Assembly: GCA_963704755.1 (NCBI GenBank)
Contig: OY969938.1
Span: 1,920,001 to 1,952,000, forward strand
Origin: an uncultured Chloroflexia bacterium
GTDB taxonomy: Bacteria; Chloroflexota; Anaerolineae; Anaerolineales; Anaerolineaceae
Length of the DNA: 32,000 bases
Direction of reading: 5' to 3'
How positions within the stretch are numbered: position 1 is the stretch's first letter; every line of letters starts with the position of its first letter. Of the stretch, positions 1 to 32,000 are shown piece after piece. The notes beneath the pieces are model-generated. The model saw only the letters and a list, made by a program, of their open reading frames with translations, had not been told where the DNA came from and searched no databases. The translations under genes and the position numbers were made by a program.

Positions 1-1170
1 CGCCGCATGCTCGAAACGATCCGGGCTTCAGGCCACCAGGTCACTTTGCTGAGCACTTTCCCCTGCTCGCCCCCAGCCGATGTGGAGAAAATGTTCGTCC
101 TGCCGGTGGCGTTCAGCCGGTTTGCCTCCGGCCGGTCTTCGTCCGCCACCCGCACCACGGCCACCCCGGGGCGCAGCCGTATGTCGGCCCTGCGTAGATT
201 ATTGTTAACCGTGCGCTACCGCCTGGGCCCGTTCAGCGTGCGCAACTCAGTGCGCAGCTACCGCTCTATATTGCGCCAGGTCGAACCCGACCTGGTCCAC
301 GCCCTGCGCATCCCGTTCGAGGGGATGCTGGCCGGTTTTACCCCGGCCGAGATTCCGCTGGTGGTCTCGATTTGGGGCAATGACCTGACCCTGCACGCGG
401 GCAAGTCGGCCGGTATGGCCCGCCTGACTCGCCTGGCGCTGGCCCGCGCAGATGGGCTGCACAGCGATACCCTGCGGGACGTGCGCCTGGCCGCGCAGTG
501 GGGCTTCTTACCCGAAAAGCCTCACCTGGTGGTGCCCGGCAACGGCGGCATCGACCTGGACCGGCTGCAAGCCGGGTTGGCCGACCTGCCGGAAGAACTG
601 GCCGCGCGCATCCCAACCGGCCGGCCGCTGGTGATCAACCCGCGCGGCATCCGCGCCTACACCTGCACCGGCACCTTCTTCCAGGCCATTCCCCTGGTGC
701 TGGAGCGCTGCCCCGAGGCTGTTTTCCTCTGCCCGGGCATGCAGGGTGAAAGCGAAGCCATGGATTGGGTCGCGAGCCTGCACCTGGATGAGCATGTCGT
801 GCTGCTGCCGCTTTTGCCTCAGGCCCAATTGTGGAGCCTGTTTGCGCGCAGCCTGGTCTCAGTATCGGTCACCCACCACGACGGCACCCCTAACACCCTG
901 CTGGAAGCCATGGCCTGCGGGAGCTTCCCGGTCGCAGGCGACCTGGACAGCCTGCGCGAGTGGATCACCCCCGGCAGCAACGGCCTGCTGGTCGAGTCAA
1001 GCAAGCCCCAGTCTCTGGCCGAAGCCATTTTGCAGGGCCTGGATTCGGAAGACCTGCGTCGCAAGGCAGCCGAGGCCAACCGCCAATTGATTGCGGAAAA
1101 AGCCGCCGTCGAACAGGTTCGCCCGCAAATGGAAGCGTTTTACCAGGCCGTCGCACCCGTAAGAAATTAG
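1..1170 (+). CDS. Glycosyltransferase, GT-B fold group 1 (GT4-like), 5'-truncated by the window edge
   Basis: The reading frame is open from base 1 (cgc cgc atg), so the ATG at 7 is probably internal. The C-terminal motif LLEAMACGSFPVAGDLDSLREWI matches the E-x7-E / EAMAxG nucleotide-sugar binding region of group 1 glycosyltransferases. Stop codon at 1168-1170. Confidence 0.75.
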   Translation, partial: RRMLETIRASGHQVTLLSTFPCSPPADVEKMFVLPVAFSRFASGRSSSATRTTATPGRSRMSALRRLLLTVRYRLGPFSVRNSVRSYRSILRQVEPDLVHALRIPFEGMLAGFTPAEIPLVVSIWGNDLTLHAGKSAGMARLTRLALARADGLHSDTLRDVRLAAQWGFLPEKPHLVVPGNGGIDLDRLQAGLADLPEELAARIPTGRPLVINPRGIRAYTCTGTFFQAIPLVLERCPEAVFLCPGMQGESEAMDWVASLHLDEHVVLLPLLPQAQLWSLFARSLVSVSVTHHDGTPNTLLEAMACGSFPVAGDLDSLREWITPGSNGLLVESSKPQSLAEAILQGLDSEDLRRKAAEANRQLIAEKAAVEQVRPQMEAFYQAVAPVRN

Positions 1171-1201
1171 TGTGCCTGCTCAAGCCCTGATTAAGAAGTT
1201 A

Positions 1202-1254
1202 CCGGAATTAAGCTGTTTGCACTGGTTTCACCGATGCAAACAGCTTAGTTCCGG
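1202..1254. repeat. Long hairpin: 20-bp arms (one T/G position), 13-nt loop
   Basis: The left arm ccggaattaagctgtttgca (1202-1221) pairs with the right arm tgcaaacagcttagttccgg (1235-1254). The loop is ctggtttcaccga. It lies 32 nt after the GT stop codon and has no U-tract. Confidence 0.7.
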
Positions 1255-1447
1255 GGTTATTACTCGTTGGGCTGAGCATTTACGAATAAAACACTTAATT
1301 CGATCTGCTGGCCTCCCAGCCAATTCAAGAATCCCCCCAACCCCCTTGAAAAGGGGGCAAGAAACGGCGGGGTCTAGTAAAACAAGAGGTGCAGCAACCC
1401 GGCCAGGACAATCGCATCCTGCCAATTTAGTCCCAACAGAGAGATAA

Positions 1448-1492
1448 TTTTGAGTGTTATTGTAGCGCTACGCCCCACAATAACACTCAAAA
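1448..1492. repeat. Perfect 16-bp hairpin with 13-nt loop
   Basis: The arm ttttgagtgttattgt (1448-1463) is the exact reverse complement of acaataacactcaaaa (1477-1492). The loop is agcgctacgcccc. Confidence 0.7.
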
Positions 1493-1527
1493 ACCCATTC
1501 TTTGGGGAATTGCCCTCGAAAAGCAGG

Positions 1528-1552
1528 CAGGTTGCATTCGCCCTGCAACCTG
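1528..1552. repeat. 9-bp hairpin caggttgca / tgcaacctg with loop ttcgccc
   Basis: Exact complementarity is seen between 1528-1536 and 1544-1552. The hairpin sits immediately upstream of a TTGACA box. Confidence 0.5.
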
Positions 1553-1563
1553 GCCGAGGCATC

Positions 1564-1594
1564 TTGACAATCACGATACGGAATGGGGTAAAAT
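1564..1594 (+). promoter_or_regulatory. Candidate sigma70-type promoter for the ADP-ribosylglycohydrolase gene
   Basis: TTGACA at 1564-1569 and TAAAAT at 1589-1594. The 19-nt spacer is longer than optimal. A GAAGGAG Shine-Dalgarno at 1607-1613 precedes the ATG at 1623. Confidence 0.35.
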
Positions 1595-1622
1595 TAGCCC
1601 CACATAGAAGGAGCTTACCGTT

Positions 1623-2588
1623 ATGAATCCAGAAATTGCCGATCGCCTGCGCGGGATCGCAGTGGGCGCCGCCGTTGGGGATGCGCTCGGCATGCCGCTC
1701 GAATTCAGGATTGCCTCCCCGCCCGATAATTTTATTCGGACGATGCAAACGGGCCGCCTGCCCGCGGGTAGTTTTACCGATGATACCGAAATGGCTTTGG
1801 CCCTGGCGGAAAGCCTGCTGGTCGATCCAGCCCTGGACCCGCACGACCTGTCCCAGCGCTTCCTGGACTGGTACCGCCGCAATCCGCCGGACGTGGGCAT
1901 CCATACCAATGCCGTGATGCGCCGCCTCGCGGCCGGCATGTCCTGGCAGGAAGCGGCCAGGGACGTGCAGAGCAAGAACCCAACCAGTTCGGGCAACGGC
2001 TCGGTCATGCGCTGCTGGCCGGTGGCGGTATTCAACTGGGACGACCTGGACACGGTGGTGGCCCAGAGTCAGTTGCAAAGCCGGGTCACCCATCCGCATG
2101 AGGAATGCCTGGCCGGCTGCACCTTTGTGAACAGCATGATCTTTCACCTGCTGCACGGGTTGAGCGTGGGGGACGCTTACCAACGCTGCCTGAATACGGT
2201 CGATTTGCCGCCCGAGCTGCGCCAGACGATTTTGCTGGCTCCCCGGCGCAAGCGTGAGGAGCTGCGCAACACCGGCTGGGTGCGCCACACCATCGAAAGC
2301 GCCTTGTGGGGGGTCATGAACACGCACAGCTTCGAAGAGGCCCTGGTGCAAGTGATCAACCTGGGCGAGGATGCCGACACGGCCGGTACGGTGGCCGGGG
2401 CAATCGCCGGGGCCATGTATGGGCTGGAGTCGATTCCACCCGCCTGGAAGAATATGCTGCGGGGCGAATGGCCAATCGCATCCGGAAAAATGCTTTACCT
2501 GCCGGATTTCATCCGGTTGGCAGATGATCTCGCGGGCGGTTCCAATCAGGCCGCCCGCAGTTTGTTTCTAGAGGATAATGTAATTTAG
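1623..2588 (+). CDS. ADP-ribosylglycohydrolase family protein (DraG/ARH-like)
   Basis: N-terminal GAAVGDALGMPLEF, SFTDDTEMALALAESL and C-terminal GEDADTAGTVAGAIAGAMYG are the characteristic metal-binding Asp/Thr motifs of the family. The Shine-Dalgarno site is good. Confidence 0.88.
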   Translation: MNPEIADRLRGIAVGAAVGDALGMPLEFRIASPPDNFIRTMQTGRLPAGSFTDDTEMALALAESLLVDPALDPHDLSQRFLDWYRRNPPDVGIHTNAVMRRLAAGMSWQEAARDVQSKNPTSSGNGSVMRCWPVAVFNWDDLDTVVAQSQLQSRVTHPHEECLAGCTFVNSMIFHLLHGLSVGDAYQRCLNTVDLPPELRQTILLAPRRKREELRNTGWVRHTIESALWGVMNTHSFEEALVQVINLGEDADTAGTVAGAIAGAMYGLESIPPAWKNMLRGEWPIASGKMLYLPDFIRLADDLAGGSNQAARSLFLEDNVI

Positions 2589-2629
2589 AACTATCCGAAA
2601 ATCGGTAACTATTCAGGCTCCTGAAAAAT

Positions 2630-2692
2630 AAACCCTGAATTTGATGTGTTTGCGCGGGCTTCGCCCGCGCAAACACATCAAATTCAGGGTTT
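2630..2692. terminator. Perfect 30-bp palindrome (apex GGGC-TTC-GCCC) between convergent genes, a probable bidirectional terminator and repeat-family member
   Basis: aaaccctgaatttgatgtgtttgcgcgggc (2630-2659) is the exact reverse complement of 2663-2692. It lies between the stop codon of the + gene (2588) and the stop codon of the - gene (2773). Confidence 0.65.
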
Positions 2693-2772
2693 TCCCAGTC
2701 GGCTGAGTAGTTACAAAACTTCTATTATTGATACTTGGGGTAGTCCTCGGGGTTGAAAACCGAGCGACCGCT

Positions 2773-3933
2773 CTAACAATACTCTACCTGCACATCCTTA
2801 TTAAACCCGGTCAGCACGGCTGCGATCTGGTCGATCAGGTATCGCCGGATGGAGATGTTTTTGGGCAGGAGCGGGTTCTGATAGAACGGGTTGATCGACT
2901 GGCCGACCACGAACTGGACGGTATCGGCGACCAGCATCTCGCGCGCCAGCAGATAAGCCCCGTTGTTAGCCGCTTCCAGCCGGTCCAGGCTGCCGCCGGA
3001 CTTTTCCAGCAGGTCCAGCACGGCCGCCAGGGTCAGGATGCCCTCGGTGACCAGGTCGATGCCCGGCAGTTTGCCGATCGGCGGGACGGCGTCGTCCAGC
3101 GAGCTCATCACCGTCTCGACCTTGGTCTTCAGAAAACCGGCCACGATGTTGGCCGTGGTGCCGCCGCAAACTACCTTGCGGCCCTTAAAATCGAGCAAAC
3201 GATCCACGTAGACGTAATCAAAGCCGTTATCCAGAGGCGGGCCGCTAAACACCATCAAGGCGTTGCGTTTGCGCAGCAGCAGGCCCACAAAGGTCGCATC
3301 GTCGCCGGCCTTCCAGCCGTACAACTGGTTGGTCATGTTCATCACCCCGTTCACGATGGTGTGGGCGGCAAAGATACGGTTTTCGAAGCCGGCTTCGATG
3401 AACCTGGCCACGTTGTCCCAGCCCCAGCCGAAATTCATGGTCGTCCCCAGGCCGGCGTACAGCACGCCGTCACTGATCAGCCCGAGGAAATCGCCCATTT
3501 CCAGTTTACCTTCGGTCACCGAGATAGTCTTCTTGAGGATCTTTTCTTTAACACTCTCCAGCTTGACAATCTTGCCATTCTTCAGGTAAAAAGGCTCGGG
3601 GTTATCGAAGTTGATCACCCGGAAGGTGTCATCGAGATGGTTGACGATCAGGATGGTGAAGGTGGCGTAGGCGATATGGCGCTCTTTGCAGACCGGCAGC
3701 GTGCGAATGACCGTGTCGATCACCTCGCGCAGCTCGATCTTTTCACGCAGCATGGTGGTGATAATCTCGGTCGTCATGGTGGCCAGGATGTTGGCCTTGA
3801 CCCCGCTGCCCAGGCCGTCGGAAAGCACCACCGTGGTAATGCCGGCCGACTTGATCACCCGGACCTGGTCGCCGCACAGCTCCTCGCCGGACTTGTTCAA
3901 GTTGTGCTGGAAGATGTCCAGAAAGGCATCCAC
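2773..3933 (-). CDS. SpoIIE-type PP2C serine phosphatase with about 170-aa C-terminal domain of unknown function
   Basis: The PP2C metal-ligand motifs VLSDGLGSG, LISDGV and GDDATFVGL are present. The GTG start directly abuts the TAG of the upstream PAS gene, with AAGGAG 9 nt upstream. Size and architecture resemble the phosphatases found in hydrogenase regulatory loci (HfsC-like). Confidence 0.8.
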   Translation of the reverse strand: MDAFLDIFQHNLNKSGEELCGDQVRVIKSAGITTVVLSDGLGSGVKANILATMTTEIITTMLREKIELREVIDTVIRTLPVCKERHIAYATFTILIVNHLDDTFRVINFDNPEPFYLKNGKIVKLESVKEKILKKTISVTEGKLEMGDFLGLISDGVLYAGLGTTMNFGWGWDNVARFIEAGFENRIFAAHTIVNGVMNMTNQLYGWKAGDDATFVGLLLRKRNALMVFSGPPLDNGFDYVYVDRLLDFKGRKVVCGGTTANIVAGFLKTKVETVMSSLDDAVPPIGKLPGIDLVTEGILTLAAVLDLLEKSGGSLDRLEAANNGAYLLAREMLVADTVQFVVGQSINPFYQNPLLPKNISIRRYLIDQIAAVLTGFNKDVQVEYC

Positions 3934-4428
3934 CTAATACTGCTCCTTTTCGACCAGTTCCAGCAGCTTGAGCAGGCTGACCTTGGTTTCTGCGGTCGTT
4001 TCGCCCAGCAGGCTGGCGATCTTCTGGGCCACGCTCATCTGCTTATCCACCACCGCGTGAACCTTCAGGATCGTCTCGCGCTTGAGCACGTTCATTTCTT
4101 CGCGCTGCTTCCATTCGTGGGTCATATCCACCAGGATGCAGGCTACCACGCCTTCTTCGCGCACCGGGAAGATCACCCGCCGCAGGTAGAGCCCATACTG
4201 GGGATATTCCTTTTCCAGGCCGGCCATGGCTTCGCCGGTCTGCCAGACTTTCACGAAGTCGTTCATATCCCCCAGCCAATTCTCGGCCGGCTGGCCGAGA
4301 ATTTCATCGATGCTGCACTGGAACATCTTGCACAAGGCCGGGTTGACCACCTGGACCGTCATTTGCGGGTTGACCACCACCAGGCCGTTCGGGTCATAGT
4401 CCCACAGCAGTTCCCAGAGACTCTTCAT
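3934..4428 (-). CDS. Stand-alone PAS-domain protein with C-terminal helical tail
   Basis: The sequence has a PAS-like pattern (LLWDYDPNGLVVVNPQMTVQVVNPALCKMFQCSIDEILGQP ... VACILVDMTHEWK). A strong GGAGAGGAG Shine-Dalgarno site is present, and the gene is translationally coupled to the phosphatase. Confidence 0.65.
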   Translation of the reverse strand: MKSLWELLWDYDPNGLVVVNPQMTVQVVNPALCKMFQCSIDEILGQPAENWLGDMNDFVKVWQTGEAMAGLEKEYPQYGLYLRRVIFPVREEGVVACILVDMTHEWKQREEMNVLKRETILKVHAVVDKQMSVAQKIASLLGETTAETKVSLLKLLELVEKEQY

Positions 4429-4467
4429 GCGCGTATCTCCTCTCCTGAAGCACTTTCTGCGCCGGCG

Positions 4468-4794
4468 CTAGCGGCCCCAGCTTGATTCTACAGGCGAAGC
4501 ATTTTCCTTCAAAGTGATTTCCGCCCGCGGCTGAAGGCCCTCCAGGCGGGTGAGCACCTCATTGACCAATTTCTGGCGGACATTGCCCTTGTGAACGCCC
4601 AGGATCAGGTCGTCACCCAGTTTCAGCGCCACACCTTTGGCACACACGCCCAGGCAAAAGGCGCCTTTCAATTGCAGCCGGTTTTCCAGGTGATATTCGG
4701 CAAACAACGCCTGCAGTTCCGGCAGCACTTCATAGACACCTAACTGGTGGCAGGCGGACCCCATACAAATGTAAAGCGTTGGAAGATCATCCAT
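4468..4794 (-). CDS. Thioredoxin-like [2Fe-2S] ferredoxin (small NuoE-fold protein)
   Basis: The Cys pattern CMGSAC ... CLGVC (C-x4-C ... C-x3-C) is typical of thioredoxin-like 2Fe-2S ferredoxins found in HydABC/Hox-type loci. Confidence 0.7.
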   Translation of the reverse strand: MDDLPTLYICMGSACHQLGVYEVLPELQALFAEYHLENRLQLKGAFCLGVCAKGVALKLGDDLILGVHKGNVRQKLVNEVLTRLEGLQPRAEITLKENASPVESSWGR

Positions 4795-4822
4795 CGCAGC
4801 AACCTTTTTAGCAAATTGCTTT

Positions 4823-4867
4823 GGGTGCTTGTTTTGGGCGGCGAAACGCCGCCCAAAACAAGCACCC
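4823..4867. repeat. Perfect 21-bp palindrome (apex GGCG-AAA-CGCC) inside the operon, between the NuoF-like and ferredoxin genes
   Basis: gggtgcttgttttgggcggcg (4823-4843) is the exact reverse complement of 4847-4867. It lies in the 160-bp gap between 4794 and 4955. Confidence 0.75.
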
Positions 4868-4954
4868 TGAAATATCTTTTGGAATGGTTCTTATCTTACT
4901 TGGAAACTACTCAGGCAGGTTCAGTAGGGTGTTCCTTCTGCGCTGGCTGTGTAA

Positions 4955-6598
4955 TTACCTTACTTTCGAATAGACCGGGATCTCGACCGGAACCGGCTCG
5001 GTGTTGGCTCGAATTTTCTCCAGGTACTCCTCGCGGAAATAGCGCAGCGAGCTGAGGATCGGGTTGGGAGCCGCTTTCCCCAGGCCGCACAGGCTGGTCG
5101 AGGCCACCATTTCGCACAGGTATTCCAGCATCTCCAGGTCGGATTCGACCGCCTTGCCTTCGATAAATTTGTTCAACAAGTTGTAAATCTTCACATTTCC
5201 GATCCGGCAGGGGGTGCATTTCCCGCAGGATTCGTCCATGCTGAACTCCATGAAATACTTGGCCACGTTGAGGATGCTGGAAGTATCGTCGATGACGATG
5301 ATACCACCTGAACCCATGATCGAGCCCAAACGGTTCAAAGTTTCGTAATCCACCGGCGTATCCAGCAGCAATTCGGGGATGCAGCCGCCGGAAGGCCCGC
5401 CGGTCTGCACCGCTTTGAAGTCGTGCCCGTCCGGGACACCCCCGCCGATATCGTACACAATTTCACGCAGGGTGATGCCCATGGGTACCTCGATCAAGCC
5501 GGTGTTCTGGATCTTGCCGGTCAGGGCGAACACTTTTGTGCCCTTGCTCTTTTCGGTGCCGACCGAGGCAAACCAGGCTCCGCCATTGCGGATGATGTGC
5601 GGCACATTGGCATAGGTCTCGACGTTGTTGATCAGGGTCGGCCGGCCTTCCAACCCGCTGATCGAGGGGTAAGGCGGCCGCGAGCGCGGCGTGCCCCGGT
5701 CGCCCTCGATCGAATTGATCAGAGCCGTCTCTTCGCCGCAGACGAAGGCCCCCGCCCCCAGGCGGATGTCGATGTTGAACGAAAAGTCCGAGCCGGCGAT
5801 GTTCTCACCCAGCAGCCCGTTGCGTTCGGCCTGGCGGATGGCCACCTTGAGGCGTTTGACCGCCAGCGGGTACTCGGCGCGCACGTACACGTAGCCCTGC
5901 CGGGCCCCTACCGCATAGGCCGCGATGATCATGCCTTCCAGCACGGCGTGCGGGTCGCTTTCCAGGATCGAGCGGTCCATGAAAGCGCCCGGGTCGCCCT
6001 CGTCCGCGTTGCAGATCAGGTATTTCAAATCATTGGCCTGGTCGTGGACCAACTGCCATTTGGTGCCGGTGGGGAAACCGCTGCCACCGCGCCCGCGCAG
6101 CCCGCTGGACTTGATTTCATCTACAACCCCCTGCGGCGACATGGCCGTAATGGCTTTGACCTCACCCAGGTAGCCGCCCTGAGCGATGTAATCTTCGATC
6201 TTTTCCGGGTTGACTATGCCGGAATGTTTGAGGGTCACCTTGTGCTGGCGGGTGAAAAACGGTGTGGTGGTGTCGATGACCAGGCGTTTTACCGGCTGGG
6301 CATTGAGCGAATCGAGGATCTCCGGCACATCCTCGGGGGAGACGGTTTTGTAGAGGATGCCGTCTGGTTGAATCGAGACGATCGGCCCGGCCGCGCACAG
6401 CCCCATACAGCCCACCGGCTTGATGCCCACCACGTTCTCCAGGCCGCGCTGCTTGATCTCTTTTTCCAGGCTGGCGATAATCAGCGAACTGTTCGATGAA
6501 ACACAGCCTGTACCGGTGCACACGTGGATTACGTGCTGGTAGCGCGCCTGCATTTCGTGTTCCTTTTCAGCAATTTGGTTCAGCGTTGACTCATCCAT
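4955..6598 (-). CDS. NuoF/HoxF-like NAD(H)-binding flavoprotein (51-kDa family) with N-terminal thioredoxin-like 2Fe-2S domain
   Basis: N-terminal CTGTGC ... CMGLC. FMN site GLRGRGGSGFPTG. NADH site GAGAFVCGEETALI. N3 4Fe-4S motif SCGKCTPCR ... C. There is no C-terminal 2x[4Fe-4S] extension. The start overlaps the upstream gene by 8 nt. Confidence 0.9.
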   Translation of the reverse strand: MDESTLNQIAEKEHEMQARYQHVIHVCTGTGCVSSNSSLIIASLEKEIKQRGLENVVGIKPVGCMGLCAAGPIVSIQPDGILYKTVSPEDVPEILDSLNAQPVKRLVIDTTTPFFTRQHKVTLKHSGIVNPEKIEDYIAQGGYLGEVKAITAMSPQGVVDEIKSSGLRGRGGSGFPTGTKWQLVHDQANDLKYLICNADEGDPGAFMDRSILESDPHAVLEGMIIAAYAVGARQGYVYVRAEYPLAVKRLKVAIRQAERNGLLGENIAGSDFSFNIDIRLGAGAFVCGEETALINSIEGDRGTPRSRPPYPSISGLEGRPTLINNVETYANVPHIIRNGGAWFASVGTEKSKGTKVFALTGKIQNTGLIEVPMGITLREIVYDIGGGVPDGHDFKAVQTGGPSGGCIPELLLDTPVDYETLNRLGSIMGSGGIIVIDDTSSILNVAKYFMEFSMDESCGKCTPCRIGNVKIYNLLNKFIEGKAVESDLEMLEYLCEMVASTSLCGLGKAAPNPILSSLRYFREEYLEKIRANTEPVPVEIPVYSKVR

Positions 6599-7103
6599 GG
6601 TTAAGCCACTCCTCGATTTTGCCTTTCATCTCGTCCACTGACATTTTTCCGGTAATCTTGCCGTCCAGGATCATCACCGGGGCCAGGCCGCAGGCGCCCA
6701 GGCAGCGCGCAGTCAGGAAAGAAAGCTTGTTGTCGCTGGTGGTCTGGTTGGGATCCAGGCCGTATTTTTCTTTCATGTATTCGACGATTTTGTCGTTGCC
6801 TTTGACGTAACAGGCCGTGCCGGTGCACAGGATCAGCGAATGTTCGCCGGCCGGCTTGCTGGTAAAACTGTTATAGAAGGTCGCGACGCCGTAAACTTTG
6901 GCCAGGGGCACTTTTAATTCCTGGGCCACGTAAGCCATGGCGTCCGGGTCGATGTAGCCGAATAAATCCTGGATCACGTGCAGGGTCTGGATCAAGGACC
7001 TGGGCGAGAATTTGTTATTCTTCATGGTGACGTACACCAGTTTCCAGCGGCGGTCACTCAGGTCCACTTCAATGCGAGTATGGGTAGGGGTAGCGATGGT
7101 CAT
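6591..7103 (-). CDS. NuoE/HoxE-like 24-kDa-family [2Fe-2S] subunit
   Basis: CTGTACYVKG ... CLGACGLAPVM is the Complex I 24-kDa / 2Fe-2S thioredoxin-like signature. The 170-aa size is typical of HoxE/HydC. Confidence 0.88.
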   Translation of the reverse strand: MTIATPTHTRIEVDLSDRRWKLVYVTMKNNKFSPRSLIQTLHVIQDLFGYIDPDAMAYVAQELKVPLAKVYGVATFYNSFTSKPAGEHSLILCTGTACYVKGNDKIVEYMKEKYGLDPNQTTSDNKLSFLTARCLGACGLAPVMILDGKITGKMSVDEMKGKIEEWLNHG

Positions 7104-7146
7104 AACTTAAATTTCCTTTTGTTGGAAATAGAGATTTAAGAAGAAG

Positions 7147-7309
7147 AACCACAGAGCACACAGAGTTCACAGAGTAAAGAAAGAAAAGAAAAAATTTGCT
7201 GTTTGAAAGAACAATGGCTTAAAGTGGATCGGCCCGGTCTCCAGACCGAGGCCGCTCTTCTGCTCTGGTCAGAAAGACTAACCACGGAGGCACGGAGAAC
7301 ACGGAGAAG
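7147..7309. repeat. Composite dispersed element, copy A: triple heptad (CACAGAG x3), purine-rich spacer, 33-nt core, then triple heptad (CACGGAG x3)
   Basis: aaccacagagcacacagagttcacagag at 7147-7174. Core gatcggcccggtctccagaccgaggccgctctt at 7227-7259. aaccacggaggcacggagaacacggagaag at 7280-7309. The same core, and the CACGGAG triplet (one of its two flanking triplets), recur in the second copy at 23604-23753. Confidence 0.8.
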
Positions 7310-7382
7310 AATTTTTTGGGGAAGGAAATTGCACATGACAGCAAAATTTCCTACCATTTAATCTTTTCCATAAAAATCTTTC

Positions 7383-7409
7383 CTCCGTGTTCTCCGTGCC
7401 TCCGTGGTT
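7383..7409. repeat. Inverted copy of the CACGGAG triple heptad (27-bp perfect inverted repeat with 7280-7306)
   Basis: ctccgtgttctccgtgcctccgtggtt is the exact reverse complement of aaccacggaggcacggagaacacggag. The arms are separated by 76 nt. Confidence 0.85.
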
Positions 7410-7429
7410 GATTTCTCTTTGTTAATTTC

Positions 7430-8266
7430 CTACATAAATTTGTTGACGATTAACCGGAAAATATCGGTTTCGGTGATGATTCCGCACAGGCTGCGGGCGG
7501 CATCGAGCACCGGCAGGCTGTGGATCTTGTTCTCCTGCATCAGTGCGGCCGCCTTGGTGATCGGGTCGGTTTCGCTGACGGTGATTGGGGCGCTGGTCAT
7601 GATGAAGCGAGCCGGTGTGGTCAGGATCTGCTTGGTGATCTCGTACTGTCCCTCGGCCGCCGCGCCCGGCGCGGCGCTCAGCAAATCGGTGCGGGTGATG
7701 ATGCCCACCAGCAGCCCTTCCTGGACGACCGGCAGCGCACGGATGTTCTTGACCGCCATCAGGCGTTGAGCGTCCAGCAGGGTGGTGGCCGGGTGGATCG
7801 TCTGCACATCACGGCTCATGTAGTCGCTCACCAGGATCATCTCGCGCAGCGAGGGGAATTCTTCGATCAGCAGGCGGAACATGTCGGTCGAGGTGACGAT
7901 CCCGACCAGGTTTTTATCGTCCGCCACCACCGGCAAGGCGGCGATCTTGTTTTCCTCCATCATGCGGGCCGCTTTGGCCGCGCGGGCGTTGCCGTTGATG
8001 GTGATCACCGGGCGCGACATCAACTTTTCCAGTGGGGTGTTGCCCACCCGGCGGTATTGGTCCCAGGCGTCTTTCATCACGGTGGTCACATCGGCCCGCA
8101 GCAAATCGCGTTTGGTGACAATGCCCACCAACTGGCCCTCGTCCACCACCGGCAAAGCGCGGATGCTCTCCCGGTTCATGACGCGCAGCGCATCGTGCAA
8201 GCGCATGTGCGGGTCGGCTTTGATAATCTGGGTGGTCATCCATTGACGGACCAGGTCTTTTTTCAT
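7430..8266 (-). CDS. CBS-domain protein (four CBS repeats, two Bateman modules)
   Basis: Four repeats follow the pattern hhhLPVVDxxxLVGIITxxDLh (for example IRALPVVDEGQLVGIVTKRDLL and IHSLPVLDAARSLCGIITETDIF). A GGAGG Shine-Dalgarno site is present. Confidence 0.88.
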   Translation of the reverse strand: MKKDLVRQWMTTQIIKADPHMRLHDALRVMNRESIRALPVVDEGQLVGIVTKRDLLRADVTTVMKDAWDQYRRVGNTPLEKLMSRPVITINGNARAAKAARMMEENKIAALPVVADDKNLVGIVTSTDMFRLLIEEFPSLREMILVSDYMSRDVQTIHPATTLLDAQRLMAVKNIRALPVVQEGLLVGIITRTDLLSAAPGAAAEGQYEITKQILTTPARFIMTSAPITVSETDPITKAAALMQENKIHSLPVLDAARSLCGIITETDIFRLIVNKFM

Positions 8267-8410
8267 GATTGCCTCCGGTAAATAGGTACGGTCTTAATAT
8301 ACTCAGCCCCAGGCGATAGCGCATCGCCTGGGGCTTTAATTATCGCTAACCAAATGGTTGAAAAAAAGAGGGCCGCTCTCAATAAAATGGTTGAGAATAA
8401 ATGTTTTAAA

Positions 8411-8461
8411 TTCGAGATGGGGTAGTTTTTGGGCTTCGCCCAAAAACTACCCCATCTCGAA
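8411..8461. repeat. Perfect 24-bp palindrome (apex GGGC-TTC-GCCC)
   Basis: ttcgagatggggtagtttttgggc (8411-8434) is the exact reverse complement of 8438-8461. It lies between the permease stop codon (8466) and the start of the CBS gene (8266). Confidence 0.75.
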
Positions 8462-8465
8462 ATTT

Positions 8466-9221
8466 TTAAGAAACAGCCTTGCGATAAACTCGGGTGGCCC
8501 ACCACAGCACCAGCGCGGTCAACGGCACCATCACCAGGTAGGCTTCCAGCACTTTGCCGTCCAACAGTGTCCCGGCGGCGAGGACGCGGGAGGCCTCTAC
8601 GACGTAGTACATCGGGTTGAAGTGGGCGATGGCCTGCAGCCATTTCGGGCCAAGCGAGAGCGGCAGCAGCACGCCGGCCAGCAGGGTCAGCGGCAGTTGC
8701 AGGCCGGTGACCACGGCGGCCAGGCTGCCGATCTGTTTCAGGATCAGCCCCAGGCTGCCCGAGGCCGCCGAAATGACCGCGGTCAGCAGGGCCAGGAGCA
8801 GGAACAGCACCGCCAGGCCGGCCCAATGCAGGTGAAAGCCGAACGGCGCGGCGATCAGGACCACCAGCAAGGCCGGCACGATGAACATGACCACGTCCTT
8901 GAGCACCGACCCCATCAGCAGCGAGAACCGGCTGGCGGGCGTGACCCGCAAGCGCTCGATGACGCCGCTCTGCAATTCCCAAATTACGATCCAGCCGGAC
9001 CCCATCCCGGCGCCAAACGCCATCAGGACCAGGATACCCGGGACGAACAGGTCCAGCACATTGCCCGAGCCCAACATCTGTTTCATGCCGTCCAGCAGAG
9101 GCGCGAACAGGGCCAGGTACAGCAGAGGTGTGGTCAACCCAGAGATCAGCCAGACCGGCTGGCGCAGGGTTTCCAGCATCTTTCTCCAAAACAATAAGCG
9201 AATCTCGCGGAGCATTTTCAT
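8466..9221 (-). CDS. ABC-2 type transporter permease (DrrB-like)
   Basis: About 6 hydrophobic segments with an ABC-2 family layout. Its ATG overlaps the TAA of the upstream ATPase gene by 1 nt (TAATG). Confidence 0.82.
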   Translation of the reverse strand: MKMLREIRLLFWRKMLETLRQPVWLISGLTTPLLYLALFAPLLDGMKQMLGSGNVLDLFVPGILVLMAFGAGMGSGWIVIWELQSGVIERLRVTPASRFSLLMGSVLKDVVMFIVPALLVVLIAAPFGFHLHWAGLAVLFLLLALLTAVISAASGSLGLILKQIGSLAAVVTGLQLPLTLLAGVLLPLSLGPKWLQAIAHFNPMYYVVEASRVLAAGTLLDGKVLEAYLVMVPLTALVLWWATRVYRKAVS

Positions 9222-10210
9222 TACAGACCTTCCTTAGCACCGGCGTCGCGCATGGAGCGCCCGGTTTTCTTGAGAAACACGTCATCCAGGGATGGCTGGG
9301 AGAGGGAAACCGTATCGAGAACGGTACCGTTGGCTTTGAGCCTATCGAAGACCAGCGGCAGGCTCTTCGCACCGTCTTCGACGTATAAATGGATCTGCTC
9401 ACCCTGCAGGTGCGATTCGCGCACGTAGGCCTGGCCCCCCAGGTACTGCTGGATCTTGTCCAGCTCGGCCCCATCCGATTTGGGCTTGATGACGATCACG
9501 TCGCCGGAAATTTGCTGCTTCAACGCGTGCGGGGTGCCCTCGGCCACAATCTGGCCGTGATCGATGATCGCCAGGCGGTCGGCCAGCTCGTCGGCCTCTT
9601 CCAGGTAGTGGGTGGTCAGGAATACGGTCGTGCCGCCGGCGCGCAGCTCGCGGATCTGGTCCCACAGGTTGGCCCGGTTTTGCGGGTCCAGGCCGGTGGT
9701 GGGCTCGTCCAGAAAGAGCACTTCCGGCCGGTGGAGGATGCCCAGGGCGATCTCCAGGCGGCGCTTCTGCCCGCCCGAAAAAGTGCGCACGATGCGGTCG
9801 ATCAGCTCGCTCAACTCGAACGAAGCGATCAATTCGGCCGCGCGCTTTTCGGTCTCCTCGCGGCTCATCCCGTAAAGCTGGCCGGCCAGCAGCAGATTCT
9901 CGCGCCCGGTCGCCGACAGGTCGGCCCCACCCAACTGGCTCACAAAACCAATCCGCCGGCGGACTCCCTGGGGCTGTTTTTGTACGTCCACCCCGGCCAC
10001 AAATGCTTTGCCCTGGTCGATGGGCAAAAGGGTAGTCAACATACGCAGGGTGGTGGTTTTGCCGGCCCCGTTTGGGCCTAAAAATCCAAAAATTTCACCC
10101 CGCTTTACGGCTAAATCGACCCCTTTAACGGCCTCGATCGATTTCTTCTTCCCTTTTTCCGCATGGTAGAAGCTTTTTTTAAGATCGATCGTTTCGATTG
10201 TGCTTTCCAT
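9221..10210 (-). CDS. ABC transporter ATP-binding protein (DrrA/daunorubicin-resistance-like)
   Basis: Walker A GPNGAGKTT, signature FSGGQKRRLEIA and Walker B LFLDEPTTGLD, plus the C-terminal extension typical of DrrA-like ATPases. GGAGG Shine-Dalgarno site. Confidence 0.9.
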   Translation of the reverse strand: MESTIETIDLKKSFYHAEKGKKKSIEAVKGVDLAVKRGEIFGFLGPNGAGKTTTLRMLTTLLPIDQGKAFVAGVDVQKQPQGVRRRIGFVSQLGGADLSATGRENLLLAGQLYGMSREETEKRAAELIASFELSELIDRIVRTFSGGQKRRLEIALGILHRPEVLFLDEPTTGLDPQNRANLWDQIRELRAGGTTVFLTTHYLEEADELADRLAIIDHGQIVAEGTPHALKQQISGDVIVIKPKSDGAELDKIQQYLGGQAYVRESHLQGEQIHLYVEDGAKSLPLVFDRLKANGTVLDTVSLSQPSLDDVFLKKTGRSMRDAGAKEGL

Positions 10211-10347
10211 TAATTCGCCTCCATAAGTCAGTCATTCCATCCGTCTTGCTAACCGGATGCTGCTTATAGTAGCGGTTCAATGGGTGAAGCGCTTTCACCC
10301 CGGCCGGGTGATTCCGGGGGTGAGAAGTATATAGTTGCTTTGCAGTA

Positions 10348-11214
10348 TTATTCGGCTTTGTGCAAAACCTCGCGCAGGGCGGCTGCCCATTCGAACGGCA
10401 TATCCATAAACGAGCCATGATGGCCGGGGAAGATCACCAGTTCGCAGTCAAGTTGCTGCGCCAGGAGCTGATTGGCCCGCACATACCAGGTATTGCGCTT
10501 TACTCCCCACTCCCCTACCGCAATCACCATACGGACCCCGTTTTGCTTGATCTTCTCCACGCCCGGCAGGTAATTGGTCACCGGTAGCAGCTCCAGTTTT
10601 ACCAATACCTCGGAAGCAGCCCGATCGCTCAGATACGGCTCGCGGCTGTGCTTGCGGTGGCCATTGACCGGACCGGTAGCTTTGATCAACGCTCGGAACG
10701 GAAGCTGGGTGCCGAGCATAAACCGTAACGCGGCCCAGGAAGGGCCCATGCGAAAAGCCATTGCGTACACACCGGCAAAAAAGCGCTGCCATTTTCTGGC
10801 TTCCGGCAGCAGCCGCGGGAGCGGGGCTTCGTGGATGATGGCCGCCTTCAGCGCCCCCGGCTGGGTCTTGGCCATATCCAGGGCAATCACTGCCCCGCTG
10901 CTGTTGCCCAAAACGAAAGCCGACCTCTCGCCGGCTGCATGCAGCACAGCGACCGCGTCCCGGCTTTGCTGGCTGATCTCGAAGTTTTGCGGGGCATTCA
11001 TGCTGCTCCGGCCGTTGGCGCGCCGGTCGTAGGTAATCACCCGGTATTCATCGGACAGGATGTCGGCGACGAAAGAATACTGCCAGCCATCTCCCCCGGC
11101 CGGCGGAATCAGCAACAACGGCTTGCCTGCACCACGCACTTCATAGTACAGTTCATCCCCCTCGGTCGCTACCAGGCCAGATTGGATCACACCTTGTAGA
11201 TTTGGCATTTTCAA
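10348..11214 (-). CDS. Alpha/beta-fold hydrolase
   Basis: Nucleophile elbow GNSSG, an HGG-like oxyanion region (LLLIPPAGGDG) and a C-terminal FPGHHGSF (catalytic His region). The TTG at 11214 has the best Shine-Dalgarno spacing. An alternative ATG lies at 11208. Confidence 0.8.
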   Translation of the reverse strand: MKMPNLQGVIQSGLVATEGDELYYEVRGAGKPLLLIPPAGGDGWQYSFVADILSDEYRVITYDRRANGRSSMNAPQNFEISQQSRDAVAVLHAAGERSAFVLGNSSGAVIALDMAKTQPGALKAAIIHEAPLPRLLPEARKWQRFFAGVYAMAFRMGPSWAALRFMLGTQLPFRALIKATGPVNGHRKHSREPYLSDRAASEVLVKLELLPVTNYLPGVEKIKQNGVRMVIAVGEWGVKRNTWYVRANQLLAQQLDCELVIFPGHHGSFMDMPFEWAAALREVLHKAE

Positions 11215-11367
11215 TGCCGTCCTTTCGCTCGATTAGATCATTACCGACACTTCCGTTTCAGGCGAGCGGTATTCTCAAATTTGGATATTTTCTCGTTTGC
11301 ATCGAGAAACCTTGATATCTTTAAAAGACTGTAACTTCTCTGGCCCATATTGAGTAGTCCCTGAATT

Positions 11368-11967
11368 TTAACGGTTCTCGATTGACCCTGACTGCCAGGG
11401 TTTACCCAGCAGACCATAGAAGAACAAAGCACCCAGGTCGAATTGAACCTTCTTCGGCAGATCGGTCCGGGTGATGCTGGAATTGAACATACCGATGTAC
11501 ATCAGGATGGCCTCATCGGACAGTTCCGCAGCGATGCTGCCTTCCTGTTTGCCCTGGGCGATAAGATCGCGAAAGATTGGCAGGATGCGAGTCTGGTAGT
11601 ATTCCGCCAGAAATTGTTGCAGAGATGGATCCTGGTACGCTTCGGCCTGGAAAAAATCCTCGCTATACTGCTGAGTCGTATCCATCCGGACCGTAATCAT
11701 CTGCTCGAATTTTTCTCGAAATGGAATGGGGCTATCGACCAGCGCCTTGAATTCCCCTGCCTTGATGTTCATAAAAGTAAAGACAGCCTGTCGGGCCAGA
11801 TTTTCCTTGTTTCCAAAGAAATTATAGATGCTCACCTGCGAAACGTCCGCTCTTTGGGCGATTTCTGCGATACCGACCGCCTTGACACCCTGGGCAGCAA
11901 ACAATTCAAATGCCGCTTGCAAAATTTTGTCCTTGATCTTTTCTCTGCGCCGTTCAAATCCGTTCAT
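11368..11967 (-). CDS. TetR/AcrR family transcriptional regulator
   Basis: The N-terminal helix-turn-helix FELFAAQGVKAVGIAEIAQRADVSQVSIYNFFGNKENL is the TetR_N signature. The 199-aa size fits the family. Confidence 0.9.
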   Translation of the reverse strand: MNGFERRREKIKDKILQAAFELFAAQGVKAVGIAEIAQRADVSQVSIYNFFGNKENLARQAVFTFMNIKAGEFKALVDSPIPFREKFEQMITVRMDTTQQYSEDFFQAEAYQDPSLQQFLAEYYQTRILPIFRDLIAQGKQEGSIAAELSDEAILMYIGMFNSSITRTDLPKKVQFDLGALFFYGLLGKPWQSGSIENR

Positions 11968-12124
11968 TTATTCCGCCTAATGCGATTTTGGAGAGTATTT
12001 AAGGAATGCCAAGAATTTGAACGTATCGGCATTTGAGCTGGGGAGCGAAACTCCTCGAAAACCGCAACAGCTTTGTGCTTTGCTATTGATTAATCACGTT
12101 CTGTCAGGGCTAGGATACCTTAAG

Positions 12125-12155
12125 TTGTGAAATATATCAATGATCAGTTTCACAA
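12125..12155. promoter_or_regulatory. Candidate TetR operator O1 (TTGTGAAA-N15-TTTCACAA)
   Basis: An 8-bp perfect inverted repeat with a 15-nt spacer ends 3 nt upstream of the -35 box. It has the same half-site and spacing as O2. Confidence 0.55.
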
Positions 12156-12158
12156 GTA

Positions 12159-12186
12159 TTGACAATCCGGCCAGAAAGGCTACAAT
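12159..12186 (+). promoter_or_regulatory. Sigma70-type promoter for the CocE/NonD hydrolase gene
   Basis: TTGACA (12159-12164), a 16-nt spacer, then TACAAT (12181-12186). An AAGAGGA Shine-Dalgarno precedes the ATG at 12234. Confidence 0.6.
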
Positions 12187-12218
12187 TATGAAATATATTT
12201 TGTTTATTTTTCATAATT
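12184..12218. promoter_or_regulatory. Candidate TetR operator O2 (AATTATGAAA-N15-TTTCATAATT)
   Basis: A 10-bp perfect inverted repeat with a 15-nt spacer overlaps the -10 box and the predicted transcription start. Confidence 0.55.
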
Positions 12219-12233
12219 TAAGAGGATTGCTAC

Positions 12234-13862
12234 ATGACCTTAATGACCAGAGCTATTGCCAGGGCTTACCATCTGCCTAGAGCCGAAACATACCATATCC
12301 TCGTCGAGAAGAACTTACCCGTCCTTCTGCCCGATGGGGTCACCCTTTATGCCGACCATTTTTACTCACCGGACCTGCCCGATCGGCCGACGCTTTTGAT
12401 CCGTACAGCGTATGGCAAGGATCCGGCCGGGTTTGTGGGGCGGTTGTTCGCCGAACGCGGCTTTCAAGTGGTCATTCAAAGCGCACGCGGCACCGACGAA
12501 TCGGGAGGCGTGTTCGATCCCTTCCGGCAGGAAGGCGAGGATGGTGCGGCAACCATCGCCTGGCTGAAAACGCAGCCCTGGTTCACCGGCGAGCTGGTCT
12601 TGAGCGGAGCAAGCTACCTGGGCTATACCCAATGGGCACTCGCCGCTAAAGCCGGTGCTACAATCAAAGCCTATTCCACCCAGACCATCAGCGCCGATCT
12701 GCACAGTATGCTTTATTTTGGAGGCCCACTGGCCCTGGAAATGTGGATCGGATGGCTGTCTTCTATTCATACCGCCAAAACACCGCTGCAATTGGTCGGC
12801 CTCAATCGCAAGATCAAGAAGACCGTCGAGCAGCTTCCATTGATCGAAATCGACCAGCTCTCGTTCGATAAAAAGTACTCCTTCTGGCAGCAATGGTTGG
12901 AACACAAAGACCCTACCGACCCATATTGGGCCAAAGGCGATTTTCGCCAGGAGATTGGCGAAATCGATGCGCCTAACCTGATGATCGATGGCTGGTACGA
13001 CTTCTTCCTGCCTCACGAACTGCGCGATTACCGGGCACTGGTCGAATCCGGGCATTCGCCCTATCTGCTGATCGGCCCCTGGACGCATTTCGACACCTCC
13101 CTGCAATTCACGGCCATCCGTGAGGGCATCGCCTGGCTACGCGGGCATCTGTTGGGCGAGCGCAACAGACTGCCGGAATCACCCGTTCGCGTATATTTGA
13201 TGGGGGCAAATAAATGGATGAATTTTTCCACCTGGCCGCCGGAAGGCTCCAGTAGCCAGAACTGGTATTTACAATGCACAGGTAACCTGGCAAACACGCC
13301 TCCCCCCGCCTGCCCTCCGGACCGGTACCGCTACGATCCGGCCGATCCTACGCCCAGCGTGGGCGGCGCCGGGCGGACCATCGGTCGAGGCGCCGGCTCG
13401 CAGGATAACCGGGCCTTGGAAGCCCGCCCAGATGTCCTCACTTACACGACAGAGGCTTTACAAAAGGACTTGGAGATCATCGGCCCGGTTTCAGCGGAAC
13501 TATTCGTCCGTTCCAGCCTGGAATACACTGACTTCTTTGTACGCGTGTGCGATGTCTTTCCGGACGGCAAATCGATGAACGTTTGCGATGGCATCCTGCG
13601 CCTGGCACCCGGGCAGCCGGCCGCACTGGCGGATGGCTGCAAGAAGATCCGCGTCGAGCTATGGCCCACCGCCTACCAGTTCAAACAAGGGCATCGCCTG
13701 AGGGTACAGGTCTCCAGCGGATCCTTTCCCCGTTTTGCCCGCAACCTGGGCGCCGGCGAGCCGATCGCTACCGCCACGGCGATGATACCGGCCGACCAGT
13801 CGATTTATCATGATCCCGAACACCCCTCCGTGATTTTCCTGCCGGTGTTTACGGATCGGTGA
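12234..13862 (+). CDS. CocE/NonD family hydrolase (S15 X-Pro dipeptidyl-peptidase fold)
   Basis: N-terminal LPDGVTLYADHFYSP...PTLLIRTAYGK, nucleophile GASYLGYTQW and a C-terminal beta-sandwich motif GHRLRVQVSSGSFPRF. Confidence 0.88.
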   Translation: MTLMTRAIARAYHLPRAETYHILVEKNLPVLLPDGVTLYADHFYSPDLPDRPTLLIRTAYGKDPAGFVGRLFAERGFQVVIQSARGTDESGGVFDPFRQEGEDGAATIAWLKTQPWFTGELVLSGASYLGYTQWALAAKAGATIKAYSTQTISADLHSMLYFGGPLALEMWIGWLSSIHTAKTPLQLVGLNRKIKKTVEQLPLIEIDQLSFDKKYSFWQQWLEHKDPTDPYWAKGDFRQEIGEIDAPNLMIDGWYDFFLPHELRDYRALVESGHSPYLLIGPWTHFDTSLQFTAIREGIAWLRGHLLGERNRLPESPVRVYLMGANKWMNFSTWPPEGSSSQNWYLQCTGNLANTPPPACPPDRYRYDPADPTPSVGGAGRTIGRGAGSQDNRALEARPDVLTYTTEALQKDLEIIGPVSAELFVRSSLEYTDFFVRVCDVFPDGKSMNVCDGILRLAPGQPAALADGCKKIRVELWPTAYQFKQGHRLRVQVSSGSFPRFARNLGAGEPIATATAMIPADQSIYHDPEHPSVIFLPVFTDR

Positions 13863-13961
13863 ATTTTTCCAGTATTCAGACAGGATCTTAATCCAGGCAA
13901 TTCCCTTACCGCAATTTACGATGTTTCCTTGTGGATCTTTTCCTATGTTAAAATCAGACCC

Positions 13962-14645
13962 ATGGAGCACCCAAACCCTACCCGTTCCCCCAATCATGAT
14001 AAGACCCGGCCGCCAATCGCGATCTCCAAGGACCGCCTGGTATCTTTCAGCGATGCGGTTATCGCGATTATTATCACCATCATGGTTTTAAACATCCCGC
14101 TGCCGGACACCTTCGACAGCGCCGCGATCTTATACCTGTTAAAGTCTATTCTGGTGTTCTTCGTCAGCTTTATTGTGGTGGGCTCGCAATGGAACAAGCA
14201 TCATTTCTTGATGGAACGCGTCCAGACCATCTCCAACATGATCATCTGGCGCAATTTGTTGTTCCTGTTTTTTCTGTCTCTCATTCCCATCTTCACCAAA
14301 TGGGTCATGCAGAACCCCGATGAGCCCGTCCCTGCCATCGGCTATGCCATCGTCTTTTTGCTGGTCAACGGAAGCTACCTTTTCATCTGGACTAGCGTGA
14401 TGCGCCGCGGCGATAACAAAGACGTCCACCGGGATTTCGATCAAATGAGCCCACGGGGTAAATTCTTCTGGTGGCTGCGATTTGCCTTGATGCTGGCCCT
14501 CTTTTCAGGCATTGCCCTGTTCACGCTATCCAACCCGCGTATTGCAACGATCCTTTTCATCGCCTTTCCGGTAGCCTCTTCGCTGATCAACCTTTTTATC
14601 GAGAACAACCGCAGTTTCGGGATCGCAAGTGACCACTCGGCTTGA
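13962..14645 (+). CDS. TMEM175-like (DUF1211) potassium channel family membrane protein
   Basis: The signature RLVSFSDAVIAIIITIMVL (RxxxFSD in TM1) is followed by about 6 TM segments. The track ORF begins at a TTG at 13929, but I prefer the ATG at 13962. Confidence 0.75.
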   Translation: MEHPNPTRSPNHDKTRPPIAISKDRLVSFSDAVIAIIITIMVLNIPLPDTFDSAAILYLLKSILVFFVSFIVVGSQWNKHHFLMERVQTISNMIIWRNLLFLFFLSLIPIFTKWVMQNPDEPVPAIGYAIVFLLVNGSYLFIWTSVMRRGDNKDVHRDFDQMSPRGKFFWWLRFALMLALFSGIALFTLSNPRIATILFIAFPVASSLINLFIENNRSFGIASDHSA

Positions 14646-14651
14646 GGGGGA

Positions 14652-15137
14652 TTTCAGTGATCCGGTATTTCAGTGATTCAGTGTTTCAGTGATTCGGTAT
14701 TTCAGTGATTCAGTTTTTCAGTGATTCAGTTTTTCAGTGATTCAGTGTCTCGGTGAAGAAAAGTGTCAGGGAAGTGATACTGTGTTTCAGTGATTCAGTA
14801 TCTCGGTGAAGAAAAGTGTCAGGGAAGTGAGACAGTGATTAAGTGAAATAGTGAGGCAGTGAAACACCGCAACACTGGAACACCGAAGCACTGAAACACC
14901 GCAACACTGAAACACCGAAGCACTGGAACACCGAAGCACTGAAACACCGCAACACTGAAACACCGAAGCACTGGAACACCGAAGCACTGGAACACCGCAA
15001 CACCGCAACACTGAAACACCGCAACACTGGAACACCGAAACACTAAATCACCGAAGCACTGGAACACCGAAACACTGAATCACCGAAGTACTGAAACACC
15101 GCAACACCGAATCACTTCCCCTGACACTTAGTTCTTC
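14652..15137. repeat. Octamer minisatellite / foldback array
   Basis: The left part holds about 12 units of tttCAGTG/attCAGTG. A 46-nt direct repeat (14732-14777 and 14785-14830, 1 mismatch) carries the box gaagaaaagtgtcagggaagtga. About 36 octamers follow in an unbroken 8-nt phase (14831-15117), alternating nnnCACCG and nnnCACTG. The terminal inverted box tcacttcccctgacacttagttcttc (15112-15137) closes the array. Confidence 0.9.
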
Positions 15138-15781
15138 CCGATCGTCACATAGCCTTCCTGGATGGCATACAGCGCGGCCTGGGTGCGGCTGTCGAGCTGT
15201 AATTTGGCCAGAATACGGCTGACGTGCGAGTGGACGGTCGCCCGGCTGACGACCATCTTTTCGGCGATCTCCTGGTTGTTCAGCCCCTGGGCGATGCAGG
15301 TCAAGACCTCTTTTTCCCGTTCGGTCAACGTCTCCGGAGCGGCTTTGGGCGCCGGTGGTTGAGACAGCTCGGCCAGCAGCTTGCGCGCGATGGCCGGGTG
15401 CAGGGACGATTCGCCGCGCTGGACCTGGTGGATGGCCCGGATCAGGTCATCCGGGTCCGAATCTTTCAATAAATAGCCGGCCGCGCCGGCCTTGATGGCC
15501 GCAAACACTTTATCGTCCGTGGTGAAGCTGGTCAACACCAGTACGTGGGCGTCCGGGTCCAGGCTGCGCATCTTTTGAATGGCTTCGATGCCATCCATGA
15601 CCGGCATGACCAGGTCCATCAGCACCACGTCCGGCCGCAGGGACGCGTATTTCTCCAACGCCTCGGCGCCGTTGGCGCATTCACCGGCCACTTCCAGGTC
15701 CGGCTCGGTTTCCAGCATAGCAACCATGCCCTTGCGCACCACCGGGTGATCGTCAACGACCAGGATCTTGATCTTCGCCAT
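15128..15781 (-). CDS. NarL/LuxR-family response regulator (REC + HTH_LuxR)
   Basis: VDDHPVVRKG, phospho-acceptor region DVVLMDLVMPVMDG and the LuxR helix-turn-helix LTEREKEVLTCIAQGLNNQEIAEKMVVSRATVHSHVSRILAKL. GGAGG Shine-Dalgarno site. Confidence 0.92.
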   Translation of the reverse strand: MAKIKILVVDDHPVVRKGMVAMLETEPDLEVAGECANGAEALEKYASLRPDVVLMDLVMPVMDGIEAIQKMRSLDPDAHVLVLTSFTTDDKVFAAIKAGAAGYLLKDSDPDDLIRAIHQVQRGESSLHPAIARKLLAELSQPPAPKAAPETLTEREKEVLTCIAQGLNNQEIAEKMVVSRATVHSHVSRILAKLQLDSRTQAALYAIQEGYVTIGKN

Positions 15782-17363
15782 ACGGCACCTCCACCTGAAT
15801 GAGCGTACCCGAGCCGGGTGCGCTTTGGATCGACAATTTCCCGCCCATAGCCTGCACTCTTTCCTGCATGTTCTTCAACCCCAGGCCGTCCGGCGGGACC
15901 CGGCCCACATCGAACCCGCGACCGTCATCACGAACGCGCAGGCGTACCTGCCCGGCCGCCTGGTCCAGGTCCACCCACAGGCGGCCCGCCCCGGCGTGCT
16001 TGATCACGTTATTGAAGGCCTCCTGGGCGATGCGATACAGGTTATCTTCCACGTCGCGTGGCAGAGGTTCCGCCAACGCCAACTGTTGGAATACCTCGAT
16101 GCTGCTGCGGCCTTCTACCGCGTTCAGGCGGTGCTGCAAGGCGCCCACCAACCCGTTTTTCTCCAGCGAGGCCGGGCGCAGCTCGAAGATCAGCAGGCGC
16201 ATCTCCCCCAGCACATTGCGGGCAGCGTTATCCAGCTCGGCCAGGTACTTGTCCACCGCTTCGAAACGGCCTTTCGCCTGCTGGCGGCGGGCCGCGCGGG
16301 TAAATAAGGTCATGGCGTACAGCGATTGGCTGATCGAATCGTGCAGATCACGCGCCAGGCGGGCGCGCTCCTCGGCTACCGCGGTCAATTGAATACGCCG
16401 GTACAGGCGGGCATGATCGATGGCCACTGCCACCTGCCCGGCAAAGGAACTCGCCGTAGTAATATCGTGGGGCAGAAAATACCCGGGGTGCTGGTAAATC
16501 TCCAGGAAGCCGGAGGGCGTCTCCTGGCCGCTCCACAGCGGGACCAACAGGATCGAGACCGGCTCTCCTCCCTCGCCGGCAGCCCCTTTGACGTTGAACA
16601 AGACCGGTTCGCGCCGCTGCGCGTTCTCGCTCCAGGCCGAAAGGCTGCCTTCGTCCAGCGGTGAGGGCGCCACCCGCCCGGTCTGGTAGGCGATTTGCAT
16701 ATGGCCGTTATCGTCCGCCAGGCGGATGACGCAGCCCAGCGCAGCCGTCAGCCGGACGGCTTCCTGGGCGATCAAATCGAGCACCTCTTCCAGGTCCACT
16801 TTGTTGAGGATCGCCCGGGTGATCTCTTGCAGGCTGAGCGCCTGGTGAAGCTGCTGGCTGGTCACCTCGTACAGGCGGGCGTTGTCCAGCGCCAGGGCCA
16901 TCGAGCGGGTGACCGCGTCGGCCAGGCGCACCTGCTCGGCCGGCAGGCGGAAGCCGGGCTGCTGCCAGGCGAACAGCACCAACCCCAGCAGGGTGCCGTG
17001 ATTGGCCAGCGGGTAGATCAGGAAAGACTTGGTTTTAAGGCCGGCCAGGAGAGAAGGCCCGAACTGCCGGCGCTCAGCCTCCGTCACCACCGAAAAGGGC
17101 CGCGGGCTCTCGATCAGATGCGCCAGCAGCACGTCCACGGCCGGGTCGAGCGGGCCGGACCAGAAAGCCTGTTTTTCGGAAAGCGAAAGCATGCCCAGGG
17201 CAATGACCGGGTCGAGCGGCCCGGCCGGGTCGTTGCGCCGATAGACAAAGACCTGATCGGCGGTGGTCAGTTCGATCAGCGTCCAGGTCAGTTCTTCCAG
17301 CGCCACCCGGGTCGATTCGACCGCAGGCAGTTCGGGTAATGTGGAAAACGAGATTTCAACCAT
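15753..17363 (-). CDS. GAF-GAF sensor histidine kinase (HisKA_3 + HATPase_c)
   Basis: H-box LARDLHDSISQSLYAM (HisKA_3), N-box AQEAFNNVIKHAGA, G-boxes DDGRGF and GLGLKNMQERV, and two GAF-like regions at the N-terminus. It overlaps the regulator gene by 29 nt. Confidence 0.88.
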   Translation of the reverse strand: MVEISFSTLPELPAVESTRVALEELTWTLIELTTADQVFVYRRNDPAGPLDPVIALGMLSLSEKQAFWSGPLDPAVDVLLAHLIESPRPFSVVTEAERRQFGPSLLAGLKTKSFLIYPLANHGTLLGLVLFAWQQPGFRLPAEQVRLADAVTRSMALALDNARLYEVTSQQLHQALSLQEITRAILNKVDLEEVLDLIAQEAVRLTAALGCVIRLADDNGHMQIAYQTGRVAPSPLDEGSLSAWSENAQRREPVLFNVKGAAGEGGEPVSILLVPLWSGQETPSGFLEIYQHPGYFLPHDITTASSFAGQVAVAIDHARLYRRIQLTAVAEERARLARDLHDSISQSLYAMTLFTRAARRQQAKGRFEAVDKYLAELDNAARNVLGEMRLLIFELRPASLEKNGLVGALQHRLNAVEGRSSIEVFQQLALAEPLPRDVEDNLYRIAQEAFNNVIKHAGAGRLWVDLDQAAGQVRLRVRDDGRGFDVGRVPPDGLGLKNMQERVQAMGGKLSIQSAPGSGTLIQVEVPYGEDQDPGR

Positions 17364-17469
17364 ACAGTGGGATTAATTGTACTGGATTTTCACCCCACAG
17401 CCGGGACTGGAAGTTGCTTGGGTTGCGCGGGGCTGTGGATAAAACGCGCCCTTCGCCCTCATCCCCCGG

Positions 17470-17496
17470 CCCCTTCCCCCAGAGCGGGGGAAGGGG
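17470..17496. repeat. C-tract/G-tract hairpin CCCCTTCCCCC-agagc-GGGGGAAGGGG
   Basis: An 11-bp perfect stem. A smaller relative, ccccctt-gaa-aaggggg, lies at 1341-1357. Confidence 0.6.
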
Positions 17497-17668
17497 AGCT
17501 TTGCTGTCCAATCGGCGTTTTAAGTAGGAAGGAGGCAAAATGCGCCGGCCTGCCGGGGCAGACCCTCCTCCCTCGTTGCCTTGTTGCCTAATCTCTATTC
17601 TCTTTTCTCTCATCTCTCCTCTCCGATTACTTTTCCCTCCACCGCAAAAGTCTGTATAATTCTTAGTA

Positions 17669-17677
17669 TGGTATAAT
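17669..17677 (+). promoter_or_regulatory. Candidate extended -10 promoter (TGgTATAAT) for the phosphorylase operon
   Basis: tggtataat at 17669-17677. A second TATAAT lies at 17655-17660. No convincing -35 box is present. Confidence 0.4.
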
Positions 17678-17775
17678 TCGACGCTGTTTCTTTCGGGAGC
17701 AGCAGAAGTGGTCGTTTTTATCGACCACAATTTCTTTCTTATCGAAATTATCTTATTTCCTGGCAAGGTGATGGA

Positions 17776-19947
17776 ATGATGATGGACGCAAAAATAAAAC
17801 GCGAAATTCCAAACCACTTCAGCCTGCCCCGGCGAATCAGCCGGTTGGGCGGGTTAGCCTATAACCTCTGGTGGGTCTGGAACCCCGAAGCACAGCAGCT
17901 CTTCCGCCAGATCGATATGCGTTTGTGGGATGATGTCGGCCACAACCCGGTTGCTTTTCTCAAGATGGTTGAGCGCAGCCGCCTGAACGCCGTCACCAAT
18001 GAGCATTACTACCTGGAGATGTACGACCGGGTAATGAAAAAGTTCGATGCCTATATGAGCGGCGAAGGCTCCTGGTTCGCCACCCAACACCCCGAACTGA
18101 GCGACATGCAGATCGCCTATTTCTCCTTCGAGTTCGGGCTGCACGAGTCACTGCCGGTGTATGCCGGCGGCCTGGGCATCCTGGCCGGCGATCACTTGAA
18201 AGAGGCCAGCGACATGGGCCTGCCCCTGGTGGGGTTGGGTTTCATCTACAACCAGGGCTACTTCACTCAACGCATCACCGAAGACGGCTGGCAGGAAACC
18301 CAGACGCACTACCTGGTACTGGAAGACTCGCCCGTCATCCCGCTGTTCGACCAGGACGGCAACCCGGCCACCATCTCGGTCGAGCTGACCGGCCGAAACG
18401 TACTGGCGCGCATCTGGGAGGTCAAGGTTGGGCGCATTTCCCTGTTCTTGCTGGATACCAACCTGGAATTCAACTCGGAAGTGGACCAGCAACTGACTGC
18501 CCGGCTGTACAGCAACGACCTGGATGTGCGCGTCTCGCAGGAGATCCTGCTCGGCATCGGCGGAGTGCGTGCGCTGCGCCGGCTGGGCTACGACCCGCAG
18601 GTCTGGCACATGAACGAAGGCCACTCGGCCTTCCTGGTAGTGGAGCGCGCCCTGGAACTGGTGCGCACCGGCAAGACTTTCGCGGAAGCCTCCGAGACGA
18701 TCCGCAAGAGCAACGTGTTCACCACCCACACCCCCGTACCGGCCGGCAACGACCAGTTCCCGCTTTGGCTGGTGGACAAGTATTTCGCCAATGTCTGGCC
18801 CCAACTCGGCCTGACCCGCGATCAGTTCGTTGACCTGGGCCGCCAGGCTACTCCCTGGGGCGAAAGCTTCTGTATGCCGGTGTTGGCCCTGCACCTTTCG
18901 GAACATGCCAACGCGGTCTCCGAGCTGCACGGGCGGGTATCCCGGCGGATGTGGAACTTCCTCTGGCCCGAACGCCCATCCGAAGACGTGCCGATCAGCC
19001 ATATTACCAACGGCGTCCACACCGGCACCTGGATCGCGCGCCGGCTGCGCCTGTTGTTCGATCGCTACCTAGGCGCCGACTGGATGAACCACCTGGACGA
19101 CCCGAATACCTGGGCCCTGGTCGAAAACATCCCCGACGGTGAATTATGGGCCGTCCGCCAGCACCTCAAACGCAAACTGACTTTATACATCAACACCCGG
19201 GCACGCATCGCCTGGCAGTCGGGCAGCATCAGCCCGGCCCAGGCATTAGCCTCGGGTGTTTTCCTCGAGCCGTATTCGCTGACCATTGGCTTCGCCCGCC
19301 GTTTCGCTACCTACAAACGCGGCAACCTGATCATGCGCGATTACGAACGCCTGATGCGCCTGATCACCAACGCCGACATGCCGGTGCAGATCATCTTCGC
19401 CGGCAAGGCCCATCCCGCCGACGAGCCGGGCAAACTGCTCATCCAGCAGGTCTATCGGGCCGTCAAGGATTCCAACGCCGGTGGGCGCCTGGCCTTCCTG
19501 GAAGACTACGATTTGAACATGGCTCGCTATCTGGTGCAGGGTGTGGACGTCTGGATGAATAATCCACGCCGGCCCAACGAAGCCTCGGGAACTTCCGGTA
19601 TGAAAGCCGCCCTGAACGGCGTGCTCAACCTGTCGGTTATGGACGGCTGGTGGCGCGAAGGCTTCAACGGCCAGAACGGCTGGGCCATTGGTGAAGACAC
19701 CGACCCGGTGGACCCCAACCAGCAGGACGAAATGGATGCGCGCAGCCTGTACGAGCACCTGGAAAATGAGATCGTGCCACTGTATTACAACAATCGCAGC
19801 GCCGACAAGCTGCCGACCGCCTGGATCGCGCGGGTCAAGGAAGCCATTCGCACCCTTGGGCCTCAGTTCAGCACCCGGCGTATGGTCGGCGAGTACTTTA
19901 CCGAAATGTACCTGCCCTGCGTCCAAACCGAGAGCGAAAAACAATAA
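17776..19947 (+). CDS. glgP: Alpha-glucan (glycogen/maltodextrin) phosphorylase, GT35, short alpha-glucan family type
   Basis: YFSFEFGLHESLPVYAGGLGILAGDHLKEASDMGLPLVGLGFIY and the pyridoxal-phosphate Lys motif EASGTSGMKAALNG. Three consecutive ATG codons lie at 17776-17784, so the exact start is uncertain. Confidence 0.9.
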   Translation: MMMDAKIKREIPNHFSLPRRISRLGGLAYNLWWVWNPEAQQLFRQIDMRLWDDVGHNPVAFLKMVERSRLNAVTNEHYYLEMYDRVMKKFDAYMSGEGSWFATQHPELSDMQIAYFSFEFGLHESLPVYAGGLGILAGDHLKEASDMGLPLVGLGFIYNQGYFTQRITEDGWQETQTHYLVLEDSPVIPLFDQDGNPATISVELTGRNVLARIWEVKVGRISLFLLDTNLEFNSEVDQQLTARLYSNDLDVRVSQEILLGIGGVRALRRLGYDPQVWHMNEGHSAFLVVERALELVRTGKTFAEASETIRKSNVFTTHTPVPAGNDQFPLWLVDKYFANVWPQLGLTRDQFVDLGRQATPWGESFCMPVLALHLSEHANAVSELHGRVSRRMWNFLWPERPSEDVPISHITNGVHTGTWIARRLRLLFDRYLGADWMNHLDDPNTWALVENIPDGELWAVRQHLKRKLTLYINTRARIAWQSGSISPAQALASGVFLEPYSLTIGFARRFATYKRGNLIMRDYERLMRLITNADMPVQIIFAGKAHPADEPGKLLIQQVYRAVKDSNAGGRLAFLEDYDLNMARYLVQGVDVWMNNPRRPNEASGTSGMKAALNGVLNLSVMDGWWREGFNGQNGWAIGEDTDPVDPNQQDEMDARSLYEHLENEIVPLYYNNRSADKLPTAWIARVKEAIRTLGPQFSTRRMVGEYFTEMYLPCVQTESEKQ

Positions 19948-19959
19948 CGAGGCCCCAAC

Positions 19960-20487
19960 ATGGTTCTTGATTTTAGCCCCCACGCCTTTCTGATCGCGCT
20001 GGGGATCTTTTTCCTGCGCATTGGCGACATGTCCTTGGATACCATCCGCGTGCTGTTCGTGGTGCGCGGCAAGAAACGCCTGGCCTGGATCCTGGGTTTC
20101 GTCCAATCGCTCATCTTTGTGGTTGCCATCAGCCAGGTGCTGACCAACCTGACCAACCCGCTGAGCATCATCGGCTACGCGGGCGGTTTTGCGACCGGTA
20201 ACGTGGTGGGCATGTTCATCGAAGAACGGCTGGCCATCGGCCATATCCACGTCAGCGTGGTATCCCCCTCCTGCGGTTCGGCCATCGCCGAAGCGCTGCG
20301 TAAGGAAGGCTACGCCGTAACCGAGATCTCCGGGCGCGGCCTGCAAGGCACGGTGGCCCTGCTGCACGTAGACGTCATGCGCCGCCGCCTGGACCAGGTC
20401 GAGAGGATCGTACTCGAAGCCGATCCCGAAGCGTTTATCACCGCCGAAGAGGTCCGTCCCGTCCGCCGCGGATTCTGGCGGGCATAG
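19960..20487 (+). CDS. UPF0316 / DUF2179 family small membrane protein
   Basis: An N-terminal three-TM region (IGDMSLDTIRVLFVVRGKK) is followed by a C-terminal DUF2179-like soluble domain. It starts 12 nt after the glgP stop codon and has a GAGG Shine-Dalgarno site. Confidence 0.7.
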   Translation: MVLDFSPHAFLIALGIFFLRIGDMSLDTIRVLFVVRGKKRLAWILGFVQSLIFVVAISQVLTNLTNPLSIIGYAGGFATGNVVGMFIEERLAIGHIHVSVVSPSCGSAIAEALRKEGYAVTEISGRGLQGTVALLHVDVMRRRLDQVERIVLEADPEAFITAEEVRPVRRGFWRA

Positions 20488-20506
20488 CTTTATTTTTCTC
20501 GCATCT

Positions 20507-20550
20507 ATGGTGATCTCCGCGGGCAACTCCCGCGGAGATCACCATTTTTT
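20507..20550 (+). terminator. Rho-independent terminator (17-bp perfect stem, 5-nt loop, T-tract)
   Basis: The arm atggtgatctccgcggg (20507-20523), the loop caact, and the arm cccgcggagatcaccat (20529-20545), followed by ttttt. It abuts the stop codon of the convergent nfeD-like gene. Confidence 0.85.
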
Positions 20551-21874
20551 ATACCTTTCTCACTTTCAACCGCAGTCCCTCTACCGCCACCACCTCGACC
20601 CGCGCACCTTCGGGGATCGAATCGAGCGGGTCGATGGTTTCGGCTGTCCACAGCTCGCCGGCAAGCTGGACGCTGCCCTGCGGTGCCAGGGAACTGCTGA
20701 CGGTTCCCTGCTGGCCGATCAGGGTAGCCCGGCCCATGACGGCCGGTGCATGCAGGGCTCGCCAGGCGAAGGAGATGATCACCATGAAGCTGGCGGCCAG
20801 AAAAGCCGCCATGCCCAGCACCAGCGGCACCGAAACGGCCGGGAAGCCGGGTGTGCGGGCGGAATTAAACAGGGTCAGCGCTCCGAAAACGAACGAAACG
20901 ATACCGGTGATGGTCAAGGCGCCGCTGGTATGCGTCTTAACCTCCAGGATAAAGAGTACAAATGCCAGCACGATGAAAATCAAGCCGAACAGGTTGATCG
21001 GCAGGATTCCGAAGCTGTACACCACCAGGGCCAGGCAGACCACCCCAATGAACCCGGCCACCCAGCCGCCGGGACTGGAGAGCTCGATCAACAGCGCCTG
21101 GATGCCGATCGAGAGCAGGATGAAGACGATATTGGGGTCGGTCAGGAGTTGTAAGGCATTCTCGACCAGGGTATGGGGCACTTCCTGGACCACGGCGTAC
21201 TGGGTGTGCAGGACCACCGGCTGGCCCTGGAGCTGCAAAGTGTAGCCGTCCAGTTGGCGCAGCAGGTCATTAACGTCGCTGGCGATAAAATCGGTCAGCC
21301 CAATTTTCAAGGCTTCATCCGAAGAAACCGCGGTCGCGTTCTGGATGGTATCCTCGGCCAGGGAGATCGCGGCCGGGGGGCGGTTCGCCGCCAGTGTGCG
21401 CACCGTGGCGCGCATGGCCTCTTTGGTTTTGGCTTCCTCAGTGGTATCGATGTTTTCCCCTTGCGAGCCGACCGGGCTGGCCGCCCCAATGATCGTCTCG
21501 GGCGCCATGGCGTTGGCCTGGCCTGCCAGGGTGATGACCGTGCCGGCCGATGCCGCCATGGCTCCGCGCGGGGTGACGTAAACCACCACCGGCACCGTGC
21601 TGGCGCGCAGGTCCTGGATGATGGTGCTCATCAAGGTAATCGATCCGCCTGGGGTATTCAATTCCAGAATGACCAGCTCGGCCCCATCCTGCTGGGCCAC
21701 GGTCAGGCCGCGTTCGATATAGCTGACCATAGCCGGCGTCAGCGGCCCGCTGGCGTCCATCAGCTTGACCAGCGGTGAGCCGCCCGTGGATTGGGCCGCG
21801 GCCGGCCGCAAGAGCAAACTGCCGGCCAGCAGGTTGAGAAAAACCAGGATGGCCACCCGGTAAAGGCGTTTCAT
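20549..21874 (-). CDS. NfeD-family membrane-bound serine protease (ClpP-class) with C-terminal NfeD OB-fold
   Basis: Signal/TM MKRLYRVAILVFLNLLAGSLLL, ClpP-like ILELNTPGGSI, central TM bundle and C-terminal GELWTAE...VEVVAVEGLRLKVRKV. I prefer the ATG at 21874 (GGAGG Shine-Dalgarno) over the track start at 22111. Confidence 0.82.
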   Translation of the reverse strand: MKRLYRVAILVFLNLLAGSLLLRPAAAQSTGGSPLVKLMDASGPLTPAMVSYIERGLTVAQQDGAELVILELNTPGGSITLMSTIIQDLRASTVPVVVYVTPRGAMAASAGTVITLAGQANAMAPETIIGAASPVGSQGENIDTTEEAKTKEAMRATVRTLAANRPPAAISLAEDTIQNATAVSSDEALKIGLTDFIASDVNDLLRQLDGYTLQLQGQPVVLHTQYAVVQEVPHTLVENALQLLTDPNIVFILLSIGIQALLIELSSPGGWVAGFIGVVCLALVVYSFGILPINLFGLIFIVLAFVLFILEVKTHTSGALTITGIVSFVFGALTLFNSARTPGFPAVSVPLVLGMAAFLAASFMVIISFAWRALHAPAVMGRATLIGQQGTVSSSLAPQGSVQLAGELWTAETIDPLDSIPEGARVEVVAVEGLRLKVRKV

Positions 21875-21932
21875 CGGTGTACCTCCGTAAATGCATCCAT
21901 ATTTAGGTACTGCTCCGGCCAGTTCAAAAGGT

Positions 21933-21991
21933 GCAGGTGTTTTTATTATTTTTTGTGTGCTTCGCACACAAAAAATAATAAAAACACCTGC
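21933..21991. repeat. Perfect 28-bp palindrome (apex GTGC-TTC-GCAC) in a divergent promoter region
   Basis: gcaggtgtttttattattttttgtgtgc (21933-21960) is the exact reverse complement of 21964-21991. It lies between the nfeD-like start (21874, -) and the GH1 start (22218, +). Confidence 0.8.
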
Positions 21992-22217
21992 TTTCTCCAT
22001 GACAGTTGAGTAGTTACCATATTTATATTTATTATAGCGGGTTCGCCAGGGGTTTAGCTCTTCCCGCCCAATCGGTTTCCGATCGGGGCAAGCGGAGAAG
22101 GGTCGAAGCACCGGCTATCCGGAATCTTTTGGGTTGGCAAACCCGCAAATACCAAACAGGATTAGATTAAAATAGAATCTATCCCGCCACAAAAACGTCA
22201 ACCCAAGGAGCAGCAGC

Positions 22218-23594
22218 ATGGCCTACCCACAATTTCCGCCCGGTTTTCTCTTCGGCACGGCTTCTTCGGCTTTCCAGATCGAGGGCAGCCCGGCCGCCGA
22301 TGGAAAAGGCCCATCCATCTGGGATACTTTCAGCCATAAGCCCGGCAAGATCAGCACAGGCGAAGACGCCGACCTGGCCTGCGATGCCTACCGCCACCCC
22401 GAGCGCGACCTGGACCAGATGGCCGCCTTGGGGCTGAACGCCTGCCGCTTTTCGGTCAGTTGGACGCGGGTGCTGCCCCAGGGCCGCGGTCAGGTCAACC
22501 GGAAAGGCCTGGATTATTACGACCGCCTGGTCGATCTGCTTCTGGAACGCAACCTGGCGCCTTTCCTGACCCTGTTCCACTGGGATACGCCCCAGGCCCT
22601 GCAAGACCTGTGCGGCGGGTTTGCCGGGCGCGACTGCGCGGCTTACTTTGCCGATTACGCCGAAGTCGTCGCCAAAACGTTAGGCGACCGGGTCAAGAAC
22701 TGGATCACCCTCAACGAGCCCTGGGAGCATTCCGTCCTGGGCCATCTGCTCGGCAACCACGCTCCCGGCCGGCACAACCCCTGGATTTACCTGCGGGTGG
22801 CCCACCACCTGCTGCTCGGCCACGGCCTGGCCCTGGAGCGGATCCATGCGGCCGCGCCTGGCGCACAGGCCGGCATTACCTTGAGCATCACCCCCATCCA
22901 CCCGGCCACGTCCAATCCGCGGGATGTGCGCGCCGCTGTAGTTGGCAACCAGTTCTTCAACGATTTCTTCCTGGACGGGGTTCTCAAGGGCAGGTATCCC
23001 CAACCGCTGTGGAACCGCATGGCCCTGATCCATCCCCACATCGGGCCCGAGGACATGCAGATCATCTCTCGCCCGGTCGATTTCCTGGGGATCAACTATT
23101 ACAGCCGCGAGTTCGCTCGAGCGGTCTGGTATATGCCCTTCTTTGGTTTCTGGGTGGACCAGGTCGAGACCGGCGGCGCAGAGACCGTGGTCGACGGGCG
23201 CGCCTACACGGCCAGCAGCCGCGAGATATACCCGCCCGAGTTCTACAACACGCTCATGCGCATCAAGAACGAGTACGGCAACCCCTACACTTACATCACC
23301 GAAAACGGCGCTGCCTTTCGGGATGTGCTCGTCGATGGGCAGGTGCACGACTCGCCACGGGTCGCCTTTCTGGAAGGGTACATGAATGAAGCCGCCCGCG
23401 CCATCCGCGATGGGGCCAACATCCACGGCTATTTCATCTGGTCGCTGACCGACAACTTCGAGTGGGACCTGGGCTATTCCATGCGCTTCGGGCTGGTGTA
23501 TGTCGATTTTGCTACCCAGCAGCGCACGGTCAAAGACAGCGGGTATTGGTTGCGGGATGTCATTCGCAGCCAGCCACCGGCGCCGAATGTCTAG
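22218..23594 (+). CDS. GH1 beta-glucosidase
   Basis: FLFGTASSAFQIEG, the acid/base motif TLNEPW and the nucleophile motif YITENGAAF. AAGGAG Shine-Dalgarno site. Confidence 0.93.
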   Translation: MAYPQFPPGFLFGTASSAFQIEGSPAADGKGPSIWDTFSHKPGKISTGEDADLACDAYRHPERDLDQMAALGLNACRFSVSWTRVLPQGRGQVNRKGLDYYDRLVDLLLERNLAPFLTLFHWDTPQALQDLCGGFAGRDCAAYFADYAEVVAKTLGDRVKNWITLNEPWEHSVLGHLLGNHAPGRHNPWIYLRVAHHLLLGHGLALERIHAAAPGAQAGITLSITPIHPATSNPRDVRAAVVGNQFFNDFFLDGVLKGRYPQPLWNRMALIHPHIGPEDMQIISRPVDFLGINYYSREFARAVWYMPFFGFWVDQVETGGAETVVDGRAYTASSREIYPPEFYNTLMRIKNEYGNPYTYITENGAAFRDVLVDGQVHDSPRVAFLEGYMNEAARAIRDGANIHGYFIWSLTDNFEWDLGYSMRFGLVYVDFATQQRTVKDSGYWLRDVIRSQPPAPNV

Positions 23595-23603
23595 AGAAAG
23601 AAT

Positions 23604-23753
23604 AACCACGGAGGCACGGAGCGCACGGAGAAGAAGGAAGAGTTTAAGAAGAGGAAAGAAGTTTTAAGGCAGATCGGCCCGGTCTCCAGACCGAGGCCGC
23701 TCTTATTGGCTGATCAGATATTGCACCGCAGAGACGCAGAGGGCGCTGAGAAG
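23604..23753. repeat. Composite dispersed element, copy B: CACGGAG x3, purine-rich spacer, identical 33-nt core, then CGCAGAG-type x3
   Basis: aaccacggaggcacggagcgcacggagaag at 23604-23633. The core gatcggcccggtctccagaccgaggccgctctt at 23672-23704 is identical to 7227-7259. caccgcagagacgcagagggcgctgagaag at 23724-23753. A degenerate third core lies at 23914-23956. Confidence 0.8.
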
Positions 23754-23972
23754 ATTTTTAAAAAGAGCGCCGTCGTAGGGTGCGTTTGAGGGCTGACTTC
23801 CCAAGCAGGGTTGGACGACCAGAACACTGGCCAACCCTGACGTGCCCGGAACGCACCATTATGGCGCCGCCTTGTAAGAGAAACTGTTATTAAAAGAAAG
23901 ATAGCCCAAAGCAGATCGGCCCGGTCTCTCCCTCCTTTCCGTTGGCCGAGGCCGCTGAGAAATGTAGAGTAC

Positions 23973-24140
23973 GGTGGGTGTAGGGCTCATTTATAACGCT
24001 GGCGACCTATACAACGGCGAGATCTACGAAACCTTGCCCGTAACCCACCGTTCTGTCCGGATGGTGGGTTACGGGCAATATCCCGGGATGGGACAACTAA
24101 TCTTTATTCGCCAGCATTGTTTATGAGCCCTGCACCCACC
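23973..24140. mobile_element. MITE-like foldback: about 33-bp imperfect terminal inverted repeats (28/33) flanking a perfect 16-bp hairpin
   Basis: ggtgggtgtagggctcatttataacgctggcga (23973-24005) pairs with tcgccagcattgtttatgagccctgcacccacc (24108-24140). The internal hairpin is ttgcccgtaacccacc (24034-24049) with ggtgggttacgggcaa (24063-24078) and a 13-nt loop. No transposase is present. Confidence 0.4.
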
Positions 24141-24355
24141 CTACAGCTGCCTTTTAAAGCCCGTAGGTTGGGTTGCGGGCGTATTCGTGGGACTTGGCTA
24201 TAAACAGGATGTTTGGTCATTTAAACCTTGCCCACAGCCTATAGGCCTTTTCAAAAAACTGCTAAAATAATGACGTGGGGGTTTATGCAACAGGGGGTGA
24301 TTCTCACCCAATGTTCTGCCTTCGCTCCCACCAAATGGCATCGCCATACGGCGAA

Positions 24356-24383
24356 TCAGGTTCGAGTCCTGACTCATACCCCA
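24356..24383 (+). other. tRNA 3'-end-like fragment (T-arm + 7-nt acceptor strand + discriminator + CCA), with no 5' half
   Basis: tcagg-TTCGAGT-cctga matches the GGTTCGAnTCC T-loop consensus with a 5-bp stem. It is followed by ctcatac-c-cca. I could not build a D-arm, an anticodon arm or a complementary 5' acceptor strand upstream. Confidence 0.35.
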
Positions 24384-24479
24384 AAGGACTTCTTATACAG
24401 GGAAAGCGCCAAGCAGGCTAAAACCTCCGCAGGATTCCTGGAAGTCCTTTGGCGGTATGAACAAATCAAAGGGGCGAAA

Positions 24480-25244
24480 ATGAATCCTTACGTCATCATC
24501 TTGCTCATTGTCGTAGTCGTTGGAATAATCCTCTACCTTGGACGCCAGCGGGTGGTTATTTTCGATTATGAAACCGGGGTGCTGTTTGTGAACGGTAAAT
24601 TCAAGCAACTGCTCGAGCCCGGTTTGCACACTACCTTTTTTCAAAGAAATCGAAAAGTTATAAAAGTGGATATGCGCTCACAGGCGCTGTCCATTCAGGG
24701 CCAGGAAATTATTTCTGCAGACAATGTTGGGATTCGCATCAGCCTGGGAATAATCTTTAGAGTCTCAGACGCTTACAAAGCGACGACGGCCTCGGTCAAG
24801 TACCTGGATGAACTATATTTACTCGTTCAAACAGAGCTTCGAGACATTGTAGGGGGTACTCCGATTGATTTGCTTTTGCAAAAGCGCAAAGAAATCAACG
24901 AGGAATTGTTCGAAGCGGTCCGCACCCCGGTAGCTGAATTAGGCCTGAAAGTTAAATCAATTGCGATAAAGGACATCACCTTTCCCGGGGAATTGCGGGG
25001 TATGTTTGCCCAGGTAGTGAACGCAAAAAACGAAGGATTGGCCGCCTTAGAACGAGCCCGTGGCGAAAGCGCAGCCTTACGCAATTTGGCCAATACCGCG
25101 AAATTGATGGAAAATAACCCGTCCTTGTACCAGCTCCGCTTGCTGCAGGCGCTGGAAAAAGGGCGTGGGAACACGGTCATTCTCTCCCCTAACCCGGATC
25201 TGGCCGGGATGATCACAGCAGACAAAAAATCAGGCCAGGGATAA
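24480..25244 (+). CDS. SPFH/Band-7 (stomatin/slipin-like) membrane protein
   Basis: An N-terminal TM (YVIILLIVVVVGIILYL) is followed by an SPFH core (ISADNVGIRISLGIIFRVSD ... LGLKVKSIAIKDITFP) and a C-terminal coiled region. I prefer the ATG at 24480 over the track start at 24228. Codon choice is visibly AT-richer than in neighbouring genes. Confidence 0.85.
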   Translation: MNPYVIILLIVVVVGIILYLGRQRVVIFDYETGVLFVNGKFKQLLEPGLHTTFFQRNRKVIKVDMRSQALSIQGQEIISADNVGIRISLGIIFRVSDAYKATTASVKYLDELYLLVQTELRDIVGGTPIDLLLQKRKEINEELFEAVRTPVAELGLKVKSIAIKDITFPGELRGMFAQVVNAKNEGLAALERARGESAALRNLANTAKLMENNPSLYQLRLLQALEKGRGNTVILSPNPDLAGMITADKKSGQG

Positions 25245-25251
25245 GAATTTT

Positions 25252-26877
25252 TTATTGAGACGATATGGTCTCGGTTTTCTGGAAGATGCCGGTGGCGCCG
25301 TTGGGGTGGGCGGGCGCCTCATCGGTGATCTGTAAATCACCATTGCCATCGTAGGCCCGTACCGAAAAGGTATGTTCGCCTTGCGAGGCGGGCCAGTCGA
25401 AGCGCCACTGGACCCAGGTCAGCGGGCTGTAAGGTGGGTCGCGTAGTTCGGCCGGCTGCCAGGGCCCGTCATCGACCTGGACCTCCACCCGGCTGATGCC
25501 GCGCGCTCCGGCGTAGGCGATTCCGCCGACCGGAATTGCGCCGGTAGCAGGATCCGGGCTGTCTTTATCCACCACGTCGATCACCGAAGTGGTGGGCGGA
25601 ATGGCCGTATCGCTCCACCCGCGATCCACCCAGTACCCGCGGATTTTTTGATCGACGGCCTGCATGTGGGTGATCCATTTGGGTTGTTTCATCCCAAAAT
25701 GGTTGGGGATATAAATGCGCAGGGGAAAGCCGTGCGGCTGCGGAAGCGGCTCACCGTTCATGGCATAGACCAATAAAGTGCGCTCGTCCATGGCCTCATC
25801 CAGCGGCACACTCTCGTAAAAGCCGTCCTGGGCCTCGATGTGGATTTCCACAACGCCATCCTGCAGGCCGGCCTGGGCCAGCACATCCTTGAACATAGCC
25901 CCGGTCCACAAACTGGTGCTGGTTAAATCACCGCCTAATGGGTTCGAAATGCATTCCAGGGTAATCGCCTGGGTATAAGCCGGAAATTGGCGGATGTCAT
26001 CCAGGGTAAGTTCCAGGGGATGATCGACCAACCCGTCGATCTTCAACCGCCAGGAATTCTCGTCGATGACGGGGGGCATCGCATCGATGTCGATACGGTA
26101 GAACTGGCTGTTCGAGGTGATTTCAGCGCGGGTACCCGGCGCCGGTTGGATACGCGCTTCCAGCGTCGCCTGCGGTGGGGTATCAGCCTTCCCGGATGTA
26201 GGGTTACCCTGGCCAGCACTGCCCGGATTGCCCGCGGCCGTTTGGCTGTTTTGCTCGGTGAGCAAACGTACACCGGCAGCCGCGACCAGCACGGTAAATG
26301 AACCTACCCCGACCAGCGAGAGGAACCTGCGCCGTTCGCTTGAAGTCGTTTCCGGCACCGATTCGACCGATGTGAATTCGATCAGTTTCCCCAATACCCA
26401 GCCCCAGCCGGCGAAGACCAGCAGCTCGAAAATGAGGCTGATGACCGGACCGGCTTCGGGGAAACCCAGCCAGAACATAATTGCCACGACCGGGACCAGG
26501 ACGATCAGGCCGCCAATGACTCCCATGCGGGGTAAACGGGCCGGGCGCTTGCGCCCGAGCAGGGTCAAGATGATCCCCAATACGATCCCGGCGGCAATGA
26601 AAGACAGGATCGCCATGCTTTGTTCGATCAGTTTGGCCACCTGCGAGGTCGGCCCCAGGTTGAGCCCGCGGATGGTCTTGACCATGGAATCGATGACGAG
26701 GGTTATGACGTTCCCGGGCAGCAAGCGTACCATTGCGTCGAAGACGACAAAGGCCGGGCGCGGGAGACCCGCCAGAGTGCCGGCGAGGTAATGGAAAAGT
26801 ACCAACAGGGCCGTAGTCAATCCGCCCCACAGCCCACCCAATAACCATCGCGCTCGCCTTCCTACTTTTGTAGCCAT
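25252..26877 (-). CDS. Membrane-anchored molybdopterin-dependent oxidoreductase (sulfite-oxidase family fold plus Ig-like C-terminal domain)
   Basis: About 5-6 N-terminal TM helices are followed by a Pro/Gly-rich linker. The Oxidored_molyb-like core includes TLECISNPLGG (candidate Mo-ligand Cys), FPLRIYIPNHFGMKQPKWI and a C-terminal dimerisation-like beta domain. Confidence 0.75.
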   Translation of the reverse strand: MATKVGRRARWLLGGLWGGLTTALLVLFHYLAGTLAGLPRPAFVVFDAMVRLLPGNVITLVIDSMVKTIRGLNLGPTSQVAKLIEQSMAILSFIAAGIVLGIILTLLGRKRPARLPRMGVIGGLIVLVPVVAIMFWLGFPEAGPVISLIFELLVFAGWGWVLGKLIEFTSVESVPETTSSERRRFLSLVGVGSFTVLVAAAGVRLLTEQNSQTAAGNPGSAGQGNPTSGKADTPPQATLEARIQPAPGTRAEITSNSQFYRIDIDAMPPVIDENSWRLKIDGLVDHPLELTLDDIRQFPAYTQAITLECISNPLGGDLTSTSLWTGAMFKDVLAQAGLQDGVVEIHIEAQDGFYESVPLDEAMDERTLLVYAMNGEPLPQPHGFPLRIYIPNHFGMKQPKWITHMQAVDQKIRGYWVDRGWSDTAIPPTTSVIDVVDKDSPDPATGAIPVGGIAYAGARGISRVEVQVDDGPWQPAELRDPPYSPLTWVQWRFDWPASQGEHTFSVRAYDGNGDLQITDEAPAHPNGATGIFQKTETISSQ

Positions 26878-27051
26878 CCTATACCTCTTTATTTGTAACT
26901 GCTCAATCCCACGGCCTGGAACTCAAATGCGGAGGCTAATTAGCACGCGCTTGAGGTGTTAGCTTTATTTATCATAGCGCTTTTCTATAAAAAATCTAAA
27001 AACCGTAATAATTATGTAATTAGTTGACATTGGCCGGGTATTTTAACGTTT

Positions 27052-27120
27052 AAAAGGGGGGTGTTTTTATTGTTTTTCGCGTGCTTCGCACGCGAAAAAC
27101 AATAAAAACACCCCCCTTTT
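27052..27120. repeat. Perfect 33-bp palindrome (apex GTGC-TTC-GCAC) with A4/T4 flanks
   Basis: aaaaggggggtgtttttattgtttttcgcgtgc (27052-27084) is the exact reverse complement of 27088-27120. It lies 11 nt downstream of the stop codon of the 27131-27427 ORF and upstream of the Mo-enzyme gene. Confidence 0.8.
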
Positions 27121-27130
27121 CCGAACTGGC

Positions 27131-27427
27131 CTATTGAAACCACTGCATCTGCGGCCACATCTCGGCCCAGGCCCTGCGTGCCTGCCGGCAGACGTAGATC
27201 ACATTGTGCCAGGTACTTTCCTCATTCTTGACTCCGTACTGGTTCGAAACAACGCCCTTTGCCTGACATTCGTTGAAGTATTGGCCGAGATAGATAGATT
27301 CCATGCCCACCACGATAACCGTTCCCGGTTCGCTGCCGCCATATCCGCGCGTCCACATACTGTTGCCGCCGCTGATGACCGGGGGCAAATCGTAACTGCT
27401 GCCATACAATTCCAATGCGCCGCACAA
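27131..27427 (-). pseudogene. Probable relic C-terminus of an ArnT/PMT-like (GT39/GT83-type) membrane glycosyltransferase
   Basis: The 98-aa ORF opens right after an in-frame TAG and uses a TTG start with no Shine-Dalgarno site. The upstream sequence is AT-rich and non-coding. The peptide (YDLPPVISGGNSMWTRGYGG..VIVVG...YFNECQ...NVIYVCRQARRAWAEMWPQMQWFQ) resembles, from memory, the conserved soluble C-terminal tail of GT39-family proteins. Confidence 0.4.
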
Positions 27428-27643
27428 AAACTCCCCCTAAAACCCGAAAAACCTATAAAATTAACCTAGTTTTTACTTAAATCGGTAAACATTTATGTTT
27501 GCCATCCGAAGCTAATATTAACCTTTTCGTTGTTTATTGGATCCAGGATAAGGGCCTGGCTTGCCTGATTGGAAAGCTCCTCAACAGGTTTTCTGCGGAT
27601 CCACTTTAAGGGGCAGCGATTATCCTTACAGGAGCGTTTTATC

Positions 27644-30600
27644 ATGCGGAATAATATTTTTTCTCCTACCCCTTACCGGTATCTCCTTATTGGTTTCTTG
27701 ATCGGCCTGCTTTTTCCCCTGGCTGTAACCCTGGTAGAAATTCCAACTACCGGGCAGCCCTTTTCTTGGGCTGCCCTGGCGGCAGTACAGAGCCGGCCGT
27801 CTTTATGGCTGGTGGATACGGCTCCCATTTTCCTGGGGGTTTTATTCAGCCGGCTGGGTTTGCAGCAAGCGCGCATCACCCTGGCGAAAAAAGACTGGGA
27901 ATTGACCTTCGATGCCATTTCCGACATGATCATTTTGCTCTCTATGGACGGTCGGGTGCTGCGCTGCAACCGGGCGGTGATCCAGTTCTTCAACACCTCC
28001 TTTCAGAAGGTGATCGGCAAGCCGGTGGAAAGCCTGATCCCGGGCGAACAGCCTGACCCGGCCTGGTACCAGCAAGGCGGTGAAGTCCACTTCCCGGCCC
28101 TGGAAGGCTATTTCGACGCCTCGGTTTATCCCGTCCAGGTGCAGGGGTTGCCCGACCGGCGCCTGTGCATCCTGTACAACATCACCGACCGCAAGAATGC
28201 TGAAAAAGAAATCATCCGCCAGAAACAATATTTCGAGGCCCTGGTGGATAACAGCCCGGCGGCCATTGTGGTGATGGATGTCCATCAACAGATCGTCTCC
28301 TGTAACCCGGCCTTCGAGCGTTTGTACGGCTACAAGTGCGACGAAATCATCGGGTCCGACATCGATTCGCTGATTACCACGCCCGAAACCTCGCGCGAAG
28401 CCACGGAAATCACCCGCCAGGTGATGAACAGCGCCGTCCACCGCATCGGCCAACGGCGCCGCAAGGATGGCTCGCCGGTGGACGTGGAAATTTTCGGTGT
28501 GCCGGTCTCGGTGGCCGGCGAGAAGATCGGCGTGCTGGCCATCTACCACGACATTTCCGAGCTGGTGCGCGCCCGCCAGGAAGCCGAAGAGGCCAACCGG
28601 GCCAAGAGCGAGTTCCTGGCTAACATGAGCCACGAGATCCGCACCCCCATGAACGGGGTGATCGGCATGCTCGAGCTGGCCCTGGATACCCAGTTGACCA
28701 ACGAGCAGCGCGAATACCTGGGGATCTCCCTGCAAAGCGCCGAGATCCTGCTGACCCTGATCAATGACATCCTGGACTTCTCCAAGATCGAAGCCAAGCG
28801 GCTGGTGCTGGAAAATATCGACTTCGACCTGCGCAATGCCGTCGAGGACGTCGCCTATTCGCTGGCCAAACGCTGCCAGGACAAAGGCCTGGAAATGGCT
28901 TGCCTGATCCACCCCGATTTGCGCCCGGACGTACGCGGTGACCCGGCCCGGCTGCGCCAGATCCTGGTGAACCTGATCGGCAACGCGATCAAGTTCACCC
29001 CCCAGGGTGAGATCGTCGTGCGCGTCGAGCCGGTTTCCAACACCGACAAGGACATGACCGTTAAATTCTCGGTCCAGGATACTGGCGTGGGCATCCCGCC
29101 TGATCGAAAGACCATGATTTTCGACCGCTTCACCCAGGCGGACAGTTCAACCACTCGCCGCTTCGGCGGCACCGGGCTGGGCCTGGCAATTTGCAAGCAA
29201 TTGGTAGACGCCATGAATGGAACGATCGGCGTGGAAAGTTCCGTCGGGGTTGGCAGTACCTTCTGGTTCACGGCCACCCTGCAAAAGCAGGCGGCAGTCA
29301 AAGAAAAACAGCCCCAACCTGAGTTCGAGCCGGTTGAGCTGAAAGACCTGCACATCCTGGGTGTAGATGATAACGCCACCAACCGCATGATCCTTGCCAA
29401 GATCGTCACCGGGTTCGGCTGCCGCATCGAGACGGCTGCATCCGGAGCCAAAGGCCTGGAAATGCTGCAAACCGCGGTCCGCACCGGCGATCCCTACCGG
29501 GTCGTCCTCCTGGATATGCAAATGCCGGGCATGGACGGTGAGCAAACTGCCCAGGCGATCAAAGATGACCCCACCATCCAGGATGTCAAGGTCGTCATTT
29601 TGACCTCAATCGGCCAGCAGGGCGATGCGGTCCGGCTGGAAGCGCTGGGCTGCTCGGGTTACCTGAACAAGCCGGTCAAACAACAAATGCTTTACGAGAC
29701 TTTACTGGCGGTGATGGGCCACAAGGGCGACCTGGGCAGCAATATGATTACCCGGCACGTGCTCTCGGAACAGAAACGCCAGGAACTGCGCCTTCTGCTG
29801 GCCGAGGACAACCCAATCAATCAGAAACTGGCCGTGGTCATCTTGCAAAAAGCCGGCTATTCGGTCGATACGGTCGAGAACGGCCGCCAGGCGGTGGAGC
29901 AGTGGCAAAAACGAGCTTACAATGCCGTGCTCATGGACGTGCAGATGCCGGAAATGGACGGCTTCGAAGCCACCCAGCAAATCCGCGCCCTGGAAGGCGA
30001 CCAGCGCCACACCCCCATCATTGCGATGACTGCCCATGCTCTGAAAGGTGACCAGGAGCGCTGTCTGCAAGCCGGTATGGACGATTACGTCTCCAAACCG
30101 CTCGACCGCCCGGGGTTGATGAGAACCCTGGAGCGCTGGACCCAGCCAAAAGCTGAAAACGCCGCCCTGAGCGAAGAAACCGGGCCGGCCGAGGTTGAAG
30201 ATTACTCCAGTGCAACCGAATCATTTGACTTCATCGAAAACGCCTTCGAAAGCGAAGGTGGCTTTTTCGGCGAAGAGGCCCCCGAGCAAACGAACGAACC
30301 GGCAGAGATACCGAGTGAAGATCTCGACCTCACGGCTGAAGACCTGCCCATCGACCTGACCTCCGCTCTGGCTCGCTTCGACAATGACCGGACCTTCTTC
30401 CTTGAAATGTGCCAGAGCTTTATCGACAATATCCCTGAGCGGATCAGCGACATCAAGAAAGCACTGGAAGCCGGGGACGCGAACACCTTCAGCCGACATG
30501 CCCACAACCTCAAGGGCATGTCGGCCAACTTCAGTGCCGATGCCGTTACCCACCTGGCCCGCCGGTTGGAAGAATTGGGCCGCGAGGATAACCTGGCGAA

Positions 30601-30685
30601 GGCTCCCCTGCTGATCGAACACCTGGAAAGCGAGGTCGTGCGATTGCGCGAGGCTTTCGTAGAAATCAAAACCCTTACCGATTAA
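27644..30685 (+). CDS. Hybrid sensor histidine kinase: TM region, PAS, PAS, HisKA, HATPase_c, REC, REC, Hpt
   Basis: H-box SEFLANMSHEIRTPMNGV, N-box LVNLIGNAIKFT, G-boxes DTGVGI and GGTGLGLAI. REC1 has ILGVDDNATN..LLDMQMPGMDG and REC2 has LLLAEDNPINQ..VLMDVQMPEMDG..DDYVSKP. Hpt has SRHAHNLKGMSANF. I prefer the ATG at 27644 (GGAG Shine-Dalgarno) over 27569. Confidence 0.9.
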   Translation: MRNNIFSPTPYRYLLIGFLIGLLFPLAVTLVEIPTTGQPFSWAALAAVQSRPSLWLVDTAPIFLGVLFSRLGLQQARITLAKKDWELTFDAISDMIILLSMDGRVLRCNRAVIQFFNTSFQKVIGKPVESLIPGEQPDPAWYQQGGEVHFPALEGYFDASVYPVQVQGLPDRRLCILYNITDRKNAEKEIIRQKQYFEALVDNSPAAIVVMDVHQQIVSCNPAFERLYGYKCDEIIGSDIDSLITTPETSREATEITRQVMNSAVHRIGQRRRKDGSPVDVEIFGVPVSVAGEKIGVLAIYHDISELVRARQEAEEANRAKSEFLANMSHEIRTPMNGVIGMLELALDTQLTNEQREYLGISLQSAEILLTLINDILDFSKIEAKRLVLENIDFDLRNAVEDVAYSLAKRCQDKGLEMACLIHPDLRPDVRGDPARLRQILVNLIGNAIKFTPQGEIVVRVEPVSNTDKDMTVKFSVQDTGVGIPPDRKTMIFDRFTQADSSTTRRFGGTGLGLAICKQLVDAMNGTIGVESSVGVGSTFWFTATLQKQAAVKEKQPQPEFEPVELKDLHILGVDDNATNRMILAKIVTGFGCRIETAASGAKGLEMLQTAVRTGDPYRVVLLDMQMPGMDGEQTAQAIKDDPTIQDVKVVILTSIGQQGDAVRLEALGCSGYLNKPVKQQMLYETLLAVMGHKGDLGSNMITRHVLSEQKRQELRLLLAEDNPINQKLAVVILQKAGYSVDTVENGRQAVEQWQKRAYNAVLMDVQMPEMDGFEATQQIRALEGDQRHTPIIAMTAHALKGDQERCLQAGMDDYVSKPLDRPGLMRTLERWTQPKAENAALSEETGPAEVEDYSSATESFDFIENAFESEGGFFGEEAPEQTNEPAEIPSEDLDLTAEDLPIDLTSALARFDNDRTFFLEMCQSFIDNIPERISDIKKALEAGDANTFSRHAHNLKGMSANFSADAVTHLARRLEELGREDNLAKAPLLIEHLESEVVRLREAFVEIKTLTD

Positions 30686-30706
30686 TCTCACTATAAAGGA
30701 GTTTCA

Positions 30707-31927
30707 ATGGCCCCTAGAATTCTCACAATCGATGACGAGCCCATGTACCACACCATGATCGCACGGGCGCTGGAACCCCTGAACTGTCAGATCAGCACTG
30801 CCGAAGATGGCACCCAGGGTCTGGCCATGGCAAGGAACCTCAAGCCGGACGTGATCATCACCGATGTCGTCATGCCGGATATCACCGGTTACGAGGTGAC
30901 CCGCCTGCTGCGCCGCGACCCCGAGTTCGCTCACGTGCCCATCCTGGTGCTCACCGCCCAAACCGGCTTGCAGGACAAGCTCAAGGCTTTCGAAGTCGGC
31001 GCGGACGATCACCTGACCAAACCTTTCGAGCCGGCCGAACTGGCCGCGCGGGTCACTGCCCTTATCCGCCGGGCCGAGGTCAATAAAGCCGCCGAGCCCT
31101 CCGCCGTGACAAAAGAAAAAGCCCGCCTGATCGCCCTGCACAGCTTGCGCGGAGGCACCGGCTGCTCCAGCATGGCGGTCAACCTGTCGGTGGCGCTGGC
31201 CAGTTTGTGGAAGAGCCCCACCATCCTGCTGGACCTGACCATGGTCGCCGGCCAGGTAGCCCTGATGCTCAACGCCACCCTGAAGCGCACCTGGGCGGAC
31301 CTGGCCCGCTTCAAGCAAAGCGATCTGGACATGCAGGTACTTTCCTCAATCGTTTTCCAGCACGAAAGCGGGTTGTCATTCATCGCCGCGCCGACCTTCC
31401 CAAGCGAAGCCGAGACTATCGATACCGAGACCCTGGCGACGGCGGTGCGTATTTTGCAGCAGCGCTACGATTACATCGTGGCCGATCTGCCGCACGACTT
31501 CAGCGAGATCAGCCTGCAGACTCTCGATCTGGCCGACATTGTCCTGCTGGTCGCCTCGCCCGACCTGGCCTCGCTGCGCGCCGTGGTTGCAGCCATGGAT
31601 ACCTATAAAAAATTAGGCTATCCCACCCAGCAGATCAAACTGATGCTGAACGCGACCTTCCCTAAATCCGGGCTGTCGAAGGACAAGATCGAATCCGCGG
31701 TCAAGATGCCCATCACCGTCACTGTGCCCTACACCCAGGAACTGTTCGTGGAAGCAATCAACCTGGGCATGCCGCTGGTTTTCGATAAACCGGAGGAGGC
31801 CGTCTCGGGTCTGCTGGAAGATTTTGCGTTTTATTTGAGCAAGGAAAGCCACAAAAAATCCAGGCCGCAAAACCCCAGTGACGCCTGGACGCGGGTCTAT
31901 AAACGCTATAACAGCCGCAAAAAATAA
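30707..31927 (+). CDS. Response-regulator receiver fused to a CpaE/TadZ-like (MinD/ParA-fold) domain
   Basis: REC has ILTIDDEPMYH..VITDVVMPDITGYEV..LTKPF. The MinD/ParA-like part has a deviant P-loop, SLRGGTGCSSMAVNLS, in place of KGGxGK[ST], then DYIVADLPHD (Walker B-like). AAGGAG Shine-Dalgarno site. Confidence 0.78.
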   Translation: MAPRILTIDDEPMYHTMIARALEPLNCQISTAEDGTQGLAMARNLKPDVIITDVVMPDITGYEVTRLLRRDPEFAHVPILVLTAQTGLQDKLKAFEVGADDHLTKPFEPAELAARVTALIRRAEVNKAAEPSAVTKEKARLIALHSLRGGTGCSSMAVNLSVALASLWKSPTILLDLTMVAGQVALMLNATLKRTWADLARFKQSDLDMQVLSSIVFQHESGLSFIAAPTFPSEAETIDTETLATAVRILQQRYDYIVADLPHDFSEISLQTLDLADIVLLVASPDLASLRAVVAAMDTYKKLGYPTQQIKLMLNATFPKSGLSKDKIESAVKMPITVTVPYTQELFVEAINLGMPLVFDKPEEAVSGLLEDFAFYLSKESHKKSRPQNPSDAWTRVYKRYNSRKK

Positions 31928-31931
31928 AAAA

Positions 31932-31984
31932 ACGAATTTGATGTGGTTGCCGGGGCAAAGCCCCGGCAACCACATCAAATTCGT
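31932..31984. terminator. Perfect 25-bp palindrome (apex GGGC-AAA-GCCC), a probable terminator and repeat-family member
   Basis: acgaatttgatgtggttgccggggc (31932-31956) is the exact reverse complement of 31960-31984. It begins 5 nt after the stop codon at 31927 and shares GAATTTGATGTG with the palindrome at 2630. Confidence 0.7.
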
Positions 31985-32000
31985 GAACTCCGCGAAGTTA

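What the first reader, a model, noticed from the sequence alone, without database searches (positions are those of the whole stretch)
2630..31984. Family of long perfect palindromes sharing a GC-TTC-GC (or G-AAA-C) apex
Seen: there are six intergenic palindromes with no stem mismatches at all. They are 2630-2692 (30 bp), 4823-4867 (21 bp), 8411-8461 (24 bp), 21933-21991 (28 bp), 27052-27120 (33 bp) and 31932-31984 (25 bp). Four have the identical apex (G/T)GC-TTC-GC(C/A), and all four show TTC rather than GAA on the + strand regardless of the orientation of flanking genes. The other two have an AAA apex. Only some of them sit where a terminator is expected, and most lack a U-tract. Established: functional intrinsic terminators typically have GC-rich stems of well under 20 bp followed by a U-tract. 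The complementary-strand apex GCGAAGC is the motif known from DNA biophysics as an unusually stable mini-hairpin. Inference: these may be a REP/foldback-type element family or products of a hairpin-templated copying process, possibly acting at the DNA level (cruciform or ssDNA hairpin) rather than only as RNA terminators.
Basis: partly seen in the sequence, partly recalled or inferred. Interest (0 to 1): 0.7.

Follow-up and report, generated by a model that had tools for sequence, protein, structure and literature searches.

The report
Self-perfecting palindromic mobile-like repeats in Anaerolineaceae
The six perfect palindromes are real and are the cores of a previously undescribed family of roughly 110-base foldback repeats scattered between genes in some Anaerolineaceae bacteria, whose two arms appear to be kept identical by a DNA-level copying process that also flips the tip of the hairpin.

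Summary
Observation confirmed: six perfect palindromes (21-33 bp stems, 3-nt apex) plus two decayed ones, where simulations give stems of at most 10 bp. They are not plain terminators and not chance. Two (2630, 31932) belong to a family with 12 further copies in three other Anaerolineaceae MAGs; 21933, 27052 and 1202 are diverged relatives. The full unit is about 110 nt: conserved outward-facing termini (GTAACTRCTCA...TGAGYAGTTAC), an imperfect shoulder, then a perfect core closed by GC-GAA/TTC-GC. The same termini bracket unrelated palindromic cores in another species. Arms within a copy differ about 10-fold less than arms of different copies, substitutions are mirrored as Watson-Crick pairs with almost no G.U, and between two samples of one species (~0.5% divergent) the only change in a 59-bp palindrome is TTC->GAA. 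That points to DNA-level arm homogenisation and apex inversion (template switching). Elements are lineage-specific: 6 per 32 kb here and 6 per 22 kb in one relative, none in ~120 kb from six others, and they occupy junctions that are 10-28 nt in relatives. Most lie just after stop codons, so a terminator or 3'-hairpin role is plausible but unshown. The mobilising enzyme is unknown.

The parts
2605..2714 (.). Complete family-A element: left terminus GTAACTATTCA (2605-2615), shoulder, perfect 30-bp palindromic core 2630-2692 (apex TTC), shoulder, right terminus TGAGTAGTTAC (2704-2714). Lies between convergent genes (ADP-ribosylglycohydrolase + stop 2588; SpoIIE-type phosphatase - stop 2773).
   Evidence: folds as one long hairpin, -76 kcal/mol as RNA; gene map
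31932..31984 (.). Family-A core, 25-bp perfect palindrome, apex AAA; 5 nt after the stop of the response-regulator/ParA-like gene (31927). The right flank is cut off by the end of the window.
21906..22017 (.). Subfamily-B element: degenerate left terminus GGTACTGCTCC (about 21906-21916), perfect 28-bp core 21933-21991 (apex TTC), right terminus TGAGTAGTTAC (22007-22017). Lies between divergent genes (NfeD - start 21874; GH1 + start 22218).
   Evidence: (E about 1e-7 to model R1)
27043..27129 (.). Subfamily-B element: perfect 33-bp core 27052-27120 (apex TTC), flanked by AAAA/TTTT and the GAACTGGCC shoulder shared with 21933. It is 11 nt after the stop of a 98-aa minus-strand ORF with gene-like GC3 (0.71).
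   Evidence: (E about 3e-8)
1186..1283 (.). Decayed family-A-like copy: 25-bp core at 88% complementarity (1202-1254, apex TTC) plus right terminus TGAGCATTTAC (1273-1283); 32 nt after the glycosyltransferase stop (1170).
   Evidence: (E 4e-5)
4823..4867 (.). Perfect 21-bp palindrome, apex AAA, inside the NuoE/NuoF-like operon (NuoF stop 4955; next gene start 4794). This spacer is about 160 nt here but 10-12 nt in two relatives. Only a marginal match to model R1.
4903..4958 (.). Pair of termini (GAAACTACTCA 4903-4913 / TGTGTAATTAC 4948-4958) facing each other's complement with only about 34 nt between them: a possible core-less relic of another element beside 4823 (inference).
8408..8464 (.). 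Palindrome with a 24-bp perfect stem (27 bp with one mismatch), apex GGGC-TTC-GCCC, 2 nt after the stop of the ABC-2 permease gene (8466, minus strand). It shares the apex but not the arm sequence and is not recognised by model R1.
1448..1492 (.). Imperfect 21-bp palindrome (90%), apex TAC; weak match to model R1; possibly a decayed element.
26895..26905 (-). Solo terminus TGAGCAGTTAC, 18 nt upstream of the ATG of the molybdopterin oxidoreductase gene (start 26877).

Best explanation
The palindromes are the cores of a lineage-specific family of small (about 100-170 nt), non-coding, foldback (MITE/ERIC-like) repeats dispersed in the intergenic DNA of some Anaerolineaceae (Chloroflexota). Each unit has conserved 11-14 bp outward-facing termini (GGTAACTRCTCAGG ... 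CCTGAGYAGTTACC), an imperfectly paired A-rich/T-rich shoulder, and a 21-33 bp perfectly self-complementary core closed by a G+C clamp and a 3-nt apex (GAA/TTC, less often AAA/TTT). On one strand this gives the very stable GCGAAGC mini-hairpin. Shown: the family, its architecture, its patchy distribution, its occupation of junctions that are tight in relatives, mirrored substitutions, and one apex inversion between strains. Inferred mechanism: the core is kept perfect by a DNA-level arm-to-arm copying process, most likely intramolecular template switching on the hairpin during replication. That process converts a new mutation in one arm into a mirrored pair or erases it, acts most strongly near the apex, and can invert the apex. 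Inferred function: because most copies sit 2-140 nt after stop codons, and the hairpin is the same on both strands, transcripts from either direction would end in or carry a very stable hairpin (bidirectional terminator, 3'-end protector or RNase III site). This is probably a by-product or an exaptation, not the reason the elements exist. How copies spread (which transposase, if any) is unknown.
For: Family: the two-arm pattern found 7 loci in 3 other Anaerolineaceae MAGs, and a fuzzy search gives 14 copies in which left-arm and right-arm substitution counts are equal in every copy. Covariation: in the 26-bp core, 35 cells changed on both sides, 2 G.U cells, 5 unpaired cells, and 0/500 shuffles reach the observed score, whereas the flanks contain many G.U and mismatches. 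Arms within a copy differ by 0.50 per 26 nt against 4.90 between copies (4.14 within one genome). Superfamily: model R1 hits 27052, 21933, 1202 and L005:62-146 but none of L021's equally long perfect palindromes. Termini: TGAGTAGTTAC is enriched in the window (10 vs 2.2 expected), found exactly about 20 nt outside cores in L004, L005 and L007, mirrored on the other side, and brackets unrelated cores in L021 (16308/16480 and 19724/19823). Conservation stops right after GTTAC. Apex inversion: L021 16394-16396 TTC vs GAA in L022/L023, the only difference inside that palindrome at about 0.5% overall divergence. Apex orientation also differs among copies oriented by their C-type and T-type termini. 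Lineage specificity: perfect palindromes of at least 20 bp number 6 in the window and 6 in L021, and 0 in L001, L002, L003, L024, L025 and L034 (about 120 kb, including A. thermophila); the termini are absent from those same genomes apart from one lone 1-mismatch hit in L034. Insertion-like occupancy: the NuoF-to-next-gene spacer is 10-12 nt in L021/L024 and 160 nt here; the CBS-to-NuoE spacer is 28 nt (L024), 105 nt with a palindrome (L021) and 326 nt with another inverted repeat (window). Perfect copies also occur where no terminator is needed (21933; L008:2991). Published precedent for template switching perfecting inverted repeats and inverting spacers: PMC5941160 and PMC8604942 (abstracts). 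GCGNAGC mini-hairpin stability: PMC13037366.
Against: Only 32 kb of the source genome could be read; its 4.87-Mb contig is indexed but not retrievable, so genome-wide copy number is unknown. No target-site duplication is evident and no transposase with matching termini was seen, so mobility is inferred from distribution only. The apex flip was seen at one locus in three metagenome assemblies; mis-assembly of the apex or mixed populations cannot be fully excluded. Strong selection on an RNA or DNA hairpin could also yield mirrored changes. Palindromes 8408 and 4823 share only the apex style and are not shown to belong to the same family. No transcript data are available.
Confidence: 0.6

Rival explanations
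1. They are simply this lineage's intrinsic (bidirectional, 'I-shaped') transcription terminators or mRNA 3'-stabilising hairpins, kept perfect by selection on the RNA helix. The sequence similarity between copies reflects local duplication or convergence.
For: Five of eight window elements and most MAG copies lie 2-140 nt after a stop codon, several between convergent genes. Short A/T tracts flank some of them (27052 AAAA...TTTT; 8408 and 31932 have T-runs on one strand). Relatives at about 70% identity use perfect 15-19 bp hairpins at gene ends.
Against: RNA selection tolerates G.U, yet the core has 2 G.U among about 350 cells while the flanks of the same elements have many. Perfect copies sit between divergent genes and inside a tight operon. 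Conserved termini 20-45 nt outside the stem, shared across species and across unrelated cores, have no role in termination. The elements are absent from six related genomes, which still terminate transcription. The apex orientation on the mRNA is mixed (GAA 4, UUC 5).
Confidence: 0.15
2. They are REP/PATE-type elements mobilised as single-stranded DNA hairpins by an HUH (Y1) transposase of the IS200/IS605-RAYT type encoded elsewhere in the genome. The perfect core would be the enzyme's hairpin recognition element and ...GTTAC the cleavage site.
For: No terminal duplication was seen. A hairpin-centred architecture with a sharply bounded, conserved ...TTAC end on both strands. Patchy lineage distribution as for REP/RAYT. 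From my own knowledge, IS608 cleaves and inserts at TTAC. PMC3733652 describes tyrosine transposases flanked by long TIR families.
Against: No Y1/RAYT gene appears in the window or in any fetched locus. The gene flanked by two copies in L008 is a GyrI-like/Cass2 protein. REP stems are 6-9 bp with a GTAG/CGTC tag abutting the stem (PMC3733652), unlike these. The symmetric ends are unlike the asymmetric IS608 ends.
Confidence: 0.15
3. They are binding sites for a dimeric DNA-binding protein (operator, nucleoid or partition-type site), and the palindromy reflects protein symmetry.
For: The outer core positions (GAATTTGA-GTG--TG) are invariant across four genomes while the inner stem varies. One copy lies in a divergent promoter region.
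Against: A 50-70 bp perfect palindrome is far longer than any operator. Protein sites do not require the variable inner stem to stay perfectly complementary, nor a stable mini-hairpin apex. Most copies lie at gene 3' ends.
Confidence: 0.05
4. They are sequencing or assembly artefacts (fold-back chimeras).
For: One contig (L022) ends in a short palindrome that looks like an assembly tip artefact.
Against: The same elements occur in a complete genome and in independent short-read assemblies from NCBI, ENA, JGI and Logan, inside contigs, at identical positions in three samples. They are only 45-69 bp long, shorter than single reads.
Confidence: 0.02

Closest known systems
ERIC / Correia (NEMIS) / RUP-type bacterial MITE-like foldback repeats
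   Same: About 100-170 nt, non-coding, an overall imperfect palindrome with conserved terminal inverted repeats, dispersed in intergenic and often transcribed DNA, conserved across related species, patchy between lineages, and able to form long RNA hairpins. From my own knowledge, Correia transcripts are RNase III substrates and can terminate or stabilise mRNAs.
   Different: Here the central 21-33 bp are perfectly complementary in nearly every copy although they differ between copies. The apex is a fixed 3-nt GC-clamped mini-hairpin. No TA or other target duplication is evident. No cognate IS is known. There is no sequence similarity to those families (Rfam: nothing above threshold).
REP elements and REPINs mobilised by RAYT (GTAG/CGTC-tagged palindromes; PMC3733652)
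   Same: Extragenic palindromic repeats, abundant in some lineages and absent from relatives, frequently just 3' of genes, with proposed roles in termination or mRNA stability.
   Different: REP stems are 6-9 bp, imperfect, and carry a GTAG or CGTC tag abutting the stem. These stems are 21-33 bp and perfect, and the conserved tag lies 20-45 nt away and faces outward. No RAYT was seen.
Template-switch (quasipalindrome) homogenisation of inverted repeats (PMC5941160; PMC8604942)
   Same: Arms homogenised to perfect complementarity, multinucleotide mirrored changes, and spacer inversion, all of which are observed here.
   Different: The published cases are mostly short (under about 15 bp), unrelated inverted repeats in Proteobacteria or yeast. 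Here the process appears to operate on a multi-copy element family with 21-33 bp arms, giving many natural replicates.
Intrinsic bidirectional terminators
   Same: A hairpin just after stop codons, some between convergent genes, with A/T-rich shoulders on either side.
   Different: Stems are 2-3 times longer than typical, the U-tract is mostly short or absent, the sequence is conserved between loci and species, termini lie outside the stem, and some copies sit in 5' or divergent regions. The window's ordinary terminator (20507-20545: 17-bp stem, 5-nt loop, T5 tail) looks different.

Membership tests
REP (repetitive extragenic palindrome, GTAG/CGTC superfamilies) | Short unit (20-40 nt) with an imperfect stem of about 6-9 bp (PMC3733652) | tested here: not met
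   Cores have 21-33 bp perfect stems and the whole unit is about 110 nt
REP (repetitive extragenic palindrome, GTAG/CGTC superfamilies) | Conserved GTAG or CGTC tetranucleotide abutting one end of the stem | tested here: not met
   GTAG occurs only inside the T-variant terminus TGAGTAGTTAC, 20 nt from the core and in the opposite orientation; the C-variant (TGAGCAGTTAC) lacks it
REP (repetitive extragenic palindrome, GTAG/CGTC superfamilies) | Many extragenic copies per genome | tested here: inconclusive
   All copies are extragenic: 5-8 in the 32-kb window, and 8 copies plus a truncated one in about 31 kb of pattern-selected CTOTU25342 loci. The whole genome could not be read
REP (repetitive extragenic palindrome, GTAG/CGTC superfamilies) | Cognate RAYT (Y1/HUH) gene flanked by the repeats | not testable with these tools
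Bacterial MITE | Small non-coding unit bounded by terminal inverted repeats | tested here: met
   Units of 100-173 nt are bounded by GGTAACTRCTCAGG / CCTGAGYAGTTACC in five genomes; conservation ends at the termini
Bacterial MITE | Target-site duplication flanking each copy | tested here: not met
   No consistent direct repeat lies outside the termini in 8 copies; two near-matches (ATTAAA, ATCAAA) are offset by 1-2 nt and lie in A/T-rich DNA
Bacterial MITE | Dispersed at non-orthologous sites with presence/absence differences between relatives | tested here: met
   Copies sit next to unrelated genes. Junctions that are 10-28 nt in relatives are 105-326 nt where they hold elements. Six related genomes have none
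Bacterial MITE | Autonomous IS with the same termini | not testable with these tools
   Needs whole-genome sequence of the carriers; no plasmid or phage match
Intrinsic terminator | G+C-rich stem of about 5-15 bp followed directly by a U-tract | tested here: not met
   Stems are 21-33 bp. A run of at least 5 T in the tail is present only for 8408 (+ strand) and 31932 (- strand). The control terminator 20507-20545 meets the definition
Intrinsic terminator | Located just downstream of a stop codon on the transcribed strand | tested here: inconclusive
   True for 1202, 2630, 8408, 31932 and probably 27052; not for 21933 (divergent) or 4823 (intra-operon)
Intrinsic terminator | Transcript 3' ends map to the hairpin | not testable with these tools
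   No RNA data available
Integron attC site | Imperfect hairpin with extrahelical bases and R''/R' (RYYYAAC / GTTRRRY) boxes | tested here: not met
   Stems are perfect with no bulges. This was considered only because two copies flank a Cass2/GyrI-like gene in L008
Inverted repeat homogenised by template switching | Arm homogenisation, mirrored multinucleotide changes and spacer inversion | tested here: met
   0.50 vs 4.90 differences per 26 nt; mirrored changes with almost no G.U; TTC->GAA as the sole change in a 59-bp palindrome between samples
Known RNA family (Rfam 15) | Match at or above a family's gathering score | tested here: not met
   0 matches in the window. Only far-sub-threshold hits to eukaryotic miRNA-precursor models, i.e. 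generic hairpins

The most novel reading that the evidence does not exclude
These are 'self-perfecting' hairpin elements. A dedicated or replication-coupled hairpin-templated copying reaction, nucleated by the GCGAAGC mini-hairpin on single-stranded DNA, continually resynthesises one arm from the other and flips the apex. The same single-stranded hairpin intermediate is what gets mobilised (for example by an HUH/Y1-type enzyme cutting at ...GTTAC). This would be a new class of bacterial foldback transposon whose sequence evolves symmetrically, and whose apex state could act as a heritable flip-flop next to promoters.
Probability: 0.2. Interest if true: 0.8.

Novelty: new variant of a known kind. 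Interest (0 to 1): 0.58.

Why it matters
Perfect inverted repeats are over-represented in bacterial genomes, and template switching has been proposed as the cause, mostly from short, unrelated repeats. This family offers many homologous copies per genome with long arms, variable inner stems, an imperfect periphery as a built-in control, and a visible apex inversion between strains. It is therefore a natural replicate system for measuring arm-to-arm conversion and spacer inversion in the wild. It also adds a dispersed-repeat family for Chloroflexota, a phylum in which I found no such elements described in the held literature. In addition, it warns annotators that these hairpins, which break assemblies and create spurious ORFs, are elements and not simple terminators.

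Tried and rejected
(1) Retrieving the source genome: exact-protein look-ups failed for three window proteins and for the 100%-identical P0001, and the protein-anchored genome scan found nothing, so no genome-wide census was possible.
(2) Subfamily-B two-arm pattern in metagenomes: only low-GC, unrelated T-rich hairpins, so there is no evidence for subfamily B outside the window.
(3) RAYT hypothesis for the gene flanked by two copies in L008: it is GyrI-like/Cass2, which also led me to consider and reject attC.
(4) Replichore/strand rule for the apex: GAA lies on the G-rich strand in 14/20 cases (9/15 outside the window), which is not significant, and the apex is mixed within single loci.
(5) TGAGTAGTTAC as a promoter: it also faces into gene 3' ends (2605-2615 and 2704-2714 lie between convergent genes), and its spacing to any -10-like hexamer is inconsistent. 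I reinterpreted it as the element terminus.
(6) My first gene call of a 585-aa + ORF at 2728-4485 was wrong. Synteny and Pfam show three minus-strand genes there.
(7) 'Typical of all Anaerolineaceae': rejected, because A. thermophila and five other relatives lack them.
(8) Plasmid and phage collections and Rfam: no relatives.
(9) Target-site duplications: none consistent.

Full report
OBSERVATION.
- 2630-2692 (30 bp, TTC)
- 4823-4867 (21 bp, AAA)
- 8411-8461 (24 bp perfect; 27 bp with one mismatch over 8408-8464, TTC)
- 21933-21991 (28 bp, TTC)
- 27052-27120 (33 bp, TTC)
- 31932-31984 (25 bp, AAA)
In 30 first-order Markov simulations of the window, the longest perfect stem was 10 bp. As ssDNA the elements fold at -29 to -41 kcal/mol, with z-scores of -10 to -16. 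Rfam at gathering thresholds and ARAGORN find nothing in the window.

ORGANISM AND GENE MAP. The GH1 and NuoF-like proteins are 100% identical to proteins on a 4.87-Mb NCBI/ENA contig that I could not retrieve. The next-best homologues are 75-77% identical, and named relatives are Anaerolineales, Bellilinea, Anaerolinea thermophila (70%), Ornatilinea and Longilinea. The window therefore comes from an Anaerolineaceae (Chloroflexota) genome without close sequenced relatives.

Pfam plus conserved synteny (CBS, NuoE-like, NuoF-like, a 95-aa thioredoxin-like ferredoxin, a 163-aa PAS protein, and a SpoIIE phosphatase) corrected my first gene map. The 585-aa + ORF at 2728-4485 is spurious; the real genes are on the minus strand. 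NfeD starts at 21874.

With the corrected map, the elements sit as follows:
- 2630 lies between convergent genes.
- 8408 is 2 nt after a stop codon, 31932 is 5 nt after one, and 1202 is 32 nt after one.
- 27052 is 11 nt after the stop of a 98-aa ORF with gene-like GC3 (0.71).
- 4823 lies inside an operon.
- 21933 lies between divergent genes.
The window also has one ordinary bidirectional terminator for contrast (20507-20545: 17-bp stem, 5-nt loop, T5 tail).

A DISPERSED FAMILY. The arms of 2630 and 31932 agree at 20 of 23 positions, and those of 21933 and 27052 at 22 of 25. Every difference is mirrored in the other arm. A two-arm pattern (GAATTTGATGTG-N15-35-CACATCAAATTC; chance expectation about 0.1 in the collection, by my calculation) hit seven loci in three other Anaerolineaceae MAGs. 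A fuzzy search then gave 14 copies in four genomes. In every copy, the left and right outer arms carry the same number of substitutions.

On an alignment brought into one register, the 26-bp core is almost 100% Watson-Crick paired. It has 35 cells changed on both sides, only 2 G.U cells and 5 unpaired cells (four at the two apex-proximal pairs, one at the outermost pair). No shuffle out of 500 reaches the observed covariation, and all slid registers collapse. In the flanks of the same elements, G.U pairs and mismatches are common.

Arms within a copy differ by 0.50 positions per 26, against 4.90 between copies (4.14 within one genome). A covariance model built from the 14 copies also recovers:
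- window 27043-27129 (E about 3e-8)
- window 21919-22005 (2e-7)
- window 1186-1270 (4e-5)
- L005:62-146 (1.6e-8)
- L010:3221-3292 (8e-4)
It recovers none of the equally long, equally perfect palindromes of locus L021, and not 8408. The hits therefore reflect shared sequence, not just hairpin shape.

THE FULL UNIT. The 11-mer TGAGTAGTTAC is enriched in the window (10 matches with up to 2 mismatches, against 2.2 expected). It lies 12-19 nt to the right of 1202, 2630 and 21933. The exact 11-mer also occurs about 20 nt to the right of family cores in L004 (twice), L005 and L007. A mirrored copy, usually TGAGCAGTTAC, faces outward on the left side. Sequence conservation stops immediately after ...GTTAC.

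The unit is therefore about 110 nt: GGTAACTRCTCAGG, about 8 nt, GAAAAAG-n-CCC, [perfect core], GGG-n-CTTTCAC, about 5 nt, CCTGAGYAGTTACC. It folds into one long hairpin whose periphery is imperfect and whose centre is perfect. The same termini bracket palindromic cores of unrelated sequence in another species (L021 16308-16480, 173 nt; L021 19724-19823, 100 nt). Apart from one lone 1-mismatch hit in L034, they are absent from the genomes that lack long palindromes.

No consistent target-site duplication is visible. No transposase gene appears in the window or in the fetched loci. The 158-aa gene flanked by two copies in L008 is GyrI-like/Cass2.

DISTRIBUTION AND INSERTION-LIKE BEHAVIOUR. I counted perfect palindromes of at least 20 bp in loci fetched through protein anchors, which are unbiased for palindromes. 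The window has 6 in 32 kb and L021 has 6 in 21.7 kb. L001, L002, L003, L024, L025 (the same locus checked in eight samples of one species) and L034 (A. thermophila AP012029) have none in about 120 kb together.

At orthologous junctions:
- The NuoF-to-next-gene spacer is 10-12 nt in L021 and L024. It is about 160 nt in the window, where it holds palindrome 4823 and a terminus pair.
- The CBS-to-NuoE spacer is 28 nt in L024, 105 nt with a 29-bp palindrome in L021, and 326 nt with a different inverted repeat in the window.
In the MAG loci, most family copies lie 10-140 nt after a stop codon, often between co-directional genes, sometimes between convergent genes, and at least once (L008:2991) between divergent genes.

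DNA-LEVEL SYMMETRISATION. L021, L022 and L023 are the same locus from three samples of one species. L021 and L022 differ at about 0.5% of sites. Inside the 59-bp palindrome at L021:16366-16424, the only difference is the apex, TTC in L021 against GAA in L022 and L023. That is an exact reverse complement, with identical arms and flanks. A neighbouring palindrome is perfect (25 bp) in L022/L023 but carries a substitution and a 2-nt indel in L021.

Among family copies oriented by their C-type and T-type termini, the apex reads GAA in some and TTC in others, so apex inversion has recurred. Relative to transcription the apex is mixed (GAA 4, UUC 5). Relative to local GC skew it is 14/20, or 9/15 outside the window. 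The window's 5-of-5 TTC on the + strand (p about 0.06) is therefore best read as chance.

Arm homogenisation, mirrored multinucleotide change and spacer inversion are the published signatures of intramolecular template switching between inverted-repeat arms (PMC5941160, abstract read; PMC8604942, abstract seen). The apex complement GCGAAGC belongs to the GCGNAGC class of extraordinarily stable DNA mini-hairpins (PMC13037366) and would favour fold-back nucleation; that last step is inference. The gradient from perfect core to imperfect shoulder is what conversion tracts starting at the apex would produce (also inference).

INTERPRETATION. The best-supported reading (about 0.6) is a lineage-specific MITE/ERIC-like foldback repeat family whose cores are kept perfect by DNA-level arm-to-arm copying that also flips the apex. 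Because most copies sit just after stop codons and the hairpin is identical on both strands, they probably also act as bidirectional terminators, 3'-end protectors or RNase III targets. That function is inferred only.

Rival explanations:
- Plain RNA-selected terminators (0.15). Against this: the near-absence of G.U, the conserved termini outside the stem, copies in divergent and intra-operon positions, and absence from relatives.
- HUH/Y1-mobilised REP-type elements (0.15). In favour: no duplication, hairpin-centred architecture, and a sharp ...TTAC end reminiscent, from my own knowledge, of the IS608 target. Against: no such gene was seen, and the REP definitions are not met (PMC3733652).
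- Protein-binding sites (0.05).
- Artefact (0.02).

COMPARISON WITH KNOWN SYSTEMS. The elements work like ERIC, Correia or RUP-type foldback MITEs and like REPs in where they sit. They show the evolutionary signature described for template-switch-homogenised inverted repeats. They are not REPs sensu stricto: the stems are 21-33 bp rather than 6-9 bp, and no GTAG or CGTC tag abuts the stem. They are not attC sites, not canonical terminators, and not members of any Rfam family. They have no relatives in the plasmid or phage collections. I found no description of such elements in Anaerolineae or Chloroflexi in the held literature.

LIMITS.
- Only 32 kb of the source genome could be read.
- Copy numbers in the MAGs come from pattern-selected loci.
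- The apex flip rests on one locus in three metagenome assemblies.
- Mobility is inferred from distribution.
- No RNA data are available.
- Family membership of 8408, 4823 and 1448 is unproven.

Noticed in passing
window 7271-7418 and 23606-23619: A different inverted repeat (53-nt arms, 81% complementary, 42-nt spacer) built from CACGGAG-type heptads fills the CBS-to-NuoE spacer. The 14-mer CCGTGCCTCCGTGG from it recurs just after the GH1 stop codon. This is possibly a second repeat family.
   Followed up: partly
window 2728-4485 (+) versus 2773-4794 (-): A 585-aa + strand ORF with no Pfam hit is a shadow ORF. Synteny with four relatives and Pfam show three minus-strand genes instead (95-108-aa thioredoxin-like ferredoxin, PAS protein, SpoIIE phosphatase).
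   Followed up: yes
window 2773-8266; L021, L024, L034: In A. thermophila the CBS/NuoE/NuoF (HoxE/F-like) genes are followed by HoxU/Y/H hydrogenase subunits. In the window and in two relatives they are followed by a small ferredoxin-like protein, a PAS protein and a SpoIIE-type phosphatase. The diaphorase module seems rewired to a signalling output.
   Followed up: no
window 11331-11361: Two terminus-like motifs (GTAACTTCTCT and TGAGTAGTCCC, 2 mismatches each) face outward only 9 nt apart between the hydrolase and TetR genes. This may be a core-less relic or an excision footprint of an element.
   Followed up: partly
window 26895-26905: A solo terminus TGAGCAGTTAC sits 18 nt upstream of the ATG of the molybdopterin oxidoreductase gene, immediately before its Shine-Dalgarno-like AAGAGG. 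Element ends may contribute 5' leader or promoter sequence.
   Followed up: no
window 20507-20545 and 8305-8335: Ordinary-looking hairpins are also present: a 17-bp stem with a 5-nt loop and T5 tail between convergent genes (a canonical bidirectional terminator), and a 13-bp stem upstream of the CBS gene. They serve as internal contrasts to the long palindromes.
   Followed up: partly
L022 1-31: The contig ends in a short palindrome unrelated to the sequence at the same place in L021. This is probably an assembly tip artefact, or an assembly break caused by the 30-bp palindrome present there in L021 (2860-2922).
   Followed up: partly
All palindromic cores (window and loci): The 5' arm is G/T-rich and the 3' arm A/C-rich on both strands, so neither arm can pair with itself. 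Whether this reflects selection for clean folding or a mutational bias is unexplained.
   Followed up: no
L005 6009-6315 (-): The permissive Rfam scan found a tRNA, plus a T-box-leader match just below its gathering score (86.3 vs 93 bits), next to a 667-aa gene. Neither is related to the finding.
   Followed up: no

Follow-up and report, generated by a model that had tools for sequence, protein, structure and literature searches.

What can the NADH-binding half of a hydrogenase be doing where no hydrogenase is encoded beside it? The question is raised by a 32,000-nt (32-kb) stretch of DNA (the window), part of a 4,871,623-bp (4.87-Mb) contig from an uncultured Chloroflexia bacterium, in which a sequence-only reading had described five tightly packed minus-strand genes: a NuoE/NuoF pair, a small [2Fe-2S] ferredoxin (Fd), a PAS protein and a PP2C phosphatase. 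Checked against the window's ORF list, the gene coordinates and short intergenic distances were as described, including the 8-nt overlap of hoxE with hoxF and a PP2C GTG that starts directly after the PAS TAG, and the flanks agreed as well, with a repeat-bearing 326-bp gap upstream and a perfect palindrome downstream. The features of the window considered here are:

6591-7103, minus strand: hoxE, NuoE-like [2Fe-2S] subunit of the Hox diaphorase (170 aa; Pfam, NCBIfam)
4955-6598, minus strand: hoxF, FMN/NADH-binding subunit with N-terminal [2Fe-2S] domain and N3 [4Fe-4S] site (547 aa; Pfam)
4468-4794, minus strand: Fd, small thioredoxin-like [2Fe-2S] ferredoxin in the HfsA position (108 aa; sub-threshold PF01257)
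3934-4428, minus strand: stand-alone PAS protein with a conserved C-terminal helix (164 aa; sub-threshold PAS_9/PAS_4)
2773-3933, minus strand: HfsC-type PP2C phosphatase, SpoIIE/RsbU-like (386 aa; SpoIIE)
7430-8266, minus strand: four-CBS-domain protein, directly 5' of the hoxE region (Pfam CBS x4)
15753-17363, minus strand: GAF-HisKA_3 histidine kinase (Pfam)
15128-15781, minus strand: LuxR-type response regulator (Pfam)
4823-4867, no strand: hairpin in the hoxF-Fd spacer, perfect 21-bp stem and 3-nt loop (sequence)
2630-2692, no strand: perfect 30-bp palindrome between the PP2C gene and a convergent gene, probable bidirectional terminator
7104-7429, no strand: 326-bp repeat-bearing spacer from the CBS gene to hoxE (sequence)

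The first two genes had been taken for a diaphorase of no particular affiliation; the NuoE/NuoF type stands, but the lack of affiliation does not, since phylogeny and synteny identify the two as true HoxEF of the Hox type (group 3d). HoxE matched Pfam 2Fe-2S_thioredx (E 3e-43) and had HoxE as its top NCBIfam model (203 bits, under the cutoff of 224); its counterpart in a complete Anaerolineae hox operon (L170) shows 60% identity. The Pfam domains of HoxF (N-terminal 2Fe-2S_thioredx, Complex1_51K, SLBB and NADH_4Fe-4S, with no C-terminal Fer4 domain found) confirmed the original domain calls, including the missing C-terminal 2x[4Fe-4S] domain, which is normal for HoxF. In the phylogeny, HoxF was placed in the Hox-type clade (100/100 bootstraps) and was monophyletic with five other cassette HoxF (100/100 bootstraps), the nearest relatives outside this clade being HoxF of complete Anaerolineae hox operons (64-68% identity).

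Related Anaerolineae have the gene order GAF-kinase, response regulator, (CBS), hoxE, hoxF, hoxU, hoxY, hoxH, hoxW, and the window's clade of six loci shares this neighborhood through hoxE-hoxF, after which Fd-PAS-PP2C replaces hoxUYHW. Two complete operons (L170 and L168) have the GAF-kinase, regulator, HoxE and HoxF in common with the window and continue after HoxF with HoxU (an NCBIfam equivalog match), HoxY, HoxH and HoxW. The CBS gene immediately precedes hoxE in hydrogenase-less cassette loci as well as in L170, with the window protein 61-62% identical to its counterparts in L003 and L085 and 46% to that in L170. The kinase-regulator pair stands just upstream of (CBS-)hoxE in L003, L085, L168 and L170, while in the window it lies about 7 kb from the cassette with other genes between (the regulator is 56-75% and the kinase 36-49% identical to syntenic counterparts). 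Judged by gene order and phylogeny, hoxEF of complete Anaerolineae hoxEFUYHW operons has its positional orthologue in the window HoxEF, and the locus is a derived Hox ([NiFe] group 3d) operon.

Compared with group 3d HoxEFUYH of cyanobacteria and Chloroflexota, these orthologous subunits carry all cofactor motifs, whereas hoxU, hoxY, hoxH and hoxW are missing and a motif adjoining the FMN loop is altered. Across all clades, 210 HoxF columns are at least 93% conserved. Of 28 hydrogenase-linked HoxF sequences, 27 retain the motif GYPTGLKWxTVxK, the deviations being F for Y in L096 and Q for L in L168; in all six cassette HoxF it reads GFPT(G/A)xKWQxV(H/R)(D/N), a clade-specific change at residues 175-186. 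We count this altered Hox-specific motif as support for a functional shift in the cassette clade.

The proposed lack of a local catalytic partner was borne out: a scan of the window's other 20 long ORFs turned up no gene for a hydrogenase, a formate dehydrogenase or a NuoG-like protein, and no hyp or hoxW gene either. No hydrogenase lies within 10 kb in the six cassette loci, and no acceptor enzyme gene was found nearby in them. A Hox-type HoxH from the source contig was not among the best 120 relatives of an Anaerolineae HoxH (at least 65% identity; the search covered Hox-type hydrogenases), while all five cassette proteins do carry the flag of that contig. We infer from this ranked list of relatives, rather than from the genome sequence, that hoxUYH is absent genome-wide. 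The sequence-only reading had allowed for a recent deletion, to be recognized by orthologues that always adjoin a hydrogenase or formate dehydrogenase catalytic gene. Other Anaerolineae orthologues do have hoxU-hoxY-hoxH-hoxW after hoxF, but these genes were not lost recently. The form without them is ancient and maintained by purifying selection, with an identical arrangement in six loci at 61-75% amino-acid identity and dN/dS of 0.12-0.30 at dS of at least 0.9 for all five genes (hoxE 0.19-0.20, hoxF 0.12-0.16). Hydrogenase-less HoxEF-Fd-PAS-PP2C is, on these comparisons, a long-conserved arrangement in one Anaerolineae group.

The three remaining proteins had been likened to the tail that accompanies sensory [FeFe] hydrogenases, and this likeness was upheld by alignment of the PAS protein with the HydS C-terminus and by 45% identity of the PP2C to the phosphatase in the HfsC position. 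Fd matched 2Fe-2S_thioredx (PF01257) below threshold (20.8 bits against a cutoff of 24.8), yet C10, C15, C47, C51 and a CMGSACH motif show little or no variation among 68 homologues. The same protein stands after hoxH in cyanobacteria and before HydS in Firmicutes. The PAS protein had PAS_9/PAS_4 matches just below the Pfam cutoffs, and its PAS domain has no recognizable cofactor motif. Of its 164 residues, 162 could be aligned with the C-terminal end of a HydS of 565 aa (L082; 30% identity), and its residues 130-149 (QMxVAQxIAxLLGETTAETK) are at least 90% conserved in 54 homologues, HydS C-termini included. By alignment, the PAS protein corresponds to the C-terminal portion of HydS/HfsB, with the H-cluster domain missing. 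The PP2C matched SpoIIE (Pfam E 5e-15), its structural model matched SpoIIE, RsbU and RsbX (Foldseek E 1e-14 to 1e-11), and its metal-binding motifs GD22, SD39G, SD155G and DD211-212 are invariant. The catalytic domain (residues 1 to ~220) is followed by an alpha/beta domain (residues 222-386; nt 2776-3270) that had no match in Pfam and PDB searches; this domain has 809 cluster representatives and is C-terminal in proteins of ~380-400 aa (full-length matches), consistent with PP2C fusion.

Among the closest known systems are Thermoanaerobacterium hfsABCD (HfsA, a small protein; HfsB, the sensory [FeFe] hydrogenase HydS with PAS; HfsC, a Ser phosphatase; HfsD, an [FeFe] hydrogenase), for which genetics support a regulatory role (PMC5707799, PMC11837493), and, grouped with it, the group C HydS of Thermotoga maritima and Ruminococcus albus; the signalling route of HydS is not established (PMC13104023). 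They share with the window the order small Cys4 protein, PAS-bearing protein and PP2C with a common private C-terminal domain, at identities of 38-45% for PP2C and about 30% for PAS. Unlike in these systems, the window PAS protein has no H-cluster domain, N-terminal Fer4 or 4-Cys 'FeS' motif, HfsD is missing, and the partner is [NiFe]-type HoxEF instead of [FeFe] HydABC. The three proteins are homologous to a Firmicutes Fd-HydS-PP2C-HfsD arrangement whose order fits the published hfsABCD (PMC11837493, PMC5707799), and by homology the triad is the H-cluster-less form of the HfsA-HfsB(HydS)-HfsC set already known from Firmicutes.

We surveyed the neighborhoods of 84 PP2C-anchored loci, of which 21 adjoin Hox (essentially all cyanobacterial, with an identical triad), 15 adjoin HydABC, and six have HoxEF only, all of them Chloroflexota/Anaerolineae-type. 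The cyanobacterial triad stands at the end of complete hoxEFUYH, between hoxH and hoxW-hypAB, and in other phyla the triad is found beside HydABC or Rex; it recurs beside hydrogenases with NuoEF subunits, whether [NiFe] or [FeFe]. In several loci the neighbor of PAS-PP2C is Rex, and PAS-PP2C is also found with neither Fd nor NuoEF, beside Rex or on its own. Because Fd travels with PAS-PP2C and not with HoxEF across phyla, it is part of the signalling set.

The 160-bp hoxF-Fd spacer, where related operons have hoxUYH, contains the perfect hairpin 4823-4867, and hairpins of differing sequence occupy the equivalent spacer in L003, L004 and L005. Because of this hairpin the cassette may form two transcriptional sub-units instead of one uniform operon, with expression of the HoxEF half uncoupled from that of the Fd-PAS-PP2C half. 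The downstream palindrome (perfect 30-nt arms at 2630-2659 and 2663-2692) separates the PP2C gene from a convergent ADP-ribosylglycohydrolase gene and is probably a bidirectional terminator; long hairpins with loops of 3 nt form a class spread over the window, and the palindrome is one of them. An imperfect inverted repeat of 53 nt, made up of CACGGAG(N2) units, and blocks common to another intergenic region lie in the 326-bp spacer, which looks like an inserted dispersed repeat because the CBS-hoxE junction is only ~15-20 bp in L003, L085 and L170.

We regard an NAD(H)/ferredoxin-responsive phosphatase switch built on a derived Hox operon as the best reading, with about an even chance of being right. 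HoxEF would bind NADH/NAD+ at FMN and pass electrons via its Fe-S clusters to Fd, the PAS protein would read the redox state of Fd or of HoxF itself and, being translationally coupled to PP2C, gate it via the conserved C-terminal helix, and PP2C would dephosphorylate a putative Ser/Thr phosphoprotein to adjust fermentative redox metabolism. The phosphatase has the fold and catalytic motifs of the SpoIIE/RsbU/RsbX type and, as in the RsbP/RsbU partner-switching systems of the Bacillus energy-stress response, a PAS module is associated with it, presumably for energy or redox input. Unlike those systems, the PAS is a separate polypeptide, the PP2C has its unique C-terminal domain, and no RsbV-like STAS protein, RsbW-like kinase or sigma factor was found nearby in the window, whose ORF domain scan showed no kinase, STAS protein or other phosphatase substrate, as had been claimed. 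With Rex the switch would share the presumed role of reading the NAD(H) pool to control fermentation, but the sequences are unrelated, and Rex binds NADH directly and also binds DNA, whereas the output here would be protein dephosphorylation.

HoxEF could instead serve hoxUYH or an [FeFe] HydA encoded elsewhere, with Fd-PAS-PP2C as regulator of that enzyme, which we consider unlikely. Split hox clusters, with hoxEF apart from hoxUYH, are known in cyanobacteria. Nearly all conserved columns are retained in HoxF, and the cyanobacterial triad sits inside complete hox-hyp clusters, so that HoxEF is not necessarily its sensor and its role could be no more than control of the hydrogenase. In Spirulina subsalsa (L024), ORFs of the sizes of hoxW, hypA and hypB come after the triad and hoxEFUYH is not found within 10 kb, so the parts can be dispersed. 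However, the cassette occupies the exact site of hoxUYHW in sister Anaerolineae, and the three Anaerolineae/Chloroflexi HoxH loci inspected, out of ~38 related clusters, all have a neighboring hoxF of their own, in two cases together with hoxE; the lack of a source-contig HoxH among the best 120 relatives, the lack of hyp and hoxW in the window and the loss of the Hox-specific HoxF motif argue in the same direction. It also seems improbable to us that HoxEF and Fd form an NADH:ferredoxin-type oxidoreductase for another pathway, controlled by PAS-PP2C (for example by subunit dephosphorylation) on a signal sensed by PAS itself. The strong purifying selection on the cofactor sites of HoxE, HoxF and Fd would fit such an enzyme, the occurrence of PAS-PP2C without Fd or NuoEF suggests that PAS has its own input, and in L085 an Rnf cluster lies a few kb upstream of the cassette; against it, none of the six loci encodes an acceptor enzyme nearby, Fd accompanies PAS-PP2C and not HoxEF, and the window has no kinase to make the phospho-site. 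A functionless remnant decaying after a recent hoxUYH deletion, as a gene order equal to the cyanobacterial-type operon minus hoxUYH might suggest, is hardly credible and effectively refuted by the six divergent loci, the dS and dN/dS values of every gene, and five intact reading frames that retain all cofactor ligands.

For the phosphatase switch, the sensor function is our inference. NADH-binding subunits have probably been made part of a redox-signalling device in these Anaerolineae; if so, the diaphorase half of a hydrogenase would have been retained as its input module.

Open reading frames for all five minus-strand genes described in the sequence-only reading were recovered at the same coordinates, and profile searches against Pfam and NCBIfam upheld the domain assignments made there for each of the five proteins. 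In the order hoxE to PP2C, the genes are:

6591-7103, minus strand: hoxE, 170 aa, 2Fe-2S_thioredx (PF01257), E 3e-43
4955-6598, minus strand: hoxF, 547 aa, N-terminal 2Fe-2S_thioredx, Complex1_51K, SLBB and NADH_4Fe-4S
4468-4794, minus strand: small ferredoxin, 108 aa, sub-threshold thioredoxin-like [2Fe-2S] match
3934-4428, minus strand: PAS protein, 164 aa, PAS_9/PAS_4 matches slightly under cutoff
2773-3933, minus strand: PP2C phosphatase, 386 aa, SpoIIE-type

For the 170-aa protein, HoxE was the top NCBIfam model (203 bits against an equivalog cutoff of 224), and Pfam returned no C-terminal Fer4 domain in the window HoxF. The junctions also proved to be as first described: the ORF coordinates give an 8-nt overlap between hoxE and hoxF, the TAG of the PAS gene directly abuts the GTG of the PP2C gene, the gap upstream of hoxE is 326 bp long and repeat-rich, and a palindrome with perfect 30-nt arms lies within 2630-2692. 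Given the TAG-GTG junction in the window and the 4-nt overlaps in L003, the homologous locus of a Bellilinea sp., the PAS gene is probably translationally coupled to the PP2C gene.

Profile scans of the other 20 long ORFs of the window agreed that it holds no hydrogenase, formate dehydrogenase or NuoG-like gene; among the same long ORFs there was no small serine kinase or STAS protein, including any STAS antagonist or HATPase_c_2 serine kinase. HoxY and HoxH are absent from the window, as are HoxW and the hyp genes, which in other lineages follow hoxH or the triad of small [2Fe-2S] ferredoxin, PAS protein and PP2C. HoxU is missing from the window and all six loci with this cassette and was found in the complete Anaerolineae/Chloroflexi hox operons L167, L168 and L170. 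No hydrogenase genes occur within 10 kb in the six cassette loci.

ORFs in 84 PP2C-anchored loci were mapped with seed proteins, with key assignments checked against Pfam and NCBIfam, and fell into five neighbourhood patterns. In Firmicutes and relatives, we found a small ferredoxin, a HydS of ~570 aa (Fer4, Fe_hyd_lg_C, FeS and PAS domains), a PP2C and a second [FeFe] hydrogenase-like protein, often with HydABC adjacent, an order that is the published hfsABCD architecture (PMC11837493, PMC5707799). The ferredoxin-HydS-PP2C order of these loci agrees with the earlier statement that a triad-like set accompanies the sensory [FeFe] hydrogenase. The cyanobacterial pattern (21 loci, including a few unnamed MAGs; cyanobacterial triad loci L001, L007-L015, L019, L020, L023, L025, L026, L029, L044 and L046) consists of hoxE-hoxF-hoxU-hoxY-hoxH, the triad (ferredoxin ~88 aa, PAS ~170 aa, PP2C ~388 aa) and hoxW-hypA-hypB. 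Genera with the triad placed between hoxH and hoxW-hypA-hypB include Dapis, Okeania, Laspinema, Floridaenema, Planktothrix, Microseira and Limnospira, along with other filamentous cyanobacteria. Omnitrophica, KSB3 and others carry a short PAS-PP2C, with or without the ferredoxin, beside HydABC and often directly adjacent to Rex; a fourth pattern is that of orphans, triads or dyads that have no relevant gene in their vicinity. The fifth, CBS-hoxE-hoxF-Fd-PAS-PP2C, in which a four-CBS-domain gene precedes hoxE, is confined to six loci: the window, L003, L004, L005, L085 and the rearranged L006. In the literature searched, of limited coverage, we found no description of a triad adjoining cyanobacterial hox genes or of a hydrogenase-less hoxEF-Fd-PAS-PP2C cassette, and nothing specific on hox in Anaerolineae or on hydrogenases of Bellilinea.

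Several individual neighbourhoods deserve mention in their own right. A Rex-type repressor gene (Put_DNA-bind_N plus CoA_binding) adjoins the short PAS-PP2C pair in L032-L034, L038, L042, L079 and L083, with or without HydABC; this adjacency suggests a recurrent link of the phosphatase module with NADH sensing. Directly upstream of the triad, an Anaerolineae MAG (L049, 6892-9060) encodes a Ser/Thr kinase-domain protein of 722 aa; in a Moduliflexus MAG (L035, 7251-8906) a lone 551-aa NuoF-like gene runs divergently from it; and in L085 (1-2703) Rnf/ApbE genes are located upstream at a distance of a few kb. In Firmicutes-type HydABC loci (L104, 9050-9968; L136, 7883-9867), the NuoE and NuoF genes flank those for a thioredoxin-like [2Fe-2S] ferredoxin and a HATPase_c protein of ~185 aa, and a HydS-like protein lacking PAS occurs along with a HATPase_c_2 protein and a DRTGG protein. 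The HATPase_c proteins of these two loci may be kinases that pair with the HfsC-type phosphatase.

Turning to the flavoprotein half, the other nuo genes of respiratory complex I (nuoG, nuoCD, nuoB, nuoH-N) are not in the operon, and NCBIfam NuoF equivalog scores were under cutoff with the exception of one borderline model. In a neighbour-joining tree with 100 bootstraps, the six cassette HoxF sequences were monophyletic (100/100) and nested in the Hox-type clade apart from the HydB type (100/100). A metagenome scan with HoxF, which used generic NuoF peptides, returned no close Anaerolineae relatives; the metagenome relatives at 59-63% identity that it did yield were all in hoxEFUYH(W) operons. 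The nearest HoxF sequences outside the cassette belong to complete Anaerolineae/Chloroflexi hox operons: L170 (67.5%), L168 (64.9%) and L167, from a Levilinea sp. (~64.5%).

These complete operons also share the gene order around the window cassette. Upstream stand genes for a kinase (GAF-HisKA_3) and a regulator of LuxR type, as in the window neighbourhood (15128-17363), and hoxE-hoxF is followed by hoxU (matching the NCBIfam HoxU equivalog), hoxY, hoxH and hoxW. A four-CBS protein is encoded immediately 5' of hoxE in L170; the CBS protein of L168 is shorter, weakly similar and downstream of hoxW. The window HoxE is syntenic with that of L170, and the two loci share 39% identity in the kinase, 56% in the regulator, 46% in CBS, 60% in HoxE and 67.5% in HoxF; L003 and L085 have the same kinase-regulator pair just upstream of the cassette. 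By this kinase-regulator-(CBS)-hoxE-hoxF synteny, the window operon is positionally orthologous to a genuine Hox operon, with Fd-PAS-PP2C replacing hoxUYHW. Alternatively, an ancestor may have held all parts, as in cyanobacteria, with one part lost per lineage.

The flanks of the window cassette show further differences from its relatives. The kinase/regulator pair is 0.3-2.3 kb from the CBS/hoxE genes in L003, L085, L168 and L170; in the window, ~7 kb of unrelated genes (8466-14645: an ABC-2 transporter pair, alpha/beta hydrolase, TetR, S15 peptidase and a TMEM175-like channel) separates it from the cassette. The spacer upstream of hoxE (7104-7429) has a 33-nt block (100%) and a 41-nt block (93%) in common with intergenic 23595-23704 (also 23908-23928), including CACGGAG(N2) 9-mer repeats. 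Because the CBS-hoxE gap is only ~15-20 bp in related loci, the window spacer resembles an insertion of a dispersed (MITE-like) repeat. The 160-bp hoxF-Fd spacer holds a perfect 21-bp hairpin (4823-4867), and the same spacer in three related loci has hairpins too, different ones; hoxEF and Fd-PAS-PP2C may thus be set apart by punctuation within the operon. This hairpin belongs to a window-wide set of unusually long intergenic stem-loops (21-33 bp, mostly perfect, with 3-nt loops and GC-rich stem tops), located at:

27052-27120, 21933-21991, 8408-8464, 31932-31984, 2630-2692, 1202-1254, 4823-4867 and 1448-1492, intergenic stem-loops

The class may represent terminators of the source genome or a REP-like element. 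The palindrome 3' of the PP2C gene is one member of it and nothing peculiar to the cassette.

Within HoxF, 210 columns are at least 93% conserved over all Hox clades. Counting clade-specific changes at otherwise conserved columns gave 7 for the cassette clade and 10 for the cyanobacterial clade, which rules out a general loss of constraint. Four of the 7 cluster directly after the FMN-binding glycine loop, where 27 of 28 hydrogenase-linked HoxF sequences retain GYPTGLKWxTVxK (L096 and L168 each have a single substitution) and residues 175-186 read GFPT(G/A)xKWQxV(H/R)(D/N) in all six cassette sequences. This change bears the mark of a shifted function at the nucleotide/flavin site, and we speculate that it could concern, for example, NADH versus NADPH preference.

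The small ferredoxin occupies the position of HfsA, the small Cys4 thioredoxin-like ferredoxin upstream in the Firmicutes set, and its four Cys are invariant among 68 homologues. The PAS protein aligns with the C-terminal part of HydS over 162 of its 164 residues, a stretch that takes in the PAS domain and a conserved C-terminal helix with its homologue at the HydS C-terminus. It has PAS matches only, with no fused H-cluster domain (Fe_hyd_lg_C), whereas the HydS of the Firmicutes locus L082 has Fer4, Fe_hyd_lg_C, FeS and PAS, of which the window protein lacks the first three. Conservation across 54 family members, HydS C-termini among them, peaked outside the PAS core, in the C-terminal helix QMxVAQxIAxLLGETTAETK (residues 130-149) with its invariant Thr residues, a candidate interaction surface or phospho-acceptor; speculatively, the Thr-rich GETTAETK tail is a candidate phospho-site.

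The window phosphatase is a PP2C of HfsC type, carries the C-terminal domain specific to its family, and belongs to a large family strongly conserved over its full length, with identities of 67-89% in Anaerolineae, 55-60% in filamentous cyanobacteria and 38-45% in Firmicutes, Thermotogae, Atribacteria and others. In its structural model (pLDDT 83), the N-terminal part adopts a PP2C fold matching SpoIIE, RsbU-domain and RsbX structures (E 1e-14 to 1e-11), and the Asp motifs GD22, SD39G, SD155G and DD211-212 are invariant and fit the SpoIIE/RsbU pattern; from motifs and modelled fold, the enzyme is predicted to be catalytically competent and of SpoIIE/RsbU type. Residues 222-386 form a confidently modelled alpha/beta domain (pLDDT 90) with no Pfam match even at E 10 and no significant fold match in the PDB, where the top hit was methylglyoxal-synthase-like (E 7e-3, TM ~0.41, not significant). 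This domain has 809 representatives at 50% clustering, and in full-length matches of ~380-400 aa it makes up the last 160 residues, as in the PP2C fusion.

Compared with known systems, the cassette shares orthologous parts with both the Hox hydrogenase and HydS/Hfs. It has HoxE and HoxF but no HoxU, HoxY, HoxH or HoxW, and so is not a complete Hox hydrogenase; lacking both an H-cluster domain and HfsD, it also falls outside a strict definition of HydS/Hfs. Firmicutes HydABC loci include small HATPase_c proteins, possible opposing kinases, which the window lacks; RsbU/RsbP partner-switching uses the same PP2C type, but the adjacent STAS protein and HATPase_c_2 kinase are missing among long window ORFs. 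We infer that what the triad's neighbours have in common is not an H2-activating metal site or H2, but either Rex or an NAD(H) flavoprotein module of NuoEF type. It is exactly this module that the Anaerolineae cassette keeps; direct H2 sensing by a triad with no H-cluster would be implausible.

The most economical model is a four-step relay from HoxEF to ferredoxin to PAS to PP2C. HoxEF would equilibrate with NADH/NAD+ and reduce the small [2Fe-2S] ferredoxin, whose redox state would be read by the PAS protein, and PP2C would then be gated via the conserved C-terminal helix of that protein. More broadly, we propose tentatively, and with considerable doubt, that the triad is a general H-cluster-independent redox-signalling device docking on NuoEF-type flavoproteins, and that one clade of Anaerolineae has turned the diaphorase half of a [NiFe] hydrogenase into a dedicated sensor of NADH/NAD+ (or ferredoxin), a "sensory diaphorase" analogous to HydS; its output would be Ser/Thr dephosphorylation, with the GETTAETK tail of PAS or a metabolic enzyme as the possible substrate. 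The sequence-only reading, a sensory PAS-PP2C tail attached to a diaphorase in place of an H-cluster protein, is partly supported: the hydrogenase-less HoxEF-triad set is maintained, as the dN/dS values show, but the HoxEF pair is the positional orthologue of one from a Hox operon, and the triad accompanies complete hox operons as well.

A rival to the sensor model is that the same proteins form a regulated NADH:ferredoxin oxidoreductase. A second is a split enzyme, in which HoxEF serves a distant catalytic partner. With the Levilinea HoxH as query, the best 120 matches extended down to 65% identity and included ~38 Anaerolineae/Chloroflexi-type clusters at 74% or more; none of these 120 is assigned to the source contig, as all five cassette proteins are in the same protein collection. 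HoxF is less conserved than HoxH, so that a source HoxH that had co-evolved with it would be expected at ~70% identity or more and hence on this list, which argues against an orphan Hox-type hydrogenase on the source contig, and speaks only to the Hox type, not to [FeFe] or other [NiFe] enzymes. In the three Anaerolineae/Chloroflexi HoxH loci inspected, hoxF was adjacent in all three and hoxE in two; a HoxH query from locus L093 led to a Desulfobulbus-type clade plus one Levilinea HoxH. Lastly, a recent deletion remnant or decaying operon is excluded by dN/dS of 0.12-0.30 in all five cassette genes (0.25-0.40 for CBS), computed for window genes against L003, L004, L005, L006 and L085. With dS of 0.75-2.7 for the five genes plus CBS, and 0.94 or more for the five, the hydrogenase-less arrangement is both old and maintained. 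The earlier reading was to be refuted if orthologous operons always carried an adjacent hydrogenase or formate dehydrogenase gene; L167, L168 and L170, which are complete, do carry a hydrogenase, and the six old hydrogenase-less loci do not.

The way in which the "sensory" hydrogenases of the HydS/Hfs system transmit their signal matters in practice, because hfs mutations steer fermentation towards ethanol. The signalling parts (ferredoxin, PAS and the special PP2C) are not bound to [FeFe] H-clusters: they also occur with [NiFe] Hox in many filamentous cyanobacteria, and in one Anaerolineae clade they accompany the NADH-binding HoxEF pair only. For genome annotation, hoxE and hoxF matches in Anaerolineae do not imply a hydrogenase. 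The minimal cassette suggests that the common partner is to be found on the flavoprotein/ferredoxin side, and offers a simpler system, with no metallocluster maturation, for asking what is sensed and what is dephosphorylated.

Follow-up and report, generated by a model that had tools for sequence, protein, structure and literature searches.

A slippage-grown octamer minisatellite with an imperfect foldback as the probable content of the gap between two convergent bacterial genes

What is a gap between two genes that consists of little more than one short repeat, and is it likely to do anything for the genes that it separates? The question arises from a stretch of 32,000 nucleotides (the window, meaning the whole of the DNA that was analysed), in which a 482-nt gap (14646–15127) extends from stop codon to stop codon, flanked by the TGA of a TMEM175 gene on the plus strand and the TAA of a regulator gene on the minus strand, and is made almost wholly of 8-nt units, about 54 in total. 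An earlier note on this DNA had described phased octamers forming a giant foldback, and had offered a slippage-generated minisatellite, a binding array and a cruciform-forming insulator as possible identities. The explanation that we find best, and hold with somewhat more confidence than doubt, is a lineage-specific octamer minisatellite that was grown by slippage, forms an imperfect foldback and may act as a two-way barrier at RNA 3′ ends.

The genes on both sides were identified by Pfam matches, which bear out the TMEM175-like gene and the two-component operon named earlier. The TMEM175 protein also has an exact match on a public contig. The response regulator gene converges on the TMEM175 gene, and the architecture and gene order of the kinase-regulator pair are the same in relatives. 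The closest named homologs of the regulator are Anaerolineaceae/Chloroflexota MAG proteins (74–76% identity), and the host of the array appears to be Anaerolineaceae-like. The genes and the parts of the element are as follows.

13962–14645, plus strand: TMEM175-family membrane protein gene (227 aa in public calls; TGA stop 14643–14645; Pfam PF06736, E 1e-24)
14643–14665, plus strand: left head-like motif TGAGGGGGAtttcAGTGATCCGG, a degenerate copy of head M (direct comparison, alignment)
14652–14755, plus strand: left array, 13 octamers (TRF, unit table)
14756–14808, plus strand: module 1, 53 nt, with spacer AAGAA, head M1 AAGTGTCAGGGAAGTGA (14761–14777) and about 4–5 GTG-type octamers (TRF period 53)
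14809–14861, plus strand: module 2, 53 nt, with spacer, head M2 (14814–14830) and 4 nnnAGTGA-type octamers (TRF period 53)
14862–15117, plus strand: right array, 32 octamers, nnnCACCG and nnnCACTG strictly alternating (AACACCG/ARCACTG; unit table, TRF periods 16 and 48)
14873–14989, plus strand: exact 48-nt (6-unit) block, 2.4 copies in a 117-nt stretch (lag-48 comparison)
15112–15129, minus strand: head M′ AAGTGTCAGGGGAAGTGA, an inverted copy of M1/M2 (direct comparison, alignment)
15128–15781, minus strand: NarL/GerE-type response regulator gene (stop 15128–15130; Pfam Response_reg and GerE)
15753–17363, minus strand: GAF-HisKA_3-HATPase histidine kinase gene, upstream partner of the regulator (Pfam)

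Tandem Repeats Finder (TRF), applied to the window, confirmed tandem periods of 8, 16, 32, 48 and 53 nt: arrays of period 8/16/32 at 14651–14756 with 0% indels, a period-53 repeat at 14720–14863, and arrays of period 16/48 at 14860–15115. Autocorrelation over 14646–15130 was 0.62 at lag 8 and 0.74 at lag 16, with about 0.25 at other lags. The left array, for which about 12 units had been given, contains 13 by the unit table: six TTTCAGTG, two ATTCAGTG, two ATTCAGTT, and one each of ATCCGGTA, ATTCGGTA and TCTCGGTG, grouped as 16-nt dimers and 32-nt higher-order repeats. The plus strand of the right array is 41% A, 34% C, 17% G and 8% T; on the minus strand, this array is of the GTG type and follows head M′. 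An unbroken phase had been claimed for the right part, and the 8-mer layout is indeed free of 8-nt indels across 14828–15115. The 6–7% “indels” that TRF reports at periods 16 and 48 are due to a single odd unit, CACCG CACCG (14996–15011), where the 16-nt register is shifted and the 8-nt register stays intact. For the gap as a whole, the description as phased octamers needs amending, as almost all of it is octameric but the phase is shifted by the 53-nt modules at 14756–14861. The three-unit CACYG pattern CACYGNNNCACYGNNNCACYG matched 25 times in the window, always within 14671–15085 (23 of the 25 within the right array), and had 0 matches in 100 shuffles. At lag 48, there is an exact run of 69 nt, and 14892–14939 equals 14940–14987 at 48/48 positions; this exact repetition of a 48-nt block points to a recent multi-unit duplication.

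The octamers are arranged in four modules of head plus array (head: AAGTGTCAGGG(G)AAGTGA), three on the plus strand and one on the minus strand. By comparison and alignment, the four heads are identical or nearly so, with one inverted, and are followed by 13 (left head), about 4–5 (M1), 4 (M2) and 32 (M′) GTG-type octamers. Modules 1 and 2 share 41/53 positions and are identical over their first 22 nt, and the strand switch lies at 14861/14862, between CAGTG and AAACACCG, at the end of module 2. Both outer heads overlap the stop codons of the flanking genes. On the left, TGAGGGGGAtttcAGTGATCCGG overlaps the TMEM175 TGA and pairs with the right end, forming the outermost pairs in the MFE structures; on the right, M′ shares two bases with the response-regulator stop codon (15128–15130). 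The similarity among M′, M1, M2 and their flank seemingly reaches a few bases into the last codons of the regulator, in a purine-rich stretch (the C-terminus is GKN before the stop, and GKT in one relative). Since the right head overlaps the native stop and the similarity enters the last codons, copying of the gene end together with the array, in place and in inverted orientation, would fit better than an insertion, which we take as suggestive.

A possible history follows the same lines. A short GTG-type octamer array would have been seeded directly past the regulator stop, beside the purine-rich head AAGTGTCAGGGGAAGTGA, and the head-plus-array segment would then have been copied in inverted orientation. 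Tandem duplication of the inverted copy would give the three plus-strand modules, after which each array may have lengthened on its own, in steps of one to six units, through slippage during replication or through unequal exchange. As an identity, a long-unit SSR or minisatellite that arose by slippage or unequal exchange, with one inverted and one module duplication, is quite probable. TRF, autocorrelation and the pattern matches agree on a tandem unit within the 5–11-nt range that is repeated beyond chance. Among the three options offered earlier, the slippage minisatellite is the best supported, by the lag-48 run, the nested periods of 16, 32, 48 and 53 nt, and the absence of the array in relatives; the concentration in the array of the differences between two assemblies, described below, is a further basis for it.

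Several other identities were considered and set aside. The array is non-coding, as had been judged before: the plus strand has no ORF of at least 20 aa, and the three minus-strand ORFs (62–82 aa), which start at repeat-derived GTGs and yield Cys-rich repeat translations, have no Pfam match, their frames being open as a by-product of the repeat. Rfam gave no match at gathering score; the relaxed cut-off of E<1 added nothing but two models of plant miRNA precursors, whose 22 bits fall far short of their gathering scores (110 and 245) and amount to generic long-hairpin noise. No tRNA or tmRNA genes were found. A replication origin with iterons was rejected, as cumulative GC skew decreases steadily from one end of the window to the other and the units are not DnaA boxes. 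CRISPR arrays have 23–50-nt repeats and unique spacers, whereas the units here are contiguous octamers without spacers. A phase-variation contingency locus was rejected because the array lies between two convergent stop codons, not in a promoter or 5′ coding region.

How old the array is was judged from relatives. In four of them (L282–L285), the regulators are 75–80% identical and the kinase is the same GAF-HisKA_3 type, and there is no array downstream of the regulator. In three of these (L283–L285), CBS, NuoE-like and NuoF-like genes come immediately or almost immediately after the kinase-regulator pair and share its direction. Their counterparts in the window lie at 4955–8266 in the same orientation, separated from the regulator by the array and a block of about 6.9 kb containing an ABC transporter, a hydrolase, a TetR, an S15 peptidase and the TMEM175 gene. 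Near CBS, public gene calls place a 251-aa ABC-2 permease ending at 8466, beside which a 199-nt gap holds a perfect hairpin; these calls contradict a 403-aa ORF (8263–9474) translationally coupled to CBS, which was therefore dropped. The TMEM175 ortholog in L071 (70% identical) has another neighborhood, and only three CACGAAA-type units follow its stop. The absence of the array at orthologous positions in these distant relatives (L282–L285, L071), as is typical of a long-unit SSR, indicates that it is young and lineage-specific.

The foldback was upheld in one respect and not in another. Long-range pairing is possible, as the left and right blocks are 70–83% complementary and the sequence folds beyond shuffles; however, the arms are not mirrored unit by unit, and their lengths are unequal (210 versus 268 nt). 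The best complement of the left block is the outer right block at 15033–15116 (81–83%), and the one example of complementarity cited before is correct, with GATTCAGTGTTT at 14675–14686 being the exact reverse complement of 15070–15081. The inner, recently amplified right block has no pairing partner, and since this expanded part of the right arm is unpaired, pairing seems not to be tightly maintained. Predicted folding energies were −179.2 kcal/mol for the plus-strand RNA (z −7.2 versus shuffles), −221.5 kcal/mol for the minus-strand RNA (z −12.2) and −90.8 kcal/mol for the single-stranded DNA (z −6.2). The difference between the strands results from the 16 CACCG units, which give G·U pairs in the minus RNA and A·C mismatches in the plus RNA; at a single locus, this asymmetry is inseparable from chance. 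A cruciform, the third of the options offered earlier, is disfavored by arms that are unequal and this incompletely complementary.

With regard to function, RNA that enters the element from either gene would contain the U/G-rich block first and then its A/C-rich complement, and read-through RNA could zip into a hairpin of about 480 nt. Such a hairpin could hold back read-through as well as 3′ exonucleases from both sides, acting as terminator or stabilizer and insulating the convergent genes. The window has eight perfect hairpins with 21–33-bp arms, most of them just past gene ends and several with A/T-run flanks. Given that a long hairpin follows most gene ends in this genome, the foldback most plausibly fills the same slot. 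Against a barrier, the full hairpin closes only after 230–480 nt have been transcribed; this late closure of the stem, the lack of a U tract and the unequal arms all weaken the proposal. We therefore put forward the barrier function, which is suggested by the position at the 3′ ends, as a tentative possibility and a somewhat doubtful one.

Rather less likely than our main explanation, though a serious contender, is that the same slippage-grown minisatellite is a neutral by-product, tolerated between two stop codons and without any role. Its absence in L282–L285 would be expected of such a sequence, as would arms that are unequal and imperfect, with an inner right arm that expanded recently without a partner. 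A consensus scan of 14646–15127 found no intrinsic-terminator-like site (GC-rich stem plus U tract), and no promoter-like site was found in this gap either; moreover, comparable arrays of arbitrary unit sequence are common. What a neutral by-product leaves unexplained is that nearly every gene end in the window has a long hairpin, yet here the element replaces all other 3′ sequence of both genes, and that on either strand it folds with an energy far beyond that of the shuffles. As the element is the only 3′ sequence that the two genes have, any 3′-end role must come from it.

How common such arrays are can be seen from the rest of the window and from other genomes. Many short arrays of 7–10-nt units, along with hairpin elements, lie between genes in the host and in one related MAG. 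In other gaps of the window, the arrays are short and consist of units of 9 nt built around a CAC core (CACAGAG, CACGGAG, CGCAGAG). A composite element of about 175 nt is present in two copies (7140–7320 and 23596–23770, 80% identical), in each of which two three-unit arrays enclose a purine-rich spacer and a conserved hairpin, in this order, and an array-built inverted repeat (7271–7323/7366–7418) lies 12 nt past the CBS stop. The CBS-NuoE gap, which holds array and hairpin elements, measures 326 nt in the window versus 19–28 nt in relatives, so that these elements are gains. In an 8-kb locus of an Anaerolineales MAG (L055), there are 16 arrays of period 6–10, with array and hairpin elements between the cistrons of a ccm operon and no transposase nearby; its CACRGAG unit family is shared with the window, and two closer relatives (L282, L283) have none of these period 6–10 arrays. 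Among metagenome contigs, one has 772 nt of TTACAGTG (L295), another has 648 nt with about ten modules of a hairpin plus 3–9 units (L364), and a third has a foldback that is mirrored unit by unit with arms of about 150 nt (L395). Some of the metagenome contigs with large arrays are possibly eukaryotic.

A genome scan also found CACTG/CACCG octamer arrays in Planctomycetota, Verrucomicrobiota, Bacteroidota and others. The 69 matches to CACYG are about what chance predicts for a 17-base pattern in 596 Gb, and in viral contigs, five-unit octamer arrays with CACYG numbered 60 stretches, versus 85, 39 and 50 for control cores of the same composition. A special CACYG octamer conserved across phyla was rejected on these counts; as control cores are as frequent as CACYG, octamer arrays are a generic class with no special motif.

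The arrays elsewhere raise a broader idea that we regard as improbable, namely an as yet undescribed “array-hairpin” class of intergenic elements, with dedicated spread and growth and an RNA 3′-end role, of which the foldback would be the largest member in this region. Members would consist of a short head or hairpin plus a variable run of 7–10-nt units, often as inverted pairs, and would colonize gene ends and intercistronic gaps in some Anaerolineales, with similar modular arrays in unrelated metagenome contigs. Their growth would proceed through hairpin-primed template switching or the 8–9-nt footprints of a transposase rather than plain slippage, and they could provide tunable signals for RNA 3′ ends or processing, a functional analog of REP/BIME with a length dial.

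More doubtful is a non-autonomous mobile element of foldback or MITE-like type, with the heads and arrays as terminal inverted repeats and the transposase encoded elsewhere. Terminal inverted repeats are present, in that TGAGGGGGAtttcAGTGATCCGG at the left end corresponds to the right-end sequence GTCAGGGGAAGTGATTCGG read as its reverse complement, which places inverted head motifs at both ends, and a TGA triplet occurs at both flanks. The dispersed composite element of the same genome, the enlarged CBS-NuoE gap and the mirrored foldback of L395 would also suit such an element. However, a 3-nt flank match is weak (chance 1 in 64), the arms here are not mirrored unit by unit, and no transposase lies beside the arrays in the window or in L055. 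Head M has exactly two matches in the 32-kb window, both inside the element (0.03 expected); it is absent from the fetched loci except for a loose match in L037, and the head plus first unit had 0 matches in the metagenome collection. The overlap of the right head with the native stop of the regulator, into whose last codons the similarity seems to extend, likewise argues against insertion.

That the array is an assembly artefact, i.e., a collapsed, expanded or chimeric repeat, is very improbable. A near-identical strain is represented by an independent assembly (Logan, run ERR11571143), in which L070 matches 12503–14729 of the window and carries the TMEM175 gene and the start of the array, and L406 matches 7379–9678. 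L070 reproduces the transition from the gene into the array on the left and continues through the first 78 nt of the array, within which the contig ends; the comparison covers the sequence of these 78 nt. Both Logan contigs end at an array, as expected of k-mer assemblies, and the breaking of short-read assemblies at this and other arrays could be taken as a sign of artefact. So could the differences between the assemblies, which in this neighborhood are confined to the array and strangely regular in their spacing: they affect 4 of its 78 compared bases versus 2 of about 4450 outside arrays, an excess of about 100-fold that is possibly artefactual and would otherwise mark the array as fast-changing. 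All four (14679, 14695, 14711 and 14727) are C to T and exactly 16 nt apart; in every dimer it is the second unit that is affected, at the C of its GATTC, while other private unit variants are kept. Neither the spread of a single variant unit nor simple slippage predicts this pattern, which may have come about by changes in parallel at specific sites, or else through an error of polishing or sequencing in one of the assemblies. A methylation motif was rejected as its cause: all four sites are in GATTC (GANTC), but the two GAATC sites of the same contig are unchanged. For the array itself, the irregular order of unit variants, the two distinct internal modules and the clean junctions at both stops disfavor collapse, because collapse does not produce such features.

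Least probable of all is a high-density binding array or decoy, whose partner would be the NarL-type regulator, a nucleoid protein or a CsrA-like factor. Two observations could speak for it: the pentamer core CAGTG/CACYG recurs about 54 times at strict 8-nt spacing, and in 30 co-directional contexts elsewhere the CAC strand is sense in 23 and antisense in 7, which may hint at a bias at the RNA level or linked to transcription (naive ORF calls, loci not de-replicated). Against it, the array is located at the 3′ termini of the two genes, is missing after the orthologous regulators, has a core not enriched over control cores and a spacing that puts successive 8-bp sites on different faces of the helix, and is accompanied in the same genome by arrays of unrelated units (CACGGAG, CACAGAG, CGCAGAG).

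If the minisatellite does have the proposed role, a bacterium would be building a two-way gene-end hairpin from a self-expanding repeat, a 3′-end signal whose length and stability would drift fast; if it is merely neutral slippage debris, it would be an ordinary though large SSR. The wider significance depends on whether the elements behind the “array-hairpin” pattern of Anaerolineales turn out, as a class, to have a function or to propagate themselves. The element also draws attention to Anaerolineaceae-like Chloroflexota as a lineage in whose intergenic DNA short tandem arrays and long perfect hairpins would be uncommonly abundant, and we found no description of such repeats from this group in the searchable literature. 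On the practical side, these arrays break short-read assemblies, and polished long-read assemblies may contain periodic base errors within them.

The element had been called unlike anything described. This holds for the element itself, for which there is no Rfam family and for which literature on Anaerolineae repeats, octanucleotide repeats and prokaryotic foldbacks yielded no description, but not for its kind. Long-unit (5–11 nt) SSRs are known from prokaryotic intergenic regions, though little studied, and those with 6–9-nt units are intergenic, variable in length and attributed to polymerase slippage (PMC4692102); the GGGAATC repeats of Xanthomonas and Nostoc are an example (PMC4692102, citing Mrazek et al, 2007). 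The array resembles them in its short head-to-tail unit and its intergenic location near gene ends, and it is the same type of feature as these repeats, whose length and sequence vary between close relatives and whose growth is attributed to slippage. It differs in having an 8-nt unit with a 16-nt dimer, in being far longer (about 54 units, 480 nt), and in its opposed, pairable blocks and head-plus-array modules; as it is not G-rich, it is also no quadruplex former.

Other systems share single aspects with the array. Cyanobacterial STRRs are short tandemly repeated heptamers, e.g., CCCCAGT and CAACAGT, of unknown function. Common to both are short tandem units with a CAGT core, an intergenic location, a filamentous bacterium and many loci with unit variants; the unit here is an octamer rather than a heptamer, the host is Anaerolineaceae-like rather than a heterocystous cyanobacterium, and to our knowledge STRR arrays have not been described as foldbacks. 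REP, BIME and REPIN elements are extragenic, hairpin-forming 3′-end repeats, often in inverted pairs, that protect the mRNA upstream of them and affect read-through; each REP is a conserved, imperfectly palindromic sequence of 20–40 nt, and the copies, dispersed in their hundreds, are mobilized by RAYT transposases. Their intercistronic hairpin position at 3′ ends is shared, and the role that we propose is the same, whereas the element here is a unique tandem array with a head that is not dispersed (32-kb window, metagenome scan), and no RAYT (Y1) transposase was among the window genes scanned with Pfam.

The Foldback (FB) and Galileo transposons of Drosophila have long inverted arms of short tandem subrepeats, variable in length and with little central loop; they belong to eukaryotes, depend on a transposase, and occur in many copies per genome with target-site duplications. 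The long inverted arms of short tandem subrepeats recur in our element, whereas no further copy of it turned up in the 32-kb window or the metagenome scan, and its two flanks share a TGA triplet. With bidirectional intrinsic terminators, it shares a place between two stop codons and a single hairpin usable from both sides, but it has about 200 imperfect pairs instead of 5–30 and neither a short GC-rich stem nor A/U tracts. Its size, foldback arrangement and head-plus-array modules are thus what is unusual about the element, which is uncommonly large and has not been described as such; in kind, it is a variant of the known prokaryotic long-unit SSRs.

Gene order around the octamer foldback (the array of 8-nt units filling 14646-15127, between the stop codons of the TMEM175-family gene and the NarL/GerE-type regulator gene) was compared with that in three relatives (L283-L285), whose regulators are 75-80% identical to the window's and which carry the same GAF-HisKA_3 kinase. 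Synteny differs across window 8267-15127. In the relatives, the CBS, NuoE-like and NuoF-like genes come directly or nearly after the kinase-regulator pair, whereas in the window ~6.9 kb separates them from it. This block contains an ABC transporter, a hydrolase, TetR, an S15 peptidase and the TMEM175 gene, and is bordered by a perfect hairpin (8408-8464) at one edge and by the octamer foldback at the opposite edge. The hairpin lies in the 199-nt gap after a 251-aa ABC-2 permease, placed at 8466-9221 by public gene calls. A 403-aa mechanical ORF at 8263-9474 is probably not a gene; those calls place the permease there instead.

The intergenic gap between the CBS and NuoE-like genes (7104-7429) is packed with arrays and hairpins, including an array-built inverted repeat (7271-7323 / 7366-7418). 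It spans 326 nt, versus 19-28 nt in two of the relatives (L283 and L284), so its extra sequence is a lineage-specific gain within a conserved gene cluster. Dispersed in the window is a composite element of ~175 nt, present in two copies (7140-7320 and 23596-23770; 80% identity) with a partial third near 23915-23960. It opens with a three-unit 9-mer array and closes with another three-unit array; between them come a purine-rich spacer and then the conserved hairpin GATCGGCCCGGTCTCCAGACCGAGGCCGCTCTT. The array units differ between copies (CACAGAG/CACGGAG vs CACGGAG/CGCAGAG).

For two parts of the window, an independent assembly was available as Logan contigs of run ERR11571143 (L070 and L406). 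All six differences between the assemblies are C:G to T:A transitions:

14679, 14695, 14711 and 14727: differences from L070, in the array
8470 and 9414: differences from L406

The four array differences have an exact 16-nt spacing, and each hits the C of GATTC. These four may reflect either a genuine parallel change or an artefact of polishing or sequencing.

Arrays of short units were also found in an Anaerolineales MAG (L055, JALVVL010000012) and in metagenome contigs. In the MAG locus, 7-10-nt arrays and array-built hairpins are extremely dense (16 arrays in 8 kb; units CACAGATTA, GACGCCAAG, CGCAGAGA, CACGACC, CAGTGTTC and TTCCTAA); they lie in intercistronic gaps of a cytochrome c maturation operon, with no transposase nearby.

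L055 1-520, 4600-4770 and 6860-7300: array and hairpin regions
L364 2653-3300 (metagenome contig): ~10 tandem modules, each the hairpin GCCCCGAGACCTCGTGGG plus 3-9 TTCAGTG-type octamers
L395 100-520 (metagenome contig): foldback of GGTGTTCC units mirrored unit by unit, arms ~150 nt
L295 802-1573 (metagenome contig): TTACAGTG array, 772 nt

Considering the CACYG octamer arrays in co-directional gene contexts, the A/C-rich (CAC) strand is sense in 23 and antisense in 7, and start codons lie directly downstream of several arrays (naive ORF calls on loci L001-L069 and L286-L405, not de-replicated). Separately, at least four copies of a ~180-nt repeat (…CCGGGCCGCCCGCAAC…GGTCGATTTCGGCG…GGGCGGCCCAGTGAG…) lie downstream of a 70%-identical TMEM175 orthologue (L071 10760-11650); this is an unrelated family, dispersed or tandem.

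Other repeats in the window include a pyrimidine-rich tract upstream of the glucan phosphorylase gene (17564-17640), with loose 7-8-nt repeats (CCTCGTTG, CTATTCT and ATCTCTC). Downstream of the GH1 gene, a gap of 633 nt holds a 37-nt inverted repeat (23969-24144; arms 84% complementary and separated by 102 nt). With a perfect 16-nt hairpin (24034-24078) between its arms, this repeat looks like a candidate MITE-like element or structured RNA.

Finally, the window carries eight long hairpins that are perfect or nearly so, with arms of 21-33 nt and TTC as a 3-nt spacer:

1202-1254
1448-1492
2630-2692
4823-4867
8408-8464
21933-21991
27052-27120
31932-31984

Those at 2630 and 31932 share GAATTTGATGTG and may thus be members of a dispersed family. 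Most of the eight lie just 3' of a gene, and several have runs of A and T on their flanks, in which they resemble two-way terminators.

Follow-up and report, generated by a model that had tools for sequence, protein, structure and literature searches.

Long perfect palindromes in an Anaerolineaceae genome as probable stem-loop centres of a MITE family with mirrored arm differences

The window, that is, the whole 32-kb stretch of Anaerolineaceae (Chloroflexota) DNA analysed here, carries four long palindromes, termed A to D. Palindrome A lies in a divergent promoter region, between an NfeD-like gene (20549-21874, minus strand) and a GH1 gene (22218-23594, plus strand), as called from Pfam and GC3. 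Palindrome B is found just downstream of a 98-aa ORF (27131-27427, minus strand) and upstream of a Mo-oxidoreductase gene (25252-26877, minus strand), and palindrome C between convergent genes for an ADP-ribosylglycohydrolase (1623-2588, plus strand) and a SpoIIE-like protein (2773-3933, minus strand). The left flank of the element containing D overlaps the stop codon of gene 30707-31927.

21933-21960 and 21964-21991: palindrome A, 28-bp perfect arms, centre TTC (GCGAAGC on the other strand)
27052-27084 and 27088-27120: palindrome B, 33-bp perfect arms, centre TTC
2630-2659 and 2663-2692: palindrome C, 30-bp perfect arms, centre TTC
31932-31956 and 31960-31984: palindrome D, 25-bp perfect arms, centre AAA

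On re-reading, all four proved 100% self-complementary around a 3-nt centre, at exactly the positions given in a preliminary description of this DNA. A and B have GGTGTTTTTATT in common; of the 13 positions that follow, 3 differ, each by a transition. C and D have GAATTTGATGTG in common, and 3 of the 11 positions beyond it differ, each by a transversion. Each of these differences was seen in both arms, as the same description had stated. It had further treated the members of each pair as homologous parts of a family, and had called for a permutation check on the shared 12-mers. In composition-preserving shuffles of the arms of eight of the long hairpins of the window, two pairs sharing a 12-mer or longer never arose (0/5000), and the in-register identities of 22/25 for A and B and 20/25 for C and D were not reached in any of 20000 trials. 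The similarity within the two pairs is not due to chance, and their homology within a dispersed family is supported.

By pattern scan, an element of the C/D type was located on more than 120 JGI metagenome contigs, and it is also present in two independent ENA assemblies (L009, L010); altogether, 172 elements were counted in 650 kb of loci. The element has a consensus of 111 bp without coding capacity, and 53 of the 61 distinct copies with both ends recognised measure 110-112 bp, the small size expected of a MITE (61 end pairs lie 105-120 bp apart). The consensus and most copies carry terminal inverted repeats of 12-14 bp, GTAACTRCTCAG, at either end. A pair of asymmetric 17-nt sub-terminal segments flanks a central perfect palindrome of 25-33 bp with a 3-nt loop, by sequence the most variable part of the element. 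Direct repeats of a fixed length, 8 bp, border most copies: of 62 distinct ones, 27 have a perfect repeat and 19 a repeat with a single mismatch (46 in all), as against 1.6% in shuffled pairings, and the duplicated targets are AT-rich. As in the MITE class, the copies occupy many unrelated sites and differ in presence between relatives: identical elements sit in differing flanks (L022, L023, L102, L103, L121), and no copy is present in 22-kb regions from relatives with an 82% identical phosphorylase. The family is abundant and has spread in one lineage of Anaerolineaceae, and A/B and C/D are two of its subfamilies. The window contains at least seven copies or derivatives, listed here with its other long hairpins, which resemble A to D in style but are less perfect.

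21906-22017, plus strand: MITE copy A, 112 bp, with the family architecture; left end GGTACTGCTCCGGCC, right end TTGAGTAGTTAC
21898-21905: left target-site duplication of copy A, CATATTTA, identical to 22018-22025
22018-22025: right target-site duplication of copy A, CATATTTA
27013-27141 (approximate), minus strand: decayed element around B; boundaries and orientation tentative, ends poorly conserved
2605-2714, plus strand: MITE copy C, 110 bp; ends GTAACTATTCAGGC and GCTGAGTAGTTAC; nhmmer E = 2e-21 against the family profile
1174-1283, minus strand: diverged MITE copy; nhmmer E = 2e-5; imperfect hairpin at 1202-1254 (22/25)
26895-26962, plus strand: short MITE derivative, 68 bp, whose palindrome lacks the left arm and the apex
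4903-4958, plus strand: short derivative, 56 bp, with family-like ends and no central palindrome; flanks CTTACTTG and CTTACTTT
8408-8464: long hairpin, 26/27, apex GGGC-TTC-GCCC, abutting the stop codon of an ABC-2 permease gene; no recognisable MITE ends
4820-4870: long hairpin, 21 bp perfect, loop AAA, downstream of a NuoF-like gene; unclassified
1448-1492: long hairpin, 19/21, apex GCGTAGC (minus strand), arm 14/21 in register with B; unclassified

Matches to the family profile in the window were C, D (E = 1.6e-9, the right end lying beyond the window) and 1174-1283, which is downstream of a glycosyltransferase gene (7-1170). The A/B subfamily turned up nowhere but in this window, and all figures on family-level behaviour given below refer to the C/D type. 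The right flank of B (minus strand) and the left flank of A share AGGCCAGTTC..AAAAGG. The target duplication of copy C has decayed (4/8 mismatches). Copies A and C have predicted folds of -51.7 kcal/mol (z = -9.9) and -74.9 kcal/mol (z = -16), respectively. Some insertions of the family are situated in promoter regions and at gene ends.

Deletion derivatives retain one arm or the ends alone and are still flanked by duplications, which supports hairpin formation in vivo. The derivative at 26895-26962 lies between the two halves of an 8-bp duplication, CTTTATTT (26887-26894, 26963-26970); the corresponding site of L009, a contig 88% related, does not contain it. Slippage at the hairpin would yield such copies, which have lost part or all of the palindrome.

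Stems of 25 perfect bp were observed in 71 of 122 distinct copies (58%, with 44 different arm sequences), a proportion biased upward since most copies were found by a pattern requiring both outer 12-mers to be intact. In the other 51 (42%), one or more mismatches are uncompensated, indicating that homogenisation is neither fast nor universal; the many such mismatches that the preliminary description had named as evidence against its reading occur in a weak form. Its expectation that arms agree better within than between elements holds for the means (0.97 against 0.71 over the 122 copies), although arm identity within an element is not always 100%. Double-sided changes affect 21 of 23 stem pairs and amount to 169 cells, compared to 27.2 +/- 4.3 after shuffling and 10-42 for the slid controls, it being understood that these are counts of copies, not of events, and are inflated by subfamilies inherited from master copies. 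Wobble cells number only 20 against these 169, and the double changes are often transversion swaps (GC to CG, 17; UA to AU, 9). Three distinct variants have perfect stems with arms one base beyond the consensus, a mirrored change in length, and in one copy the bases of the former loop, TTC, have become part of the stem (TTC...GAA), which now encloses a new loop.

The stems are also cleaner than the duplications that border them. Among 61 copies, 37 have a perfect stem as compared to 0.8 expected, and the inner 13 bp contain 0.083 mismatches per pair as against 0.160 for the duplications. Stems are perfect in 10 of the 16 copies whose duplication has two or more mismatches, and stem mismatches do not rise with duplication decay (0.055 per pair with at most one duplication mismatch, 0.048 with two or more).

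Relative to the asymmetric flanks, the loop was read in both orientations (TTC 27 and GAA 19; GGA 6 and TCC 6), with a 12/9 split in the interior of contigs of at least 5 kb, and both orientations appear in all assembly groups. It is to be noted that these orientations were read from metagenomes assembled from short reads, where an assembler can pass through a perfect palindrome in either direction, and the evidence for loop flipping could in part be an assembly artefact. The end of contig L041 is a clear fold-back artefact, and only two cases combine the same flank with opposite loops (L017/L071 and L042/L044), and in both of them one of the copies lies at a contig end or close to it. The independent assemblies L009 and L010 agree with one another, and near-identical young copies have the loop both ways (TGC in L022, L023 and L102; GCA in L103 and L121). 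Triloops of the form GNA/TNC account for 71 of 96, as compared to 12 expected. What is conserved at the apex is a GNA triloop with a closing C:G pair, that is, the very stable GCGNAGC DNA mini-hairpin (PMC13037366), and we attribute this to a structural constraint.

We consider it probable that each of the four palindromes forms the central stem-loop of a non-autonomous MITE copy, and that their mirrored differences arose by template switching combined with structural constraint. The element would be moved by a transposase that is provided in trans and acts at its ends. When single-stranded during replication, the long perfect palindrome would fold back and the nascent strand could be templated by the opposite arm, and differences would be mirrored because the opposite arm is copied. 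A single such event would transfer substitutions and indels from arm to arm and could draw loop bases into the stem or invert the loop, the constraint on the apex acting on top of it. The copying mechanism has already been described as template-switch mutation or quasipalindrome correction, which gives rise to stems without mismatches, to compensatory changes of several bases at once, to inverted loops and to loops drawn into stems (PMC8794818). We observe the corresponding footprints, namely mirrored multi-base and indel changes, loop-to-stem conversion and, subject to the short-read assemblies from which it was read, loop inversion. The literature on template switching mainly concerns rRNA, microRNA and reporter genes, whereas the present case would involve its repeated action on hundreds of copies of one mobile element and is read from sequence patterns. 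Mirrored lengths, the loop-to-stem event, the scarcity of wobbles and both loop orientations would be hard to obtain by independent compensatory mutation and favour arm-to-arm copying, as the preliminary description had proposed; the part of its proposal in which bare hairpins are created de novo was not borne out, the palindromes being the cores of MITEs of about 111 bp. The mirrored differences fit known hairpin-driven copying errors plus constraint and do not call for a new kind of system.

Selection for pairing may nevertheless be the main filter of mirrored arms, and its strongest form, in which the elements are RNA hairpins (two-way intrinsic terminators or 3' stabilisers) whose arms were compensated stepwise under strong pairing selection alone, is a less likely alternative that deserves serious attention. 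B, C, D and 1174-1283 are at gene 3' ends, C between convergent genes, but A lies between divergent gene starts. A- and T-tracts flank B (AAAA...TTTT) and C (AAA...TTTT), and in a simple terminator scan D passed on the minus strand while A and B were not called (the scanned range did not include C, whose T-tracts were read from the sequence itself). The predicted stability is very high, the covariation is strong and compensatory changes have been reported for MITE-like repeats such as bcr1 (PMC3184786). However, stepwise compensation would pass through wobbles, which are rare, and many transversion swaps have no wobble path; the strand that would carry G.U shows no bias (30 vs 20, p = 0.2). 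Such compensation would also not be expected to produce one-base insertions in mirrored form, the conversion of loop into stem, or loops of either orientation. The hairpins resemble intrinsic terminators in their GC-rich apex, their 3-nt loop, the gene-end position of most copies and the T-tracts that follow some of them, but their stems are two to four times longer, perfect and symmetric on both strands, and they belong to a dispersed repeat with duplications, one copy of which is located between divergent promoters. Usual intrinsic-terminator stems are far shorter than 25-33 perfect bp, and the ordinary terminator of the window (20507-20545) has 17 bp followed by TTTTT. As RNA, the hairpins at gene ends (predicted at -49 to -75 kcal/mol) would probably act as two-way blocks to transcription or exonucleases, a role that is probably a by-product and not the origin of the hairpins.

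A more radical form of copying, in which the palindrome is rebuilt by fold-back (snap-back) synthesis at every transposition or is frequently flipped in situ, appears improbable to us. If true, the second arm of each copy would literally be synthesised from the first, which would explain the either-way loops of young copies and why, of all parts of the element, the palindrome changes fastest and yet is the most perfect, and it would amount to a transposition-coupled hairpin-templated synthesis undescribed for bacterial MITEs. Slightly more doubtful still is a filter acting on master copies, by which the transposase needs a perfect hairpin, compensated masters multiply, inserted copies decay and mirrored differences mark subfamilies. 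Clear subfamilies with common arm variants (GCGCTTAC, GCGTGTGC and GCGGCCG types), the identity of young copies across sites and the 42% of imperfect copies are as this filter predicts, but the constancy of stem mismatches as duplications decay is not, nor are the perfect stems of B, C and D (33, 30 and 25 bp), whose ends or duplications have decayed. Moreover, derivatives without a palindrome have duplications, such as the one missing from L009, a subfamily with an imperfect apex has multiplied, and the origin of the compensated masters would still have to be accounted for.

The preliminary description had suggested looking for an HUH/Y1 (TnpA-REP-like) or other hairpin-binding enzyme, and for target-site duplications or conserved flanks; both the 8-bp duplications and conserved ends were found, and together with the terminal inverted repeats they point instead to an end-acting transposase. 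REP/REPIN-type palindromes processed by an HUH/Y1 transposase (RAYT or IS200/IS605 TnpA) are likewise short, intergenic, hairpin-forming and high-copy, and one terminal repeat includes GTAG (TGAGTAGTTAC). REPs depend on an HUH/Y1 enzyme, and such elements (RAYT, IS200/IS605) are not known to make target-site duplications or terminal inverted repeats, both of which this family has. The GTAG lies about 15 nt from the stem instead of GTAG/CTAC standing at the palindrome foot, and the other end variant has GCAG. Pfam returned no Y1/HUH or other transposase domain among the 33 window ORFs scanned, and no RAYT gene was found among the scanned ORFs of the window. We regard this origin as very improbable. 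A chance likeness of low-complexity AT/GT-rich arms (70% G+T) or an artefact of assemblers confused by palindromes, as at L041, is refuted, as far as it concerns whether the elements exist and are homologous, by the permutations and by the recurrence of the elements across independent assemblies.

In its length, lack of coding sequence, terminal inverted repeats, target-site duplications, high copy number, intergenic location and folding of the whole element into a stable stem-loop, the family is like the MITE-like repeats bcr1 and SPRITE (about 100-150 bp), the former with compensatory base-pair changes and the latter with a terminator-like hairpin (PMC3184786, PMC10969869). It differs from described MITEs in its 8-bp duplication, its perfect 25-33-bp centre with a GNA triloop and its asymmetric sub-terminal segments. 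In sequence it resembles no described family: no Rfam match above threshold and no plasmid match to it was obtained, and our literature search found no paper on MITEs in Anaerolineae. In PMC11946415, which cites Ross et al. 2021, IS66 ends are given as GTAAGCG and insertion as producing 8-bp direct repeats. The repeat length is that of our family, but its ends read GTAACTG or GTAACTA and share only GTAA with IS66; as a possible parent, the IS66 family is a lead only. No IS66-type or other transposase with matching ends was detected, either in the window or across related loci totalling 650 kb, and of eight end pairs 0.6-3.5 kb apart, the three inspected enclosed no transposase-like ORF.

The underlying phenomena are all known, and the value of the family is that of a clean high-copy test system and not of a new principle. 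Puzzling perfect palindromes become an annotated mobile-element family and, if the density of at least seven copies or derivatives per 32 kb were typical of the 4.87-Mb genome, by extrapolation several hundred copies or more would be present. This matters when Anaerolineae genomes and metagenome bins are annotated, and also during assembly, since the copies are points at which contigs break or fold back. Hundreds of copies of one palindrome constitute a natural replicate experiment on the upkeep of long perfect hairpins, a question recently raised for RNA stems (PMC8794818), and could be used to measure the balance of template-switch correction, loop inversion, deletion and selection.

The four palindromes lie where the preliminary description had placed them, and each is 100% self-complementary around a 3-nt centre.

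Perfectly self-complementary palindromes of the window
Palindrome A, 21933-21991: 28-bp arms, centre TTC
Palindrome B, 27052-27120: 33-bp arms, centre TTC
Palindrome C, 2630-2692: 30-bp arms, centre TTC
Palindrome D, 31932-31984: 25-bp arms, centre AAA

By likeness they form two pairs, A/B and C/D. The arms of A and B have GGTGTTTTTATT in common, followed by 13 positions with 3 differences, all transitions, and those of C and D have GAATTTGATGTG in common, followed by 11 positions with 3 differences, all transversions. As had been reported, every one of these differences has its mirror in the opposite arm. A permutation test, named beforehand as a possible refutation of homology, was run with composition-keeping shuffles of the arms of eight of the long hairpins of the window. 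Two pairs with a common 12-mer or longer never arose (0/5000 trials), nor were the in-register identities of 22/25 (A/B) and 20/25 (C/D) ever matched (0/20000 trials); the homology is therefore real and is not due to richness in AT or GT. When a genome collection was scanned with the A/B arm pair (GGTGTTTTTATT..AATAAAAACACC), the 8 matches were unrelated inverted repeats from other phyla, the source genome itself not being among them, and the A/B subfamily is known from the window alone. A derivation of A/B from C/D through a mirrored 12-nt insertion was considered and discarded, the aligned stems being similar in length with about half of their positions changed.

A metagenome scan with the C/D outer arms gave more than 120 contigs among the matches listed, and alignment of their flanks placed the palindrome in the middle of a longer unit.

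Parts of the unit, from left to right
Left part: GTAACTGCTCAGGCyCrTGTGAAAAAGaCCC
Left arm, followed by a 3-nt loop: GAATTTGAGGTGTTTGCGGGTGC
Right arm: GCACCCGCAAACACCTCAAATTC
Right part: GGcAACTTTCnnCnCATGGCTGAGyAGTTAC

The C/D-type unit is about 111 bp long, with GTAACTRCTCAG as its terminal inverted repeats and two conserved 17-nt sub-terminal segments that are not complementary to one another. Target-site duplications and conserved flanks, which the preliminary description had proposed to look for, are both present: besides the conserved ends, of 62 distinct copies, 46 have 8-bp direct repeats just outside their ends, free of mismatches in 27 and with a single mismatch in 19 (control 1.6%). 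Insertion targets are AT-rich, and identical elements are found in differing flanks. The family profile (consensus GTAACTGCTCAGGCTCGTGTGAAAAAGACCC-GAATTTGAGGTGTTTGCGGGTGC-TTC-...-CTGAGTAGTTAC), built from 78 copies, detected 172 elements across 650 kb of family loci and, in the window, C (2605-2714, E = 2e-21), D and an imperfect hairpin at 1174-1283. A fell below the threshold because its palindrome differs.

Further elements of the window
MITE copy A, 21906-22017: 112 bp (typical length), left end GGTACTGCTCCGGCC, right end TTGAGTAGTTAC, family architecture
Palindrome-less derivative, 26895-26962: duplication CTTTATTT on both sides; absent from the outside contig L009
Palindrome-less derivative, 4903-4958: with duplications

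Copy A is flanked by a perfect 8-bp duplication, CATATTTA, at 21898-21905 and 22018-22025, and its being an insertion explains its place in a promoter region, between the divergent starts of an NfeD-like gene (minus strand, start 21874) and a GH1 gene (plus strand, start 22218). At 22006-22035, the right end of A (TTGAGT) and a flanking TATTAT resemble sigma-70 -35 and -10 boxes with an 18-nt spacer, directed towards GH1; judging from this consensus match, it is a possible hybrid promoter created by the insertion. B has a flank signature in common with A (GGCCAGTTC..AAAAGG), and its ends are decayed. Given the element anatomy, the duplications, the dispersal and the derivatives, we conclude that the hairpins are almost certainly the cores of MITEs, non-coding mobile elements.

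Each hairpin was at first considered as a possible small-RNA gene, with AATAAT as the -10 box, a start at GTAAC and the hairpin as terminator. This reading was abandoned, since GTAACTRCTCAG belongs to a transposable element as its inverted end, duplications flank the copies and the distance to -10-like boxes varies. The target-site duplications and terminal repeats also speak against an HUH/Y1 (RAYT) hairpin-binding transposase, the enzyme class suggested earlier, and a Pfam scan of 33 window ORFs found no transposase or HUH/Y1 domain. The family recalls IS66 in its ends beginning with GTAA and its 8-bp duplications (PMC11946415), but IS66 ends read GTAAGCG. Eight pairs of ends lie 0.6-3.5 kb apart, and in the three of them that were inspected no autonomous partner was found, these being adjacent MITEs or spans of ordinary genes; the consensus had no match in a plasmid collection, and our literature search returned no paper on MITEs of Anaerolineae. 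The closest known elements are the hairpin-forming bacterial MITEs (Correia, ERIC, bcr1, RUP, SPRITE), and compensatory changes and terminator-like hairpins are reported for some of them (PMC3184786, PMC10969869). Compared with these, the Anaerolineae family is distinctive in its hypervariable yet perfect central palindrome and its mini-hairpin apex.

Mirroring was quantified over the 25-bp central stem of 122 distinct full-length copies, counts being of copies and not of events, in a family with clear subfamilies and with most copies ascertained by a pattern that requires intact outer arms.

Mismatches in the central stem
None: 71 copies (58%)
One: 19 copies
Two: 14 copies
Three or more: 18 copies

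The 71 perfect stems represent 44 different arm sequences. Mean arm identity over the 122 copies was 0.97 within an element and 0.71 between elements, or 0.95 and 0.65 in the inner 13 bp, which are free of the search-pattern constraint. The expectation that arms agree better within than between elements thus holds statistically but not absolutely, with uncompensated mismatches in 42% of copies. In a covariation alignment of 91 copies, standard pairs made up 97.6% of cells and double-sided changes affected 21 of 23 stem pairs; double-sided cells numbered 169, against 27.2 +/- 4.3 after shuffling (0/500 as high) and 10-42 when the partner column was slid.

Such mirroring had been ascribed either to strong selection for pairing or, more parsimoniously, to the copying of one arm from the other. 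Wobble cells numbered only 20 versus the 169 double changes, and many swaps are transversions without a wobble path (GC to CG, 17; UA to AU, 9). A strand bias of G.T versus A.C, sought as a sign of selection at the RNA level, was not significant (30 versus 20, p = 0.2). Three distinct variants have perfect stems whose arms exceed the consensus by one base, and at one locus (L073) the former loop TTC pairs with GAA and encloses a new loop. Seen against the asymmetric flanks, the loop is found in both orientations (TTC 27/GAA 19, GGA 6/TCC 6, CAA 5/TTG 2, CTG 5/CAG 2, TGC 4/GCA 2), as read from assemblies of short reads, which can run through a perfect palindrome in either direction. The split was 12/9 among copies interior to contigs of 5 kb or more, and both orientations are present in old and new assemblies and inside one near-identical young subfamily. 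At one contig end (L041) the assembly plainly folds back on itself, an artefact. Opposite loops in the same flank were seen only in L017/L071 and L042/L044, and in each pair one copy lies at the end of its contig or close to it; the independent assemblies L009 and L010 agree with each other, as do L048 and L095.

Within the same elements, stems are also far cleaner than duplications: of 61 stems, 37 were perfect versus 0.8 expected under duplication-like decay, 10 of the 16 stems whose duplications have 2 or more mismatches were still perfect, and B, C and D of the window combine decayed ends with perfect stems. Deletion derivatives keep one arm, or only both ends, with the duplications still there, which indicates that the palindrome misbehaves in replication in vivo. 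The apex is constrained to a GNA triloop with a C:G closing pair (71 of 96 triloops versus 12 expected, with all four N seen), and 58 of 122 copies have on one strand GCGNAGC, an exceptionally stable DNA mini-hairpin motif (PMC13037366). Template-switch replication mutations are described as giving perfect stems, multi-base compensation, stem-half insertion, inverted loops and loops turned into stem (PMC8794818). The few wobbles, mirrored lengths, loop flips, clean stems, deletions and apex, with all the footprints described for template switching, make the copying of one arm from the other the better-supported reading, as the preliminary description had favoured, and one that matches a known mechanism. 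Arm-to-arm templating is thus rather probably the main source of the mirroring, and selection for a stable DNA or RNA hairpin surely also acts as a filter.

At about the site of B, the syntenic contig L009 from a relative (neighbour protein 88% identical) has a perfect hairpin of C/D type, GAATTTGAGGTGTTTGCGAGGGC-AAA, which L010 shows independently. Window positions 27013-27490 and L009 2470-2790 (reverse strand) have the same left boundary, after GTAATAATT; past it lie, in the window, element B (A/B type) and a 98-aa ORF, whereas L009 has a C/D-type element without the ORF. The outer flanks align well but the segment itself does not, possibly through independent insertions at one site or through replacement by recombination between copies. 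Six loci (L018, L039, L043, L050, L059, L085) form a subfamily of 130-135-bp elements whose right-hand sub-terminal segment contains an additional small hairpin, CCCCCACACTTCGGGGG, tandemly doubled in L059. L088 and L107 have one flank and one element half in common and differ in the other half and flank. Their join falls at the central palindrome, and the cause is either genuine recombination of copies or a chimeric assembly across the repeat. Element-end pairs 25-31 bp apart and empty between (e.g. GTAACTGCCCAGGGTTGAGCAGTTAC), at 11331-11361, L117 3251-3276 and L059 605-629, look like footprints of deletion of the whole interior hairpin.

The window is an ordinary chromosomal segment of about 58% G+C with housekeeping and signalling genes, and no tRNA was found in it. 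Its alpha-glucan phosphorylase (17776-19947) has named relatives in Bellilinea (80%) and in Longilinea and Thermanaerothrix (74-75%), which places the organism in the Anaerolineaceae (Chloroflexota); an orthologue comparison based on it reached relatives at 82% with two-gene synteny only and without the elements. Two further repeats were noticed. The intergenic stretch of about 460 bp at 14655-15115, from a TMEM175-like gene to a response-regulator gene, is a large imperfect palindrome composed of tandem repeats; its left side consists of short units (TTTCAGTGATTCAGTG...) and its right side of the reverse complement of these (CACTGAAACACCGMAA...). At 7271-7418, between NuoE-like and CBS-domain genes, inverted repeats of 53 nt, 81% complementary and separated by an AT-rich spacer of 42 nt, are each built from three ACGGAG(R)-type units (CCACGGAGGCACGGAGAACACGGAGAAG); a CACGGAG motif that flanks an element in L126 is similar.

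C is flanked by convergent genes, B lies directly past the 98-aa ORF 27131-27427 (minus strand) and D directly past gene 30707-31927. The stop codons of this gene and this ORF lie in the flanking parts of D and B or at their margins (31905-31927, 27131-27141), and the insertions may have reshaped both 3' ends. Folded as RNA, full elements have predicted energies of -52 to -75 kcal/mol (z = -10 to -16) and would be strong barriers in RNA on either strand. A-tracts or T-tracts flank B, C and D, and a simple terminator scan calls D on the minus strand. Rfam returned no family at gathering score, with sub-threshold matches only to generic long hairpins (miRNA precursors, bglG-cis-reg); the full-length match of element C (2606-2729, minus strand) to bglG-cis-reg, at 39.8 bits versus a gathering score of 80, is probably a mere generic long-hairpin likeness. 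A putative role as two-way terminator or 3' stabiliser at gene ends is plausible, and any such role is secondary to the origin of the elements as insertions.

We conclude that the hairpins add a new MITE family rather than establish a new mechanism, and that the distinctive palindrome, hypervariable yet perfect, together with the mini-hairpin apex makes this family a good natural system in which to study template-switch maintenance of hairpins.
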